A stretch of DNA of 64,000 nucleotides from a virus (IMGVR_UViG_3300030090_007211:87932-151931); one strand, 5' to 3'. Numbered from the stretch's first letter, positions 1 through 64,000 are shown. The notes: generated by a model from the sequence alone, not told the origin. Numbers and translations: made by a program.

Positions 1-266
1 ATAATTAGGATACTTTGTATGCATAAATTTAATTATTTCTATTACATCTTTATCTCTAGTTTGGGGGTCACAGATAGTCAGAGTTATTTCTCTAACTAAC
101 TTTCCTTCATAGAGTTCCCATTCCATTTCCCTTATATTAGCGATACATTCTCCTTTTTTAAGTACGTCCCATCCATCGACCTCATAACCTTTCTCCACAA
201 TTTGTTTCCCTGTTAACTTATAACATGTACAACTACTTAGAATAATAATCAATAACAGTATCTTAC

Positions 267-509
267 TCATCTTTGTTGTTTTAATCTTTCTTCTATTACC
301 CAGTTATGTTTTTTAAATATTATTACTGGTTTTTCTTCATTAGATATATTATCCCATGATTTATATATCATATAACCCATATGTGTCTTTGCAAGAAATA
401 GGGTATCTCTGTTTGGACTTATGTGTGAGAATATCACACTACTATCTACACTTTGTGCTCCGATGGTTTGGGTAATTAATAACCCCATCATTAAAACTAT
501 TTTTTTCAT
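267..509 (-). CDS. hypothetical secreted protein
   Basis: 80 aa ORF with N-terminal signal-peptide-like MKKIVLMMGLLITQTIGAQ. Confidence 0.55.
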   Translation of the reverse strand: MKKIVLMMGLLITQTIGAQSVDSSVIFSHISPNRDTLFLAKTHMGYMIYKSWDNISNEEKPVIIFKKHNWVIEERLKQQR

Positions 510-526
510 CTATTTTGTCTATATTG

Positions 527-1030
527 TTAATTTTTATTTGTTAAAATTTTTCTAATACTCCATTTTGCTCTATGGTAAGTAGATTTGGAGGTACCTTCAG
601 TAATATTCAATTCATCCGCCACTTCTTTATGTTTATATCCGTTAAGTACCATATCAAAAACCTTTAATTTAACTGGGGATAACTGATTTTTAACTTTTAA
701 TACATCTTCAATAGTAAATCCATATTCCTCATGAATATTATCATCTTTACATAAAGCACGATCACCTATAATTTCTAAAGGTATTTCCGTATTAACTGGT
801 AAAGTTTTTTTACGTTTAGCGTCAAGAATTGTGTTAATTATTATTCTCCTCACCCATCCCTCAAATGAACCTTTTTCCTCGTAGTTAGATAAATTATGAT
901 ATACTTTTATAAACCCTTGTTGACACCATTCCTGTGCTTGATCCAAATCTTGTGTGTATTTCATCCCTACTTGGTATAACATTTTTTCCCATAGTGCGGA
1001 ATACACTTCTTCCATTCGTATTTCACCCAT
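527..1030 (-). CDS. ECF-type RNA polymerase sigma factor (sigma-70 family)
   Basis: Region 2 AQEWCQQGFIKVY...GSFEGWVRRIIINTILD and region 4 GYKHKEVADELNITEGTSKSTYHRAK, as in Bacteroidota ECF sigmas. Confidence 0.9.
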   Translation of the reverse strand: MGEIRMEEVYSALWEKMLYQVGMKYTQDLDQAQEWCQQGFIKVYHNLSNYEEKGSFEGWVRRIIINTILDAKRKKTLPVNTEIPLEIIGDRALCKDDNIHEEYGFTIEDVLKVKNQLSPVKLKVFDMVLNGYKHKEVADELNITEGTSKSTYHRAKWSIRKILTNKN

Positions 1031-1081
1031 ATTATTAAATTTAATATAAAAATAATAATAATATATGAGAAAAACAAATCT

Positions 1082-1807
1082 TTATACCATATTTTCTTTA
1101 ATAGATAATCTTTCCCTACTAGGTTGGCAATCTCCAATCTCACTCCCAATATATCTTCTATTGGTTTGTTGACATGCTAATGCAGTAGTTCCGCTACCCA
1201 TAAATGGATCGTAAACTATATCGTTCTCATCTGTGCACGATAGAATACAATTTAAAGGTAATTCTATAGGGAAAGGTGCAGGAAATTTATTATCCTTATC
1301 AGGATTAAATGTCCATACCACCTTATTAAAAATACTATTCTTCCTATTAAATTTAACTCTACTATCTTTAGTTTTTTGTAACCAAAAAATATATTCTATT
1401 GTTGGGAAGAAATAAGATTTATCTAATTTAGGGGTATTTTTTCTATCCCATATTATAGTTTGTTTTAAAGGAAAATCAAATATATAAGTAGGAAATATTT
1501 CTTGATGTAATTTTTGTATTGGTTGGTGGTTATAGAAAAATGATCCTGTAGGTTTTAAAACCCTTAAACACTCTGTTATAACCTTACGTTGCCATTCATC
1601 ATATTCGTGAGGTAACAAACAATCATTATAACCATCATATTCTATTCTTCTAGATTTGGTACCGAAACCATTTTTCATATTTCTATTACTACTCCAGTAC
1701 CCTTTATTATACGGTGGTGAGGTAACTATCAAGTCAATAGAACTATCTTCCATTCTTGATAGGGTTACTAAACAATCCTCATTATAAATTGTATCTTTTT
1801 CAATCAT
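1082..1807 (-). CDS. DNA N4-C/N6-A methyltransferase (beta class)
   Basis: Motif IV TSPPYN precedes motif I YDPFMGSGTT. Confidence 0.92.
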   Translation of the reverse strand: MIEKDTIYNEDCLVTLSRMEDSSIDLIVTSPPYNKGYWSSNRNMKNGFGTKSRRIEYDGYNDCLLPHEYDEWQRKVITECLRVLKPTGSFFYNHQPIQKLHQEIFPTYIFDFPLKQTIIWDRKNTPKLDKSYFFPTIEYIFWLQKTKDSRVKFNRKNSIFNKVVWTFNPDKDNKFPAPFPIELPLNCILSCTDENDIVYDPFMGSGTTALACQQTNRRYIGSEIGDCQPSRERLSIKENMV

Positions 1808-2066
1808 CTCTTAATAAATCAAATTCTTCACATTTAACTTTTTCTCTAACCCAGTCTTCTTGTAACGCATCCGCCAATGTCATAGAATATTTTTCACCTT
1901 CTTCTTTCTTCATTTCCAACTCCCACATATTCTCACTTAAATATTCAAAGGCTTCTTCGTCACTCATTCCTTTTAATTCTTCGTAATCATCAGTATCTAT
2001 CTCAATAGTATGACTATTCCGATAAGTGTACCAACTTTCTGCCATATATACTTTTAATTTACTCAT
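1800..2066 (-). CDS. hypothetical acidic protein
   Basis: ORF track; overlaps the start of the MTase gene. Confidence 0.55.
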   Translation of the reverse strand: MSKLKVYMAESWYTYRNSHTIEIDTDDYEELKGMSDEEAFEYLSENMWELEMKKEEGEKYSMTLADALQEDWVREKVKCEEFDLLRDD

Positions 2067-2498
2067 CTTTGTTTTGGTTTATATACAATGATCCACTATT
2101 GGACCATCAGTGTTAGTATTTAATAATCCTTTAATCAAATGAACGTCTCCTTTGATGGTATGGGTATTATTATCTTCATAAGTGATATAAATTATACCCT
2201 TTTCTATTTTAATTTCTTTTATATTGTCTAAGGATAATTTATTCATCTAACTCTTTTAAAATTTCTTTTAATTCAAAACACCATATTTCTACCATATCTG
2301 GTTCGGTCGAAATAGCACAGCATGCACTATTATTTTCTTCTATCTCTTCTACTATTTCAAGTGCTCTTTTAATATTGGATTTCATCTTCTAAAATATTAC
2401 CTATCTCCACTATATCACTTACTACACTATTATAAAATTGTATTAACATCATAATAATAAACAAAAAAATTATAATACTCAATAATATTTTAATTTTA

Positions 2499-3215
2499 TT
2501 ATCCTTCATACTTAAAATAATCTACAATGAATTCAGAATAGGTAGGATTGTTAATATCCACCCCATCATCTACTGCATTGTTAATGATAACATTCATATG
2601 TTTATCATTGAGCTCGTCTAGTATTTTTTTATCTTTTATTACTCTAACTTTCTTTTCGTTATAATAGATACTTACTTTATTAGGTGTCCATTCACAAGCA
2701 TACTTTAAAAAATGTTTAGAGGGATTCTTAAACCCCATCCAGTGAGATTTTGCACCTATACTATAGTTATTGGGGGTAATACCTAAATGAACATTAGTAT
2801 TAACATGCCAAAATCCTAATGGATTAGTAATGTCAAACCTAAAATAACCTTTTCTATTTCTCGTATATCCCTCAAATACATCAATTTCTGGTGGCCAACT
2901 ATCAAATGACCACATCCAAAATGCTGGCCATAAATGTTTACCCGCAGGTAATTTAGCTTTTATCTCAAAATAACCATGTTTAAATTTAGTAGTATTCGAA
3001 ACCAAACCTACCCCTATCTCACTCTTTACACCTAAATGTGGAAAATATTGTGAATTTTTATGTGTCTTTAAAACTAATTGTTCTTTTCCATCCGCACAAT
3101 ATATCATTTCTACCGCACTAGGATCATACCAACAAAACGATTTATTGGGATGTATCTGACCCCATCTTTCTTGAGTTATCCATTCATACCCCGACCATTG
3201 AAACCTGTCTTTCAT
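2499..3215 (-). CDS. glycoside hydrolase family 16 (beta-glucanase-like)
   Basis: GYFEIKAKLP, WPAFWM, catalytic EIDVFE, and VDY near the C-terminus. Confidence 0.88.
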   Translation of the reverse strand: MKDRFQWSGYEWITQERWGQIHPNKSFCWYDPSAVEMIYCADGKEQLVLKTHKNSQYFPHLGVKSEIGVGLVSNTTKFKHGYFEIKAKLPAGKHLWPAFWMWSFDSWPPEIDVFEGYTRNRKGYFRFDITNPLGFWHVNTNVHLGITPNNYSIGAKSHWMGFKNPSKHFLKYACEWTPNKVSIYYNEKKVRVIKDKKILDELNDKHMNVIINNAVDDGVDINNPTYSEFIVDYFKYEG

Positions 3216-3364
3216 TATCTATGATTTCTTTTTCTTTTAAATTTATTTATAATTTCATCCGCCTCCTCAATTTGTGATTGTAATTCATCATGGAGAAATA
3301 TCACCCCCATAATTGCAATAATAACACCACATGACCCAAAAATAATAATAAATTCCATATATTT

Positions 3365-3757
3365 TTATTCAGGTAAATGTTCCCACTTACCGTTATTTAA
3401 TAATTTAAAACTCCCAACATATTTTTGTTTCCATTCATTAGGGGAGATAATACTTAAAAAATCACCACCATCTTTTCTTTCATACAAAAAATAAATTTCA
3501 CCCACTATTGGGTCAAAAGCACATTGTGCCTCATATACCCTATTATTCCATTTATACTCTTCCACTAGTTTGTCATATTCATTTTTAATTTCTGTTAGTT
3601 TACTTTTAAAATATTGGGTTGCTTTAATACAATTTTCATCATCAATTACTAAAGGTTTAAAATTAGGGGAACCAATCGTAGTAGGATATTCTTTTTTAGA
3701 AGCATCATACTGATGTGTTTCTTCATTATAAACTATGTAATCCGGTTTCTTCTCCAT
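3365..3757 (-). CDS. DUF2452-like protein
   Basis: FDPIVGEIYFLY...FLSIISPNEW pattern recalled for this Bacteroidota family. Confidence 0.65.
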   Translation of the reverse strand: MEKKPDYIVYNEETHQYDASKKEYPTTIGSPNFKPLVIDDENCIKATQYFKSKLTEIKNEYDKLVEEYKWNNRVYEAQCAFDPIVGEIYFLYERKDGGDFLSIISPNEWKQKYVGSFKLLNNGKWEHLPE

Positions 3758-3928
3758 GAAGTATCTTCTTCATATATCAATTGTTATTTTTATAAGTGCA
3801 ATTATAATTAAAAAGGGTAATATACATAGGGTACCAATAAAAGTACCTGTTAAATACGCCAAAGTCCAAATAAGAGACCCAATTTTTTTAATAGTCATAT
3901 ATAAATATAATATAATAAAATTAAAGTG

Positions 3929-4546
3929 TCAATATTGTTTTTTAAACAACGTAATGGGCATTTCAGACGCTTGTTTATTATCCCACAATTCTTTTCTTTC
4001 AGGATGCCATTGTACCAACACTACTTTCTCACCTATTGCCGCCTCTATTGTGTCATCATACGCCCATAAAATTTTCTCTAATCCCTTACCTAATTCTTTA
4101 CAATGTTGGTGATGTCTGGAATTGATCATAAATTCATTACCTTCTTTATCATATACCTCATGATATAAACTTCGTAAATTATGGGTTTTAGTTTCTCCTT
4201 TCACTAACAGACTAGGACAATGATCCCCTTCCACTTTTAAATCTTCTACTACACCCCCTAAGTATATATTTACTAATTGCATTCCTCTACATATCCCTAA
4301 AATGGGTAACCTCCGCATAAACGCTTGTTCAGTTAATTGTAATTCAAAAGTATCCCTTTTTGGTTTTGTTCCTACGTCTGCACCCCCACAAAGTAATAAT
4401 CCACCTTCAATTATATCATCTAATGTAGTAAGAATTTTATAAGAAAAATTATGTTTAACTACCCAATCAATATAACTTTGGGTTTTTTCTTTGGAGCTAG
4501 CAGGTGCAATACTAATGACATAATTAAATTCATCCAAGTCCCTCAT
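3929..4546 (-). CDS. class I glutamine amidotransferase / peptidase C26 (PuuD-like)
   Basis: GGADV, GICRGMQ nucleophile elbow, NSRHHQ, VQWHPE. Confidence 0.9.
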   Translation of the reverse strand: MRDLDEFNYVISIAPASSKEKTQSYIDWVVKHNFSYKILTTLDDIIEGGLLLCGGADVGTKPKRDTFELQLTEQAFMRRLPILGICRGMQLVNIYLGGVVEDLKVEGDHCPSLLVKGETKTHNLRSLYHEVYDKEGNEFMINSRHHQHCKELGKGLEKILWAYDDTIEAAIGEKVVLVQWHPERKELWDNKQASEMPITLFKKQY

Positions 4547-5054
4547 AATTTTGTTCCACAGTTATCCACGTACCTAAGGCTTTTAATAAAGGAGATTCTG
4601 CCCGTAGAATATCTCTAATTACCTCCTTAATTTCACTTTCTATTTCCCACCCAATGTCTGGATTGTCTATGGCGTCCCATAATTTCTCTTCTTCTCCTGT
4701 AGTAAATAAAGTAACAGTTGCCCCATCTAAATTAACGTAGGCATCTATTTCCCATAATATTTCTTTTACATAAACATCCTGTTCCAGTACATCTGTTAGG
4801 GTATAAGTTACATCGGTAATACTAAATTTAAAATCATAACCACCACTACTTGGATAGTCAGCCGTATTAAACTCTATTCCTTTAAATCTCTCTAGAATTT
4901 CTCCCTCTACCTCATATAAATAATCTACTTCTTCGTCAGTTAGGGCGTAGGCAGCAACTAAATTATGTTTATTAGGTATATATTTGAGACTTTTGGCTTC
5001 TCTTCCCAACGCATTTATAACTTTATTAATATATTCCCTACGTTTTTCTTCCAT
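4530..5054 (-). CDS. hypothetical protein with one copy of the YGL-E-W repeat domain
   Basis: EYINKVINAL...AAYALTDEEVDYLY resembles the repeats of 17148..19232. Confidence 0.55.
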   Translation of the reverse strand: MEEKRREYINKVINALGREAKSLKYIPNKHNLVAAYALTDEEVDYLYEVEGEILERFKGIEFNTADYPSSGGYDFKFSITDVTYTLTDVLEQDVYVKEILWEIDAYVNLDGATVTLFTTGEEEKLWDAIDNPDIGWEIESEIKEVIRDILRAESPLLKALGTWITVEQNYEGLG

Positions 5055-5082
5055 ATTAATAAATATAAAGAAATATACTTAC

Positions 5083-5298
5083 TTACCAACCCCTCTTTTT
5101 AATATCACGATATAACCATATCAAAGTTCCAATAAATCCACCATAAGCAGCAATCCCTACAGCAATTTTTAAATACCAAGTAGTCAAATACCCTTCTTTT
5201 ACCCAACCAGGATATAATATACAAAACATTAAATTTAAGAGAAGTGCAAAGATATCAACTCCACGTAAAAAAGGTGATTTCTTATTTTTTATACTCAT
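5083..5298 (-). CDS. small two-TM membrane protein
   Basis: two hydrophobic segments and a basic C-terminus. Confidence 0.5.
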   Translation of the reverse strand: MSIKNKKSPFLRGVDIFALLLNLMFCILYPGWVKEGYLTTWYLKIAVGIAAYGGFIGTLIWLYRDIKKRGW

Positions 5299-5358
5299 AT
5301 TTATATTTTTTATATAATATTATTTTATATATATAAATATGAACAAAATATTATTTTG

Positions 5359-5739
5359 TTATAACCACTTATGTTTTTTAAAATAAAACCACATTCCTGC
5401 TGCGGTACCTATAGTTAAAAGAGTAAATATCCAAAATCCATGATGATTACTAAGAAAAGGTACATCATCAAAGTTCATCCCAAAAATTCCAGTATAAAAA
5501 GAAAGGGGTAAAAAGATAGTTGACCAAATAGTTAAAAGGTTTAATCTTTTATTCATTAAATCATTATTAGATTTCTCAATCATTGCCTCCAATATTAAAT
5601 GTAATTCTAATAAATCTTTATGGGCTTGTCTGTTATCTATTAATTCTTTTTTTAATTTATAAAATTCTTTAACATCTATTTCTTTCCCTGCAAATATATC
5701 CTCCTCAAACTCAGTTAATTTTTTCTCTAATTTATTCAT
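5359..5739 (-). CDS. truncated CorA-like protein (C-terminal TM domain only)
   Basis: LTIWSTIFLPLSFYTGIFGMNF (GMN signature), second TM, basic FKKHKWL end; only 126 aa. Confidence 0.85.
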   Translation of the reverse strand: MNKLEKKLTEFEEDIFAGKEIDVKEFYKLKKELIDNRQAHKDLLELHLILEAMIEKSNNDLMNKRLNLLTIWSTIFLPLSFYTGIFGMNFDDVPFLSNHHGFWIFTLLTIGTAAGMWFYFKKHKWL

Positions 5740-6718
5740 GAAACATTTCTTTTTTCCACATTCTTATTAAACAATCTTTATCTAATTGATTATATTTTAA
5801 ATATTTATCTTTCCATTCTTGTGACATCTCTCCATTATAATTAGGCCAACTTCCATCCAAATACGCTTGCCATCGGAAACCTTCTCTTGGTTCATATCCA
5901 TCAATTTCTTCTGCAGTTACCGTTTTATCGCCTAATAAAATTCTTAATAAGTAATTTTCTTTCTCACAATAATTTAATAATATTTTTCTTAATATTTTTT
6001 TAGTAATAGGGTTATAACCTGCAGGTAAAGTATAATATTGCCAACAGGTTAAATGAAAGGCATAACCAGAATAATATGCCATCGCTAATTGTTTTTGAAA
6101 CCAATTATGTTTTTGTTTAATATTATAATGAACTCGGGAAGTATAATCATTATTTTTAATAGAATTTCTTTTATATCCGTTTATTTTTGCAATAATTTTA
6201 TTTAAGGTAAGTGCAATACTTTTTTCTGCAATTTGGGCTAAACAAAAAATATTGGTCCAAAACTTTTTATTTGTTTTAAATTGGAAAGTTTTAATCCACG
6301 CAAACATATCAGGAGTCATATTAAATTTTCTTGATAATTTATAGGGGAGATTTTTACTTAATTCATCCAACTCATGTAGATTGTTATTAACATGTAATGC
6401 CGCTAATGACATTAATACTTGATCTCGCGAAACATCATCTTCACCATATCTACCAGTGTGTCTCATTGCTTGATAAAAAGGTTTTTTAAAATGGTGACCA
6501 GCAGGTATATATCTATAACATTCTAATATACCTTCTTTCATCAGAGGTTCTTTCCACGTTATATAAGCTAATGCTGTTCTCCATAAGGCGTCTCCCTCAC
6601 CTACATTAAGTGCACCTTCTTTTTTTGCCCACTCCCATGCATGTTCGCACATCATTTTACTTTTAGTATCAAAATATTTTTTTGACGTTATCCGTTTACC
6701 AGATTTAAAACTATTCAT
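5732..6718 (-). CDS. hypothetical protein (328 aa)
   Basis: long ORF, no family recognised. Confidence 0.6.
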   Translation of the reverse strand: MNSFKSGKRITSKKYFDTKSKMMCEHAWEWAKKEGALNVGEGDALWRTALAYITWKEPLMKEGILECYRYIPAGHHFKKPFYQAMRHTGRYGEDDVSRDQVLMSLAALHVNNNLHELDELSKNLPYKLSRKFNMTPDMFAWIKTFQFKTNKKFWTNIFCLAQIAEKSIALTLNKIIAKINGYKRNSIKNNDYTSRVHYNIKQKHNWFQKQLAMAYYSGYAFHLTCWQYYTLPAGYNPITKKILRKILLNYCEKENYLLRILLGDKTVTAEEIDGYEPREGFRWQAYLDGSWPNYNGEMSQEWKDKYLKYNQLDKDCLIRMWKKEMFHE

Positions 6719-6911
6719 CTTTTTTCCATAAATCTAATGTCCACAAAACTGATTCTATAAAATATAAAACACCAACCATTATCATCCCATAATGTGTCCA
6801 ACTACCTTGATGCCCATAAGTAATATCTTGATATATAGAAGGGATTGCAGACCCCATAATTGAGATACTGAAGAGTAATTTTACCCATTTATTATCTAAA
6901 AACTTTTTCAC
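6711..6911 (-). CDS. small two-TM membrane protein
   Basis: two hydrophobic helices; GTG start; TATTTAT just upstream. Confidence 0.5.
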   Translation of the reverse strand: MKKFLDNKWVKLLFSISIMGSAIPSIYQDITYGHQGSWTHYGMIMVGVLYFIESVLWTLDLWKKDE

Positions 6912-6925
6912 TATAATAAATAAAT

Positions 6926-7174
6926 TTAATTATATGCGTAAAGTGCTTCTTCATGTACTTCTTTAACGCCCTCAACCGTTTCAAATCTTTCAGCGTTATA
7001 TCCTTGCCAGGGTAAACCATATTTAGTTCTACCTAAATTTCTCACACCAACTAACATATAGGCTCTTTGATCGAAAGTATTGACAAACGCTTCTCTCACT
7101 ACGTAAATCTCTCCTTCAATTACTTCTGCACCTGCAGGTAATTGTTTATCATTTATACAAACTACTTTTTTCAT
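6926..7174 (-). CDS. hypothetical protein
   Basis: ORF track, KVVCIND N-terminus. Confidence 0.55.
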   Translation of the reverse strand: MKKVVCINDKQLPAGAEVIEGEIYVVREAFVNTFDQRAYMLVGVRNLGRTKYGLPWQGYNAERFETVEGVKEVHEEALYAYN

Positions 7175-7672
7175 CTATTTTTTAGATTTCTTCTTTTTCT
7201 TACTAGTTCGTTTATTTAATTGACAATCAGAAATCGTTTCATAAACACAATTTGTGCTATCATATTTCAAGTTACCACCTTTTTGATCATCATCACATTG
7301 ATGTTTGAATTTACCATTCTTACATTTTTTACAACACATTGGTGATCTTCCTAATTTAGCTTCGTAAGATCCTGGTTTAGGATATCGATTAGGGTCATCA
7401 GGATCATATGGATCATATGGATCAGGGTTATCTTCTTCATATGGATCCGGATAATCATCATCGTCTTGTGATAATACTAACGCTGTTGGTGTAACATATG
7501 CCCCCGCACTGGCAGTGCTAGTTCCCCCTCTTGCGATATTGTTAGATGTGGTAGGATTAGAAGGAGGAGTAGGTGTTTGTTCTTGTAAAGACTCTTTTTT
7601 ACTCTCTTCTTCTATTACTTGTTGTATAATACGATTTAATTGACTTTCAGTTAATTTTATTGTCCTTCCCAT
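7175..7672 (-). CDS. IKLTESQ-leader protein with DPY repeats and a Cys-rich C-terminus
   Basis: MGRTIKLTESQLNRIIQQVIEEE; PDPY/DPY repeats; CCKKC. Confidence 0.65.
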   Translation of the reverse strand: MGRTIKLTESQLNRIIQQVIEEESKKESLQEQTPTPPSNPTTSNNIARGGTSTASAGAYVTPTALVLSQDDDDYPDPYEEDNPDPYDPYDPDDPNRYPKPGSYEAKLGRSPMCCKKCKNGKFKHQCDDDQKGGNLKYDSTNCVYETISDCQLNKRTSKKKKKSKK

Positions 7673-7715
7673 TATATATTATTTAATATATAAATATAGG
7701 AAAAATAATAAAAAA

Positions 7716-7943
7716 TTACTCATTAGTAGTTAAACGGCGTATTATTTCTTCGTAATATTTTTGTTTATCGTCACCAAGTAATATTAAGTCTAATAATTTA
7801 TCTATTTGTTCTTCTAAAGGTAACCAACCACCAATGTAAATTACTAACCCCTCATGTAGATACCTATCATAAGGATCAATCCCAGTTTCTAATATCCAAA
7901 TATCGTAAGCTTTATGATATACTATTTTATAATCTTTTTTCAT
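7716..7943 (-). CDS. hypothetical protein
   Basis: ORF track. Confidence 0.5.
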   Translation of the reverse strand: MKKDYKIVYHKAYDIWILETGIDPYDRYLHEGLVIYIGGWLPLEEQIDKLLDLILLGDDKQKYYEEIIRRLTTNE

Positions 7944-7944
7944 T

Positions 7945-8121
7945 TTAATAATCTAAATCTAAATCAGTGAGTGGAAACTCATCATCGTTATAAGTTTCTA
8001 GTAATTTTTCAATCTCATATTTCCAAGATCGATAAAATTCAATGTCTTCGGCTGAATCCATAACTTCCCCAGCCATCAATCTTAATACAAACATCCTAAT
8101 TTCTAAAAATGTGTCTTCCAT
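7945..8121 (-). CDS. 58-aa protein, paralog of 8186..8359 (not in ORF track)
   Basis: manual translation MEDTFLEIRMFVLRLMAGEVMDSAEDIEFYRSWKYEIEKLLETYNDDEFPLTDLDLDY. Confidence 0.75.
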   Translation of the reverse strand: MEDTFLEIRMFVLRLMAGEVMDSAEDIEFYRSWKYEIEKLLETYNDDEFPLTDLDLDY

Positions 8122-8125
8122 ACTG

Positions 8126-8179
8126 ATAAGTACAGAGGAGAGTAGAGGTAATTAAGTTGATTATGTAAGAGTTTTGTAA
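8126..8179 (-). promoter_or_regulatory. TTACA-N6-TTACA box plus TACTTAT promoter core
   Basis: plus strand ATAAGTA 8126-8132, 31 nt, TGTAA 8164-68, N6, TGTAA 8175-79. Confidence 0.65.
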
Positions 8180-8185
8180 TTAATT

Positions 8186-8359
8186 TTAGTCGTCTTTGGG
8201 AATATCATCAAAAGGGTTTTCCCCTTCATGATAAAGTAAAAGGTATTCTTCTATCGTAGTTCGCCAATTCATATAAAATTGTAAATCTTCAGGAGAATCC
8301 ATTTTATCTCCAGCAATAATACGTAAAACAAACTCCCTTATATTGTTTTCATCACTCAT
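8186..8359 (-). CDS. 57-aa protein, paralog of 7945..8121 (not in ORF track)
   Basis: manual translation MSDENNIREFVLRIIAGDKMDSPEDLQFYMNWRTTIEEYLLLYHEGENPFDDIPKDD. Confidence 0.75.
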   Translation of the reverse strand: MSDENNIREFVLRIIAGDKMDSPEDLQFYMNWRTTIEEYLLLYHEGENPFDDIPKDD

Positions 8360-8364
8360 CTTTA

Positions 8365-8418
8365 ATAAATAAGTGAAACAAGGGGAAATAAGTAATAAGA
8401 AATGTAAAATAAATGTAA
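8365..8418 (-). promoter_or_regulatory. TTACA-N6-TTACA box plus TATTTAT promoter core
   Basis: plus strand ATAAATA 8365-71, 31 nt, TGTAA 8403-07, N6, TGTAA 8414-18. Confidence 0.65.
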
Positions 8419-8419
8419 A

Positions 8420-8860
8420 TTAGTCAGGAGTAACTTCAAAATCCTCACCCAATACTAATTCTCCTGATTGGGCTTCTTTCATAGAAATTTCTTCTCCTTT
8501 AAATCTATCGCCCACATCTTTTATTAAATGCTCTCGGATTGCATTAGATTTAGAAAATTTTTCTTTTTTCATTATCTTATCGTAAATATTCTTTTTATGA
8601 GTATCCTCTAATTTTAAAGGAGATGGTTCTTCTCCTTCACATAAAGAAGAATTAATTTCTTCATACTCCGCACCCTCAAAACTATAGGTAACACTATCGA
8701 TAGGGTCACCTTCTTCTAAACGTGCCTCTAATGAAGCAAAAGTAATTACGTTTACTTTTATTCTATTATTAATTAAATCTACTCTATAGTCACTAATCAT
8801 ACTATATGCTTCACTATGTATAGATTTAAATCTTGTAATAAGGTTTGATATAATTGCCAT
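8420..8860 (-). CDS. hypothetical protein
   Basis: ORF track; TATTTATA upstream. Confidence 0.55.
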   Translation of the reverse strand: MAIISNLITRFKSIHSEAYSMISDYRVDLINNRIKVNVITFASLEARLEEGDPIDSVTYSFEGAEYEEINSSLCEGEEPSPLKLEDTHKKNIYDKIMKKEKFSKSNAIREHLIKDVGDRFKGEEISMKEAQSGELVLGEDFEVTPD

Positions 8861-8886
8861 AATATTTTTTTATTATAAATATATTT

Positions 8887-9948
8887 TTATTTCCAATAAC
8901 TTTCTGTTAAAGTATCTCTTTTAGTCATTGCCCATACAGGAGCACTAGTTTTACCCCCATCACTTCCATGAATAACCACAATATCAAAGAAATCTTCTAA
9001 AATTTCTTTAGCATCTTGCGCAGTTTCAAAGTTATATCTAGGTGATCCGGGAAAGTTAGCAATAAATACCCCATCATCTTTTAGGGCTGTCATCACATCT
9101 TGTATAGTTCTTCTCATCATTAAAGGGGATCCTTGTACGTTTAAAACATTACTAGCAAATATGATATCATATTCTCTATTCAATGCATTCGGATCATGAT
9201 GTTCATCATTTACATTACTATGAAAATCATGGGCAGTAACATCTAAACCTAACTCTCTCAAAGCGTAGGTATGTTTTGCATCTTTACCTGAACCAAAATC
9301 TAAAATTTTAACATCTCTATTACCACTATCTTTTATATATTGGAGAACCATTCTAGGGGTAACTGCATTTGGTCCAACTGCCCCACTACTCCTACTGGAT
9401 CGATTTGCTTTTTCAATTTCTTCTGGAGAAATTGACTCATAACTCATTTCTAATATTGTTTCTTTCATTTTACTTTCTATTAAAGGAATTATATTATTTT
9501 CCCAATAATTTTTATAACCTATTTTATTAAATTCTATATTGGGAATTTTTAACCATTTTTTACTTCTAGTTTTAGCATCCTCAACATTAAATCCACCGTA
9601 ATTATCGTTTACGAATAACCATTTATGATGATATATTTGTGGGGAAGACTTTTGTTTCATATATCTCATACTCCCATCCCCTCGTATAAGAATTGCGTCT
9701 CCTACTATAGGTTCATCGGAAGTATCCCAATCTGGGGAAGAAATAAAAGTTACGTTCCCATTTTTTACATCATATTTTATGATATCATAAATAAAATCAG
9801 AAGGTATCTCACGTTTAGCAAACTCTAAAACGGCATGGGGTAGTTTATCTTCTACAGATTTATGTAGATATATTGTATTACCTACCTGTTTCCCAACACC
9901 ATATTTAGGTGACCTTTTTATAATACTACCTTTCTCGGTTTTAATCAT
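8887..9948 (-). CDS. two-domain class I SAM methyltransferase resembling DNA-phosphorothioation-associated MTases
   Basis: C-terminal ILDFGSGK and FASNVLNV; N-terminal GKQVGNTIYLHKS...IYHHKWLFV domain. Confidence 0.7.
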   Translation of the reverse strand: MIKTEKGSIIKRSPKYGVGKQVGNTIYLHKSVEDKLPHAVLEFAKREIPSDFIYDIIKYDVKNGNVTFISSPDWDTSDEPIVGDAILIRGDGSMRYMKQKSSPQIYHHKWLFVNDNYGGFNVEDAKTRSKKWLKIPNIEFNKIGYKNYWENNIIPLIESKMKETILEMSYESISPEEIEKANRSSRSSGAVGPNAVTPRMVLQYIKDSGNRDVKILDFGSGKDAKHTYALRELGLDVTAHDFHSNVNDEHHDPNALNREYDIIFASNVLNVQGSPLMMRRTIQDVMTALKDDGVFIANFPGSPRYNFETAQDAKEILEDFFDIVVIHGSDGGKTSAPVWAMTKRDTLTESYWK

Positions 9949-10156
9949 TATTTGTTTATTATATAAATATATTACTATTTCTTATTACCCCATTTTATAA
10001 TAAACAAAATATTATATTTTTTTATCCATGATAATTTTTCACCACCTTTAGTAGTATTAATCTTTTCTTTGATATCACTTTTAAGTTTAAAGTGTTGAGA
10101 GAAGGTTTTTAAAAGACTTTTATATAGTTTATTACTATTATGGTGGTCAAATAACA

Positions 10157-10819
10157 TTAGAAGTTAGGTGCATTAGTATTAAGTTTAGAAAGGATATATT
10201 CCATAGCTTCTTCAGGCGAATCTACTAATTTATACATTTCTAAATCTTCTTTACTAATTTTACCCTGACTCAACATCGTATTTTTTATCCATTCGAATAA
10301 TCCACCCCAAAAATTAGAATCCATAAATACTATAGGTACTGATCTCATATGTCCGGTTTGAATTAGGGTTAAGGTTTCAAATATTTCATCAAATGTACCA
10401 AATCCACCCGGAAACGCGACAAATGCTTGGGAATATTTTAAGAAGAATACTTTACGAGTAAAGAAATATCTACAACTTACTAATTTATCTACATATTCAT
10501 TTGCAGAAGATTCGAAGGGTAACTCTATTTGTAACCCTACAGAATTACCATTTAAATTACTCGCCCCTAAATTAGCGGCTTCCATTATCCCCGGTCCACC
10601 ACCAGTTATTATACCATATCCGTTTGAAACTATTAACTCTGATAATTTAGTTGCTTTTTGATAAAACTCATCATCCGGTTGCGTACGAGCAGATCCAAAG
10701 ATGGAGATACAGGGACCGATAGTAGTTAATTCATCAAATCCTTTAATAAATTCTCCATGTATACGTAATGCTTGCCACGCGTCTGTAGCTTTATCGTGTT
10801 TCCATAATTGATTTTTCAT
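10157..10819 (-). CDS. LOG family nucleotide-binding protein (TIGR00730-like)
   Basis: SIFGSAR, TGGGPGIMEAAN, FFTRK, PGGFGTFDE. Confidence 0.93.
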   Translation of the reverse strand: MKNQLWKHDKATDAWQALRIHGEFIKGFDELTTIGPCISIFGSARTQPDDEFYQKATKLSELIVSNGYGIITGGGPGIMEAANLGASNLNGNSVGLQIELPFESSANEYVDKLVSCRYFFTRKVFFLKYSQAFVAFPGGFGTFDEIFETLTLIQTGHMRSVPIVFMDSNFWGGLFEWIKNTMLSQGKISKEDLEMYKLVDSPEEAMEYILSKLNTNAPNF

Positions 10820-11020
10820 AATCCTCCAATTCCTGTTTTAGTGCGTAAATGTGTGTCCATCTCATTATATTTTTTTTCTTCCGCTTTTTTCCATTCATAA
10901 TATGCATGTAAAATATCCGGCATATCTAATTCATAATACATTTTAAATTCGCTATTACCATTGTAGCTCATATACTCAGTCTCATAATCTTGTTTCTTCA
11001 ACCAAGCCCATATTTCCATT

Positions 11021-11182
11021 TTATTTATTTTCATTTCTTAAATTTTTATTGCCTTTGTTATGGGAAGGAATGTAAGGACAATTTCTACATCCTGAACCAC
11101 AACAAAAACCTCTTTTAATTAAAAACTTTTCTGTTAGTACCATTTTACCATTTTCTAAATAATAATCACTATTGTTTTTCAC
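11021..11182 (-). CDS. DUF5522-like small Cys-rich protein (not in ORF track)
   Basis: manual translation ...DYYLENGKMVLTEKFLIKRGFCCGSGCRNCPY...; GTG start. Confidence 0.8.
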   Translation of the reverse strand: MKNNSDYYLENGKMVLTEKFLIKRGFCCGSGCRNCPYIPSHNKGNKNLRNENK

Positions 11183-11537
11183 ATTTCTTTTCTAAATCTA
11201 CTATCCTCATTAAAACTTCATCATTAATGAAAGTTAAACTATATTTCTCCCCCCATTTTTTCTGCAGAGCTTTAATAATATTTTCTAATTCATCATATTT
11301 TAATCCATGATGCTCAATTAAATAAGTATGTAATCTCCTCATAGGATTATATAATTTAAACATATTACAAATTCCTTGACCACCATTATATTGGATGGTA
11401 TGATATCTCTCTTCACCAAAGTTAAACGAGAACCAAGTGTCTGTAACCCCATATACATTAGTAGTAGTATGAAAAATAGTTTTTTCATCCACATCTTCAA
11501 TAATATAATTATAATATTTAGTGTGGTCTTTACCCAT
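11169..11537 (-). CDS. hypothetical protein with one copy of the YGL-E-W repeat domain
   Basis: KYYNYIIEDV...YLIEHHGLKYDELENI. Confidence 0.55.
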   Translation of the reverse strand: MGKDHTKYYNYIIEDVDEKTIFHTTTNVYGVTDTWFSFNFGEERYHTIQYNGGQGICNMFKLYNPMRRLHTYLIEHHGLKYDELENIIKALQKKWGEKYSLTFINDEVLMRIVDLEKKCEKQ

Positions 11538-11888
11538 TATTTAATCCAATCGTTGTATGCATGATTATATGCGGTAACTATATCAACTTTTGTTGAGTTA
11601 TTTAAATAATTCTGTGCGGTTACTTCTACTTCTTCCCTTAACCCATATTTATCGGCATCTTGTAATATTAAATCTACATGGTCGTAGTCTTTACTGGTGG
11701 GAGAATTGTTAACTTTACAAAAATGGTAGTAATGGGCGTAATCTTCCATTAATTTACTGGTAGGTGTGGCATTCCCATATACTCTCTCGTTATGATTCAA
11801 CCAATCTTTCGCATCTAAAATTTTCATTATCTTTTGAATTTAAGATAAATATAAATAATAAATTTTAAAAAATCTACCCTTTTTTTAA

Positions 11889-12011
11889 CTATCTTCCTTG
11901 ACCTCTATATTTTTTTGCGTAAAATTTAGATTGTTTGTTGTTAGAAGTACGTTTTTTAGAGTGAATTCCTTTACGTTTCTTTGGTTTACTTTCGGTTGCT
12001 TTTGATCTCAT
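11889..12011 (-). CDS. 40-aa highly basic protein ending KKYRGQGR (not in ORF track)
   Basis: manual translation MRSKATESKPKKRKGIHSKKRTSNNKQSKFYAKKYRGQGR. Confidence 0.75.
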   Translation of the reverse strand: MRSKATESKPKKRKGIHSKKRTSNNKQSKFYAKKYRGQGR

Positions 12012-12083
12012 AAGTAGGTTGTTATAAGAATAAATAGATCATTCTTTTAACCTACTTTTAAAAGTTATGTCTTTTTTATGTAA
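12012..12083 (-). promoter_or_regulatory. TATTTAT promoter inside a 9-bp hairpin, with an upstream degenerate TTACA box
   Basis: arms AAGTAGGTT 12012-20 / AACCTACTT 12049-57; ATAAATA 12030-36; TGTCT-N6-TGTAA 12068-83. Confidence 0.6.
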
Positions 12084-12477
12084 GGATTTTTTTAACTACT
12101 TGAGAAACTAGTTTATTATCTGCTTTACCACCATATTCTTTATTAAAATCTCCCATAATTTTTCCCATATCTTTCATAGTAGAATAATTATTGGTTACAA
12201 TGATAGACTGAATGACTTTTTCTATATCACTTTCTGACATTTGAATTGGTAAATATTCATCTAATATTTTTATTTCCTCTTTGGATTTATCATCATTTAC
12301 TGTCTCCAAATTCTTTTTAAATTTTTGTAATAACTTAATAACTTCGGTTTCTGTTAATATTGTCGTACCATCTTCCAATCTCCCTATTTCTCCCTTAATT
12401 ACTCTTAATAAATTTAATCTTACTTTATCTCCATTCCGTAAAGATGTCTTTATTTCTTCATTTATTCTCTCTTTCAT
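12076..12477 (-). CDS. GatB/YqeY domain protein
   Basis: RLNLLRVIK, EIKILDEYLP.QMSE, KDMGKIMG, GKAD. Confidence 0.9.
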   Translation of the reverse strand: MKERINEEIKTSLRNGDKVRLNLLRVIKGEIGRLEDGTTILTETEVIKLLQKFKKNLETVNDDKSKEEIKILDEYLPIQMSESDIEKVIQSIIVTNNYSTMKDMGKIMGDFNKEYGGKADNKLVSQVVKKILT

Positions 12478-12482
12478 TGAAC

Positions 12483-12737
12483 CTATTTTTTATATTTCTT
12501 TTTTATTTTTTTTATGTCTTTAGTCATTTTCTTTTCCCATAACGTTTCATGGGTATAATATAAAAATAATTTTACGATTGTGTCCACTGCACCAATACTT
12601 AACGCAATATAAGGATTACCGGTTACTAACCACCCCACTAAAACCGTTACTAAAGTACTTATTACTCTTGCACTAATCGCTCGTTTAATCCTAGTTATGG
12701 TTAAATATTTTTTTATTTTTTCTCTTCTTTGCTTCAT
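12483..12737 (-). CDS. DUF2061-like membrane protein
   Basis: RVISTLVT...VTG...ALSIG..DTIVKLFLYYTHE.LW. Confidence 0.75.
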   Translation of the reverse strand: MKQRREKIKKYLTITRIKRAISARVISTLVTVLVGWLVTGNPYIALSIGAVDTIVKLFLYYTHETLWEKKMTKDIKKIKKKYKK

Positions 12738-12836
12738 ATTAACTATTAAAAATAAAGTACAACAATCCCCACCATAGAAGTTTATAAATAAGAAAATAAA
12801 ACCAATACTTCTTACTTAACTCCCATAATCTTTTAT

Positions 12837-13160
12837 TTATACTGAGAAACTTTCGCCACACCCACATGTTCTTACTGCGTTTGGATTTTTAAATTGGAAT
12901 CCTTTCCCATTTATTCCACCTGAAAAATCTAAGGTGGTATCCATTAAATACAGTAAGCTTCTTACGTCACATACTATTTTTATTCCTTTATCTTCAAAAA
13001 TCTCGTCCCCTTCTTGATGTTTATCATCAAAAGTTAAATCATATGATAAACCAGAGCATCCTCCTGCTTTTACCGCCACTCTTACAAAATGTGACTCTTT
13101 ACCCTCCTCTTTTAATAAAGAAAGTATCTTTTTTTCTGCAGTTTCCGTAATAGTAATCAT
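12837..13160 (-). CDS. iscA: Fe-S cluster assembly A-type carrier (HesB/IscA)
   Basis: GGCSGLSY and NPNAVRTCGCGESF. Confidence 0.95.
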   Translation of the reverse strand: MITITETAEKKILSLLKEEGKESHFVRVAVKAGGCSGLSYDLTFDDKHQEGDEIFEDKGIKIVCDVRSLLYLMDTTLDFSGGINGKGFQFKNPNAVRTCGCGESFSV

Positions 13161-13774
13161 CTAATGGTGTTATTTATTTATAAATATCTAGTAATAGAGT
13201 ATCTACTACGACAATATGAAAAGTGTCTGGTGGGACACAATAAAAATTATCAAAATGCATATGTTCAATATAAACAGTTATTGTATCTTTTATAATCATA
13301 GGATGAGTAGTATAAGGAACAGGTTTAATTGTTTTACACCCAATACATACTAATAATAGTAATATTAATTTACCTACTTTTATCATGGGCGAATAAATTT
13401 CTTTGGGAGGAGGAAATATACCGACCACCCCAATTAACTAACCCTAATGCGGCATGAATTAAATCCTTTTCTAACTCGCTGAGCATTACATTTTCTTTAG
13501 GATTGGTGTAATACTTTTTAAAGTGACGATCTAACCCATAATATGAATCTGTATTTTTCATAAATGTGCCAACTCCTTTCGCATATCTAACCTCATCTGT
13601 TTACCAAATGATTGATCATTAGGATGATTTCTAAAATTAGAGATTAAAAAATAAAGTAATTTATCTTTTTGTTCCTCACTTAACCCCTTAATTAGTGTTT
13701 TAATATCCTTTTTATACATAACTTCTTTCATTTTTAGGTAAAGATAGTAAAAAAAAATTAAAAAAACAAATATT

Positions 13775-15397
13775 TTATTTAATCTCTCCCGGTTTTTTAG
13801 ATTGATTTCTTTCACCACACATTTTACATTTACCACAGGGTTGATTAGTAACTGGATTAGGGTACCAACATGTCCAAGTTATATTAAGAACATCCACAAA
13901 TCCTCCATTGTGTGCTAACCACCACATATCAAATTTATTCATGTGGATAACAGGGAATATAAAATCTTTAAAAATATCTAATTTATGATCTAATTCGGTT
14001 TTAAATAAGGAAGGATCTATATGTGCTGCTCCTGACTTACCTTTTATAAGATGTTTTATTAATTTTTCAAAACGACCCCCTATTTCAACACCTATTTCTA
14101 TTTTAGCACCAAAAGTTTTTATAAAATGTGCAAAATTTCTATATTGGACACCCATCCTCTCTTTAATTAAATGGGTACCATATTTAATAAATTCACATTT
14201 TTTTTCTATTTCAGGATCAATCTTTATATAATGGGGGTACACATAAATAGTAGGTAATATTTTATCTTTATATCGTGGGTATTTTTCATTTATAAAATGT
14301 TTAATTCTAATCATTGCTTCTATTTCATGACCAATATTCTGTCTCACATCAATATTGGTAAAATAAAGTGGTTGGACTGTAAAACCATATTGTAATAATT
14401 CCATCACCCTAAAGGTCGAATCAAATCCGCCAGTCCATAAAATATGTTTAATTTTTCCTTCATTTCTTTTATTCCATATGTATTGAGTTACATTTATAGC
14501 AGAACGAAGTATTTCTTTATCTTCTTCTGGGGTTAAGTACGTGGGGGTTGATCCCTTAGAAAGATTAGTGAGAAATCTTCCGTTTTCATTTAGTGGGACC
14601 CTTCCTTCATTAAGAGAAATAGGAAGAGGGGACTGGGTAACCCTTTTTACAGAAAAAAGGGGGTACCATTTACCGTTAGTAATTGCAATAGTATATCTTA
14701 CATCCGCCAAATGTGTATTCTCTAGATTTTTTATTTCATATTTTCCATCCCCTAAATAAGTTTTAATTGTTTTAACTTCTTTACTTTTCACAAAAGTTTC
14801 TGCGAATTTATCTTTTATTATAATCCCATCTATATTACCAGTAAGTTTTAAATTTTTAAGAAAAAATATTTTTTCTCCACACGTTCCTCTAAGAGGTTTC
14901 ATAACTACATTTGGGCAATTTTCATAAACTTTATTTTTAAAAATAACATCGGAAGGTTGTTTAATATCTCCCTCATAATTTTCTAATTCTTTTAGAAGTG
15001 CCATTTTATCTGACAACAATTCAAAAATAGCGGTGGGAGCGCCAGTTTTTTCATACCGCATCCAATTATCTAATATTTCTTTATTATTAAGACTTTTAGT
15101 TGATATCATCACCGGTATATTATAAGATTCTAAAAATTCTTTTAACATTTTAACCTGTGGGTGATCAATATCATGGTGTATAATAGCAATCCCTTTTTTA
15201 TCCTCACCATTTTCTTCCCATATTTTTTTTAAATTTTTACTAGTAGTGAGTGCTCGTTCTTCTGAGGCTAATAAAAAACTTTTTTCATCATTAAAATTTG
15301 TAGATTCCATATATAATGCAGGACCAGAATTTATTTCCAATAAACATAATCCTTCATCAGTTATAATAAAATCACATCCATAACTATCAATTAACAT
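13775..15397 (-). CDS. fusion of a permuted ATP-grasp-like ligase and a QueC-like PP-loop ATPase
   Basis: N-terminal GCDF...LLEINSGP, VMKP..GTCG, DVR, TNLSKG; C-terminal LWTGGFDST and TWTCWYP...PCGKCKMC. Confidence 0.7.
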   Translation of the reverse strand: MLIDSYGCDFIITDEGLCLLEINSGPALYMESTNFNDEKSFLLASEERALTTSKNLKKIWEENGEDKKGIAIIHHDIDHPQVKMLKEFLESYNIPVMISTKSLNNKEILDNWMRYEKTGAPTAIFELLSDKMALLKELENYEGDIKQPSDVIFKNKVYENCPNVVMKPLRGTCGEKIFFLKNLKLTGNIDGIIIKDKFAETFVKSKEVKTIKTYLGDGKYEIKNLENTHLADVRYTIAITNGKWYPLFSVKRVTQSPLPISLNEGRVPLNENGRFLTNLSKGSTPTYLTPEEDKEILRSAINVTQYIWNKRNEGKIKHILWTGGFDSTFRVMELLQYGFTVQPLYFTNIDVRQNIGHEIEAMIRIKHFINEKYPRYKDKILPTIYVYPHYIKIDPEIEKKCEFIKYGTHLIKERMGVQYRNFAHFIKTFGAKIEIGVEIGGRFEKLIKHLIKGKSGAAHIDPSLFKTELDHKLDIFKDFIFPVIHMNKFDMWWLAHNGGFVDVLNITWTCWYPNPVTNQPCGKCKMCGERNQSKKPGEIK

Positions 15398-15401
15398 TTT
15401 A

Positions 15402-15974
15402 TTATTTTTTTTTAATATTTTTATGTTTTAAAGAACTATCAATAAATTTTTTCATAAATTCATCCTTTTCTTTATCAGTTTTTAAGTTATACCAATAATA
15501 GGAACTTCTTTTACAAAATTCATCGATCTGTTCTTTAATCTTATTACAGGTGATATTAATTTCCTCAATCTCATCCTTAAAGTCTTCTACATCTATACCT
15601 AATTCAATTGCAATTATTATCAATACACCTTTTTCACCATCTTGTGAAGCATTAACTGCCGTTTCGTACATAGTCCGAAGTTCTAATATTGTTTTTTCAT
15701 CCTCATCCTTTAATTTGTCAGGATGGGTTAAAGAAACTATCTTTCTAAAAAGTTTTTTAAATTTAGTGGGTAATTGATCACTAACTGCAGCTTCTTCACT
15801 TTGAGTGTCCCCTGAAGAAATAATAGGTATTATAAATTCATACCCAGATTCTATGATATTTTGTTTAAAATCTCTTTCGTATTCTCCACGCAACTCATTA
15901 AAATATTCTAATTCTTGTTGTAAATATTTGTATTTACTTACTAATCGCTTAAGTTCAATAGAGTTGGTTGACAT
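15402..15974 (-). CDS. J-domain-like (HPD) coiled-coil protein
   Basis: FKKLFRKIVSLTHPDK. Confidence 0.65.
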   Translation of the reverse strand: MSTNSIELKRLVSKYKYLQQELEYFNELRGEYERDFKQNIIESGYEFIIPIISSGDTQSEEAAVSDQLPTKFKKLFRKIVSLTHPDKLKDEDEKTILELRTMYETAVNASQDGEKGVLIIIAIELGIDVEDFKDEIEEINITCNKIKEQIDEFCKRSSYYWYNLKTDKEKDEFMKKFIDSSLKHKNIKKK

Positions 15975-16299
15975 TTATAGTGTTTAACCATAAATATCTG
16001 AAGATTGTAATAAAAAGGTATAATTCTAGTAATAGAAATGTCATTTTTTAGTAAGTGCGATTAATAACTCCTCTACCAAGTCTAACACTTCTCTTCTATT
16101 GGAGTCTTTGTAGTTACCAAATAGATCATTATGAATATTCAGTAGATTATCTGTTACTCTTTCTATACAATTAATTGTACGTTGTTTTTCATGTGATAGA
16201 GGTGCATAATAAACTGAATCTTTTACTTGACGTAATTCCGCCATACTGCGCTTTTTTACTTTTGCCATAATACTTTGATTTTATTTAAAGATAAGGAAA

Positions 16300-17079
16300 T
16301 TATATTTTAAAATCAACAGATGTAAGCACATTATATCCCTTTTCTGTGATTACTACCGTATGTTCCCATGAAGTTCCCACACTTAAATCTTCATTTACTA
16401 CACTCCATCCATCTTGTGTGGTTATTAAAACATCATTAGTTACTAAACCAGGTTCAATTGCTAAAACATTACCCACTTTTAATTTATAATCATTGTAAGG
16501 GTTATCTTCTTTAACGTAGTAAGGTATTGCAGGAGGTTCGTGTAAATTTCTTCCTACACCATGCCCTTGAAAATCTTTTATTACTTTAAAACCATTTTCA
16601 TTCGCATATTGTTGTTGTCTTTCACATATTTCTCTTATGGTAACTCCCGGTTTTAAAATTTCTAAAGTTTTATAAAGACATTTTTTACTAACTTCATTTA
16701 AACGTTTTTTATCTTCACTTACTTCACCCACTTCTACATTAATGGCGCCATCTGCATACATTCCTTGATAAATGACCGGACAATCTATACCTACTAACAT
16801 CCCGTTTTTAATGACTTGATCAGAAGGGATACCATGTAATAATACTTCATCTATAGAAATACTACAATGCCCTGGAAATCCATTATATTGATATGAAGCG
16901 GATATTCCACCCCATTTTGCAATGTATTTTGCGGCTAATTCGTCTAATTGTTTAGTAGTAATTCCTTCCTTACATTGGATTGAAAGTCCTGCCAATACTC
17001 TTGCCACTATATCTCCGGCAGCACGAATTTTTTTAATTTGATTTTTACTATAGATTTTAGGATGTTTTGGCTTCTTCAT
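16300..17079 (-). CDS. map: methionine aminopeptidase type I
   Basis: HGIPS, D..V...G.YAD, GHGVG..LHEPP, AIEP, WEHTV metal ligands. Confidence 0.95.
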   Translation of the reverse strand: MKKPKHPKIYSKNQIKKIRAAGDIVARVLAGLSIQCKEGITTKQLDELAAKYIAKWGGISASYQYNGFPGHCSISIDEVLLHGIPSDQVIKNGMLVGIDCPVIYQGMYADGAINVEVGEVSEDKKRLNEVSKKCLYKTLEILKPGVTIREICERQQQYANENGFKVIKDFQGHGVGRNLHEPPAIPYYVKEDNPYNDYKLKVGNVLAIEPGLVTNDVLITTQDGWSVVNEDLSVGTSWEHTVVITEKGYNVLTSVDFKI

Positions 17080-17147
17080 TTTATAATAAATATACTTTAC
17101 TCTTATTAAATGGTAAGTATTTATAGTAATAAAATATTTATTAATAG

Positions 17148-19232
17148 ATGGAAGAGGATAAACAAGAAAAATATCTTAATCGTGTAATTCAAGAGTTGGT
17201 GGATAATACTTATGCAGATGTTAGAGATCAAAAAATATGGCATCCATATGATGAACATTATTCTCGTCATCTAATTGGTGGTGCTCCATTGCAATTTTTT
17301 GATTTTGTTCATGACTCTTATGGTATTTTTCCGGAAGAAGTGGAATCATTATGGTCACAATATAAACATAGGATTAAAAAGGAAAATGGATGGGTACAAA
17401 TTTATCCATTCGATAGTCGTGGTGAAGCAGTTAGATTTGCAATGAATGAAGATTACGATAAGTTTAAAAAAATAGATAATCCTAAACAACATAAATTTTA
17501 TCATAAAATCGCAGATAAAATAGTAGACTTAATTGAGGTGAGAGAAACAAGAGACTATGGGTATGATGAAATGGTAGAAGAAATATTTTTAACGGATTTA
17601 TTAAATCCTAAATTTCCACGTCAAGGAATGAGTTTACCCCCTAATATTAATATTCCAGATTATGATACATTCCACGACAGAATATTACGTAGGGTATCAG
17701 ATTTTTTCCCTATGTTGGAAAACTATTGGTTTATAGATGATATATTTACCCAACTATTTATTCTAACTAAATTTGTATTCCCTAAAATATGGAATAAATT
17801 TTATAAAGGAGAAGATCAACCAGAAGAATCTACAGATTATGGTGAACATGTGTTAGATTATGAAGAAAAGAAGAAAGAAATAAATGAATCTACTTCTTTA
17901 ATAGACGTAGTAGTTAAAGATATGATTAAAAATACTACTACTGAGGTAAGTAAATTTAGTACTCGTACTGTCTATGTCCCTACTAATAATGCAATTTATA
18001 ATTTTGGTTTACTCAATAATTTAGAGCGTTGCCCTAACTATCTTTACAATTACATACAAGATACTTATGGGTTAACTCCCCAAGAAATTGAGGAGGTGTG
18101 GATACATTATAAAGACGCAATTATGAATATGTTAGAGGATACGGATAGTAATAATCCCTTTGCTATTAGAGAAGCAGAAGGAAACATCATTCCTCACTTA
18201 ACTGAAAAAGAGAAGGAAGACCTTTATTCCTTTGCGTGGCATCCCGACCCAAAGAAAGGAAAATTTTACGAAGCTATATTACGGGATGTGATAGGTGCAT
18301 CTGCAATAAGTTGGGATGGAGTAATAACTGTGGGGGATCCTAATCTAGCTCCCGGTAGAGGCTTGGAATTTCATAATATTTCTCTCGCTTATGATGTCAA
18401 TCCCTTCTTCCGCTATTTAAAAGATACTTATGCGTTATTAGATAACGAGATCCACCCTATTTGGTCCCGCTGGGAACATATTATGGAAGAGAAGATAAAG
18501 AAATGGTTAGAGGAGAAAAATATTTCGTGGAATGATGGTCATTATGCTATTGGTGTTGACTATACTGATGACCATATCTGGGATGCTAATAATTTACCCC
18601 CACCTGACCACCCAGACTGGGTGGAGGAATCGACTATTAAAGTAGATGATGAAACGGGAGAGTTTTATGGTTGGAAATCTAACGAACAAATAGATAAAGA
18701 ATATAGTGAAAAATCCAAATTACAAAAAGGTTACTTACAATGGGCAGTAGAAGAAATAAGAGATCAAATAGAAAGTGATCCCATATCCAAAAATCCTTAT
18801 CGATATGGGTCTGCAGATAGTTTACCACCAGCTTGGATACGCATACGTTGGCAAAATTTAGGTTTAGACGCAGATGAGATGGATTGGGCGTGGAGACAAG
18901 TGTTAAACCATTTTAAACCTATCCCTTTAACTGAAAATTTTCCACGTTTAAATAAAAATAAATTTAATTATATATTTAAAGATTTACATAATAAAACAGT
19001 AAAATTACATGGGAGTAATAAACCTCTATGTACAGGAGGTATGTCACCCACATTATCCGATGGTAAAGCAGTACAAATTTATTTCCCCTCTTCCGATTTT
19101 CCTTATTATGTAGAACTAGATGAAAAAGTAAGATCACCTTTTTATCATTATTTAGAAACCACTTACAATCTAAGTGAAGACGAAATAGATGAAGTATGGG
19201 AGAAATATAGACGATATATCTGTCACACATAA
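17148..19232 (+). CDS. 694-aa protein made of about 6 divergent repeats of an uncharacterised helical domain
   Basis: recurrent DSYGIFPEEVESLW / DTYGLTPQEIEEVW / DTYALLDNEIHPIW / TTYNLSEDEIDEVW. Confidence 0.75.
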   Translation: MEEDKQEKYLNRVIQELVDNTYADVRDQKIWHPYDEHYSRHLIGGAPLQFFDFVHDSYGIFPEEVESLWSQYKHRIKKENGWVQIYPFDSRGEAVRFAMNEDYDKFKKIDNPKQHKFYHKIADKIVDLIEVRETRDYGYDEMVEEIFLTDLLNPKFPRQGMSLPPNINIPDYDTFHDRILRRVSDFFPMLENYWFIDDIFTQLFILTKFVFPKIWNKFYKGEDQPEESTDYGEHVLDYEEKKKEINESTSLIDVVVKDMIKNTTTEVSKFSTRTVYVPTNNAIYNFGLLNNLERCPNYLYNYIQDTYGLTPQEIEEVWIHYKDAIMNMLEDTDSNNPFAIREAEGNIIPHLTEKEKEDLYSFAWHPDPKKGKFYEAILRDVIGASAISWDGVITVGDPNLAPGRGLEFHNISLAYDVNPFFRYLKDTYALLDNEIHPIWSRWEHIMEEKIKKWLEEKNISWNDGHYAIGVDYTDDHIWDANNLPPPDHPDWVEESTIKVDDETGEFYGWKSNEQIDKEYSEKSKLQKGYLQWAVEEIRDQIESDPISKNPYRYGSADSLPPAWIRIRWQNLGLDADEMDWAWRQVLNHFKPIPLTENFPRLNKNKFNYIFKDLHNKTVKLHGSNKPLCTGGMSPTLSDGKAVQIYFPSSDFPYYVELDEKVRSPFYHYLETTYNLSEDEIDEVWEKYRRYICHT

Positions 19233-19285
19233 TTACAAAACTATTACACAACTTTTTTTTTACGTAGTTTTTAGAAAATATTTAT
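19233..19285 (+). promoter_or_regulatory. TTACA-N6-TTACA box plus TATTTAT promoter core
   Basis: TTACA 19233-37, N6, TTACA 19244-48, 30 nt, TATTTAT 19279-85. Confidence 0.65.
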
Positions 19286-19331
19286 GTATAGGATAACACC
19301 TATAATAACAACTAAATAAAAACTAATAACT

Positions 19332-19667
19332 ATGAGTCGAGACGAATTATTTGAATTATTGGATAATACTGCGGAAGAATGGACAATAGATTACGTACAA
19401 AAGTTAAGAGGCGTAGCTAGAGACATTCTAAATGGTTTATCAGATTCAATCATTACACAAGAAGAGATAGAAGAATATCTCAGAAAACAAGAAGCACTTT
19501 TTGTTGAAAGAATGGAATCATCAATAGATGACATTAAAGCAGAAATTGAAAACTTGATCGAAAATGGTGGAGATCAAAAAGAGGGAATCCTATCTCAACT
19601 ATCGGAAACATTTAACGATATCTACCATAAAATGGTTGCGAATTTACGCAAGCTAGTCAATAAATAA
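19332..19667 (+). CDS. all-helical hypothetical protein
   Basis: ORF track; amphipathic helices. Confidence 0.6.
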   Translation: MSRDELFELLDNTAEEWTIDYVQKLRGVARDILNGLSDSIITQEEIEEYLRKQEALFVERMESSIDDIKAEIENLIENGGDQKEGILSQLSETFNDIYHKMVANLRKLVNK

Positions 19668-19737
19668 TTTCCCATTTTTTTTCGACCACGTACTTGTAAA
19701 TTGATTTTGTAAAAAATATTAATTATTATTATTAATA

Positions 19738-20130
19738 ATGAAAACAGAAAATTTTTATACGTATGTGGTCGAATCTTTATTTAACTCCACACATTTAATT
19801 GAAAAAGGAACTCGACCCTCTGAAATTGTTATTGGGGGTAATTTCCACACGTCACCTACCAACTATAATGAAAATTACTCACTATCCTTTGATTTTATTA
19901 ACGGTGAAGTGCCTGATCTTACTTATTCCTTAGCACTATTACAACGATATCATACCTCTAGCATGAGTTTCATATGTTTCCATTCTCAATTTCCTAAGTA
20001 TGTTATGGATAACTTCGGAGTACTAGAAGACGAAGTAGAATTTATATGGGAAAGATTAAGGAAAAGAATAATTGCTACTATTCTCCAAGATCCGGCAAAG
20101 TGCCCAATGCTGGGATCGCTCTCCGCCTAA
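19738..20130 (+). CDS. stand-alone copy of the YGL-E-W repeat domain
   Basis: NFYTYVVESLFNST...YVMDNFGVLEDEVEFIWERL. Confidence 0.65.
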   Translation: MKTENFYTYVVESLFNSTHLIEKGTRPSEIVIGGNFHTSPTNYNENYSLSFDFINGEVPDLTYSLALLQRYHTSSMSFICFHSQFPKYVMDNFGVLEDEVEFIWERLRKRIIATILQDPAKCPMLGSLSA

Positions 20131-20299
20131 CACCACCATATCCACCAGCAGAACCACCTCTTACTACCACATCATAAATACGTGTTAACATTTCTCTATC
20201 TTCTGCAGTAAACGATACAGGTTTATTGTCTATTTCTTCTGCCCAAGATTGTTCGGCAATTACTTCTTTAATTATATTTCTGATTTCTTTTTTTTGCAT
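20078..20299 (-). CDS. small I-x-E-leader protein
   Basis: MQKKEIRNIIKEVIAEQ; TATTTATA upstream. Confidence 0.55.
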   Translation of the reverse strand: MQKKEIRNIIKEVIAEQSWAEEIDNKPVSFTAEDREMLTRIYDVVVRGGSAGGYGGVRRRAIPALGTLPDLGE

Positions 20300-20332
20300 T
20301 AGAATTCTTTTTTATATAAATATATTCTATTA

Positions 20333-20752
20333 TTAAAAACGAATTAAAAACGTAGCATTAACTCTAGTTTCAGGAAAATTAGGTGGTATAGATAATTCCA
20401 AATCTACCCCAAAGTAATCTTTAGCAAAAGGATACATACATATCCCTATAGGAATTACTTCATAATAATAGTAAAGATTTCCAAATACACCCCAGTAAGT
20501 AATTTGTGCACTACTACGTATCCCACCCCTTTCTGCCAAATACCAAACATACCCTAATTGTGATGTACTACTCCATGCAGTAATACTTGGCATCACACTA
20601 GTTATGGACACTTTACTATGAGCATATACATGCCATTCGTGAGGTGTCTGAATTCCAATGGAAGATTCAGTAGGATCAAAACGTAATATCTGAGCATTAC
20701 ATACTAAGGCACTAAATATCAGTACACATAGAAATAAATTTTTAAAAAACAT
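20333..20752 (-). CDS. putative outer-membrane beta-barrel protein
   Basis: signal peptide, alternating aromatic beta-strands, C-terminal Phe. Confidence 0.5.
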   Translation of the reverse strand: MFFKNLFLCVLIFSALVCNAQILRFDPTESSIGIQTPHEWHVYAHSKVSITSVMPSITAWSSTSQLGYVWYLAERGGIRSSAQITYWGVFGNLYYYYEVIPIGICMYPFAKDYFGVDLELSIPPNFPETRVNATFLIRF

Positions 20753-21234
20753 AATGATTGTATTCTATTATATAAATATGTGGAAATAATCAATTCATCT
20801 TACAACGCTCCGAATACTCTTCCTCATATAGTAGTATCGCATCTAACAATTCATACTTTTCGAAATCATACTCATTCGCATATTCCCCAATCACATCAAT
20901 GTGAACATCCAACATTCCACATTCCATTCGTTTAATTTTTCCCGTTTCTATCAATTCTTTCGCAATTTCGTTTGGTTGTTTCATAACTTTTCAATGTTTC
21001 GATATGCCTTAAAAGACATTTTATTTTTGTGTAACCATCTTTCAGCGTTTTTCCAATCACGTCTGTAACAATATTTCATTACTTCTTTGTTTTCCTCTTT
21101 CATCAGTAATAACAAACGTCTCTGTCTAAACACCTTTTTAAAACATTTCAACATAGTCATCTTTTATAAATATATAAAAATTATTTAAGAAAATCTACCA
21201 CTTCCTTTATATTTATAATAAAAGGTTATTTAAA

Positions 21235-22512
21235 ATGAGACAATCTAAAAAACATAATATTATGGATTCGGTTAATGAATCAATGAAAATGATTATTTCT
21301 GAGGGTATTGTAAATGAAATTTTTAAGAAGGAAAAAATTAAATACCCCGATAATTTCATAAATAAAATAATAGAGTATATTAAACGTAACTACCCAGAGG
21401 TAGTGAAGATAGAAAAAGATAAAGACTCTTGGTTTTCAAGATCATCGAAAGAATTTCTTCACATCTATGTAGATGAAGATGATGGACAACCTACTAATCT
21501 AGTGCAACATCCTTTAGAATGGACAATACACTGGGATTTAACAGATAATCTATTATCAGGATTACCACACCCCATAGATATAAAGGTGACTAATCTTAAT
21601 AAGGATACTAAATTAAGAGGGCATACAGGTGAAGGTATAAATGAAGTTTTTAGTCCTCTCGATGATCGTATACCCAACGAAGATATTAAAAAATTTATAG
21701 ATAGGGTAGTTAAAAGGATGGTGGATAGAACTGAAATTAATTTATATATGGAGGATTATGATCCTTGGAAAACGGGTAGTCCTTGGTTTGGTGATTTTAT
21801 CACCCCACAATTCCCTAACGATAAAAAATATAAATTTAATATATCTTGGTTACTACAAGAACATTTTGAAAAAAATTTTACTTTTGTTAAATACTTTGCC
21901 AGTGAATTAATTGAGGCTTATGGTTTCTCTACTAGAGGGGAATTAGAGTATTTCGATTATGAATACCTTAAAAAATTAAAAGAAAAAGTAAAGTTGTTAC
22001 AAATCCCTTTTATAAAAGAGAGACAAAAACAAAAGGAAGAATATCATAAAAGATATAATTTAAGTGAATCAAGAAAAGATATAAAAAAGGAGAGAGATGA
22101 TATTGAAAGGGCAGTGCAAGATCTGAATAGATTACATAATTTTGATGTATCATATGAGGAAATGACCCGCGGAATTGAAAACTCCTCTCCCCAGCCCCTC
22201 TCCTCTGATATATGGGATGAATTAGAGAATACTGAATCTAATGAAATATCTGTAGGAGACTTCGATAAAGTATTCGACATCTCTAACAAATATAATAAAA
22301 GTAACCCACTTAAACTTAAAAAGAAACTAAGTGATGGTACCTACAATTATCCTATCATAGTAAGATTCGATGATAGATACTGGTTAGTCGCAGGTAACAC
22401 AAGATTATGTACTGCAGCAGCAATGGGAATAACTCCTGAAGTAATAATTGCAGATATTAATAAACCATACCCTGTAGATGAATCATTAAAACATAAAAAT
22501 AAAAGATTATGA
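21235..22512 (+). CDS. multidomain protein with repeat domain and C-terminal ParB/Srx-like domain
   Basis: YPIIVRFDDRYWLVAGNTRLCTA; internal KFIDRVVKRMVDRT...EAYGF. Confidence 0.6.
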   Translation: MRQSKKHNIMDSVNESMKMIISEGIVNEIFKKEKIKYPDNFINKIIEYIKRNYPEVVKIEKDKDSWFSRSSKEFLHIYVDEDDGQPTNLVQHPLEWTIHWDLTDNLLSGLPHPIDIKVTNLNKDTKLRGHTGEGINEVFSPLDDRIPNEDIKKFIDRVVKRMVDRTEINLYMEDYDPWKTGSPWFGDFITPQFPNDKKYKFNISWLLQEHFEKNFTFVKYFASELIEAYGFSTRGELEYFDYEYLKKLKEKVKLLQIPFIKERQKQKEEYHKRYNLSESRKDIKKERDDIERAVQDLNRLHNFDVSYEEMTRGIENSSPQPLSSDIWDELENTESNEISVGDFDKVFDISNKYNKSNPLKLKKKLSDGTYNYPIIVRFDDRYWLVAGNTRLCTAAAMGITPEVIIADINKPYPVDESLKHKNKRL

Positions 22513-23048
22513 AAGTACTAGCTTTACCATTCATATTACTATTCTTAAATTTTAATTTAATATCACAACATTTAATGTCACCCCCTAATGCCTCGAGAAA
22601 AGAAGTGAAACTTATTAAAAGTATTTTAAAAGATTACGTAAATGATGAAGAAGCTTTACTAATATATAATCCTTATGCCCCACTATACTTTGGGATATAT
22701 GGTATAACCTACCAATATACTCCTAATATGTGTTTGATTAGTATCTCTGCCTCCATTGCAGATAGAGATAAACGATACTACGTTATATTACATGAACTGG
22801 GACATGTATTAGATATTTTCTATGGTGATCTAAGTGAATACCCTCCAATGTGGAAAGGTAAAAGAATGGATCACACATTAGATTGGAATGAAAGACCTTG
22901 GGAAATACATGCAGATGAATGGGCAAATAGATTATGGAAAAAATATTTACCAGGAGATCCACCACCAAATGATTTATTTGATAATGTTAGTTTCCCTCAT
23001 GATTGTATTTTCCAAAGATGGGGTTCCATCAAATTTAAAAGTGAGTAA
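22509..23048 (+). CDS. secreted zinc metallopeptidase-like protein
   Basis: signal peptide, HELGH, downstream PWEIHAD. Confidence 0.7.
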   Translation: MKVLALPFILLFLNFNLISQHLMSPPNASRKEVKLIKSILKDYVNDEEALLIYNPYAPLYFGIYGITYQYTPNMCLISISASIADRDKRYYVILHELGHVLDIFYGDLSEYPPMWKGKRMDHTLDWNERPWEIHADEWANRLWKKYLPGDPPPNDLFDNVSFPHDCIFQRWGSIKFKSE

Positions 23049-23405
23049 TTAAGTATTAATATCCCCTCTATGTGCCACCCTATAATTATTGGGATTTAAA
23101 TAGATAAGTTGTTTATGAACTTTCCTAATATAAAGAAAAACTTTATCTGCTTCTTTATCATACACTAAAGTTTTATCTTTAAAAATATCATCTATCTTAT
23201 AATATGCTGGTTTTGCAGGAAATGGGGACATCATAAATCATTTTGTTTATCTTTAATCCCTTGTATGAATCCCTTAGTAAAATTAAAAAGAAACCCAATA
23301 ATCAACGGCAATAATACTACACCAAAAGATAAATGGGGATATAAAGTAAGTTTAAAAATTAATAAAACTAATACGATACTTAAATCTATTCGTATATCCA
23401 TATTA

Positions 23406-23437
23406 CAAAGATACACAAAATAAATGACTAAAACAAA
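23406..23437 (-). promoter_or_regulatory. Bacteroidota primary-sigma promoter
   Basis: TTTG-N20-TATCTTTG; ATG at 23401, so near-leaderless. Confidence 0.8.
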
Positions 23438-23890
23438 CTAAAGAGATTTAATATCAATAAGGGTGGTACCTTTTCCTTTATTTTGAAGAGTAATTTCTTG
23501 TTCGTGGGGATAATAAATATTATTATGTAAAGTATTAAAAATATCAATTTGATCCTTATTAACACCCACAGTTATCAACACTACTTTATCTCCCGCATCA
23601 CTATATATTGATCCTTTATTATAGTGATTATATAATAGTTCTTTTTTATTGGGGGAATAATGATCACCTAGGGATTCTGTGTCTATTTCCTCTCCCTCAT
23701 GTAAATATAATAAACGATAGAGGGTAATAGTCTCAGGTAGAGTATTTAACCACTCTAAGAGTCTATTTAAGTCTTCCATACCCCACTCATTATCTAACCC
23801 CATTTCTTCATAGGCATTAGACAATTGAGTTAGTTCGTCACCAGTTAAAGTAACTTCTTCGTTTAATAATTTTATAAATGATATCATCAC
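23438..23890 (-). CDS. putative ADP-ribosyltransferase-fold protein with L-x-E leader
   Basis: ITLYR, HYS, EQEITL in R-S-ExE order. Confidence 0.5.
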   Translation of the reverse strand: MMISFIKLLNEEVTLTGDELTQLSNAYEEMGLDNEWGMEDLNRLLEWLNTLPETITLYRLLYLHEGEEIDTESLGDHYSPNKKELLYNHYNKGSIYSDAGDKVVLITVGVNKDQIDIFNTLHNNIYYPHEQEITLQNKGKGTTLIDIKSL

Positions 23891-24197
23891 TTATAAATAT
23901 ATAAAAAATATGTTTAATCCCAATTAGGTATAGAGTAATACCTTTGTACCATTATTTTTTTTATCTGTGATAAATGTCTTGCATTGTTGAGTTTTAATCC
24001 GTATTCGAAACATATTTGTTTCATGTGTGGTAACAATTCACTAATTGTATGTTCACCTAAAGTTTTAATTGCCATTCTTTTTTCCTTTTTCTATTAATAA
24101 ATGTATTATTTCTTTATAATCCAAATAAATTTGGTAATCGCTGGAGGAATCTAAAGGTTTACCGTCTTGTATACGTTGCACTATCAATTTTATTACT

Positions 24198-24812
24198 TCA
24201 AACGGTACTTCCTCCTTCATTGTGTGTTAAAAAATTTTCTCTCTTCTCTAAATAACTATCAAAAGATTTACCAGTGGTATCAGAATCCCACATTATTTCT
24301 TCCCCATCATAAATGATGTCGGTTATCAAAGACTCTTCATAATTTTTAAATAAAATATCTTTTATTTTTATATGTAATTTCTTTAAATCCAATTCTTCAT
24401 CGTCTTCTAAATTCCAACCCCCATACATTATCCATCCTTTTTCATAAGATATAGAAGTGATTATATTACTGTTAGGATCAAAAGAATCAAATTCCTCACT
24501 CTCTACACTTCCTAAATGTGGCTCGTCTTCTAAATCCCATACATTGTCTAACATAATTTCTCTCTCACCATCCACTATTTTTACGTGACAATTAAATGCA
24601 GATGCACCATAGACATGAGTAATGTCATCACATTCATACCAATCAAATTTATCAGGTAAAATAGAATTAAGATCATAAGACATAATAACCCCTATAGGTT
24701 CGTCTCGGTTCTCCATTTCCTTTTCTAAAATGTCTATTTCTTCATCAGTAAATGTGCCCTGCACTAATTCTTGACCATACCCAACCACTTGTATACTAAT
24801 ATATCTACTCAT
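24198..24812 (-). CDS. hypothetical acidic protein
   Basis: ORF track; TTTG-N20-TATTTTTA promoter at 24823-24854. Confidence 0.6.
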   Translation of the reverse strand: MSRYISIQVVGYGQELVQGTFTDEEIDILEKEMENRDEPIGVIMSYDLNSILPDKFDWYECDDITHVYGASAFNCHVKIVDGEREIMLDNVWDLEDEPHLGSVESEEFDSFDPNSNIITSISYEKGWIMYGGWNLEDDEELDLKKLHIKIKDILFKNYEESLITDIIYDGEEIMWDSDTTGKSFDSYLEKRENFLTHNEGGSTV

Positions 24813-24859
24813 AACTTTTTAGTAAAAATAAGGATTTATAATGATATAATCAAATAAAA

Positions 24860-26137
24860 TTATTTTTCTTTACCTTCTTCTTTTTCTAATTCCGTACCAA
24901 AAGGATTACCCTTAGCAATGGTAATCTTTTGTGAAAATATCTCATCATTTACACCCAAAACGTGTAGAAGATATAATCCATTAGATAATTTAGATAAATT
25001 TATTTTAGTTTCTTTAACCATACCAACAGTAGATGTATGAACAATACTACCTTTCAAATCATAGACTTTAATAGTTTTTGGGGTTATGTCCTCTCCCCAT
25101 TGTATATTAACTTCACCACTAGTAATAGTAGGGAATATTTTATAACCTTCTTTTATTAATTCTGGTGTATCTACTGGTGGATTGGGTGTAAAAGAATCTA
25201 TCATAGTTTGTCTGTAAGTATATAGAGAAGCTAACCCTCTTTCTACTTGTCCTTCAGTAAACATAACCATACATGAATCACCACAATAATCCATATATAT
25301 TTTAACTATTTCTCTTTCCGAAGGAGTACAATTACTGAAACTGGTATCGGGACATCCAGCATTAGGAAAAGTTGGGCCATCCTGTATACCTGTATCATCA
25401 ACACCGTCATCTCCACACCATGAAGCTCCTCCACCCCACCAAGGATGGTATAAATTTAACCAATGACCAATTTCATGAACTAAGACTCTCCCCATTGCGT
25501 AATTTGGACCATATGTCCATGGATACATTTTATTTCCGGTTACTGCATAATCAATTACATTACCATCTGTTAAAATTGGTCCACCAGGGAATTGAGAATA
25601 TCCTAAAAGTCCACCACCTAACTCAGCAACCCAAATATTTAAATAGAGTTTAGGATCCCAAGCATTTTTACCACCTAAAGAATCAAACTTAACTGCATTG
25701 TTACTATAACTAAAACTTAAGTTAGATGTATAGGTGCGAGTAATACCATTAGTAGGGTTACCACTTGGGTCAGTATGGGCTAATTCAAAACGTATTCCAA
25801 AATTACCCGGTAAATTTTTTAAGGTGTCTGTTAAAATAGTGGTATCACCATTTTCTAAATTAAAACATTCATTCAATACTTCTAATTGAGCATGTAATAT
25901 ACTATCATGTAAATTGTGTACAGTATCATGCCATACTACATGATAAACTACAGGTAAAACTATACTACCACTTTTTTTATGTCTATACTTTAAAAAATCT
26001 TGTAAATCCTTTTCAATTTGTTGATATTTTTTAGGGTTTGCATCGATAAATTTTTGGTTGTATTCATCTGCTCCACATACATGTTGCCCATTTATTAATA
26101 ATGGGATAAATAATAAAATAAATAATAGAGATCTCAT
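24860..26137 (-). CDS. M43 (pappalysin/ulilysin-like) zinc metalloprotease with T9SS C-terminal sorting domain
   Basis: signal peptide, CG Cys-switch, PVVYHVV, HEIGHWLNLYH, Met-turn YMDY, CTD KIFPT...VYDLKG...LSNGLYLL. Confidence 0.9.
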   Translation of the reverse strand: MRSLLFILLFIPLLINGQHVCGADEYNQKFIDANPKKYQQIEKDLQDFLKYRHKKSGSIVLPVVYHVVWHDTVHNLHDSILHAQLEVLNECFNLENGDTTILTDTLKNLPGNFGIRFELAHTDPSGNPTNGITRTYTSNLSFSYSNNAVKFDSLGGKNAWDPKLYLNIWVAELGGGLLGYSQFPGGPILTDGNVIDYAVTGNKMYPWTYGPNYAMGRVLVHEIGHWLNLYHPWWGGGASWCGDDGVDDTGIQDGPTFPNAGCPDTSFSNCTPSEREIVKIYMDYCGDSCMVMFTEGQVERGLASLYTYRQTMIDSFTPNPPVDTPELIKEGYKIFPTITSGEVNIQWGEDITPKTIKVYDLKGSIVHTSTVGMVKETKINLSKLSNGLYLLHVLGVNDEIFSQKITIAKGNPFGTELEKEEGKEK

Positions 26138-26184
26138 AATAGTTGTTTATTATATAAATATAACAACAACCTAGTTAATCCTAT

Positions 26185-26631
26185 TTATTTCTTCCCATTA
26201 TGTAAAACTAATGCAATATCAGGATTAGGCATTAACATAAGAAATGAATTTGCACTATCCGTAAATAATAAAAATTTATCCGAATAATGTAGGGACTTGA
26301 AATTTAATTTATAAACTACGTCTATACTGTCCCTATCTGCTTGTTCCACAGACCCATATTGTTCAAAAGTGCGAATAGTAGACATATCAAAAACTGCTGA
26401 GGGAGAGATCATTTGTAAAATTTTAGGATCTTCGCTATTAATAACTAAAAATTGTTTTTTACAAACTCTTTGAGTAATTATCTCACTATGGGTTTCACTT
26501 TCCCATTTATGTATAGTTTCACCTTCAGCATTAATCAATTCTGCATAACTCCACGCTTGTTTTAAGGATTGGGAAAAAATTAAATTACTTGTTAATAAAC
26601 ATAAGAAGACTATTATATTTTTCATATTCAT
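26185..26631 (-). CDS. hypothetical secreted protein
   Basis: signal peptide MKNIIVFLCLLTSNLIFSQ; start trimmed because the longer ORF runs into the promoter. Confidence 0.55.
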   Translation of the reverse strand: MNMKNIIVFLCLLTSNLIFSQSLKQAWSYAELINAEGETIHKWESETHSEIITQRVCKKQFLVINSEDPKILQMISPSAVFDMSTIRTFEQYGSVEQADRDSIDVVYKLNFKSLHYSDKFLLFTDSANSFLMLMPNPDIALVLHNGKK

Positions 26632-26642
26632 ACCTTTTTTAA

Positions 26643-26674
26643 CAAAGATACACAAAATATATTATAATACCAAA
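26643..26674 (-). promoter_or_regulatory. Bacteroidota primary-sigma promoter
   Basis: TTTG-N20-TATCTTTG. Confidence 0.8.
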
Positions 26675-27240
26675 TTAGTCTTTATCATTTTTATTGCAAT
26701 TGCAATAAGTATGATACCAAAAATCTTTCTTAGCATCATCATACCAGATTTACCTAATAGGTTGGATAGTTTGTCTGTACTCTTTAATGTTATATAAACT
26801 ACTAATAAATTTAATACTATACCTATTAAAATACTCCATGTAGAATAAAGAGATTTAAAAGATAATATAGTAGTTAAACTACCAGGACCAGCAATTAAAG
26901 GAAACGCGAGTGGGACAATAGAAGATCCTTTAGTATCTGGTTCAGTTTTAAAAAAAGTTAAACCTAACACCAACTCCAAACCCATAAAAAATAATATCAG
27001 ACCCCCTGCTACTGAAAATGATGCTACATCTATCCCTAAAAAAGATAATGCATGTTCCCCACTTAATAAAAATATAATCATAATACATAAAGACACGAGG
27101 GTTGCTTTAAGACTCTCTATCTTACCAAACCTTTGTCTTAAGTCCATTATAATGGGAATTGACCCAAATATGTCGATGATCGCAAATAGCGTCATACTAA
27201 TCGTTAATACTTCATTCCACATAATACCACTAATATCCAT
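26662..27240 (-). CDS. MarC family membrane protein
   Basis: LFAIIDIFG, FSVAGG, IVPLAFPLIAGPG, RKIFGIIL. Confidence 0.93.
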   Translation of the reverse strand: MDISGIMWNEVLTISMTLFAIIDIFGSIPIIMDLRQRFGKIESLKATLVSLCIMIIFLLSGEHALSFLGIDVASFSVAGGLILFFMGLELVLGLTFFKTEPDTKGSSIVPLAFPLIAGPGSLTTILSFKSLYSTWSILIGIVLNLLVVYITLKSTDKLSNLLGKSGMMMLRKIFGIILIAIAIKMIKTNLVL

Positions 27241-27427
27241 ATAAGAATTTTATTACTCTCTTTAAATATGCATCTCTAGCGGAAAAGTATCTAATTTATT
27301 AAGATTTTTTTTAGGTAAAATTATTGTATTTTTAAAAGTCTGAACGTCACCGATAATATAATTAATATAGGTTTCGTAACCAATTTTGTATCTTAATACA
27401 ATTTTATCATTAGAAGTTATATAAAAA

Positions 27428-28051
27428 CTATGAAACTCCTTCAGGAATACCGACATTATTTTCAATTAAGTCAATAATATAATCTTTATCATTGGGGTTA
27501 TTAACAAAATCTAAATTATCTACATCAATAACTAATAGTTTACTCCAACTATATTCCCCAAAAAATACCTCATAATTACTATTAAGGTCATACCAGTAAT
27601 TAATACTTTGTTCTAGTTCATATTTTCTACCTCTACGTTTAATACGCTCAATAACATTTTCTGTTTTGATTCTAAGATAAACCATTAGTGTGGGAGGATT
27701 TACATGCTCCATCATATTATTAAAAAGATCGACATAGATATCATATTCCTTATCATTTAATTCTCCTTGATCCCTTAACATCTTAGCAAATATTCTATCT
27801 TCTACAATACTTCTATCCATAATAGAGGCAGGATGATGCATAGAATCTTTATACATTTCAAACCTTTTATTGAGAAAAAATATCTGTAAAGGGAAAGCGT
27901 ATTTTTCCTTATCATAATAAAATTTTTCTAATAATTCATTATCAAATACTGGTTCATGATATACTTTATAACCTAATTCATTAAATATGTTGCATAGGGA
28001 ACTTTTTCCCACTCCAACAACTCCCGCGATATTAATTACTTTATCTCTCAT
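27428..28051 (-). CDS. deoxynucleoside kinase
   Basis: GVVGVGKSS P-loop, EP, LQIFFL..RF, DRS, RI..RGR.YE. Confidence 0.93.
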   Translation of the reverse strand: MRDKVINIAGVVGVGKSSLCNIFNELGYKVYHEPVFDNELLEKFYYDKEKYAFPLQIFFLNKRFEMYKDSMHHPASIMDRSIVEDRIFAKMLRDQGELNDKEYDIYVDLFNNMMEHVNPPTLMVYLRIKTENVIERIKRRGRKYELEQSINYWYDLNSNYEVFFGEYSWSKLLVIDVDNLDFVNNPNDKDYIIDLIENNVGIPEGVS

Positions 28052-28106
28052 AGTTTCTTTTTAATAAACCTACACATAAGTTCTCATATTGTCAATTATT
28101 AAGCAT

Positions 28107-28133
28107 AAAAAAACCTCAAATAAATGAGGTTTT
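28107..28133 (-). terminator. intrinsic terminator
   Basis: AAAACCTCA/TGAGGTTTT hairpin followed by a U-run on the minus strand. Confidence 0.7.
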
Positions 28134-28178
28134 ATAAGGCTGGAGCTATCCTCCGAGCATTTAAATCTTTCGATCACC

Positions 28179-28343
28179 TTATTTTTTCTTCGCTTGGTAT
28201 GACCAAACTACACCTACTAGCGTCATTACCGCACCTACTACTTCAGGTACTACATCCGCATCCAGATATCCTTTGGTTACTAATGCACCACCTAATACAG
28301 TTAAGGTATGTCTAATTAGTCCATAAATTTGTTCTTTTTCCAT
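28179..28343 (-). CDS. 54-aa two-TM holin-like protein (not in ORF track)
   Basis: manual translation MEKEQIYGLIRHTLTVLGGALVTKGYLDADVVPEVVGAVMTLVGVVWSYQAKKK. Confidence 0.65.
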   Translation of the reverse strand: MEKEQIYGLIRHTLTVLGGALVTKGYLDADVVPEVVGAVMTLVGVVWSYQAKKK

Positions 28344-28367
28344 AATTATGATTTTTAATTATTTTTA

Positions 28368-28535
28368 TTAGTTTAGAGTAACAGGTAAATTATAAAATAT
28401 TAATTCTTTGGGACCTGTTAACCCAAAAGGTCTTCTATATAATGTTTTACCCTTATCTGGACTCTCATATATCCATTTAATATTTGCAATCCAAGTGTGG
28501 GGAGTAAACTTCACTTTCTGTTTCTTGTTTTTCAT
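28368..28535 (-). CDS. 55-aa phage-type hypothetical protein (not in ORF track)
   Basis: WIYESPDKGKTLYRRPFG motif. Confidence 0.55.
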   Translation of the reverse strand: MKNKKQKVKFTPHTWIANIKWIYESPDKGKTLYRRPFGLTGPKELIFYNLPVTLN

Positions 28536-28604
28536 TAGAAGTAGTTAATTCAATAATAGATGCTATTACACCTATAATAATTAATATCCAGAGTATTTTA
28601 AATT

Positions 28605-28844
28605 TCACGAGTCATTAAGTTTAGATAATTCAATACATCTTTCAAAATCTTGTTGATCTTTAAAATAAGTTAATAAACTTTCAATGTCATTATTAGTAGG
28701 TGGTAATTCTATATTATGGGCAAATACTAACCCTTCACCACCTTTATTAACCATTAATTCTTCTAAAGTAGCATTTCCTACAATGACATCATAAGAATTA
28801 CACATCGCTTCATCTAAACTTTTTAATGCTTGTAACTCATCCAT
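28605..28844 (-). CDS. small protein with UVR-like C-terminus
   Basis: YFKDQQDFERCIELSKL. Confidence 0.5.
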   Translation of the reverse strand: MDELQALKSLDEAMCNSYDVIVGNATLEELMVNKGGEGLVFAHNIELPPTNNDIESLLTYFKDQQDFERCIELSKLNDS

Positions 28845-29258
28845 AACCTAACTTTTAAACAAATATAAGATTATAAAATTATATTATCAATAGTTAATAA
28901 AAGTTATTTAAATATTGGAGAAAATAATAATACCATTTTATCTTTAATAATAAGGTGTCCACCTCCTCTTACTTCACACCATTGACCTTCTATATTGATA
29001 GAAAATTTTTTATCTTTAAAAATTAAAGGATAACCTTTAGTAATGGGAATAGATGTCTTCCTAAGAAATATACCTTTAGTTGTAGGGTAACTAGGCATCT
29101 TATATAATTTACCATGTTCACTTACCCATCCATTTGCAAATCCGTTAATATCTAACTGTTGAAATATTACTTGGTGTAGATGTATTTCTTTAGTATAAAC
29201 GAACGCAGGGGTTTGGTAATTATCCCTTACCAATATTAATCCGTTTTTATATGAAATA

Positions 29259-30008
29259 CTATACATCTTTGGAACTCTTTTTCCCTAGAGTCCTTCTGTA
29301 TTGAGTATTTAAATCACTTATACCAAATTTACATGTTATCAATCCTAAAATAATAAGTAATATCATAAATGGTATAGTAGTTTTTCCATATAAAGAAAGG
29401 TTAAAGTTCCATAAACCATGAATACTCGCCCCACATATTAAACCTATGAGTGTATAAATTAATTTACGTATTTTAGGGTATTTCTCCATAAAAACTCCAA
29501 ATACCGTTCTACTTCTGTTACCTAAAGAAGTTGCAATGTCTGATAAAGCATACCAGTAACCAACAAACATAGAAAATATCATATGCCCTAGTGTAGAAGT
29601 GAATGATCTTATTATTAATACATCTTCCCCATATCGATAAGTATAACTTAAGTTTTCATATAACGCAAACCCTAATCCTACCATACCTAATGATAACATA
29701 GTAGAAACAGGATGTTTACTCGTACTTTTTATACTTAAACTAACTAGTAAGAAAGCTAAAAACTTTGATAACTCTTCTCGTGGCCCAACAATAAAGAAAT
29801 GTTGTTTAAATGCGTCATACGCATTCATTTCAAAAAATGCTGCAAACATAAATACAAAAATAATTGAGAGTAGTCCACCAGCCACGTAAAATAGAGACTT
29901 CTTCAGATCGAAAGTCCCGTAAGGTGTTGTAAGGTATAAAATAAAAGCATAGATTAATGGAGGTAAGAGTGTCCATAATAATAATCCTATGTGAAATTCA
30001 ATAAACAT
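29259..30008 (-). CDS. PrsW family intramembrane metalloprotease
   Basis: EELSK, GLGFALYEN, GH, HGLWN in a multi-TM protein. Confidence 0.88.
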   Translation of the reverse strand: MFIEFHIGLLLWTLLPPLIYAFILYLTTPYGTFDLKKSLFYVAGGLLSIIFVFMFAAFFEMNAYDAFKQHFFIVGPREELSKFLAFLLVSLSIKSTSKHPVSTMLSLGMVGLGFALYENLSYTYRYGEDVLIIRSFTSTLGHMIFSMFVGYWYALSDIATSLGNRSRTVFGVFMEKYPKIRKLIYTLIGLICGASIHGLWNFNLSLYGKTTIPFMILLIILGLITCKFGISDLNTQYRRTLGKKSSKDV

Positions 30009-30013
30009 ACGAT

Positions 30014-30068
30014 TATAAATAGGGATAAATGTTACCCTTCTTCTATTGCTTTTGTAAAAGTTTTGTAA
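30014..30068 (-). promoter_or_regulatory. TTACA-N6-TTACA box plus TATTTATA promoter core
   Basis: plus strand TATAAATA 30014-21, 31 nt, TGTAA 30053-57, N6, TGTAA 30064-68. Confidence 0.65.
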
Positions 30069-30075
30069 GGAAGAA

Positions 30076-30300
30076 TTATTTTAATTTAATAGAAAGAGTA
30101 GTATTAGATAAAAAATTATACGTGGAAGATAACCCATAATCCACTAATGTTTCATCCACTATCTTCTTCATAGTGTCACTATGCCCAATTATAATATTAA
30201 CTTCACCAGTACCTTTCATTAAGTGTTCACCAATAAATTGATCCACTTTGCGAGGTACGTCTCCATGACGCACCCCATGCAAATCTAATTTATAACTCAT
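30076..30300 (-). CDS. small Smr-domain-like protein
   Basis: LDLHG...IIIG. Confidence 0.65.
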   Translation of the reverse strand: MSYKLDLHGVRHGDVPRKVDQFIGEHLMKGTGEVNIIIGHSDTMKKIVDETLVDYGLSSTYNFLSNTTLSIKLK

Positions 30301-30545
30301 TTTTTAAGTGTCTGTAAAAAAGATTCTACCTTTTCAATATTCTCGTTCAAAACTTCTGAATATTTTTGATTGGTAGTGTCTTTTAATTCATCTAATGACT
30401 TAAATAAATCACCCACAATATTTTTTCCTTCAGCATCTACTTGTTTACCTTTCTCTACTAAAGTATTAAAATTTTCTTTCATTTTGTCTTCTGTATGTTG
30501 TGCTAATCCTACACCTGCATACAAAACATTTTTTAAAGTTTCCAT
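30297..30545 (-). CDS. phasin-like amphipathic protein
   Basis: LKNVLYAGVGLA...FNTLVEKGK. Confidence 0.6.
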   Translation of the reverse strand: METLKNVLYAGVGLAQHTEDKMKENFNTLVEKGKQVDAEGKNIVGDLFKSLDELKDTTNQKYSEVLNENIEKVESFLQTLKK

Positions 30546-30716
30546 TTAATTATTTTTTCTCTTTTGTTATTTAATAGAAGTTGTAATTTGGAAAAAGAAT
30601 ATTCATCTCTAAACAAAATTCTAAATCCATCAATAAATTGTTGAGCCGCTTCTAATTGCATTTCATTTTCACAACTTTCTATTACTGCTACTGATTTATT
30701 TTCAGCATCTATTATC

Positions 30717-31028
30717 TTATATATTTCCATTTTTAATTTTTTTTCTTAATTTCTCCACAGTATCGCACATTTCATAGTCTTCTATAGATACAAAATACTT
30801 AACACATTTTTCTAAACTCTCATCCCAATTTTCTTTATCTACCATTAAAACCATCGTATAATCTCTTAAATTATTTATGATTTTGAATAATGTTAGATTT
30901 TCTATGTCATTTTCATATGCATGATCAATGTTCTTTACTATTTCACTATGTATATGATGTCTATTATTAGTTAATAAATTCTCCTCTTCTTCTTCAGTAT
31001 TAATAATAATTGTTGGTACTTTATCCAT
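30717..31028 (-). CDS. protein with UVR-like C-terminus
   Basis: YFVSIEDYEMCDTVEKLR. Confidence 0.5.
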   Translation of the reverse strand: MDKVPTIIINTEEEEENLLTNNRHHIHSEIVKNIDHAYENDIENLTLFKIINNLRDYTMVLMVDKENWDESLEKCVKYFVSIEDYEMCDTVEKLRKKIKNGNI

Positions 31029-31266
31029 TAATTATAAATTGATGTTATTATTTCTATTTTTTTTATAATTTCTATACGTGCTTTAGGGTCATCAACTATT
31101 AATAATTGTTTTCTTAAATATCGTAAATCTTCCATGACTTTTTTATCACTTACCTTATCTATTTTATTATATTTTGGCATACGAATACTATTTAATTTTT
31201 TAAATTGTTTAATTATGTATATTACACCAATAAGTATAAGTAAAATTATTGATAAAATAAAATAAA

Positions 31267-31740
31267 TCATTTAATAATTTTAATTTTAAATAGTTTATAA
31301 GTGTAGAGTAAATGGAATAAACATATCAAAAATACTTGAAAGACTTCAAACATCATTAACCCACCAAAAAATAAAAGATAACCAAATAAAGACACTCTCC
31401 CAAATCCACTCACTCTTTTATCATTCCACATAGCATAAGTAGATGTTATAAAAAATATGACAGCACTACTATAATGAATAATAGGGAAATCATGCATATT
31501 AAATAATGCTAGTAAGATAAGAAAAAAAGAGGGATATTTCCATTCATTATTTCGATGTATCAACAATCCTATTGCTAATGTATTAAAAATAACTGTGAAA
31601 AGGATAGGGGAATGAGTATAATATCTACTATAACTTTGTTCCCACCCAAAATATAAAGGAAACCCAAACATAGCAATTACACCAATAGTGGATAGCACAA
31701 ATCGGGTAAATAAATTTAAATATGAAGGTAAATTTTTCAT
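31267..31740 (-). CDS. multi-TM membrane protein
   Basis: 5-6 hydrophobic helices, SYSRYY, IHYSSA. Confidence 0.6.
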   Translation of the reverse strand: MKNLPSYLNLFTRFVLSTIGVIAMFGFPLYFGWEQSYSRYYTHSPILFTVIFNTLAIGLLIHRNNEWKYPSFFLILLALFNMHDFPIIHYSSAVIFFITSTYAMWNDKRVSGFGRVSLFGYLLFFGGLMMFEVFQVFLICLFHLLYTYKLFKIKIIK

Positions 31741-31742
31741 GT

Positions 31743-31788
31743 AAAACTGGTTGGTTTCTATAAATAAATATGGAAAAAAACCAGTTTT
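31743..31788 (-). promoter_or_regulatory. TATTTATA promoter inside a 10-bp hairpin
   Basis: arms AAAACTGGTT 31743-52 / AACCAGTTTT 31779-88; TATAAATA 31759-66. Confidence 0.65.
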
Positions 31789-32104
31789 TAAATACTACAA
31801 AGATAAAATAAAATCTTTATATTCTTGATACTTGATTTTTAAATAATATTTAGATAATTCTTCCGCTTCTGTCAACCCAAAATACATCTCTTCTTGTAGT
31901 GCTCTAGATATCGCTTTTTGTAACATAAAACGGGTTTGTGAAAGAGTTAGAGATAATTTACGAGTATCACTCTCTTTCATTAAGGTAGGTCGTCCCTCCA
32001 TATCATTTACTACAGGATACCTACTATTAAAAAACTTTTCAGATTTTTTAAAAAAATTTTCTAGTTGTATGTTGGTATATAAAGACATATTTGTTTGATT
32101 TAAA

Positions 32105-32136
32105 CAAATATACAACAAATTTATTTATTATCCAAA
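32105..32136 (-). promoter_or_regulatory. Bacteroidota primary-sigma promoter
   Basis: TTTG-N20-TATATTTG upstream of 31795..32088. Confidence 0.8.
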
Positions 32137-33107
32137 TTTATCTCATTAATTAATTCAAACACTTGTTGATCATTTAACGCAAAAGTTTCTTTAAGATCGG
32201 AAATATCCGGAGAATCAAACTCCAAATTTTGAGTATATTGCTCAAATAGTATTAAAAATTTATTAAATTCTTCAGTAAAATCAAAAAATAATTCTTTATT
32301 ACGAGTATTTTTAATCATCTTAATTACTTCTTCATTCTCCCCCTTAAATATCCTGTCCACTATTAAATGTAAATTAGAAGAAATAATATGTTTTTTTAAT
32401 TCTAATAAACCATTATCTACATCTTCACGTAAAGCATTTAACTGATTCGCATCATTCACTAAACCCGCATAATAACTACCATCTAAAGTATTATTCTTTT
32501 GTAGATGTTTAGTTATGGCTTCTTTAATTGCATCATTTCCCATATGATAAAGATAACTATTATTTTTTTCATTTTCAATGTTTATTTATTCTTTTTTTTT
32601 TCGTATGTTTATAATGATTTTAATCGATAACCATATATTTATAAAATAGAGAATGGTTTAAAAAATGGATAAACACATTGATAATTTAATACTTGAACTT
32701 CAAAACGCCCTTTCAAAGAAATACGGCAGACACTTCAAAAGATTTTATTTAATAAAAAATATGGAAGAGTCTGAAGATTGGCAAGGATTAATTCATTATT
32801 CTGATGAAGGTGAAAGACAAGTGGAGTATTATAATATTGAAAACCAAGAAGTCGTAAAAGACAGTAAAATATTTCATTAAAAAGAACATGAGAAAAGATA
32901 AATTAGTGGGCAAAAATGTCATACTAAAAAATGTATACTGCGTTGATAATCAAAATGGGGTTATTACAGAAGAATATAAGGACATTACTGGAACATTAGA
33001 AAAAATAGGTCCTAATTCTTTTTTTGGATGGGATTTATGTGCATTAGTAAATGGTGTGAATTATAAATTAGAGTCGTTATCTCAAATTCAGGCTATTTAT
33101 AGATAAG

Positions 33108-33848
33108 ATGAAAGCTATTGTATTTAAGAAAAACGGTGACCTTACCTTATTAAATCGTATAACTAAAGAAGAGGAGAAAATTAATACTATAATCCATTCT
33201 TTAGATTGTCCGACAATACTTGAGGAAGGCATTACTTTTGAGACTTTTTTTAATCATTTAATAAAAGAGAAAGACTTCTTGAACACTGTCTATAAAGAAA
33301 CAATGGGAGAAGCTAATTTAGATAATTTCTTAAAAGAATGGAAAAAACTTCCCACTAAAAAATTAAAAGATCATGGAATAGAATACTTAAAAACTTATAA
33401 AGTGTTTGACTATATAGAATTAGTGGAAGATAATAATTTTATTGATATACGGATTGACTTTGATGGGATTGGGGAAGAAGGAGATTTATTTAATGTAGAG
33501 TTTATCCCTTTAAATGATTTAAAACCAATACCTTTAGTATTATCTAATAAAATTTCTATTTATCGCACCGTTTCAAATATAAAAGGTGAGGAGTTATTTT
33601 TTGAAGGAAATACTTTTACTTTATTATTTGAACTAATTGGAACAATATTATATGTATTAACTATCCATAAAACGCCAGAAGGAAGAGAATCTGCAAAACA
33701 TAAATTTATTAAAATTATAAATGAAACTAATATAATAGAGATGTTAGAAATACAAAAAGAAGAGGCGGTAGAAGTTCAAAATTACGAGGAGGCAGCACAA
33801 CTTAAAAAAATATTGGATCGATTACGAAATGGGTTTATTGATGACTGA
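33108..33848 (+). CDS. hypothetical protein with C-terminal UVR domain
   Basis: LEIQKEEAVEVQNYEEAAQLKKILDRL. Confidence 0.7.
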   Translation: MKAIVFKKNGDLTLLNRITKEEEKINTIIHSLDCPTILEEGITFETFFNHLIKEKDFLNTVYKETMGEANLDNFLKEWKKLPTKKLKDHGIEYLKTYKVFDYIELVEDNNFIDIRIDFDGIGEEGDLFNVEFIPLNDLKPIPLVLSNKISIYRTVSNIKGEELFFEGNTFTLLFELIGTILYVLTIHKTPEGRESAKHKFIKIINETNIIEMLEIQKEEAVEVQNYEEAAQLKKILDRLRNGFIDD

Positions 33849-34658
33849 TCCGACTTCGATATTGGTAATCTCAATCCTTTTTAATTTGTGGGTATCAATA
33901 TAATTATTCCTCATCAATTGGTGAAAATTAAAAATTACTTCATCTTCACTATAACCAGTTAATTGCATCAACCCTAAAAAATCCACTATATTACCCCATC
34001 TATCGTAAGATTCTTTTATGTATTCTGCATAATAAGGATTTAACTCATAATCATACGTAATAGTATACAATTGCATAGTAGATAAAATTTCTTGCCTTTT
34101 TTCCTTATTTTGTTTTTGAAACGTTTTGGGTAACATATTATATAAATATGTAATTATCCTTCAGGGTTTGTATTATTCCATTCTTCAAAATAACGCACAA
34201 TTGGTTCGGGGTATTTTTTTAAAGCACTTTTTAATCCAGATTCCACAATATGTTCTAGTACTTCATAATATAATGCCCACCACCTTAATTGAGTTTCTTG
34301 GGGGTATTTGGGGTTATTTAACATAATCGATAGTTTAGTTGTTAGTGATACTACAATTTACGAAAAAATATTCACAAAAAAAAGTAAATCGGTTGTTATT
34401 CATAAATATCTTAATAAATATCAATAACTTTACCAAACTGTCATTGTTATGTAACGTATTTAAAATACGATTATTTCTTTTTCAATCCATCCAAAAACTT
34501 AGGGTCTTTTACCTTATCTTTTCTTTCACAATTAACTACTTCTAACTTGTTATTATAATAAGTAACTATAGGGTTACCTAACACGTTATCTTGTGAATAA
34601 TAAACCGCTTTTGTTTTCCAATCTAAATCTTTTTTATTTTTTCTCATTTTATTTTTTT

Positions 34659-34689
34659 AAAAAAAAAAGAGGGGAATATCCCCTCTCTT
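34659..34689 (-). terminator. intrinsic terminator
   Basis: AGAGGGGA-ATA-TCCCCTCT hairpin plus a long U-run after the DUF932 gene. Confidence 0.85.
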
Positions 34690-34709
34690 CAACCAAATCA
34701 AACACTATA

Positions 34710-35501
34710 TTACATCATAGCTTCAGATAAACTCCACAACATTTTGTTAACCTTTAGATTTTCATCTATCGACTTAACTGCTCTGGTTTTATTATATTTA
34801 ATTTTTCCATCTTTCTTAACGTAGGTATTTAAACCTCCTCTAATCATTCCTTCTTGTATTCTGTTGAATACTGTCCACAAATCATTTCCTTTGTCTGCGG
34901 CTCTGTTAATGGTTAGTAATTCGTCTAAGTTAACGTGTCTGTCTTTACCCCATCTTTCGATTACCGCTTGTTGTGCGAAATCTCTTCGTTGTTGAGGTGT
35001 TAATTCAACACCCATCATACCTTGTACTTTACCAACCACCTGTGGAATATGGGTAGTAATTTGTCCCACAGTTTCTAAAATAGAAGATTTTTTAAATCCT
35101 TTATGTCTAATACTGTATTGATCAAAAGTTTTATCTGCCACCACTAAACCATTACTACAAACTAACCTAAATAATCCTACATGAAATTTAAAAGAAGAGG
35201 TACCATTGTGAGAATTAGTCAGTACAATCTCAGGATGTGTATCACCTATTTCTGCAGATAAGTTATCCATTTCTTTATTTCTGAATCTTATAATATGTTT
35301 TTTATAAGGAATAGTGTTTTCATAACCAGTACGTGTACCAGTTTGTAAGGCTTGAGTTACCCCCCAATTCTTTTCTTCTAAAATATCTATAATCCTAGTA
35401 GTAGGAATATGTTTATAAATATGAGATAAATGTTTAGAAGGTTTTTTAGTAAATACTGAAGGACAACTTTCTTGAATCTGTTCTAAATTTAAATAATCCA
35501 T
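34710..35501 (-). CDS. DUF932/DUF945 family protein
   Basis: KHIIRFR, NSHNGTSS, GLFRLVCSNGL, DLWTVFNRIQE. Confidence 0.9.
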   Translation of the reverse strand: MDYLNLEQIQESCPSVFTKKPSKHLSHIYKHIPTTRIIDILEEKNWGVTQALQTGTRTGYENTIPYKKHIIRFRNKEMDNLSAEIGDTHPEIVLTNSHNGTSSFKFHVGLFRLVCSNGLVVADKTFDQYSIRHKGFKKSSILETVGQITTHIPQVVGKVQGMMGVELTPQQRRDFAQQAVIERWGKDRHVNLDELLTINRAADKGNDLWTVFNRIQEGMIRGGLNTYVKKDGKIKYNKTRAVKSIDENLKVNKMLWSLSEAMM

Positions 35502-35542
35502 AATTTTCTTTTTTTAGTGTTTTTATATTTGATTAACTTATA

Positions 35543-35574
35543 CAAATATACGACAAATATTTTAAACTGCCAAA
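35543..35574 (-). promoter_or_regulatory. Bacteroidota primary-sigma promoter
   Basis: TTTG-N20-TATATTTG. Confidence 0.85.
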
Positions 35575-36047
35575 CATTTTTCCATAAAAAATGGAATTTC
35601 TCTATTTTTCCACTTACTAAAATGTTTTTTTTCTCTAATATAATACTCTCTGTAAGACTCCACTGCATTACCTATCTTACATTCTTGAGGCATCGCCAAT
35701 TTAAATGGGGTTAGATTACCATTTTCTTTTAATGTAGGATGATTTATTATACACCATTCTATTATATCCTGTGATTTATGTCTTTTACCATAACGATAGG
35801 TATATTCTAAACATAATTCCATACCTAAATCACATAACCATACATAATTTTCTAAACATTCTCTTGCCCATATTGAACAAGGATGATTCTTATGAGATAA
35901 TCTATAAGGTATGTCTAAAGAGGAATGTAACATATGATGTACCCCACATAATAGTTGGGCGGTTTCTAATATCATTTTTACTACATGTTTATCATTATGA
36001 TATTGGGCGCACTTTTTTGGGTCTTCATCTAAAATAAAAATATTCAT
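35562..36047 (-). CDS. pyrimidine-dimer DNA glycosylase (DenV)-like phage protein
   Basis: MNIFILD.DP...HNDKHVVKMILETAQLL, HKNHPCSIW, EYTYRYGKRH. Confidence 0.75.
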   Translation of the reverse strand: MNIFILDEDPKKCAQYHNDKHVVKMILETAQLLCGVHHMLHSSLDIPYRLSHKNHPCSIWARECLENYVWLCDLGMELCLEYTYRYGKRHKSQDIIEWCIINHPTLKENGNLTPFKLAMPQECKIGNAVESYREYYIREKKHFSKWKNREIPFFMEKCLAV

Positions 36048-36149
36048 ACAATTTTATAATTTATGTTTTTACAAACATAACATATTTTTTTTAGAAAACC
36101 AATTATTTATTCATTTATTTTTGATATTTATTAGTATAAATTTATCTTT

Positions 36150-37961
36150 ATGAGTAAATTAACAAATTCAGAAATAAAAATATTACGTTTATTGGATAAG
36201 CATGTGGGGACACCAGATAAAGATCGCACTGTTAAATTTTTAAGAGATACCTTAGCATTTAACCATACAGACTCATTGGATTGGTGGAAGTTATGGTACC
36301 TCAATAAAGAAACTCAAGAAACTCCTTATGAACAAATGGAGAACATCAACAGAGGATTTTCCTTTTTAGTAGATGCTATAAAAGAGATAATATCCAATGA
36401 AGAGTTTTCCCCTATGGTAATGGTAGATAAAATGTATGATGATGACATTGAAAAATATGAAAAAATAATTGGCCCTTATTTTCGTGAAAGTGGGAAGGAC
36501 ATTACTTTTGACTCCGAGGGGGTACAATTACATCTACCTCGAGAAGAATGGGCGGAATATTTTTCAGGGATGGGAGATGACGACATATGGAGATATGAAG
36601 GGGCTAAAACCCACCATGATGGACAAGATGATGAAAATTTTGAATATGAGGAATTTGATTATATAAATCCTAATGAGGAATTATTTGATGAATTCAATAA
36701 ATTAGGTGAAGCAGTAGGAGATAATAGAAAATGGAGTGTTGATAATAGACCAAATGATACAGACATTACTGATTGGTTATACTCAAATTTAACTCGGGAA
36801 GATGCTGAAGACATCATACAACAATATATTTGGTCACTTGGTACAGCAGTAACACAAGCTCGCAACAATGAGTTACTAGAATGGTATGAGGAAAAGGTGG
36901 ATTATCCGGAAAGTAGATGTGATTCCTATTCTGATGATGAATGTATAACTATACCCTATGAAGATTTATTATTAATGATAAAAGAAAATGAATGGATAAC
37001 CCTAAGTCAACTAAAGGACGCTGGACTTAACGATGGAGTTGAAAATATTGCTGATGCATATTATGATTCTTGGTTGGATGATGAGGGATATGAGGAAGTT
37101 ATGACTCACACGCGTGACACCGTAGAAAACATTATTACAAAAATTGAGGATGATGAAGACTATATGGTACTAATTACAAAAAGAAAAGAATTTTTAAAAT
37201 TACTTGAAAAATTTAAATTTAAAGAAGGTAGCTACGATTGGAAGTGTAAAGATAGTAGTTATGTAAGTGAAAATGGGAAAATTAGAGTATGTGTTAGAGA
37301 TTATGACGCACAAAATGAAAAAGTTAAGTTTTTCTACGATGGAGAAGCCCACTTAACCCCCTTAAATGATTTCATTGCGTGGGCACAAGGTAGTATATTA
37401 GAACTTAGTGAAAATATTAGAATAGGAAAATATAGACTTATAATGGAAAGTATTGCTTCCGATGCAGAAATAACTAAAATTGCAATATTTGATTTTGACG
37501 GTACACTCATGAATACTCCTCAGGCAGAAGAAGGTAAAAAACAATGGGAAATTAAAACTGGGAAACCTTATCCTCATATTGGATGGTGGGGAAGACCAGA
37601 ATCTTTAGACACTGACGTATTTAACATTAAACCTATAGTCTCTACTATTTTAGATTATAATATAGAAATAGATGATCCCAATACTTTAGTTATTATGTTA
37701 ACTGGTAGATTACCTAAACAAGCACCTCAAGTAGAAAATATATTAAATGATTATAATATAGTATTTGATGAATATCACTATAAAGAAGATGGTGATACCT
37801 TAAAAAGTAAAATAAATACTATTAAAAGTCTTTTACTTAGATATCCTAATGTGAATTTTATTGAAATGTATGAGGATAGAGTCCCTCACGCTATTGCATT
37901 TGAAGAATGGGGTGAAGAAAATAATATGCCAATAAAGGTAAATGTAGTTACACCTAGCTAG
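36150..37961 (+). CDS. acidic paralog-family domain fused to a C-terminal HAD phosphatase (RNA-repair Swiss-army-knife type)
   Basis: IFDFDGTLMNTP, WW..ESL, LTGR, EMYEDR..H. Confidence 0.8.
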   Translation: MSKLTNSEIKILRLLDKHVGTPDKDRTVKFLRDTLAFNHTDSLDWWKLWYLNKETQETPYEQMENINRGFSFLVDAIKEIISNEEFSPMVMVDKMYDDDIEKYEKIIGPYFRESGKDITFDSEGVQLHLPREEWAEYFSGMGDDDIWRYEGAKTHHDGQDDENFEYEEFDYINPNEELFDEFNKLGEAVGDNRKWSVDNRPNDTDITDWLYSNLTREDAEDIIQQYIWSLGTAVTQARNNELLEWYEEKVDYPESRCDSYSDDECITIPYEDLLLMIKENEWITLSQLKDAGLNDGVENIADAYYDSWLDDEGYEEVMTHTRDTVENIITKIEDDEDYMVLITKRKEFLKLLEKFKFKEGSYDWKCKDSSYVSENGKIRVCVRDYDAQNEKVKFFYDGEAHLTPLNDFIAWAQGSILELSENIRIGKYRLIMESIASDAEITKIAIFDFDGTLMNTPQAEEGKKQWEIKTGKPYPHIGWWGRPESLDTDVFNIKPIVSTILDYNIEIDDPNTLVIMLTGRLPKQAPQVENILNDYNIVFDEYHYKEDGDTLKSKINTIKSLLLRYPNVNFIEMYEDRVPHAIAFEEWGEENNMPIKVNVVTPS

Positions 37962-38295
37962 ATTTCAGATATAACCCAAATAGGGTTGCAGCAATACCAA
38001 AAATAATTTGTACCACTACCCACACTGTTGTAGACATAGTTTTAAATGTCTTTAAATCACTTACTTCTTTTTGCAATTCTTTTAATTGGGTAGGAGAAGA
38101 AACTTCATCAATATTGTTCTTCCAATTTTTAAGTGTATTTATTTCGTCTTTTATCTGTTCACTTTTTGCAATATCTTGACGTATTCCATTAGTCTCTTGA
38201 CTTAATTCATCCACTCTCTTATTGAGTTTTTCTAATTCTGCTAATACAAGACGGGAATATTCGTTCCACCCGTTCTGTTTTCCGTTACCACTCAT
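37954..38295 (-). CDS. coiled-coil protein with a C-terminal TM anchor
   Basis: heptad pattern followed by TTVWVVVQIIFGIAATLFG. Confidence 0.6.
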   Translation of the reverse strand: MSGNGKQNGWNEYSRLVLAELEKLNKRVDELSQETNGIRQDIAKSEQIKDEINTLKNWKNNIDEVSSPTQLKELQKEVSDLKTFKTMSTTVWVVVQIIFGIAATLFGLYLKSS

Positions 38296-38714
38296 GATTT
38301 ATCTCTTTCCACTTCACAGGTACAAAATAAAATATCTTTGTTTTTCACTTTTTGTATAGTAAATTTAGAAGTAAAAACATCACCACTTTTATGGGGGCAT
38401 TTGATTACCCCATTCCACACACCTGTCTTATTTAATTGTTCATTAATTTTGTCAATTGGTCTTTCCGGTATTTTACAAAATAATTCATAATGTCGTTTAC
38501 CGACCATATCATCAGGGTCTTCAAACCCATATATTTCAGCAAATAGTTCATTTACTAAAACATATTTCCAATCCTCTTCCATTATTGCCATGGCTCGTGG
38601 AGCAGTTAAAAATACATGTTCTAAAATATCAAAATGTTGTACTTTTTCTAACAAATCTTGATCTCTGAGAGATAAATCTTCTACTAGTTGTCTTAATTTA
38701 TCTAAATTGCTCAT
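38292..38714 (-). CDS. stand-alone PAS-domain protein
   Basis: VLVNELFAEIYGF...MVGK, WNGVIKCPHKSGDVF. Confidence 0.8.
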   Translation of the reverse strand: MSNLDKLRQLVEDLSLRDQDLLEKVQHFDILEHVFLTAPRAMAIMEEDWKYVLVNELFAEIYGFEDPDDMVGKRHYELFCKIPERPIDKINEQLNKTGVWNGVIKCPHKSGDVFTSKFTIQKVKNKDILFCTCEVERDKS

Positions 38715-39324
38715 TCCTTTTTATATATAAATATATAAAAAATGTCTTATGTTAAAGAATATTAGAGATATACCATTTTTTAACGTTGTTTCTCGGTTTT
38801 TCATTTTCATTAATGTTTGCAATAATTCTATGTGCTTCATCTTCATTCTCAACTTTAAAAGATAAAGTATTGATAATCTTGCTAACTGATTTGCCGTCTA
38901 TAACCTCGGTTTTCTTTGGTACCCTTTTCAGGTGAATAGTTAATCTTTTCATTAATTAATAAATTGCATCAGGTAAATCTTCTATTAAAGGAAAGTTAGA
39001 TTCTAAGAAATTCATCACACTCTCTTCGCCATGTTGGTCAAGTAACCATTCACCGAAAGTAACTGGCATATCCATATCTTCTTCATTATCCCAATCATCT
39101 ACTACATCATCGAATGTGAACGTATCTTCGATAAAATTATCCATTACCCAATAGTAATAATCATCACTCTCTACTCTACGATAAAATCCTGCATCGTCCC
39201 CTTCTATTTTGAAGTCGACCACAAGATTTCCTAAATCATCACATTCGATATTTAAGAATTCGGTAATAAAATATTTACCCATTTTAATTTTTTTTGTTAA
39301 TAAATATGTCTTTATTAACAAAAA

Positions 39325-39576
39325 TTATTGTTGTAAGTCAAATAAGGGAGAGTTTTCCCCTATTTTCTTACTACTGGTTAGTGTTTCTAACTCAATAAGT
39401 TTATTCAAATATTGTTGTGCTTTTAATAAATCTTCTACACCATTTTTATCTTTCCATCTAGTCACATACTTAACAATATTACCCTCAAAAAAATCTAAAT
39501 TTTGTGAATGGGCATAATCCCACATTTCAATTCCCCTGTTATAATGATGGGGATGTTTTACTCTTTCTTTACTCAT
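39325..39576 (-). CDS. DUF3310 (T7 gp1.7-like nucleotide kinase) protein
   Basis: HPHHY, GNIVKYVTRWKDKNGVEDLLKA. Confidence 0.88.
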   Translation of the reverse strand: MSKERVKHPHHYNRGIEMWDYAHSQNLDFFEGNIVKYVTRWKDKNGVEDLLKAQQYLNKLIELETLTSSKKIGENSPLFDLQQ

Positions 39577-39901
39577 TTATGTTCCGCAATTAAAGTTATT
39601 AATCCTACTATCGTTACTGTTACCCCACACCCAAATGCAATGGTATTAGGGGAAATACCTAAACCTTTATGATTAGTTTTTTTAGGAAATGGTTTACCAT
39701 ATCTTGTAATATCCGATATTAATGGGGCGGCAGTAAATGTTAAACCACCAATGGTTAATATTGCCCCTTTACTAATTTTTTTTGGTTCTTTATAATGTCT
39801 GTTATACTGACTTGGTATTAACAAGGGTGTTAGTAGAAAAAATATGATTATTATTTTTTTCATATAACCCAACAATAATGATAAAAATAATAAATGTCAA
39901 T

Positions 39902-41155
39902 TTATATCTGGTAAAAATAATATTTTTTATCCTCATATTCCACCTCATCTTCTATACCATTATAAGTGGCAAGAAAATGTGGTACCCCATCATAAGAAAT
40001 TGCATTATCTATCAGGCTACTTACATTTACATCAGCATAACCATACTCTATAGCATCATCTAAATCATATCCCAGATAATCTTCAAGATATAAGAATGGA
40101 TCATCCTCAATATCAGTCAGCCATATTTCTTTTCTTAATTCCCAATATTGGGTTTGTAGTTCATCTCCCTCATAGGATTTCTTTTGTATTTTATACTCTT
40201 TCAGTTCGTCAGATAATTTATTTTTTTCTTTATACGTCATTTCAATCATAGTTTGGATTTCCATAAAAAATCTTTCCGCTTCATTCAATTTAATTTCTAA
40301 TCTTTCAACCTCCTCCCCAAATTCTTCATACCCATAAGCTTCATCTTCATACTCAATATGACCACTTAATTTTTCAATTTCTTTCTCTAAAATTATTTTT
40401 TCTTTTTCTATGTTATCTCGTTGAAACTCTAATTCTTGTATTTCTCTTAATGTTACAACTATTTCCTTTTTAAGGAATTCCATTTCCTCTTCTATATCTT
40501 CGTAGTCTTCTTGTAAACCTAACTGATCACGCATAGTAAAAGGGCTCATTCTCCCCATGTCGTCATCCGCTCGATATTCTGCCTGTTCTTCAATCCACCA
40601 ATACAACCAATTAACCTCATCTACAACCCAACTGCTATTAAAAGCATTTAACCCCTCATTATTATAATCATCTTCAATTATAGTGGAGGCTGCATCATAG
40701 GATTGTTGTTCGCTATTACTCACCAAATATTCTTGAGTGTGTGATGTATGAAATTGCGATGGATTATCATCTATTATAAAAGCTTCGTATTGGGGTAAAT
40801 AAACTCCTGTGGGATCTCCCGCATCTATTTCCTCAATAAAAAAAGGGTCAATATCTAAGAACTTACTTAATGCTTCTATGTTTTTATTTTTTGGGGACTT
40901 TTTATCTAAAATGGCACTTTCCATTTCACTAAATTTTTGATCACCCTTATCTTTATTGTTAATATATAATTTTATTAATTGGGTGAGCATATATGGATTA
41001 GTAATAGATAACACCTTAACTAAAAAGTGTAATACATCCTTCATTGAGGTTTCTACCCCTTTCTTCTCCATAATAGATAACATTTTTTTCTCTATTGGAG
41101 TTAATTTAACTTTTTTTTCTTCGCCTTCTACTAATATGTTAGAAAATTTCATCAT
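39902..41155 (-). CDS. acidic coiled-coil paralog-family protein with L-x-E leader
   Basis: MMKFSNILVE, KLTPIEKKML; similar to 53338..54483. Confidence 0.7.
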   Translation of the reverse strand: MMKFSNILVEGEEKKVKLTPIEKKMLSIMEKKGVETSMKDVLHFLVKVLSITNPYMLTQLIKLYINNKDKGDQKFSEMESAILDKKSPKNKNIEALSKFLDIDPFFIEEIDAGDPTGVYLPQYEAFIIDDNPSQFHTSHTQEYLVSNSEQQSYDAASTIIEDDYNNEGLNAFNSSWVVDEVNWLYWWIEEQAEYRADDDMGRMSPFTMRDQLGLQEDYEDIEEEMEFLKKEIVVTLREIQELEFQRDNIEKEKIILEKEIEKLSGHIEYEDEAYGYEEFGEEVERLEIKLNEAERFFMEIQTMIEMTYKEKNKLSDELKEYKIQKKSYEGDELQTQYWELRKEIWLTDIEDDPFLYLEDYLGYDLDDAIEYGYADVNVSSLIDNAISYDGVPHFLATYNGIEDEVEYEDKKYYFYQI

Positions 41156-42024
41156 GCAATATTATTTCTACTAAACTTTTTTAAATCTTCTAGATTATCT
41201 ATTTTATATTGAATGGCGTAATCCACTTCTCCTCTCTCGTCTTCTAACTGGGTTTGTTGACCTGGCTCATCAATTTCTACTACTTCCTTATCATGAGTAA
41301 CATTATAAATAATATCGAATCTATATTTATTTTCCTCCACCCATAATAAAAATTCACTCCCATCTTTGGGTAATTCTATTTTTTCATCACTTACTACTAT
41401 AACCTCTCTTCTCCATAAAGTTGCAGTATCAAACTCTCTCCAATGTCTGGTTTCTCCCCCACATTCCCGACAATCATACGATATCTCTCCCACCCCTTCA
41501 CAATCAGAACAATCTTCCGGACCTTCTTCTTCATCATATATTACACTTCCATCTCCATCACAATAATTACATTCTTCATACTCCCAACCAGAACCCTCAC
41601 AATTCTCACAATCCCACGATTCTTCATCATATCCTTCCACTATCTCATCTTCATAATAATAAACTTTAGTTACCCAAAATGGGTCATCTAATCTTAAAGG
41701 GTCTTTCTTAAAATCTTTAACATCTATGTTTCTATATAAAAGATATAAAATAGATGCAATATCACTTTCAGTCAAATCACTAAAAATATTCTGTAACCAC
41801 GTACGTAATGGTACTAACTGATCATATTCTTTTCTCTTCAGTGGCCACATATTTCTAAATAAATCACTCAAATCCTGAGTTATTGCCTTATTAGGGTCTT
41901 TTATCTGTTGGGAGATACGATTTAAATCAAAAGTCTTAGATATCATATCTAATGCCCTCCTATAGAATTTATTATCTAAAGGGGTTTCTCTTCGTTGTTC
42001 ATTTAATATATCTAAAAATTTCAT
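41152..42024 (-). CDS. acidic protein with four CxxCxGxG-type zinc-finger repeats
   Basis: CENCEGSG, CNYCDGDG, CSDCEGVG, CRECGGE; MKFLDILNE leader. Confidence 0.75.
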   Translation of the reverse strand: MKFLDILNEQRRETPLDNKFYRRALDMISKTFDLNRISQQIKDPNKAITQDLSDLFRNMWPLKRKEYDQLVPLRTWLQNIFSDLTESDIASILYLLYRNIDVKDFKKDPLRLDDPFWVTKVYYYEDEIVEGYDEESWDCENCEGSGWEYEECNYCDGDGSVIYDEEEGPEDCSDCEGVGEISYDCRECGGETRHWREFDTATLWRREVIVVSDEKIELPKDGSEFLLWVEENKYRFDIIYNVTHDKEVVEIDEPGQQTQLEDERGEVDYAIQYKIDNLEDLKKFSRNNIA

Positions 42025-42026
42025 AT

Positions 42027-42992
42027 CTAATAATGTAAATAATCGTTTAATATTTGACCAATGTAGGTAAATGTTTCATCCGTATCCCCATCAGTCTCAA
42101 AATGAATCTCCGGATGTTCGTCAACATATTTTTTAATATCTAACCCAATTTCTTCATTAACGTCTAACTCTTCGTCATCATACTGCCAACTAGGTTGAGA
42201 TCTTATATAATCTATTACTTTTTTAGCATCCACATCAGTAAAGTACTGATTTAATTGATCTATTGCCATCTCCATTTCCACTCTATCAATAAATAATAAC
42301 ACATCTTCCTCATTGTCCGCATCATACATCAACGGCTCATCTGCATGACTTGTCTCTAAATAAGAACTAGTAACATAAATTTTATCCCCCATCCCATGAG
42401 TATTAAATGTTTTCCAAAAATTTCGTTGTCCAAATTCAGGATTATATGGTTTCCAATTAGGATTAGTGTAACCCATAAAATCACCGCTACTAATAGGTAT
42501 TAAACTTTTACCACCAAAATTTCTTTCTCTTCTAAAAGATTCTGGATCATAAACTTCTTTTTTCCATCTTTCCCATAATTCTATCATTATACCTGGAGGT
42601 ACGGAATAGATTTCCATAAAATTTCCTTCACTACTAGAACCAGAACCAAACAAGTTTTTTAAATGTGCCACTAAACGTAAATTATCATTAATTAACGATT
42701 CCTTTTCAATCAATTTTGACCTTAAGGATAAAATGTCATCTATCTCCATATCTAATACATTTTTATGTGTATCCAATAATTCTTTTAGATTTTGGATTTG
42801 TATATTCGCATTCATTGCTGCGGCCCTATACTCATATGCTTCATTATTACTATACATAGTATTATATGCAGCATTAAACCAATCGGTATCCACATAAAGG
42901 TTCTCATACCATTGAGTAAGTTTAGGTATTAATGCATTGATAAATCTTTCATTACCTTTAGTATTTTCATATAGTATCTCAATTATTTTCAT
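42027..42992 (-). CDS. acidic L-x-E-leader protein
   Basis: MKIIEILYE. Confidence 0.6.
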   Translation of the reverse strand: MKIIEILYENTKGNERFINALIPKLTQWYENLYVDTDWFNAAYNTMYSNNEAYEYRAAAMNANIQIQNLKELLDTHKNVLDMEIDDILSLRSKLIEKESLINDNLRLVAHLKNLFGSGSSSEGNFMEIYSVPPGIMIELWERWKKEVYDPESFRRERNFGGKSLIPISSGDFMGYTNPNWKPYNPEFGQRNFWKTFNTHGMGDKIYVTSSYLETSHADEPLMYDADNEEDVLLFIDRVEMEMAIDQLNQYFTDVDAKKVIDYIRSQPSWQYDDEELDVNEEIGLDIKKYVDEHPEIHFETDGDTDETFTYIGQILNDYLHY

Positions 42993-43894
42993 TATACTTT
43001 TCCTAATATATCAATTATTATCATATCCATTACTCCTGGTTCACTTACTTTTTTCTTTTGAAATTCTTCTATTTTATTGGCGTCATCTTCTACATATGAT
43101 ACATATTCTTCTGTCACATCATCCATAAAAATCTCATCTAATATTATAACATCATCACTATATTTATCCATAAAATCATTATAATTTACCGGTGGAACCA
43201 TAATATGTGTAGAACCGTCGTCAAACTTCGCTTTACGAGTAGGTGAAATAATAGTAGATGGTGTAGGAATATCTTCTAAACTTAACATAATCCACTCATA
43301 TAGATTAATAGTATATTCCTCATAATCTTCGGGCACTTCGCCGCCTCCACCACACTCTTCACAATCATTGGTTACTTCTCCGCTTCCCTCACAGGAATCA
43401 CAAGATATCATGATAGGGTTACCCTCATCGTCCGTATCTGTTTCTTCTTCCCCACTTCCATCACACATTTGACACTCTTCGTCATTACTACCATAACCAT
43501 CACATTCATAACATTCCTCATAACGAGTATCCCATTCTTCTTGAATATCCCCATACGCACTTATATGATATAAATAACCATCCCAGTTGGTGGTTATATC
43601 ATCAACTAAATAATTTTTTTTCCCATTTAATAAAAGTATCCATATTAATTGCCCTATTCTTGTGGGTTCACTTATATAAAGAACATCTCTTATGAATTTT
43701 TGTATGGGTAAAATATAACTTTTAATAAAAGTCTTATAACGTGAGTTCCCATTAAAAGCATCGTACGCTATCTCAATTTTCTTAGGTAGTTGTTTAGAAA
43801 TAATACTTAACAACCTTCTATTAACCTTACTATCTAAGTCAGAAAGAGGAGATTGTGGAGATTTTTCTTCTAATATCTGTGTGAACTTTATCAT
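42992..43894 (-). CDS. acidic protein with four CxxCxGxG zinc-finger repeats, paralog of 41152..42024
   Basis: CYECDGYG, CQMCDGSG, CDSCEGSG, CEECGGGG; MIKFTQILEE leader. Confidence 0.75.
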   Translation of the reverse strand: MIKFTQILEEKSPQSPLSDLDSKVNRRLLSIISKQLPKKIEIAYDAFNGNSRYKTFIKSYILPIQKFIRDVLYISEPTRIGQLIWILLLNGKKNYLVDDITTNWDGYLYHISAYGDIQEEWDTRYEECYECDGYGSNDEECQMCDGSGEEETDTDDEGNPIMISCDSCEGSGEVTNDCEECGGGGEVPEDYEEYTINLYEWIMLSLEDIPTPSTIISPTRKAKFDDGSTHIMVPPVNYNDFMDKYSDDVIILDEIFMDDVTEEYVSYVEDDANKIEEFQKKKVSEPGVMDMIIIDILGKV

Positions 43895-43920
43895 ATACTA
43901 TAAATATATGGGAAATAGTA

Positions 43921-44376
43921 TTAAGATGTTATTTCACTAACCTTCCCTTTTAAAATTATGTCTTCGTCTATTGGTCTCCAATCTGTGATGTAATTAGAGT
44001 TAACTGGTTTTCCATCAGGAGGTATTGCAATAGTAATATGAGGGATATCTTTAGTAGTGGGATAACCTTCTACTTCTACGGCAATTGCATCTTCTGATAC
44101 CCCCACTTTTTTTACTAATAAAGATACTCTTTTATCTAAATCATCTTTTAATTCAGGTGGTAAAGATTCTTTAAACACTATAGTCATATGTTCCCCCATT
44201 TTATTCCAATGCAAAGGAATATCTACATAATTTTTGACTAACATAAGAAGATGGTCACGAGCGTCATCATCTAAAACTACGGCAGAATATAAAACCTTAT
44301 TTTTACCTTCTTTAATGAATTTAGATTTTTTCTTTATTAATCTTACACCTGCTTCTATAATATGTTTCTTTTTCAT
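43921..44376 (-). CDS. 2H phosphoesterase (tRNA-ligase cyclic-phosphodiesterase-like)
   Basis: two HxT motifs HMTI and HITI, YSAVVLD, PVNSN. Confidence 0.8.
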   Translation of the reverse strand: MKKKHIIEAGVRLIKKKSKFIKEGKNKVLYSAVVLDDDARDHLLMLVKNYVDIPLHWNKMGEHMTIVFKESLPPELKDDLDKRVSLLVKKVGVSEDAIAVEVEGYPTTKDIPHITIAIPPDGKPVNSNYITDWRPIDEDIILKGKVSEITS

Positions 44377-44397
44377 ATATAAATAAATAGTCTATAA

Positions 44398-44862
44398 TTA
44401 CGAATAAGGTATATATAATATACTATACCCTAATAAAAATAAAACTAATCTACCAAATGCATAAAGATCAATAATTGTGGTATTCTTAATAGGAATTAAA
44501 GAATTAATGGAATGGGAAAAGAAATGAAAATCTTCTTCTGCCAATCCCATTCTTCTAAGTTGAAAGAATACTCCTTTATGAAAACTTATCCCCATGAAAT
44601 AAACCCCAAAGCCATTAATAAATATTTCATTACTAAATTCATAGTTAGTATAAAAATATGCAACAATAAATGCCACCATCAATTTAAAAAAAGGTAAAAT
44701 TATTTTCCTTACCCACAAAAAACTTTCTTTTTGTTGTATAACTTGTTGATTATATAACAAATATTCTACCCCACCAATAATACTATTAAATAATGCCCAT
44801 ATTAAAAATATACATATATTCATTTTTTTATCTTTTAAAAATTTTACTGAAAAATAATTCAA
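44398..44862 (-). CDS. membrane protein
   Basis: four hydrophobic segments. Confidence 0.5.
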   Translation of the reverse strand: MNYFSVKFLKDKKMNICIFLIWALFNSIIGGVEYLLYNQQVIQQKESFLWVRKIILPFFKLMVAFIVAYFYTNYEFSNEIFINGFGVYFMGISFHKGVFFQLRRMGLAEEDFHFFSHSINSLIPIKNTTIIDLYAFGRLVLFLLGYSILYIPYS

Positions 44863-45217
44863 AAACTAAAGAAAAAGTAGTTTTATAAATTATAAAATCT
44901 ATTATTAAATTCAACCAACTTATCCCTATATCAATAAAAGGTTGATAAAACACAATCCCTAAACAAAAAAACGTAATCATAAAAGATTGTGCTAAATGCC
45001 ATAAATCTGTTGTCCATACAAAAATGGTTGATGATCCTATGAATCTTTCCCCATTTTTTCTATCCCCGTTTTTCCATTTATTTTTCCAACTTAATTTAGG
45101 GTTTGCCCATTGTTCAATGGAAGTATTTTTAAAAATAGAATTATCATAATGGAAAGAAATTTTATCCATTATTGCATTACTTATACCTGCTAATATTATA
45201 CAACTTAACGTTATCAT
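44828..45217 (-). CDS. membrane protein
   Basis: hydrophobic helices; SWKNKWK...TDLWHL. Confidence 0.55.
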   Translation of the reverse strand: MITLSCIILAGISNAIMDKISFHYDNSIFKNTSIEQWANPKLSWKNKWKNGDRKNGERFIGSSTIFVWTTDLWHLAQSFMITFFCLGIVFYQPFIDIGISWLNLIIDFIIYKTTFSLVFELFFSKIFKR

Positions 45218-45585
45218 TAATCAGGATTTATTTTATATCCATCACCAAAAATAAATTTAGCTAATTCTTCAAATACTTGAATGTCATGTACCTTTGCAAG
45301 ATAAAAAGAAAAAAACAAACCTACCCCTAATATAGATAACCAAAATCTATATACTCCAGACCAATCATCTGCCCACGCATTTCTTCCTTGACCAAACCCG
45401 TATTCCATAGGTGCATCACATTTTTCACAATATTTAGGAGCACTTTTAGTTTCCCATGGCTTTTCAATAAACTTACCCCTAAATTGGATATGTTCATAAT
45501 CATATTTCCCAATATAATTACATTTATGACACCGATACTGTTGTTTTATTAAAAGGTTTAAAGATGTTACTTTTTTTAATTTCAT
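45217..45585 (-). CDS. zinc-ribbon protein with TM anchor
   Basis: CHKC...CEKC and a C-terminal TM. Confidence 0.55.
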   Translation of the reverse strand: MKLKKVTSLNLLIKQQYRCHKCNYIGKYDYEHIQFRGKFIEKPWETKSAPKYCEKCDAPMEYGFGQGRNAWADDWSGVYRFWLSILGVGLFFSFYLAKVHDIQVFEELAKFIFGDGYKINPD

Positions 45586-46003
45586 ACCTTTTTTATATAA
45601 ATATAATAAAAGTTTAACTATTTGTGTATTTTTTAAAATAAAATGTTTATATTTAATTTATAAATAAAATTAAATTACAATATGGATAAAGGAAAAAATT
45701 TATTAATACTATACTTTCATAAGTATAAAACACATTTATTAGGTCTAGAAGAAAACGATTTAATAGAATTTTTAGATATGTCATTAACTGATATAAAAAA
45801 ACATGCCTCTAAATTTAGTAAATTAAAAACTAAACGAGGAGAATTAAGTGAAGATGAAAAACTACAACTTTCAGTATACGAAACCCATAAAGATTTAAAA
45901 AGATATAATCTATTGAGTGAAATTAAGTCTAATACTAATATTGATAAGTATATAAGTAGTAAAATCGCAAGATTAAATTATCCTCACCGAAATTTGAGAC
46001 CAC

Positions 46004-49000
46004 TTAATTAGTTTTTACTATATTGGCAGAATAGATTTCATATCTATTGTTTAAGGTAACAAAATAACTTCCGGCAGATAAGTTACTTATATTAACTACT
46101 TGTTCATTCTTTCCTTTTACATTATAAGGGGAAATTTCTTTTATTATTTTACCCATCATATCATAAATAAAGATATTATATTCACCAATAGAGGTTAAGT
46201 TATATTGGATGTGTATATTATCTCCAACCTTAGTGACATTATATTGATTCACATTAGAAATATAGTCATTTTGTAATTCCACTATATTAGAATATTCAAA
46301 GCTACCATCATAATCTGTTTGTTTTAATCTATAATAAGAAATCCCAGGTAAAGGATTATTATCGTATGTGACATAGGTTATAGGATCAAAACTATTGCCC
46401 GCACCAGGTATCTCCTCGATTTCTTCAAATTCAATACCATCTAAAGTTCTTTCTATTGTGAAAAAATCATTATTAATCTCTGTGGCGGTAGTCCAATTTA
46501 TTAAAACTTTATCTTGAACAAGATTAACATTAAAAGATAAAAGTTCGATTGGTAAGGCAGAACCACCCCCATCACCAAACCCAAAATCAGAAAAGGAAGT
46601 TAATCCATATGATTTTATTTTACCATGTACTGATGTTCTATATTCACTATTATCTGAAGCTAAGTCGCCAGCAATTGCCCACCCATTAATAGATGTGTTG
46701 GAAGTATCGGTTTTAATAGGTGCAAGTTTACCAGACGTACCCATTTCATCAAATACATTAGTATATAACAAAAGATCATAAGTACCGGACGTAGGTTGAT
46801 TATTAGGGTGTATTCTCCAATACCCTTCTTCTAACATTTTAGAAAGATTAAAAGCTTTAGTAGAATCCGTTTTAGGGACACTATATCCTGCATTTGCAAA
46901 ATCAGAGGCGGAAGAATAAGAAGGATGTTTACCCACTATAAATCTAGTGGTTATGTATGATACTCCTTCTAAATCTTTAAAATCTACCCTTGCTCGATAA
47001 TATCTTGGTGTTGACCCCCCATTTGGTGGAATGATACCCACCGGAAATTCATATTTTTGTTTACCTAAATAACCACTTGATTTAGTATGTCTTCTTAAAT
47101 TCCCCCAAACATACGATTTAGATTTTAAATTATGGGTAGTCCCATCCGCACCAACAATTGCGTTTGGATTTTTGTTTTTAATTACTACACGAGAAAATGG
47201 GTTTGTACCCACAGTTTTAATTACTCCATCGGTCAATTTAAGTTTACCATTAGTACCTATTATCAACCCATCTATAACATTAATGGAAACGGGATCCTTT
47301 GTATTGTTTATTTCAACATTATTAAATTGTTGCCCTTTACTAGTAACAGATTGGATGTCCGTTCCTGCAAATGTTACTGTATTAGTACCAGGAATAAATG
47401 TAGCACCCGCGGTTACTACGAAGTTACCTTTAAGAGTTATATCTTTATTCTGACAATTTAACTCTCCAGATGATAATCTTAAGTTACCATTTACCGTAGT
47501 ATTATCTGCTAGTAATACTCCACCTGAACCATTTATTGTTAGGTTATTTATTGTGTTACCATTTGTAGTTAAAGTAATAGAATTCGTACCACCCAATGTT
47601 ATATCTGCCGTCCCATAATGATCTGCAGAGAGAGTCATATCTTCCGTTACTTTTATTGGTGTTGACCCTAAACAAGAAACACTTATATCATCTAAACAAA
47701 TATCACTTGCATAGTTTGATCCTGTTATACCTTTAAAACGTATCACCAATGATTTTTCAGATTGGTAGGTAGTTAAATCTAATACTCCTTGCCTCCATTC
47801 TTTACCCATATCCCCTGCAACTGCACCACTACTCATAAAATCTAAATCATTTGTCCAATTCATCCCATGATCTTTACTTACTTGGACGGTTAGGGATCCC
47901 ATATCAGTACCATACATATGGTATTGAAATGTTAATACAGGGTAGGTTAGGACACTTAAGTTAAATGGTGGTGACCATAATTCAAATGTTTTATTCGGGT
48001 AATTAGGAGAGGATGCTTCTATATATAAAAACGTACTTGCACCTGATGGTCCTGTACTTGGAGATGGTGTTGATGATGAATTAGCTCTCCAATCTCCATT
48101 ATCGCCTGTTTTGTTTCTCCATGCAGTTGCAACAAATTCAAATCCTATATCTCCTGCTGTAGTTGAGTGATCTGTTTCTGATTCGAAATCAACCGATGCA
48201 GGAAACGATGATACTACGTTAGCTGATTTAACTGCAGTTGATTTAGTAGATGAATTACCACCAGTATTTGAAGCATATACTTCAACATTACCATTTTGTT
48301 TTCCAACGGTTACTGTAAGTGATTTTGTTCCTTGACCTGCAGTTATATTCCAGTCGGATGGTACTGCCCAAGTATAAGATGTAGCATTAGCAACTGGGTC
48401 AATTGTATATGTTTGGCTTGATGTTTCATTCGGATATGAATCCCCAGTTATTGCAACAGGTGCACTTGGGGGTGGAGTATAATTTGATGTTACAAGAGAT
48501 ATTTCATCAATGTGTACTACGTCTCCTCCACATCCTGCACTTTTACTTGCATTACTATATTTGGTACACGCTTCCCAAGCAACTGTAAAATTAGATCCGC
48601 TGTAAGCAGATAGATCATACTCCATAGTTTCCCATGTACCACATGTACTATTATTTTCCCCACTAAAATATATATCACCATTTTTATCAGCAACGGGAGT
48701 ACCATTTACTGTTAACCTAAACCAACTGTATAATTTATTATAGGTGTATTGTTGACGTTTCTTAAACTTTAAAGTAATAGTATTATCGTTAGTTGAACAT
48801 ATTTCTCTACTCACTTTAGAAACGTGGGTAGGTGAATTTTTAAATGCGTCTGGTCCGGTACCATAAGATGAACTCCAACCTGTACTTGTCCCCCCATCCA
48901 TTAATAAACCATATTTACCTGCAGAATAAGCATAACCGGATATACCCGCACCAGATTGGGAATTGGTGGTAGCAGACATTAGTGTAGTGCCCTCAAAGTC

Positions 49001-49606
49001 TTGAGTAAATGGTGTTTGTGCACATGGTGTAGGTCCATATCCTCCACAATCTGACGCACTACATACTACTATATCATCTAAACAAATATCACTAGTATAA
49101 CTAGGACCTAATTCCGCATAAAATCTAAGATAGGTTTCTACCCCTGCTAATACGTCTAAATCTATAGTTTTACTATACCATACATCTCCTTGATCCCCAC
49201 TAGCAATAGTTTTTAAAGTTATCCAATATGCACCATCAAGAGAAAATTGTAGTTTTAATGTTCCCATATTAGTACCATACATATGATAATAAAAACTTAT
49301 CTGAGGATCCGCAATCGCAGTAAAGTCTGCTTTAAATTCTATTCCTGCCGTACTACTATAATTTCCAGTTGCTTCTGTGTAGATGTAAAAATTTCCCCCA
49401 TTCGCACCTGCCGGTCCAGTTCCACTACTACCTGTTTTTCCTGAATGGAGAGTCCAATCCATATCATCCGATATTGATTGTTTCCAATTACCAAATCCTC
49501 CCCCTTCAAAACCTTCACTATCCGGTAACTGACCTAGCGTTACTCCACCATTGAAAATAAAAAATAAAATGATTAATTTATATAAGACTGTTTTAATCCA
49601 CTTCAC
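46004..49606 (-). CDS. 1200-aa secreted MAM/PKD-like-domain protein with T9SS sorting domain
   Basis: signal peptide; two MAM-like domains (FYYHMYG, DICLDDI); PKD-like YTWAVP; ALPIELLSF...YYRLKQTDYDG; CTD IYDMMGK...LSAGSYFV. Confidence 0.85.
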   Translation of the reverse strand: MKWIKTVLYKLIILFFIFNGGVTLGQLPDSEGFEGGGFGNWKQSISDDMDWTLHSGKTGSSGTGPAGANGGNFYIYTEATGNYSSTAGIEFKADFTAIADPQISFYYHMYGTNMGTLKLQFSLDGAYWITLKTIASGDQGDVWYSKTIDLDVLAGVETYLRFYAELGPSYTSDICLDDIVVCSASDCGGYGPTPCAQTPFTQDFEGTTLMSATTNSQSGAGISGYAYSAGKYGLLMDGGTSTGWSSSYGTGPDAFKNSPTHVSKVSREICSTNDNTITLKFKKRQQYTYNKLYSWFRLTVNGTPVADKNGDIYFSGENNSTCGTWETMEYDLSAYSGSNFTVAWEACTKYSNASKSAGCGGDVVHIDEISLVTSNYTPPPSAPVAITGDSYPNETSSQTYTIDPVANATSYTWAVPSDWNITAGQGTKSLTVTVGKQNGNVEVYASNTGGNSSTKSTAVKSANVVSSFPASVDFESETDHSTTAGDIGFEFVATAWRNKTGDNGDWRANSSSTPSPSTGPSGASTFLYIEASSPNYPNKTFELWSPPFNLSVLTYPVLTFQYHMYGTDMGSLTVQVSKDHGMNWTNDLDFMSSGAVAGDMGKEWRQGVLDLTTYQSEKSLVIRFKGITGSNYASDICLDDISVSCLGSTPIKVTEDMTLSADHYGTADITLGGTNSITLTTNGNTINNLTINGSGGVLLADNTTVNGNLRLSSGELNCQNKDITLKGNFVVTAGATFIPGTNTVTFAGTDIQSVTSKGQQFNNVEINNTKDPVSINVIDGLIIGTNGKLKLTDGVIKTVGTNPFSRVVIKNKNPNAIVGADGTTHNLKSKSYVWGNLRRHTKSSGYLGKQKYEFPVGIIPPNGGSTPRYYRARVDFKDLEGVSYITTRFIVGKHPSYSSASDFANAGYSVPKTDSTKAFNLSKMLEEGYWRIHPNNQPTSGTYDLLLYTNVFDEMGTSGKLAPIKTDTSNTSINGWAIAGDLASDNSEYRTSVHGKIKSYGLTSFSDFGFGDGGGSALPIELLSFNVNLVQDKVLINWTTATEINNDFFTIERTLDGIEFEEIEEIPGAGNSFDPITYVTYDNNPLPGISYYRLKQTDYDGSFEYSNIVELQNDYISNVNQYNVTKVGDNIHIQYNLTSIGEYNIFIYDMMGKIIKEISPYNVKGKNEQVVNISNLSAGSYFVTLNNRYEIYSANIVKTN

Positions 49607-49728
49607 ATTTCTCCTTTGCGGTATTTAGTTAAATAATATAAGTTTAATGTATTTCCAACACTTCCTATATTTTTATACCTAAAAACAAAAAAAGTAAACT
49701 TCTTTTATATAAATATGTAAAATTACTA

Positions 49729-49753
49729 GAAAAGGGGGTGAGACACCCCCTTC
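49729..49753 (-). terminator. intrinsic terminator
   Basis: AAGGGGGTG-AGA-CACCCCCTT hairpin right after the stop of 49757..52897. Confidence 0.8.
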
Positions 49754-49756
49754 TTA

Positions 49757-52700
49757 CTATTCTTTTATGAAACGCAATGTTCCTTTGCGTTGATTATGAT
49801 CTACTTCTAATAAGTAATATCCTTTACGATATTTTTCTACATTTAAATGGAGAACTTTGTATTCCCCTATAAATCCTTTAGTATAAAGTTTTTGCCCTTT
49901 TGTATTAAAAATAGTTAAATGAGTCACCCCACGTAAGGTTTCTTCTAAATAAAGGTGTAATTCATCTTTTACTGGATTAGGGTTAATACTTAATATGATT
50001 GGTTTATCATACATAATACTTATAGGATTAAATATTTCATTTTTACCATCATAATCGGTTTGTGATAATCTATAATATGATACCCCATTATAAGGATTCT
50101 CGTCAAATATTTTATATGTCATTAAAGTATTAGTATTACCTCCACCAGGAATTTTAGAAACTTTTTCCCAATTTTCACAATCTAAACTCCTTTCAATTTC
50201 AAAATAATCATTATTTACTTGACTAGCAACTACCCATTCTAATTCTACATTACCATTATTTAATTCACCATTAAACGACACTAATGTAATTGGTAGTGCT
50301 GTACCCCCAGTACCACCGAAACCGAATAGACTAAAAGAGGTAAATCCACTTTTTTGTCCATATCCACTTGCAAGTGTTCTGCCGGGTTGTCCAGCAGCTG
50401 GGATAGAAGTGGTAGATTCATATGTTCCCCAATCTGCCCAGGTTGTAGAATTATCATCTCTTTTAATAATCGTAAAATTATCATCTTGCATAAATCCACC
50501 TGACACCCCATTTAAATATAAATTTACACCATAGGTTCCACCAGTAGGTTGATTATTAGGTGTTAATTGCCATTGTTTATCAAATACTTCAATTAAAGGG
50601 CTAGTCATCTGATACGCATTTAAATCATTATAATTTCCTACAGGCATTCCACCAACCGAAGCGTCTATGTACGACACCCCTGTTAAAAAATTATTTATTA
50701 AATCTACTTTATGATAATCATCAGTGGTTGTACCGTTCCCTATAGGGAATTCATAAGTACCAGAACTACTAGCAATATACCTTCTTAAATTACCATTAAT
50801 AAAAGAAGTTGTACTTCCTCCCGCAATTGCACCTGTTGGGGTGGCTTTGGTTATTATTTTATTACTACCTGTAGTTATTACCCCATCTGTTAAAGTAAGA
50901 ATTCCATCGATTTCTAAATCTCCACCACTTAATGTTACCCCATTTGTGTTGGATATAATTAAATTAGAAATACTATAACCATTAGGGTTTATGGTTTGAG
51001 CCGCACCCCCACTCAAAATTAAACTATGAGCATTACTATAAGAGTTAGACCCTAACGTGATATTTTCTCCTACGTTTACTGCAGTGCTTTGAGCATCTAC
51101 TAACTTGATGTCATCCAAACACACATCACTATCCCAATTAGAACCGGTAGTTGCAATAAATCTAAACATAATATTAGATTGATTACCATAGGAGGATAAA
51201 TCAATAAATCCTTGTCTCCAACCTGATCCCATATTTTGGTAGATGACTGCATTAGCACAAACAGAATTACACATAAAAGGTATATTACTAGACCATGTAC
51301 TACCGTTGTCCGTACTAGATTGTAATGCTAAAGTAGCACCAGAGGCACTTTGTAAATTAAACCAAAATATTAAAGTTGGTGAATTTAATGAAGTAAGATT
51401 ATATGGGGGTGACCATAATATGAACTCTTTGGAGGGGAAATTAGGTGTAGAGGCCTCTACATATAGATATTTACCTGTAGAAGTGCCTGGATTATGATCG
51501 GATTGTCCACTAGAGGTAGTACCAGGACCAGTACCTGATGAACCAGTACCTCCCGCATCTGCTCGCCAATCACCATCATCTCCACTTACATTTCTCCATC
51601 CATTAACACTAAATTCAAAACCTGATGTCGATGCACTAGTAGAATGTTGTGTTTCATTTTCAAATGCTGTTTCATAAGGATAAGAAGTTACTAGAACTGC
51701 AGTTTTAATACTCAATGTTCTAGGGGTAGATGTACCTGCCATATTAGTGGCAGTAACACTCATTGACCCATCATTATCATCAGTTTGAACATTTACTGAG
51801 GTAGTACCTTGACCATTTATAATTAACCAACCATTAGGGGCTACCCAAGTATAAGTATCAACATTAGACATAGGACTAACACTATATGTAACTATCTCCC
51901 CTGAATTTGGATAAGTATTACCGCTGATAGCACCAGGAGTAGATGGTGGTGATAATCCTGCCGCTTGACTTATTAAAATATTATCTATATACGACGCATC
52001 ACCACCCATTCCTGTACTCGTATAACCAGTATAATATTTATTACAAGTTTCAAACGCTATAGTGAATGCACTTCCACTATACTGAGATAAATCATAAGTC
52101 ATTGTTTCCCAAGTGTTATTACTTCCATTAAAGTAAGTATTACCATTTATATCAGCAATGGGATTTCCATCTACCGTTACCCTAAACCAAGAGTAGTTAA
52201 CATTATATGTATAAGTTTGTTTTTTATCAAAAGTAAGAGTGACTGTGGGTAAAAGAGGTGCACATATTTCTCTACTTACACTAGCAATGTGTGAAGGAGA
52301 GGATGAAAAAGTTATCGCCCCAGTACTATAAGATGAACTCCACCCTGTATAACTATTACCCTGCATATGTAACCCATATGAACTAGCATTTGCACCTGTG
52401 GCGTCTAAGGCTATTTGGGATCCTGAACCAGTAGTTGCAGTCATTAAAGTGGTTCCACTTTCAAAATCTTGATTATAATCTAATGTAGCACAAGGAGTAG
52501 GTCCTGGACATGCGCCCACTCCTACGTTTTGTGTTCCCCATACTCCCATTGCGATGGTATTACCACCACCGTCAGTACAGTCCCACGATATTTCACTATC
52601 CCAATCTCCGGAAACCCACAATAATTTTATATCGTCTCCAGCGGTTGCTTGAAAAGTAACTGCCTGAGATGATCCTGTGAGTAATTCTAAAAATGCTGCA

Positions 52701-52897
52701 GGAGCACCATTTACTGTGATTGATACACTAGCACCATTCCAACCATCCCCATAAGAATCATATCCTGTGAATGTATGTGTACATTGTGAAAAACTTTGTC
52801 CACTTATTAAAGATATTACTAATAGTAAACCCCACAAATTATTAGTAAATAAATTACTTATTTTTTTTAAAAACTTATTATTCTTCATCTTTTCCAT
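49757..52897 (-). CDS. 1046-aa secreted MAM/PKD-like-domain protein with T9SS sorting domain, paralog of 46004..49606
   Basis: signal peptide; DSYGDGWNG domain; MAM-like; ALPITLVSF...YYRLSQTDYDG; CTD PNPVKD...GYYLL. Confidence 0.85.
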   Translation of the reverse strand: MEKMKNNKFLKKISNLFTNNLWGLLLVISLISGQSFSQCTHTFTGYDSYGDGWNGASVSITVNGAPAAFLELLTGSSQAVTFQATAGDDIKLLWVSGDWDSEISWDCTDGGGNTIAMGVWGTQNVGVGACPGPTPCATLDYNQDFESGTTLMTATTGSGSQIALDATGANASSYGLHMQGNSYTGWSSSYSTGAITFSSSPSHIASVSREICAPLLPTVTLTFDKKQTYTYNVNYSWFRVTVDGNPIADINGNTYFNGSNNTWETMTYDLSQYSGSAFTIAFETCNKYYTGYTSTGMGGDASYIDNILISQAAGLSPPSTPGAISGNTYPNSGEIVTYSVSPMSNVDTYTWVAPNGWLIINGQGTTSVNVQTDDNDGSMSVTATNMAGTSTPRTLSIKTAVLVTSYPYETAFENETQHSTSASTSGFEFSVNGWRNVSGDDGDWRADAGGTGSSGTGPGTTSSGQSDHNPGTSTGKYLYVEASTPNFPSKEFILWSPPYNLTSLNSPTLIFWFNLQSASGATLALQSSTDNGSTWSSNIPFMCNSVCANAVIYQNMGSGWRQGFIDLSSYGNQSNIMFRFIATTGSNWDSDVCLDDIKLVDAQSTAVNVGENITLGSNSYSNAHSLILSGGAAQTINPNGYSISNLIISNTNGVTLSGGDLEIDGILTLTDGVITTGSNKIITKATPTGAIAGGSTTSFINGNLRRYIASSSGTYEFPIGNGTTTDDYHKVDLINNFLTGVSYIDASVGGMPVGNYNDLNAYQMTSPLIEVFDKQWQLTPNNQPTGGTYGVNLYLNGVSGGFMQDDNFTIIKRDDNSTTWADWGTYESTTSIPAAGQPGRTLASGYGQKSGFTSFSLFGFGGTGGTALPITLVSFNGELNNGNVELEWVVASQVNNDYFEIERSLDCENWEKVSKIPGGGNTNTLMTYKIFDENPYNGVSYYRLSQTDYDGKNEIFNPISIMYDKPIILSINPNPVKDELHLYLEETLRGVTHLTIFNTKGQKLYTKGFIGEYKVLHLNVEKYRKGYYLLEVDHNQRKGTLRFIKE

Positions 52898-53174
52898 AAT
52901 TAATCATTGGTATTATTACTGGTTCAACTAAACAATTATCGTCTTTATTTCTTTCCGGTATTGTAAAAAATATTGGTGTCCATAAATCTTTTTTGTCAAT
53001 TGCTAAAATAAAACTTTTTGCAATTTTAACTTCTTTTTGTAATTGTTGGTGTTTTAGAATGTCCGTATATTCTTGTTGAGAAACACCTAATTCTTCGATT
53101 GCTTTACTTTGTGAATAAGCACTAGTGAATATAACTAGACAGACTCCAGCTATATAATATCTTAATTTTTCCAT
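52878..53174 (-). CDS. small secreted protein
   Basis: signal peptide; overlaps the start of the 1046-aa gene. Confidence 0.55.
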   Translation of the reverse strand: MEKLRYYIAGVCLVIFTSAYSQSKAIEELGVSQQEYTDILKHQQLQKEVKIAKSFILAIDKKDLWTPIFFTIPERNKDDNCLVEPVIIPMINYGKDEE

Positions 53175-53191
53175 AACTTTTATTTTTTTAG

Positions 53192-53216
53192 ATATATTTT
53201 CGCACCGAAAATATAT
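53192..53216. repeat. perfect 11-bp inverted repeat in a 5' UTR
   Basis: ATATATTTTCG-CAC-CGAAAATATAT. Confidence 0.8.
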
Positions 53217-53337
53217 TATGTATATATTATATAAGTATAATGATAATATCTAAAAAAATAAAATAATCATCTAATTTTTATACTAAATGATAATTTAACC
53301 CTATAAATCTATTATTTTATCGTTTGAATTGAATCTT

Positions 53338-54483
53338 TTATAATTCAAATGTGAAGTATGTCTCGTTTCCTATATCGTGTTCATTATAGTCTCCTGTACC
53401 AGTACTAAGAACTTCGCCCCAATCTGCTTCACCAGCAAAATCTGATATTGCACTTTCGGCATCAAAATCAAAATAATACTGAATGGCATCCTCTCTGTCC
53501 ATACCATAGTTATCAGTAAAAAATGATAAACCTTCTGTTTCAATATCACTTATCATATCTTCCATATATTTCTCTTTTAATTCTTCTGTGGCAGTTTCTT
53601 CTAAACCATATAGTTTATCTCTAAGGTCTTGAGCTTCTTCCTCCCATCCAGTCATAGCACTTTCTTTGTCGTCTCTCTCGTATTCTTTATCACTTATCTC
53701 TTCTTCTAATTCTTGGTATTCATCGGAAATGAATGCTTCTTCGTCTTCTTCTTCCATTTCTTCTAATAGTTCTCGTAACTCTTCTATTTCACTTTCTAAC
53801 TCCTCAATTTCCTCTTCCAACTCCTCTTTCTTACCTTCATACTCCTCAATGGTATTTTCCATATCCTCCGCATCATAACCCGCCTCCTCAATAATTTCAG
53901 ACTCATCCATGTCCCTTAATCTATTCTCTACATAATCTTCCACAAACTCTTCTATAGCATAGTCATCGGGGGATAGGTATTGTTCTAACCACCATTCTTC
54001 AAAATTATCCAGATATTCCATTTCATCTCTAGCATAAGTTTCTAACGCATCATCTACCTCTATATCTGTACCTATAGCCCATTCGTTATTCTCTAATAGG
54101 TCTCTATAAACCGGTAATTCATAATGTCTATAATCTGCCCTTTCAAACATAAATGGAGGGGTACCTGTTTCTATAGATAATGCCCTTATCTCATCATCAT
54201 AATCTTCAAGCTTAGTAAAATTACTTAAATCAATACTAACTAAATCGTTAAAAGTTTCATCTTCATCATCGGGGTCTCTCCAATGTTGGGTGAAAATATA
54301 AATTAATCTTAATGCTAATTCTTCATCTCCAATATATAAGGGTTCACCTACTAACGCACCCCATACCTCTCCTGGATCTAAAGGGTCAACACCCAATTTA
54401 TTAAGTAAATTAAGCATCTTCCTTTCTTTAGGAGTTATCTTATGCATCTCTGCCTCTTCTTTTATTAATTTAAATAATTTCAT
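53338..54483 (-). CDS. very acidic coiled-coil paralog-family protein with I-x-E leader
   Basis: MKLFKLIKE, KITPKERKML; Glu-rich heptads. Confidence 0.7.
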   Translation of the reverse strand: MKLFKLIKEEAEMHKITPKERKMLNLLNKLGVDPLDPGEVWGALVGEPLYIGDEELALRLIYIFTQHWRDPDDEDETFNDLVSIDLSNFTKLEDYDDEIRALSIETGTPPFMFERADYRHYELPVYRDLLENNEWAIGTDIEVDDALETYARDEMEYLDNFEEWWLEQYLSPDDYAIEEFVEDYVENRLRDMDESEIIEEAGYDAEDMENTIEEYEGKKEELEEEIEELESEIEELRELLEEMEEEDEEAFISDEYQELEEEISDKEYERDDKESAMTGWEEEAQDLRDKLYGLEETATEELKEKYMEDMISDIETEGLSFFTDNYGMDREDAIQYYFDFDAESAISDFAGEADWGEVLSTGTGDYNEHDIGNETYFTFEL

Positions 54484-55641
54484 TTAATAATCTGTTTCAT
54501 ATACATAATAAATATCTCCTTCTTTATCTTTATGCGTTTCCATATATCTAACATCACTTAAAATTTCAAAATCTTTATATTTTACTTCCTGGTCAATTAT
54601 CTTATCTACATCAATATGTAACCATCCTGGTAATAAATCAGGGTCAAACGTACTGCTCGTAGTTCCATATGATGATGAAGATACCCTCAGAGTTCCACCA
54701 AATTGTAAATCCCCTCTACTAGTTTTATCAATATATCCCAACTCCCATAAATAATCGATCAAATTATTTTCTAATCTATCATATATGTCTTCATAAATTC
54801 TTTCTCTTACACTTTCTCGACCTTTTTGTAATATTTTATCTAATTTATTTTCTAAAATAGTAGTATCTTTATCTTCTTCTTCATATTCTTCTATTTTCTC
54901 CTTAGTCTCCATATATTCCTCCCATATTACATCTTCATCATCTAATTCATTAATGATATCTTCATCACTCATTTCAGATTCTAAATGATCTGATTCGTCA
55001 ATCGCAATTAATCTCTTATCAGTATCAGTTACTTCTAACCTATGGATTAATTCTTCTTCACCAATATACTCTACTAACATTCTATCATCAATATATAATC
55101 CTTCAAAATAATCCCTTAATGCATCTTCCGATTCATCTTCATCTCCTATAAAATAATGTGCTTGTCTTACCATATCATAAATTATGGGCATACCATACGT
55201 AGTCTCCTCAGTAGGTATTACCCATAAAGGAGAAACACCCACTAATTCCGAATAAAGTTTAGATTCAGGTGAAATAACTAAATCTCTTTCTTGTTTATAT
55301 AATTGATTTTTATAATTTCCTTCTACATTAAAATTGTTGAAGAATAAATCTCCATAATAATCAACGTCTTTAGGTGATAAATGTAAGGTATCTTTTAAAA
55401 ATTTTACAACTGCCCTAACAATATCTTCATCCACATTAATCATTGCGTCTTCAATATATTTTTTATCTTCATCGTCCCATGTATCGCTAGAGGTTTTTTG
55501 ATTATTAATACCATGACGTACTTGAAGTATTAATGAATATACTTTGGGTAGTGCTTTAGTGTGTAAAAGATTTAGTATTTTTTTATCACTATTACTTAAT
55601 TCTGGATCATTAATATCAGATTCATGAAGAAGTATACGCAT
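54484..55641 (-). CDS. acidic paralog-family protein with L-x-E leader
   Basis: MRILLHE, ELSNSDKKIL, VVKFLKDTL. Confidence 0.7.
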   Translation of the reverse strand: MRILLHESDINDPELSNSDKKILNLLHTKALPKVYSLILQVRHGINNQKTSSDTWDDEDKKYIEDAMINVDEDIVRAVVKFLKDTLHLSPKDVDYYGDLFFNNFNVEGNYKNQLYKQERDLVISPESKLYSELVGVSPLWVIPTEETTYGMPIIYDMVRQAHYFIGDEDESEDALRDYFEGLYIDDRMLVEYIGEEELIHRLEVTDTDKRLIAIDESDHLESEMSDEDIINELDDEDVIWEEYMETKEKIEEYEEEDKDTTILENKLDKILQKGRESVRERIYEDIYDRLENNLIDYLWELGYIDKTSRGDLQFGGTLRVSSSSYGTTSSTFDPDLLPGWLHIDVDKIIDQEVKYKDFEILSDVRYMETHKDKEGDIYYVYETDY

Positions 55642-55721
55642 AAGTTATTTTAATAATAAATATTGATATTTATTTAAATATACTTTATTATTACAATAAT
55701 AATCCATAAAATTATATCACT

Positions 55722-55910
55722 ATGTTAAAAGTAGAAGTTAAAAAAGGAAATATAGAAGCCGCACTCAAAAAACTTAAAAGTAAATTTATAAAAACTAAAG
55801 TTGCGAAGGAATGTAGAGAGCGATCAGAATTCACTAAACCTTCAGTTATAAGAAGAGCAGAAAAAATTAAAGCAAAATATGTTGAGAAAAAGAAAAGAGA
55901 AGATGAATAA
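55722..55910 (+). CDS. rpsU: ribosomal protein bS21
   Basis: NIEAALKKLK.K, R..FTKPSV.RR. Confidence 0.93.
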   Translation: MLKVEVKKGNIEAALKKLKSKFIKTKVAKECRERSEFTKPSVIRRAEKIKAKYVEKKKREDE

Positions 55911-56418
55911 GAGTCTATTAAGTAAGGAAATTATCTCATTAATTAATGAACAGATATGGTTAGAAAATAACGCGTCTTTTTATTACCTACAATTATCTGT
56001 TGAATTTGACCAAGAAGGTTTTGGTGGGATATCTACTTTTTTTAAAAATCAATCCGAGGAAGAAAGAACTCATATGTTAATGTTAGTAGATTATCTTTTA
56101 GAAAAAGATGCAACCCCTCATTTACCACAATATAATTTTATGGAAGAAAAAGAAGAGCCTTTCAACATTTTAAATCATTTTGAAAATTCTTTATCTAATG
56201 AAAGACATGTGACAGATTCCATAAATAAGATAGTTTCTAAATGTAAAGAAGTAGGCGATTATACTACAGAAAATTTTATGCAATGGTTTGTTACTGAACA
56301 AAGAGAAGAAGAATTAAAATTTAAAACTATTATAGATGATTTAACTATAATTGGTGATGATGGTGTAGGATTGTATAAAATTAATAAAGAATTAGGGAAT
56401 TTACCACCAGAAGAATAA
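55903..56418 (+). CDS. ftnA: non-heme ferritin
   Basis: NEQI..E, QSEEERTH, NERHVT, FMQWFVTEQREEE; likely start MNKSLL overlapping the rpsU stop. Confidence 0.92.
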   Translation: MNKSLLSKEIISLINEQIWLENNASFYYLQLSVEFDQEGFGGISTFFKNQSEEERTHMLMLVDYLLEKDATPHLPQYNFMEEKEEPFNILNHFENSLSNERHVTDSINKIVSKCKEVGDYTTENFMQWFVTEQREEELKFKTIIDDLTIIGDDGVGLYKINKELGNLPPEE

Positions 56419-56672
56419 ATTATTCTACTAATACATATATCCATACTATTCCATAGGATATAACAAATTTTATATCCCCAAAAAATCCCCTTTTATTAGA
56501 AATATCCCGATATTTATCATAATAGAAGTCAAAATTATTTTCAAATTCTTCTACTGGGTGTTTACCTAAAAACAATAAACTACTCTCTGTTCCATATTCA
56601 TCACTAAAAATCGGCATATAAGCATTTTTATTTATAAATATTGGATTTTACTGTTATAACCTAGTGGGTGGG

Positions 56673-57173
56673 TTAATTATTTATATAAGGTAGCCAATCG
56701 GAATTTTTACTTATACTTATATTTTTAACAAACTGAATATAAGTGGGTCGATAAGGGGGGTATGTAAGTTCCATACCCGCTTCTTCAGGAGTCATATCAT
56801 TCTTTTTATTATTACAAGTTTTACAACAAGTTACTAAATTTTGCCACACGTTTTTTCCACCTCTAGACTTTGGGATGACATGATCAATAGTTAAATTTCG
56901 TTTTGCCCCACAATATAAACATCTATTTCTATCTCTCCTAAATAAATTATGTCTATTCAAAGTAACTTTCCTAAAAGGTATAGAAATATATTTTAAAAGT
57001 CTAATAATAGTTGGTCTAACATAATTTTTTAATTCAGTAAAAATAGGTTTATTTTTATTAAAAGTGATTACCTCCGCTTTTCCTTTATAGATAAGATTAA
57101 ATGCTCTTTTGAGGTTGGTGATGTTAAGGGGGGTATAATCATTATTCAGTACTAATATACTTTCCATATCCAC
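56673..57173 (-). CDS. HNH endonuclease
   Basis: LVLNNDY.PL, RDRNRCLYCG, TIDHVIPKSRGG, NLVTCCKTCNNKK. Confidence 0.93.
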   Translation of the reverse strand: MDMESILVLNNDYTPLNITNLKRAFNLIYKGKAEVITFNKNKPIFTELKNYVRPTIIRLLKYISIPFRKVTLNRHNLFRRDRNRCLYCGAKRNLTIDHVIPKSRGGKNVWQNLVTCCKTCNNKKNDMTPEEAGMELTYPPYRPTYIQFVKNISISKNSDWLPYINN

Positions 57174-57206
57174 TCTTTAAAAATAAATATGTGACTATCT
57201 AAGAAA

Positions 57207-59381
57207 TCAATCACCAAATCTGTCAGGATCCATTGGATCTAACTCGTCTTCTATTTCTAAATTTTCTGTATCTTCATTAGTGAGATAATGTCCCAGAGGT
57301 CTAGGTGGTTCTAACTCATTGAATCGTGTTGCCAGTTCCCTTAATGCGATTAAATCCCCAATAGTTTCTGGGCGCTCTGTCACTAATTCTTCACCAATTA
57401 TATTTCCTTGACGACCATAAATATTTCTTAATCTTGTTTCCTCTATTTCAGGTGGAACTTCAGTTATCTCATCATCAATAACGTGCTCGATAAAATCGTT
57501 TCCTATATCCATTCCTTCCCTATCAAAGATATAACCAAATTCATTATCAACAGGAACTGCTTCCAACCCGTAAGTTATTTCATTATTTTTAGTAGATAAA
57601 TCTTGAGTAGTTGCTAATAAGGCATTATTTAAAACCATCATATCTTCATAATTTTTTAGTCTAGATTGGTACACCATTTTCAATAAGTTAGTATTGAGAT
57701 GGGTTATTAAGAGTTGGGAAATAACCGTATGATACAAACTAGGTTTTTTATTACACGTAGATAATAATTGTTGTATCCCATAACTTAAACCATTTTTTTC
57801 TACAAAAATTTCAAATGCAGAAGTGCTGTTAATAGTTTTAATAATAAAAACTTTTACCTTACCTTCTTTAATTTTATCTGCATAACCTTGACCTTCATTA
57901 TTTAAACAATTTTTTAATTTTTGTCCTGACCATTGTAACTGACACTCACTGATTATTTCCTTTATTTCTACATTGTCAGGTAACTCTAATCCACTTATAT
58001 CTTGAGGTTGGATTAAAGGTTTATCCATTTCTTTCTTTTTAGCTTCTACCCATTTCATCATATTCTTATGGGTAGGTAAAATAGAAGAATTAGACTCCTC
58101 TAGTGCCTGTGTTAAAATATTTAAAATAAAAAACCCTTCCTTCTTAATTATTCTCTCAATATCATTAACAAAGGTAAGGGTTTGTTGTAGATTCATTTCA
58201 TACTTACCAATAAATCTAGTTATAATAGGATTTTTCCTTATAACCTCATCAATATTATTAACATGTTCTAGAGTAAAATCACAATTATAGAAATTGGGGT
58301 TTACTAATGCCAATAATTTGGTATATGAACCATTTTCTATAATTAATTTCGCCTTATTTATTTGAGTCTTTTTCATTTTCCCCCTAATTAAATTATATGC
58401 ACTCATAAATGTGAGGGGATTAGGTACAGTACCTTTTAATATATCACTCATGGATAAATTTCTCTCACTATATTTGGTAGGAGTTAATGTCCATAATCTA
58501 TCATTTAGATTCGCCCATCTTTCTAATACACCTTGTGGGGGTGTACGATGAGGATCTAACCAATTAACTGCATGATCTTTATCTAATTTTTTATTATGCT
58601 GTTTTGTTCTATATTGATACCTTGCATCCCATACCCTTCTTTTATGGTCAAAAAATTTAATCATTCGGAAATAATGTTTTAGTTCACCATAATACCGAAT
58701 ATACATATCTTTATACTTATCCGTAAAATAAAATCCGAATTGAGACCTATCTAAATGTATAATATTATCACTCAATAATGGTTGTGATAATAATTCCATA
58801 CATGCTTCTACATTACAATAACAATTAAGTTCCTTTTTCTTTTTAAATAATCGTATGGCGGTATGGGCAGGAGTATAAACTGAAGTAACATCCAACTGTT
58901 TAGTTTCCAAAAATTCTTCAAACTCTGTAGTATAATAAAGTGTATTAGTTGATAGGTCGATTCCCACCTGACAACAATTAAGGTCAAACCCTTTTAAAAT
59001 ATAAGTAGGGTTAGATGCTCTATTTCTATTATCTATGGCAGAAATATCAATAATATTATAAAACCCCTCATATCTTACACCAGTAATTCTATAGGTAGTA
59101 TCTCGTTGGTAACCTATTGTACCCCCATAATAACCATCTTCTACAATTAGACTGTCTGAACGTAAAGGTGCACTACTGGATCGTGTCGGACCATCTGGGT
59201 CTTCCTCGATGTAAATATCTAAATCATTAATGGGATACTCTATGTCCCCATATTTCATCCCTAATAAAGTATTAGCAACTGCCCCACCTGCCAAAAACCC
59301 TTCTTTTGGAATGGGGGCAATCTCATTTAATCTACGTAAAATTTGTTCAACAATATTAGACTCTTTTAAAATATTTTCCAT
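57207..59381 (-). CDS. nucleotidyltransferase-like (CCA/poly(A) polymerase head) protein with possible PcfJ-like domain
   Basis: FLAGGAV, NDLDIY, FDLNCCQ; later SGQKLKNCL. Confidence 0.6.
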   Translation of the reverse strand: MENILKESNIVEQILRRLNEIAPIPKEGFLAGGAVANTLLGMKYGDIEYPINDLDIYIEEDPDGPTRSSSAPLRSDSLIVEDGYYGGTIGYQRDTTYRITGVRYEGFYNIIDISAIDNRNRASNPTYILKGFDLNCCQVGIDLSTNTLYYTTEFEEFLETKQLDVTSVYTPAHTAIRLFKKKKELNCYCNVEACMELLSQPLLSDNIIHLDRSQFGFYFTDKYKDMYIRYYGELKHYFRMIKFFDHKRRVWDARYQYRTKQHNKKLDKDHAVNWLDPHRTPPQGVLERWANLNDRLWTLTPTKYSERNLSMSDILKGTVPNPLTFMSAYNLIRGKMKKTQINKAKLIIENGSYTKLLALVNPNFYNCDFTLEHVNNIDEVIRKNPIITRFIGKYEMNLQQTLTFVNDIERIIKKEGFFILNILTQALEESNSSILPTHKNMMKWVEAKKKEMDKPLIQPQDISGLELPDNVEIKEIISECQLQWSGQKLKNCLNNEGQGYADKIKEGKVKVFIIKTINSTSAFEIFVEKNGLSYGIQQLLSTCNKKPSLYHTVISQLLITHLNTNLLKMVYQSRLKNYEDMMVLNNALLATTQDLSTKNNEITYGLEAVPVDNEFGYIFDREGMDIGNDFIEHVIDDEITEVPPEIEETRLRNIYGRQGNIIGEELVTERPETIGDLIALRELATRFNELEPPRPLGHYLTNEDTENLEIEDELDPMDPDRFGD

Positions 59382-59747
59382 CTAAATAGATTTATGGTGT
59401 TATACAATAGTTTTCCCTAAAAAAAGTGGCCCCTCATCTTTATGTTTTAAAATTTGGAAGTGGTTACCCTTATCTTTAATAGTTAAAGTCTTCCCATAAA
59501 AAGATTTATAATTTTTATAAACATATTCGGTTACTTTTTTTGCCACCTCTGGCGACACTTCTTCTTCTTTAGTTACTTTAGTCATTGTTTTCTTTTTTAT
59601 TTTTGTTATAAAGTATATATGCAGGTACCGTAATACCCACTATTATAAGAATGTATTTAATAAATGGGAATATTTCAATTAGTGCGAATAAACTAAATAC
59701 CACTAATATTACCCATAATCCTATTTTAAATATTTTATCTTGATCCA

Positions 59748-60722
59748 TTAATCAAATTTCAACATGTCTTTCATGTAAAGTAAATCACCAACTTGATAGA
59801 TGATTTCTTCTTTACTATACCCTTGTTCTTGTAAAGAAATAATTGATTCTACTATTTCTTTAGCGTCACTTTCATAATCATCCTCAAATCCATCAATATC
59901 TAAAATATTAGGTATTGGTGTGTTATCAACTTCCTCTTCAAAATGAATATACTTCTCATTTCTCAAAAAGAGAATAAGATTATAACCCATTTTTAAAGAT
60001 TTTTCTACTTCATCTACTACCACATATTCTCTATCACTATGTTGTTGATAATATCCACACCCTAAATTAAGACAATTAAAATCGAATTTTTGTGCTAATT
60101 GATTAACATCAGTAAAGGGATCATTACTAAATTTTTTATATCCTCCTTCTGCCAAAATAGGGGTAATTTTTTGTTTAAACCCTTCATCTAAAATTTTAAC
60201 ACCTGAACAAACTTCCGTAATCCAATCTGCACTAGGCGCATCAAATTGGATAGCATACCCTACATTATTAAAAAATTCTCTTTCTGCCACCCTAGAACCT
60301 AACATACCAATCTCTTCCTCAACAAAAAATGCCCCTTTTAAGACATCTAACTCTTCAAACAAAGAAAGACATACAAATACTCCACATTTATCATCCCCAC
60401 CAATACCAGTCTGTTGTCCAGTAATTGGGTGATAAGCTTTTAATTTACCTTCTTCATCTTCTACAATTGCTAATCTTTCATTATTTTCAATTAATTGATG
60501 GTGGTGACGATGAACAGTGTCAATATGTGAAACTACACAAGGGTAAAATTCCCCAGTAGTCATTTTTTCTTCTCCTTTTATTAAGTAAACGTTTCCTTTT
60601 ATATCTACTTTACTTTCTATCCCATTATCTGCGGCGAACTTTAAAATAAAATCCCTCATTAATACTTCATTAGTAGAATAAGTAGGGACTGACAATACTT
60701 CTTTTAAAAACTTTTTATCCAT
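59748..60722 (-). CDS. M20/M28 family zinc peptidase
   Basis: SHIDTVH, GGDDKCG, EEEIG, QFD, YYQQHS. Confidence 0.85.
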   Translation of the reverse strand: MDKKFLKEVLSVPTYSTNEVLMRDFILKFAADNGIESKVDIKGNVYLIKGEEKMTTGEFYPCVVSHIDTVHRHHHQLIENNERLAIVEDEEGKLKAYHPITGQQTGIGGDDKCGVFVCLSLFEELDVLKGAFFVEEEIGMLGSRVAEREFFNNVGYAIQFDAPSADWITEVCSGVKILDEGFKQKITPILAEGGYKKFSNDPFTDVNQLAQKFDFNCLNLGCGYYQQHSDREYVVVDEVEKSLKMGYNLILFLRNEKYIHFEEEVDNTPIPNILDIDGFEDDYESDAKEIVESIISLQEQGYSKEEIIYQVGDLLYMKDMLKFD

Positions 60723-60740
60723 TTTATTAAATATTATAAA

Positions 60741-60772
60741 CAAATATACAAAAAAATATTTTAATATCCAAA
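60741..60772 (-). promoter_or_regulatory. Bacteroidota primary-sigma promoter
   Basis: TTTG-N20-TATATTTG. Confidence 0.85.
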
Positions 60773-60868
60773 CAATATTATTACTTTTTTATTACTATTA
60801 TTCTTTACAAAAAGGGTTTGAATAAGTATTTATTAACAAAGATAACAAATAAATAAAGATATTATATT

Positions 60869-60973
60869 ATGGGATGTGGATGTAAAAAGAAAAAAGCTGC
60901 GAAACCAAAAACTACTACAACTACTAAAAGTACACCAACTAAACCAGTAACACCAAAACCTAAATCTAAGTAA
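60869..60973 (+). CDS. 34-aa basic MGCGC peptide (not in ORF track)
   Basis: manual translation MGCGCKKKKAAKPKTTTTTKSTPTKPVTPKPKSK; TATTTAT at 60827-33. Confidence 0.65.
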   Translation: MGCGCKKKKAAKPKTTTTTKSTPTKPVTPKPKSK

Positions 60974-60974
60974 A

Positions 60975-61442
60975 TTAGGTTAACTGATTGGCGGGTCCTC
61001 GTGCAGGACTTACTGACCATGGAGAATTATCTAAAGTATTATCCGGACCTCTTTGAGGGCTTACTGACCATGGGGAATTATCTAAAGTATTCGCCGGTCC
61101 CCTAGTGGGTGAAACTAAATCATCCCATTTGGTGTAACTACCTGTGGAGGCGCTTTCTCCACCACCTTCTTCTTGTTCCTCAATAGGTTCTTCTTCTTCT
61201 AAACCAATACCATATTCATTTACTACAAACCCCGAGTCTTGCTCTTTATCATAATAACCTAAATAAACCCCATAATGATCATATACTATTACTTCATATT
61301 CATTACTACTAAAATTTAAATCATTAGGTGAGTCTACCCAACTTAGAATATGAGTATACCATTCTTTAGGGTCATTAATTATTTCCCCGAACTCTCTCAG
61401 TAACACTTTTTTGTATTGGGACTCTGTAAGTTTAATTTTCAT
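60975..61442 (-). CDS. IKLTESQY-leader protein with C-terminal 17-aa tandem repeats
   Basis: MKIKLTESQYKKVLLRE; three units of W..VSP.RGP.N.L. Confidence 0.7.
   Translation of the reverse strand: MKIKLTESQYKKVLLREFGEIINDPKEWYTHILSWVDSPNDLNFSSNEYEVIVYDHYGVYLGYYDKEQDSGFVVNEYGIGLEEEEPIEEQEEGGGESASTGSYTKWDDLVSPTRGPANTLDNSPWSVSPQRGPDNTLDNSPWSVSPARGPANQLT
60978..61127. repeat. about 3 x 51-bp coding tandem repeat
   Basis: cttactgaccatgg(a/g)gaattatctaaagtatt recurs at 51-nt spacing. Confidence 0.8.
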
Positions 61443-61444
61443 TT

Positions 61445-62098
61445 CTATCCTATATTACTTAATAACTTCTGAAAATTATACCTTGATAAATCAAAGTCAT
61501 TATCCTCATCATTTTTATATGGTAGAACCTCATACTGATTGTCTTCATCATAAAAATCATCTTTAACCATTTCTTTTTGGGGATTGATTTCCTCTATGTC
61601 ATCCAAATCAAATACATTTTCTATAGTTTTAAAGTTTAAATCCATTTCTCCTACTACAAAATCTTCTACATCACCAATTCTAATATTCTTTAATGCTTCT
61701 TGTGGGGTTTTCCCCATTACGTATATATTGGCATCAGGATATCCTCTACCAACTATTTCAATAGTTGTAGGTACAGAGGTAGGTATTTTCCATACCCCCA
61801 TATACTCTAAAGGTTTACCTATTAACTCCTTCAAATCATGTTGTGAGTGGAAATCTACCATTATTTTAAAATTATGTGCCAAAATGATTGCCTCCTCTTG
61901 GGTTAACACTAAATCCTCCATTATATAGTCAACAATGTTATAATTCATTTTTAACTCTCCGTTTTGTATTTTATCTCTAATTTTTTCAAATACCTTTACC
62001 ATGAACGGATTTACTGTCTTACTCACTCTTCCCCAGTTCTCACCAGTGTCCTCAGTTAATAATCTATTATATTGGCTTTCTGTTAATTTAATTTTCAT
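61445..62098 (-). CDS. IKLTESQY-leader acidic protein
   Basis: MKIKLTESQYNRLLTE. Confidence 0.7.
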   Translation of the reverse strand: MKIKLTESQYNRLLTEDTGENWGRVSKTVNPFMVKVFEKIRDKIQNGELKMNYNIVDYIMEDLVLTQEEAIILAHNFKIMVDFHSQHDLKELIGKPLEYMGVWKIPTSVPTTIEIVGRGYPDANIYVMGKTPQEALKNIRIGDVEDFVVGEMDLNFKTIENVFDLDDIEEINPQKEMVKDDFYDEDNQYEVLPYKNDEDNDFDLSRYNFQKLLSNIG

Positions 62099-62099
62099 T

Positions 62100-62708
62100 T
62101 TAATTATTTACTAAATTTACATCATGAACAATATCCTCCCAATCCTGATCATAGATTCTATCAGAAATGTAATCATCTATATAACCTTCATCTATCTCCC
62201 ATTGAATATCCATCACCTCATACTCTACATATTGTCTATCGTCTACATCATAATCATAATAATCACCATTTTCTAATTGAGTTAAAAACTCTTCTTGATC
62301 AGTAGCATATCCCGTATACGTACCCATTTGGTATCCACTTAAAAACCCCCTCAGCGGAATATCTTGATTAAATTCAAACTCCCCATAAAACTCTAATGGC
62401 TCACCTAAAAATTCACTAAAGTCTCCTTCATAATTTTCAGGATTTATTTTTAAAAAATAGTTATAACAGATAACTAAAGATACTGCGTTTGGTATTGCTA
62501 AATCTTGTGCTACCTTTTTTGATATCATAGGTATATCCCTTAATTCTTTAAAATTAGGATATCGTTTTCTTATAAAATTAAAACATTTTATAATAAACTT
62601 ATCAACCTTATTACCTATCTCTTTAAAGTTAACAGTACCATCAAGAAAATCTTTATCATTTTCTTTTAATAATCTATTATATTGGCTCTCCAGTAATTTG
62701 ATCCTCAT
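62100..62708 (-). CDS. IKLLESQY-leader acidic protein, paralog of 61445..62098
   Basis: likely start MRIKLLESQYNRLLKE; shared G.PLE(Y/F).G. Confidence 0.7.
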   Translation of the reverse strand: MRIKLLESQYNRLLKENDKDFLDGTVNFKEIGNKVDKFIIKCFNFIRKRYPNFKELRDIPMISKKVAQDLAIPNAVSLVICYNYFLKINPENYEGDFSEFLGEPLEFYGEFEFNQDIPLRGFLSGYQMGTYTGYATDQEEFLTQLENGDYYDYDVDDRQYVEYEVMDIQWEIDEGYIDDYISDRIYDQDWEDIVHDVNLVNN

Positions 62709-63120
62709 AGTCTTCTTCAGTTTCATTATCACCATCTTCTTTTTTAAGAGTTTCTCCAATAATATAGGAACCAACAAATGGTGTTAATGCCGCAAAATAT
62801 GCACTCATACCCATTAAATCGGCTTTATTTATTATTGTAAAAATTCCTATTAATAACCATAACCCTACTGTTACATAAATAACAATTTCTCTTTTACTAG
62901 ATTTACCTGGTCGAAATATAGATGCATCATTACTTTGTCTAACTGATTCACCATACATATATGCCCCAGCAAAACCTGTTAATGAAATAAAATAAGCCGC
63001 CAATTCAGTAAAATCAGTTTCATGGTAAGTACCTAAAATACCAATTCCTACCCAAATTAAAATTATAATATATGTTAAACATTCTCGTTTAGAATCACAA
63101 CATCTTCTTAAAAAATTCAT
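62677..63120 (-). CDS. four-TM membrane protein with internal duplication
   Basis: SKRE...W..IGI...AYF..LT.F...Y..GE occurs twice; start trimmed to MNFLRR. Confidence 0.7.
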   Translation of the reverse strand: MNFLRRCCDSKRECLTYIIILIWVGIGILGTYHETDFTELAAYFISLTGFAGAYMYGESVRQSNDASIFRPGKSSKREIVIYVTVGLWLLIGIFTIINKADLMGMSAYFAALTPFVGSYIIGETLKKEDGDNETEEDYEDQITGEPI

Positions 63121-63153
63121 AATGTTTTTTTTTAATAAATATCTATGGGGCAT

Positions 63154-63180
63154 AAAAAAACCCACCTACTTGGTGGGTTT
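63154..63180 (-). terminator. intrinsic terminator
   Basis: AAACCCACC-TACTT-GGTGGGTTT plus a U-run. Confidence 0.85.
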
Positions 63181-63198
63181 AATTTTAAAGGGTTGGTA

Positions 63199-63357
63199 TT
63201 AAGCGCTTTTAAATGCTAATAAGAATTCTCTTACACCAACACCAATAGCAATACCTGCATATAATACACTTCCATTAATAAATAATGCAGTTGCAATTGC
63301 ACCACATAGGCCAGCTCTAAATAAACTGTTATTTACTATTTTACTAATTGTTTCCAT
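63199..63357 (-). CDS. 52-aa two-TM protein (not in ORF track)
   Basis: manual translation METISKIVNNSLFRAGLCGAIATALFINGSVLYAGIAIGVGVREFLLAFKSA. Confidence 0.6.
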   Translation of the reverse strand: METISKIVNNSLFRAGLCGAIATALFINGSVLYAGIAIGVGVREFLLAFKSA

Positions 63358-63424
63358 ATTTTAATATTAATTATATGTTATTTTCAACATATAAATATAT
63401 AAAATATATAATGAAAGTAAATAA

Positions 63425-64000
63425 TTATATAACTTCGGTTGTGGTTGAGGATAACTCATTAATACATTTACTTCGAAGAGTAGACCTTGTTTCATATATT
63501 AATTCATAAAATTCTTCCATTGCATTATCATATACGTCATAATCGGTTTCCCCTTCTTCATTAATATAATTCTCTTCATCTGGATACTCAAAATCATCTT
63601 CATCTTGTTGATGGAATCCGTTTTTATTAATTGCAAATGCACCTACAGGTGAATAACTTTCATCTTCATAGTCACCATTTATATTACATTCGGGATCAAT
63701 TTTACTACATACTTCAAAAAGATGTTTAACAAAGTGTTCAGGATAATACCAAGCAGAAGTGGTAGATATTTCTGCTTCTTCCCCATCTACCCAGAAATCA
63801 TCATGATAACACCATTTAGCACCTACATTTTCCCCAAACCACGATATATTATTTTCCATATCATCATAAAATGCCCCAATTAAGGCGAGATAGTTATCTT
63901 CTTTATTTCTTTCTTCAGTTAATTTTCTTTTTTCTTCTAAAAATTTCATTAATTTTTCATTACCTTCTATGGTAATATTTGTCATTACATGATTTGCCAT
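63425..64000 (-). CDS. DUF1281/YubB ferredoxin-like protein
   Basis: MANHV.TNITIEG, W..ENVGAKW, TSAW..P. Confidence 0.6.
   Translation of the reverse strand: MANHVMTNITIEGNEKLMKFLEEKRKLTEERNKEDNYLALIGAFYDDMENNISWFGENVGAKWCYHDDFWVDGEEAEISTTSAWYYPEHFVKHLFEVCSKIDPECNINGDYEDESYSPVGAFAINKNGFHQQDEDDFEYPDEENYINEEGETDYDVYDNAMEEFYELIYETRSTLRSKCINELSSTTTEVI

Follow-up and report, generated by a model that had tools for sequence, protein, structure and literature searches.

N-terminal leaders ending in (I/L)-x-E on late proteins of a marine jumbo relative of phage T4: candidate capsid-targeting propeptides

In phage T4, the proteins IPI, IPII, IPIII and Alt carry a capsid-targeting sequence (CTS), which is removed by the prohead protease gp21 (PMC9026906, PMC8442874). 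The cleavage rule of gp21 is L/I-x-E, and in the T4 CTS, MKTYQEFIAE, residues 4 and 7 serve targeting while residues 8 and 10 serve processing (PMC9026906, PMC8442874). In T-even phages, polymorphic internal-protein loci were described in which variable ORFs are located behind a common CTS-like leader (PMC9026906). For phiKZ, 201phi2-1 and SPN3US, head and ejection proteins were shown to be processed at S/A/G-x-E (PMC9026906, PMC5694885, PMC7411985).

The leaders described here were identified in an uncultured marine jumbo relative of phage T4. Its contig of 152 kb represents about 46% of a T4-type phage genome, with a full size of roughly 300-350 kb, and the window is a stretch of 64,000 nucleotides of this contig. 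The identity of TerL to the nearest cultured phage is only 28%, and a search for a close cultured relative found none. As predicted from its genes, the system resembles that of T4 in its S77 protease, its head of gp23, gp20 and scaffold, and a short (I/L)-x-E tag on unrelated cargo; judged by the TATTTAT motif, the tagged genes may be late as in T4. However, about 41 tagged genes with at least five leader families were found on half a genome, compared to about four in T4. The class A leader is with 16-17 residues longer than the T4 CTS and contains two candidate sites and extra invariant residues, and a large part of the cargo is strongly acidic or directed at peptidoglycan instead of small and basic. 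The T-even loci share with this contig the presence of one leader on rapidly changing, unrelated cargo genes, but they form one small locus, whereas here the tagged genes are spread across the whole late region behind several leader families. With phiKZ, 201phi2-1 and SPN3US, the contig shares a genome of jumbo size, head-internal proteins numbering in the dozens and a cut behind Glu, the last two being predicted here; no common targeting peptide has been defined in these phages, in contrast to the short recurrent N-terminal tags of this contig. The leaders do not fit a propeptide of the phiKZ type (S/A/G-x-E), since every conserved leader has I or L at P3. As an analogy only, the cargo-loading peptides of encapsulins are likewise short, flexible terminal peptides taking varied cargo into a shell of the HK97 fold. 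They are usually C-terminal, are not removed, and function without a protease or scaffold.

Leader classes and leader-bearing genes of the window

In an initial annotation, 13 genes of the window, all on the minus strand, had been listed as coding for proteins with a short leader ending in (I/L)-x-E. All 13 N-termini are real and present at their minus-strand starts, and 12 of the 13 proteins contain a putative propeptide of about 10-19 residues ending in (L/I)-x-E in a conserved context. The set was in fact understated, with about 40 genes of the contig carrying leaders. The leaders do not have the layout of Sec, lipoprotein or T9SS signal peptides, in which a basic n-region is followed by a hydrophobic h-region of about 10-15 residues; they are charged and amphipathic (for example KIKLTESQYKRLLKE), and true signal peptides of the same genome look unlike them (for example MKKLITLLLVLVTLNGYSQ).

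The class A leader, MKIKLTESQ[YFL]x[KR]ΦΦxE, is present in 17 genes of the contig and in four genes of the window, starting at 7672, 61442, 62098 and 62708. Its sequence suggests a strand (KIKLT) with a capped amphipathic helix behind it, and internal copies of the motif were found in a few proteins. The spacing ahead of E16 equals that of the T4 CTS, a match too short to establish homology or function. The gene at 7175-7672 codes for a protein of 165 amino acids (MGRTIKLTESQLNRII..., class A HMM 25.3 bits at residues 5-19), in which the leader is followed by a Pro/Thr-rich linker, an acidic stretch and a Cys-rich and Lys-rich tail, and which has no Pfam or PHROG family match. A TATTTAT late-type promoter motif is located on the minus strand at 7690-7696, 24 nt upstream of the ATG at 7672. 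The protein encoded at 60975-61442 (155 amino acids, MKIKLTESQYKKVLLRE, HMM 25.4 bits) retains its leader in the IMG/VR orthologs. It is neighboured by a protein of 217 amino acids at 61445-62098 (MKIKLTESQYNRLLTE, HMM 26.0 bits) and the paralog of the latter at 62100-62708 (202 amino acids, MRIKLLESQYNRLLKE), for which the start at 62708 is favoured over an upstream ATG at 62735 or TTG at 62777. A degenerate class A leader, MRILLHE, was identified in an acidic protein of 385 amino acids (54484-55641; TATTTAT at 55656-55662), encoded by the first gene of the pair 55641 to 53338; its syntenic ortholog, 24% identical (E=2e-17), begins with MKFSEILSE.

One gene of the window, at 20078-20299 (73 amino acids; TATTTAT at 20316-20322), has a class B-like leader (MQKKEIRNIIKE), the core I-R-N-I-I-K-E of which fits that of class B, I-[KRQ]-[KN]-I-L-K-E, as present in four proteins encoded outside the window. 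A T4-like decapeptide, M-x-K-F-x-x-I-L-x-E, was identified in six to eight genes of the window, including those starting at 23887, 41155, 42024, 42992, 43894 and 54483 among the 13 listed. For the acidic protein of 149 amino acids at 23438-23887 (TATTTAT at 23893-23899), a GTG at 23890 precedes the ATG at 23887, and the ATG start gives the exact 10-mer MISFIKLLNE. In MIKFTQILEE, MMKFSNILVE and MISFIKLLNE, the residues F4, I/L7, L8 and E10 are matched with the T4 CTS, although ten residues are too short to establish homology or function.

Four of these decapeptide genes belong to the operon running from 44376 to 39902. MIKFTQILEE starts an acidic Zn-ribbon protein of 300 amino acids at 42992-43894 (TATTTAT at 43900-43906), and its paralog at 41152-42024, an acidic protein of 290 amino acids, starts with MKFLDILNE and contains four CxxC motifs of a DnaJ-type Zn ribbon. 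The proposed Zn-finger cargo was confirmed by the four CxxC motifs, with PF00684 scoring below its cut-off. Between these two, an acidic protein of 321 amino acids with the leader MKIIEILYE is encoded at 42027-42992. The last gene of the operon (39902-41155) codes for a very acidic coiled-coil protein of 417 amino acids (D+E 98 versus K+R 44) starting with MMKFSNILVE. An extremely acidic coiled-coil protein of 381 amino acids (D+E 126, K+R 29) with the leader MKLFKLIKE is encoded at 53338-54483, and the strong acidity postulated for part of the cargo was confirmed. The weakest leader candidate, MKKKHIIE, starts a 2H-phosphoesterase-like protein of 151 amino acids at 43921-44376 (TATTTAT at 44383-44389); it fits no leader class and follows the loose (I/L)-x-E rule only. 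Its assignment as a 2H phosphodiesterase holds as a lead only, with two HxT motifs (H63-M-T and H113-I-T) and nearest Atlas clusters that have PF08302 in 22-39% of their members, and an ART-like enzyme proposed among the cargo found no support in Pfam, PHROGs or Atlas.

The 13 proteins had been described as otherwise different. By BLASTP and phmmer, their cargo parts are mutually unrelated except for the pairs 42024/43894 and 62098/62708; the proteins encoded at 53338-54483 and 54484-55641 are in addition distant paralogs, linked via a relative. The cargo of the contig includes peptidoglycan hydrolases or binders (four), nucleotidyltransferase-like, zincin-like, Zn-ribbon and very acidic coiled-coil proteins, and PG_binding_1 was found behind class A and class C leaders alike. 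Class A heads at least 32 cargo clusters and occurs on more than 117 IMG/VR stretches. A scan of 596 Gb of cellular genomes gave 37 class A matches, which is at chance level; six had the extended leader, five of these on phage contigs inside a single-cell genome. The class A leader is phage-specific.

Number, expression and conservation of the leaders

In the proteome of this AT-rich genome the background of [IL]xE is high, with (I/L)-x-E present in 14.8% of internal 13-residue windows. Near the N-terminus it was found in 66 of 216 genes (30.6%; binomial p=3e-9), a twofold enrichment, and shuffled N-termini gave 34.4 +/- 5.0 genes with a maximum of 53 in 2000 shuffles. The bare rule is weak but still enriched over shuffled N-termini, and the signal extends beyond it to several longer leader families. 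A T4-CTS-shaped pattern, Φ-x-x-Φ-[ILVM]-x-E within the first 17 residues, is present in 32 of 216 genes compared to 5.6 expected (p=3e-15), a pattern that was picked after inspecting the data and also matches the known false positives ThyA and an IscA-like protein. Ungapped comparison of N-termini gave 59 pairs scoring at least 40, with about none expected. In total, 41 leader genes, holding 24% of the coding residues, were counted on the contig, and all of them are located on the strand of the head genes (p=7e-6).

TATTTAT had been proposed to precede the listed genes or the leaders of their operons. This applies directly to seven of the 13, with the motif 12-31 nt upstream; the other six are operon-internal or have no TATTTAT within 70 nt. 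The host-type motif TAnnTTTG is directly upstream of none of the 13, as had been stated. Leaders were also enriched behind the late motif, with 21 carriers among 57 genes having only the late motif and one among 21 having only the host-type motif (p=0.004). TATTTAT, a motif common in AT-rich DNA, is also present ahead of the protease, portal and terminase (TerL) genes.

Among 15 homologs of the 42992-43894 protein, 26-94% identical, M1, K3, L8 and E10 are invariant and T5 and I7 nearly so. In eight homologs of the 53338-54483 protein (27-94% identical), M1 and E9 do not vary, and P3 is occupied by I or L throughout. For the family of the protein starting at 62098, with an overall identity of 25-36%, M1, I3, K4, L5, E7, Q9, Y10, L13, E16 are invariant. 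Across these three families, only 25-45% identical, the P3 and P1 positions of the leader do not vary. The leader is far better conserved than the cargo, with variable linkers between the two. Conservation is higher at codon position 2 than at position 3 (0.72 versus 0.52), and the conserved Ser is encoded by AGT, AGC, TCA or TCC; selection on the leader is at the protein level, and the leader is not a DNA repeat. An AF2 model of the 42992-43894 protein (pLDDT 75.6) shows no structure for residues 1-13, where pLDDT is below 50, and its fold begins at about residue 22, so that the leader is modelled as a free tail.

IMG/VR class A proteins that were chosen on residues 1-9 only have ΦΦxE within residues 10-20 in 65 of 96 cases (68%), compared to 1 of 91 at a control position. 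K4, T6 and Q9 are conserved beyond the needs of a cleavage site, and one class A ortholog is without the first L-T-E (MKIKLNVSQYKRLLE). The position of the cut in class A is uncertain because of these extra conserved residues, the one loss of L-T-E, and the presence of the second site in only 68%.

In related phages, the set of cargo is almost completely different. A complete relative of 322 kb shows the same leader enrichment with its own variant, MK[FY][LI]ITE, and Flavobacterium phage immuto contains its own recurrent N-terminal leaders.

Head module and cleavage sites

The gp21-type prohead protease sought in the genome was found as a Peptidase_S77 gene at genome positions 26496-27188 (PF03420 1.3e-24, 87.3 bits versus a cut-off of 27). 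The protein aligns to T4 gp21 (5JBL, 1.3e-19) and contains H and S where the crystallised 5JBL chain reads A; these are presumably the catalytic residues of a gp21-type protease. Peptidase_S77, Gp23 (capsid protein, PF07068 3.6e-73), Portal_T4 (gp20, PF07230 9e-80), TerL and a scaffold homolog, which is common to the contig and phage immuto, form a head module in T4 gene order. An S77 protease is present in four of five large leader-bearing contigs, among them both complete genomes.

The capsid protein contains ALLNE|ATD 11 residues ahead of a segment alignable to residues 28-62 of mature gp23*. LLNE|A would be the capsid cleavage site, in the position expected from the cut in T4 gp23. The putative scaffold contains 3.3 [IL]xE per 100 amino acids compared to 1.6 genome-wide. 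A Clp/Hsp100 ATPase of the ClpB/ClpC type, with two rings and a Clp_N domain, is encoded at genome positions 45570-48035 among the leader genes and behind TATTTAT.

Readings of the leaders and their implications

The leaders are probably capsid-targeting propeptides of the T4 kind, which are cut by the head protease. Late in infection, the flexible N-terminal tag of each protein would bind the scaffold core of the assembling prohead, and the gp21-type S77 protease would cut behind the Glu of (I/L)-x-E in the tag, at E9 or E10 in the decapeptide class and at E7, E16 or both in class A. The cut would release the cargo inside the head, and the cargo would later leave it together with the DNA on ejection. 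Devoting a quarter of the coding capacity to head cargo is without precedent in T4.

The leaders could also be tags for docking to the tail, baseplate, neck or capsid surface, or tags that bind the scaffold and are not cleaved, in which a strand and an amphipathic helix plug varied modules into one structural hub and (I/L)-x-E is incidental. The K4, T6 and Q9 kept in class A, its strand and capped helix, and the ortholog without the first L-T-E are consistent with docking, as are the four peptidoglycan hydrolase or binder cargoes, typical of virion-associated lysins, for which a tail or periplasmic location would be no less plausible than the head interior. This is considered unlikely, however, with P3 and P1 being the invariant residues of the decapeptide families and the second ΦΦxE enriched 65-fold over the control position; several tagged genes flank head genes, and known tail or baseplate families gave no match among the tagged proteins. 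The shared N-termini might instead be functional modules retained in gene families that have expanded, for example a helix for oligomerisation or nucleic-acid binding, with no role in sorting or processing. While the tandem paralogs 42024/43894, 62098/62708 and 53338-55641 and the internal copies of the class A motif would suit such modules, most cargo parts are without detectable homology, one leader heads at least 32 unrelated clusters, and the leader is conserved far above the cargo, behind variable linkers and as a modelled free tail outside the fold, which makes this explanation quite unlikely.

Recognition by another phage enzyme, either the Clp/Hsp100 unfoldase or a radical-SAM-type modifying enzyme, is very unlikely. 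The Clp/Hsp100 gene does lie among the leader genes behind TATTTAT and stays 13-19 kb from the protease gene in three relatives, both complete genomes among them, but phage immuto has leaders without a Clp ATPase, sorting by the T4 CTS needs no such enzyme, and unfolding or degrading about 40 late proteins would serve no evident purpose. A search for the Radical_SAM domain (PF04055) in the contig and five relatives, of which two are 100% complete, found no match, with positive controls at 14/14. Finally, chance, composition and a bias at translation starts, with MK-rich starts favoured in an AT-rich genome with a Lys/Ile/Leu/Glu-rich proteome, could produce such N-termini, since these are rich in K, I and L and [IL]xE occurs in 15% of random 13-residue windows; this best explains at least MKKKHIIE and some pattern matches of housekeeping enzymes. 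As a general account it is extremely improbable: same-residue shuffles never reach the observed counts, the 59 high-scoring pairs face an expectation of about zero, and positions unused in the selection are conserved, with residues invariant across divergent families. Chance is refuted for classes A to D and the decapeptide families, and remains for single weak members.

Beyond the capsid-targeting propeptides themselves, a wider proposal is tentative and rather doubtful. In it, a widespread marine jumbo T4-like clade would possess a multi-class address code at the N-terminus, made up of at least five leader families that are interchangeable, by which a pre-made proteome of up to a quarter of the coding capacity is loaded into the capsid, consisting of peptidoglycan hydrolases, nucleotide-modifying enzymes, acidic DNA-mimic-like proteins and protease-jointed polyproteins, and the leader class might set head location, copy number or ejection order.

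The concept of capsid targeting is already present in the T4 literature, and what is gained concerns the scale, the types of cargo and the new leader families rather than the principle. If the propeptide reading is true, a defined pair of protease and leader peptide would be testable in vitro despite the uncultured phage, and new short tags would be at hand for loading T4-type capsids with foreign proteins. Injected host-takeover or anti-defence proteins could be predicted among phage ORFans on the basis of sequence, and the T4 CTS would represent a general plug-in system, which has been expanded to dozens of cargoes in some environmental jumbo phages.

Leader families and their frequency

The leader-bearing genes are located on a single contig of 151,931 bp with a GC content of 29.9%, whose final 64 kb form the window. 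With a codon-usage model and a threshold of 40 amino acids, 216 genes were called on the contig, and the 13 N-termini listed in the initial annotation were all present among them (13/13). The defining feature used there, an (I/L)-x-E close to the start, is loose on its own, with a background of 14.8% of internal 13-residue windows, yet it is enriched over shuffled sequences: it was found near the start of 66/216 genes, compared with 34.4 +/- 5.0 (maximum 53) in 2000 shuffles of the first 30 residues. When the first 24 residues were compared without gaps, 59 gene pairs scored at least 40, a number predicted to be about 0 from internal segments. Chance explains only weak single cases, for example MKKKHIIE, the start of the minus-strand window gene 44376, which follows the loose rule only. 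In total, 41 leader-bearing genes were identified on the whole contig, comprising 10,802 residues or 24% of the coding residues. This confirmed the presence of the leaders, the scale of which had been understated.

The leader families were defined by N-terminal clustering and HMM; for single-linkage clustering, a score of 30 was too loose (one cluster of 75), and scores of 36-40 were used. Class A, M-K-I-K-L-T-E-S-Q-[YFL]-x-[KR]-Φ-Φ-x-E (residues 3-17; Φ, hydrophobic), comprises about 17 proteins, class B (MKxIIxKILKEE) 4 or 5, class C (M[GS]RLGKLKRQLIEEANKRLLGE) 5 and class D (MKxxxTLxEExxRMxGLM) 4, and a decapeptide class reads M-x-K-F-x-x-I-L-x-E. The window, where all leader genes are on the minus strand, contains four class A genes (starting at 7672, 61442, 62098 and 62708), one class B-like gene (20299), six decapeptide genes (23887, 41155, 42024, 42992, 43894 and 54483) and one gene with a degenerate class A leader (55641). 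A motif ENIL...VE.xLRRLNE is common to the N-termini of a 724-aa protein (window 57207-59381, minus strand) and a 176-aa protein (genome 79688-80218, minus strand), and may represent a sixth leader family. Outside the window, at genome positions 35226-35243 (minus strand), an additional K-L-T-E-E-Q coding match is present between two called genes, which probably marks a small leader ORF below the 40-aa calling threshold.

Conservation of the leader peptide and diversity of the cargo

Among the class A leaders, the codon agrees in only 62% of the comparisons between identical residues, the conserved serine is encoded variously by AGT, AGC, TCA or TCC, and codon position 2 is conserved more than position 3. 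Selection therefore acts on the peptide. An origin from a DNA repeat or cassette was rejected because codons have changed synonymously and between serine codon families, and because the upstream DNA is unconserved except for the promoter motif.

The conservation extends to homologs. In the family of the decapeptide protein at window 42992-43894 (minus strand; 15 homologs, down to 26% identity), M1, K3, L8 and E10 are invariant; the other invariant positions are the zinc-ribbon cysteines and glycines and a few scattered sites, and residues 11-20 are variable. In its AlphaFold2 model, residues 1-13 form an unstructured low-confidence tail preceding a confident fold, as would be expected for a linear motif that is read by another protein; a Foldseek search of the model against the PDB returned nothing at E<=0.001. 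The model of the protein at 61445-62098 was too poor for use (pLDDT 46.7). In the family of 53338-54483 (8 homologs, 27-94% identity), every member has E9, and P3, the first residue of the (I/L)-x-E site, is always I or L. For 54484-55641, which begins with MRILLHE, a syntenic ortholog of 24% identity begins with MKFSEILSE, so that a predicted cleavage-type site is retained despite the change in leader sequence; an Atlas search with this protein gave no usable match.

That the tagged proteins are otherwise different was corroborated by BLASTP: without their first 28 residues, the 41 cargoes are unrelated, except for the PG_binding_1 proteins and two paralog pairs. The PG_binding_1 domain is shared by cargoes with class A and with class C leaders; a distant paralogy also links 53338-54483 to 54484-55641. 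A paralogy of 39902-41155 and 53338-54483, suggested by eye, found no support in phmmer. Most cargoes are ORFans. The others include a SleB-type cell-wall hydrolase, an NlpC/P60 domain protein with PG_binding_1, two further PG_binding_1 proteins, a nucleotidyltransferase-like protein, a DUF5824 and a DUF4314 protein, a zincin (weak match) and a 2H-phosphoesterase-like protein. The Zn-finger and acidic cargoes of the initial annotation were recovered as two acidic proteins with four CxxC motifs and several extremely acidic coiled-coil proteins. Its ART-like enzyme was not confirmed: no window leader protein has Pfam or PHROGs support for such a function, and no ADP-ribosyltransferase was found.

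Some cargoes have an unusual composition. In the class A protein at window 7175-7672 (minus strand), the leader is followed by a Pro/Thr linker, D-P-Y repeats, a Cys-rich segment and the poly-Lys tail KKKKKSKK, which is reminiscent of the small, basic internal proteins that associate with DNA in T4. At the C-terminus of the class A protein at 60975-61442 (minus strand), a sequence of about 20 residues is repeated almost perfectly in tandem, with two copies of SP.RGP.NTLDNSPWSV and a partial third copy.

Head module, protease and promoter motifs

By profile and homology searches, a head module in T4-type order was identified outside the window on the minus strand. It begins with the large terminase, followed by the portal protein (Portal_T4, 9e-80), two small proteins, a Peptidase_S77 protein (genome 26496-27188; 1.3e-24, 87 bits against a cut-off of 27), an acidic putative scaffold of 541 aa (genome 24760-26385) whose C-terminus shares homology with the protein occupying the equivalent place in Flavobacterium phage vB_FspM_immuto (immuto), and a Gp23-type capsid protein (3.6e-73). 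The gp21-type prohead protease that the initial annotation called for is thus encoded on the contig. It aligns with T4 gp21 (PDB 5JBL, 1.3e-19) and carries His and Ser at the two positions occupied by Ala in the crystallised protein. The capsid protein contains ALLNE|ATD shortly before the segment aligning to residues 28-62 of mature gp23*, a predicted T4-like maturation site. In the scaffold candidate, the density of [IL]xE is twice the genomic one, and an N-terminal [IL]xE is also present in the small head-module proteins and in the protease itself.

Two further proteins are candidate polyproteins, with a spacing at which the head protease could release units of about 110 aa. One is a 464-aa protein outside the window (genome 68359-69753, minus strand) with the junctions ILSE|S, LDE|S, NLNE|S and YLNE|S every ~113 residues; the other is a 694-aa protein (window 17148-19232, plus strand) with [IL]xE at 16, 130, 247, 353, 456 and 596.

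All leader genes are on the strand of the head genes (41/41, p=7e-6). The late-type motif TATTTAT lies 12-31 nt upstream of 22/41 leader genes compared with 46/175 others (p=0.001), and at the operon level it precedes 32/41 compared with 80/175 (p=2e-4); the protease, portal and terminase genes are also preceded by it. The proposed association of leaders with TATTTAT as opposed to the Bacteroidota-type motif TAnnTTTG held, with leaders in 21/57 TATTTAT-only genes and 1/21 TAnnTTTG-only genes (p=0.004).

Distribution in phages and comparison to the T4 system

The contig has a completeness of 46% (CheckV), and its relatives are abundant in IMG/VR, where 310 stretches contain a large terminase 76-98% identical. 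Since the class A leader is also present on complete genomes of 322 kb and 353 kb, and a 297-kb contig carries a homolog of one window protein, the virus is considered an uncultured jumbo phage. Among cultured phages no close relative was found, the best being immuto, with 41% identity in the capsid protein and 28% in the terminase, and Rhodothermus phage RM378. A 16-kb megablast query had zero matches in the phage collection; a related-locus search identified a single non-syntenic locus when queried with a 1046-aa protein and none when queried with 53338-54483. IMG/VR labels the contig as a provirus, probably on account of sugar-metabolism genes at genome positions 1-12 kb; these are likely phage-borne, because the lytic phage immuto encodes a protein 78.5% identical to the product of one of them.

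The class A HMM matched 67 ORFs in 45/80 loci of relatives, all on the terminase strand, and 57/68 matches begin at residue 3. A degenerate DNA pattern for MKIKLTExQ was found in more than 117 IMG/VR stretches. The 96 distinct proteins among the matches listed form at least 32 cargo clusters and share Y/L/I/F at position 10, K/R at 12, I/V/L at 13-14 and E at 16, all of which lie outside the search pattern; ΦΦxE is present in residues 10-20 of 65/96, compared with 1/91 at a control position. In 596 Gb of prokaryote genomes, the pattern occurred in only 37 stretches, six of them with the extended leader: one on a Gillisia MAG contig and five on three contigs of the single-cell assembly of Prochlorococcus sp. 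AG-409-L21. One of these three is 63,985 bp long, as is an IMG/VR contig of this clade. Phage-protein signal peptides ending in ...SQ or ...AQ, together with the TAnnTTTG motifs, would instead suggest a Bacteroidota host. The S77 protease is encoded by 4/5 large leader-bearing contigs, including both complete genomes. The complete 322-kb relative has the N-terminal pattern in 83/325 genes, compared with 38 expected, with its own variant MK[FY][LI]ITE[SE]x. Immuto lacks the class A DNA pattern and has its own recurrent leaders, MENFDLKKFLVENKLT, MKKQILSEQFKRMQxLAGIITES and MKKSQLRxIIKE, its tagged proteins starting with MENFDLKKFLVE-, MKKQILSE- and MKKSQLRxIIKE-.

In T4, gp21 cuts after the Glu of L/I-x-E, and the capsid targeting sequence is MKTYQEFIAE; its residues 4 and 7 are required for targeting and its residues 8 and 10 for processing (PMC9026906, PMC8442874). 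The window decapeptides reproduce these positions as F4, I/L7, L8 and E10, and class A has an equal spacing ahead of E16. Judged entirely from sequence, T4-type targeting-and-cleavage tags are the best-supported reading of the leaders and a reasonably probable one. It is possible, though unlikely, that the leaders instead serve as a tag for a ClpB/ClpC-type Hsp100 ATPase. Such a protein of 821 aa, with Clp_N, two AAA rings, a UVR motif and ClpB_D2-small, is encoded among the leader genes outside the window (genome 45570-48035, plus strand) behind a TATTTAT motif, and its gene is conserved 13-19 kb from the prohead protease gene in three relatives, among them the two complete jumbo genomes; however, the Clp ATPase is absent from immuto, which has leaders nevertheless. 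Docking tags for other sites in the virion are another possibility, mainly given the peptidoglycan-directed cargo and a conservation of class A exceeding the needs of a cleavage site. A radical-SAM tag was rejected, as no radical-SAM enzyme is encoded on the contig or in five relatives. A full-text literature search with the leader strings found no paper. Read as T4-type targeting-and-cleavage tags, the leader set would be a much enlarged version of the known T4-type system.
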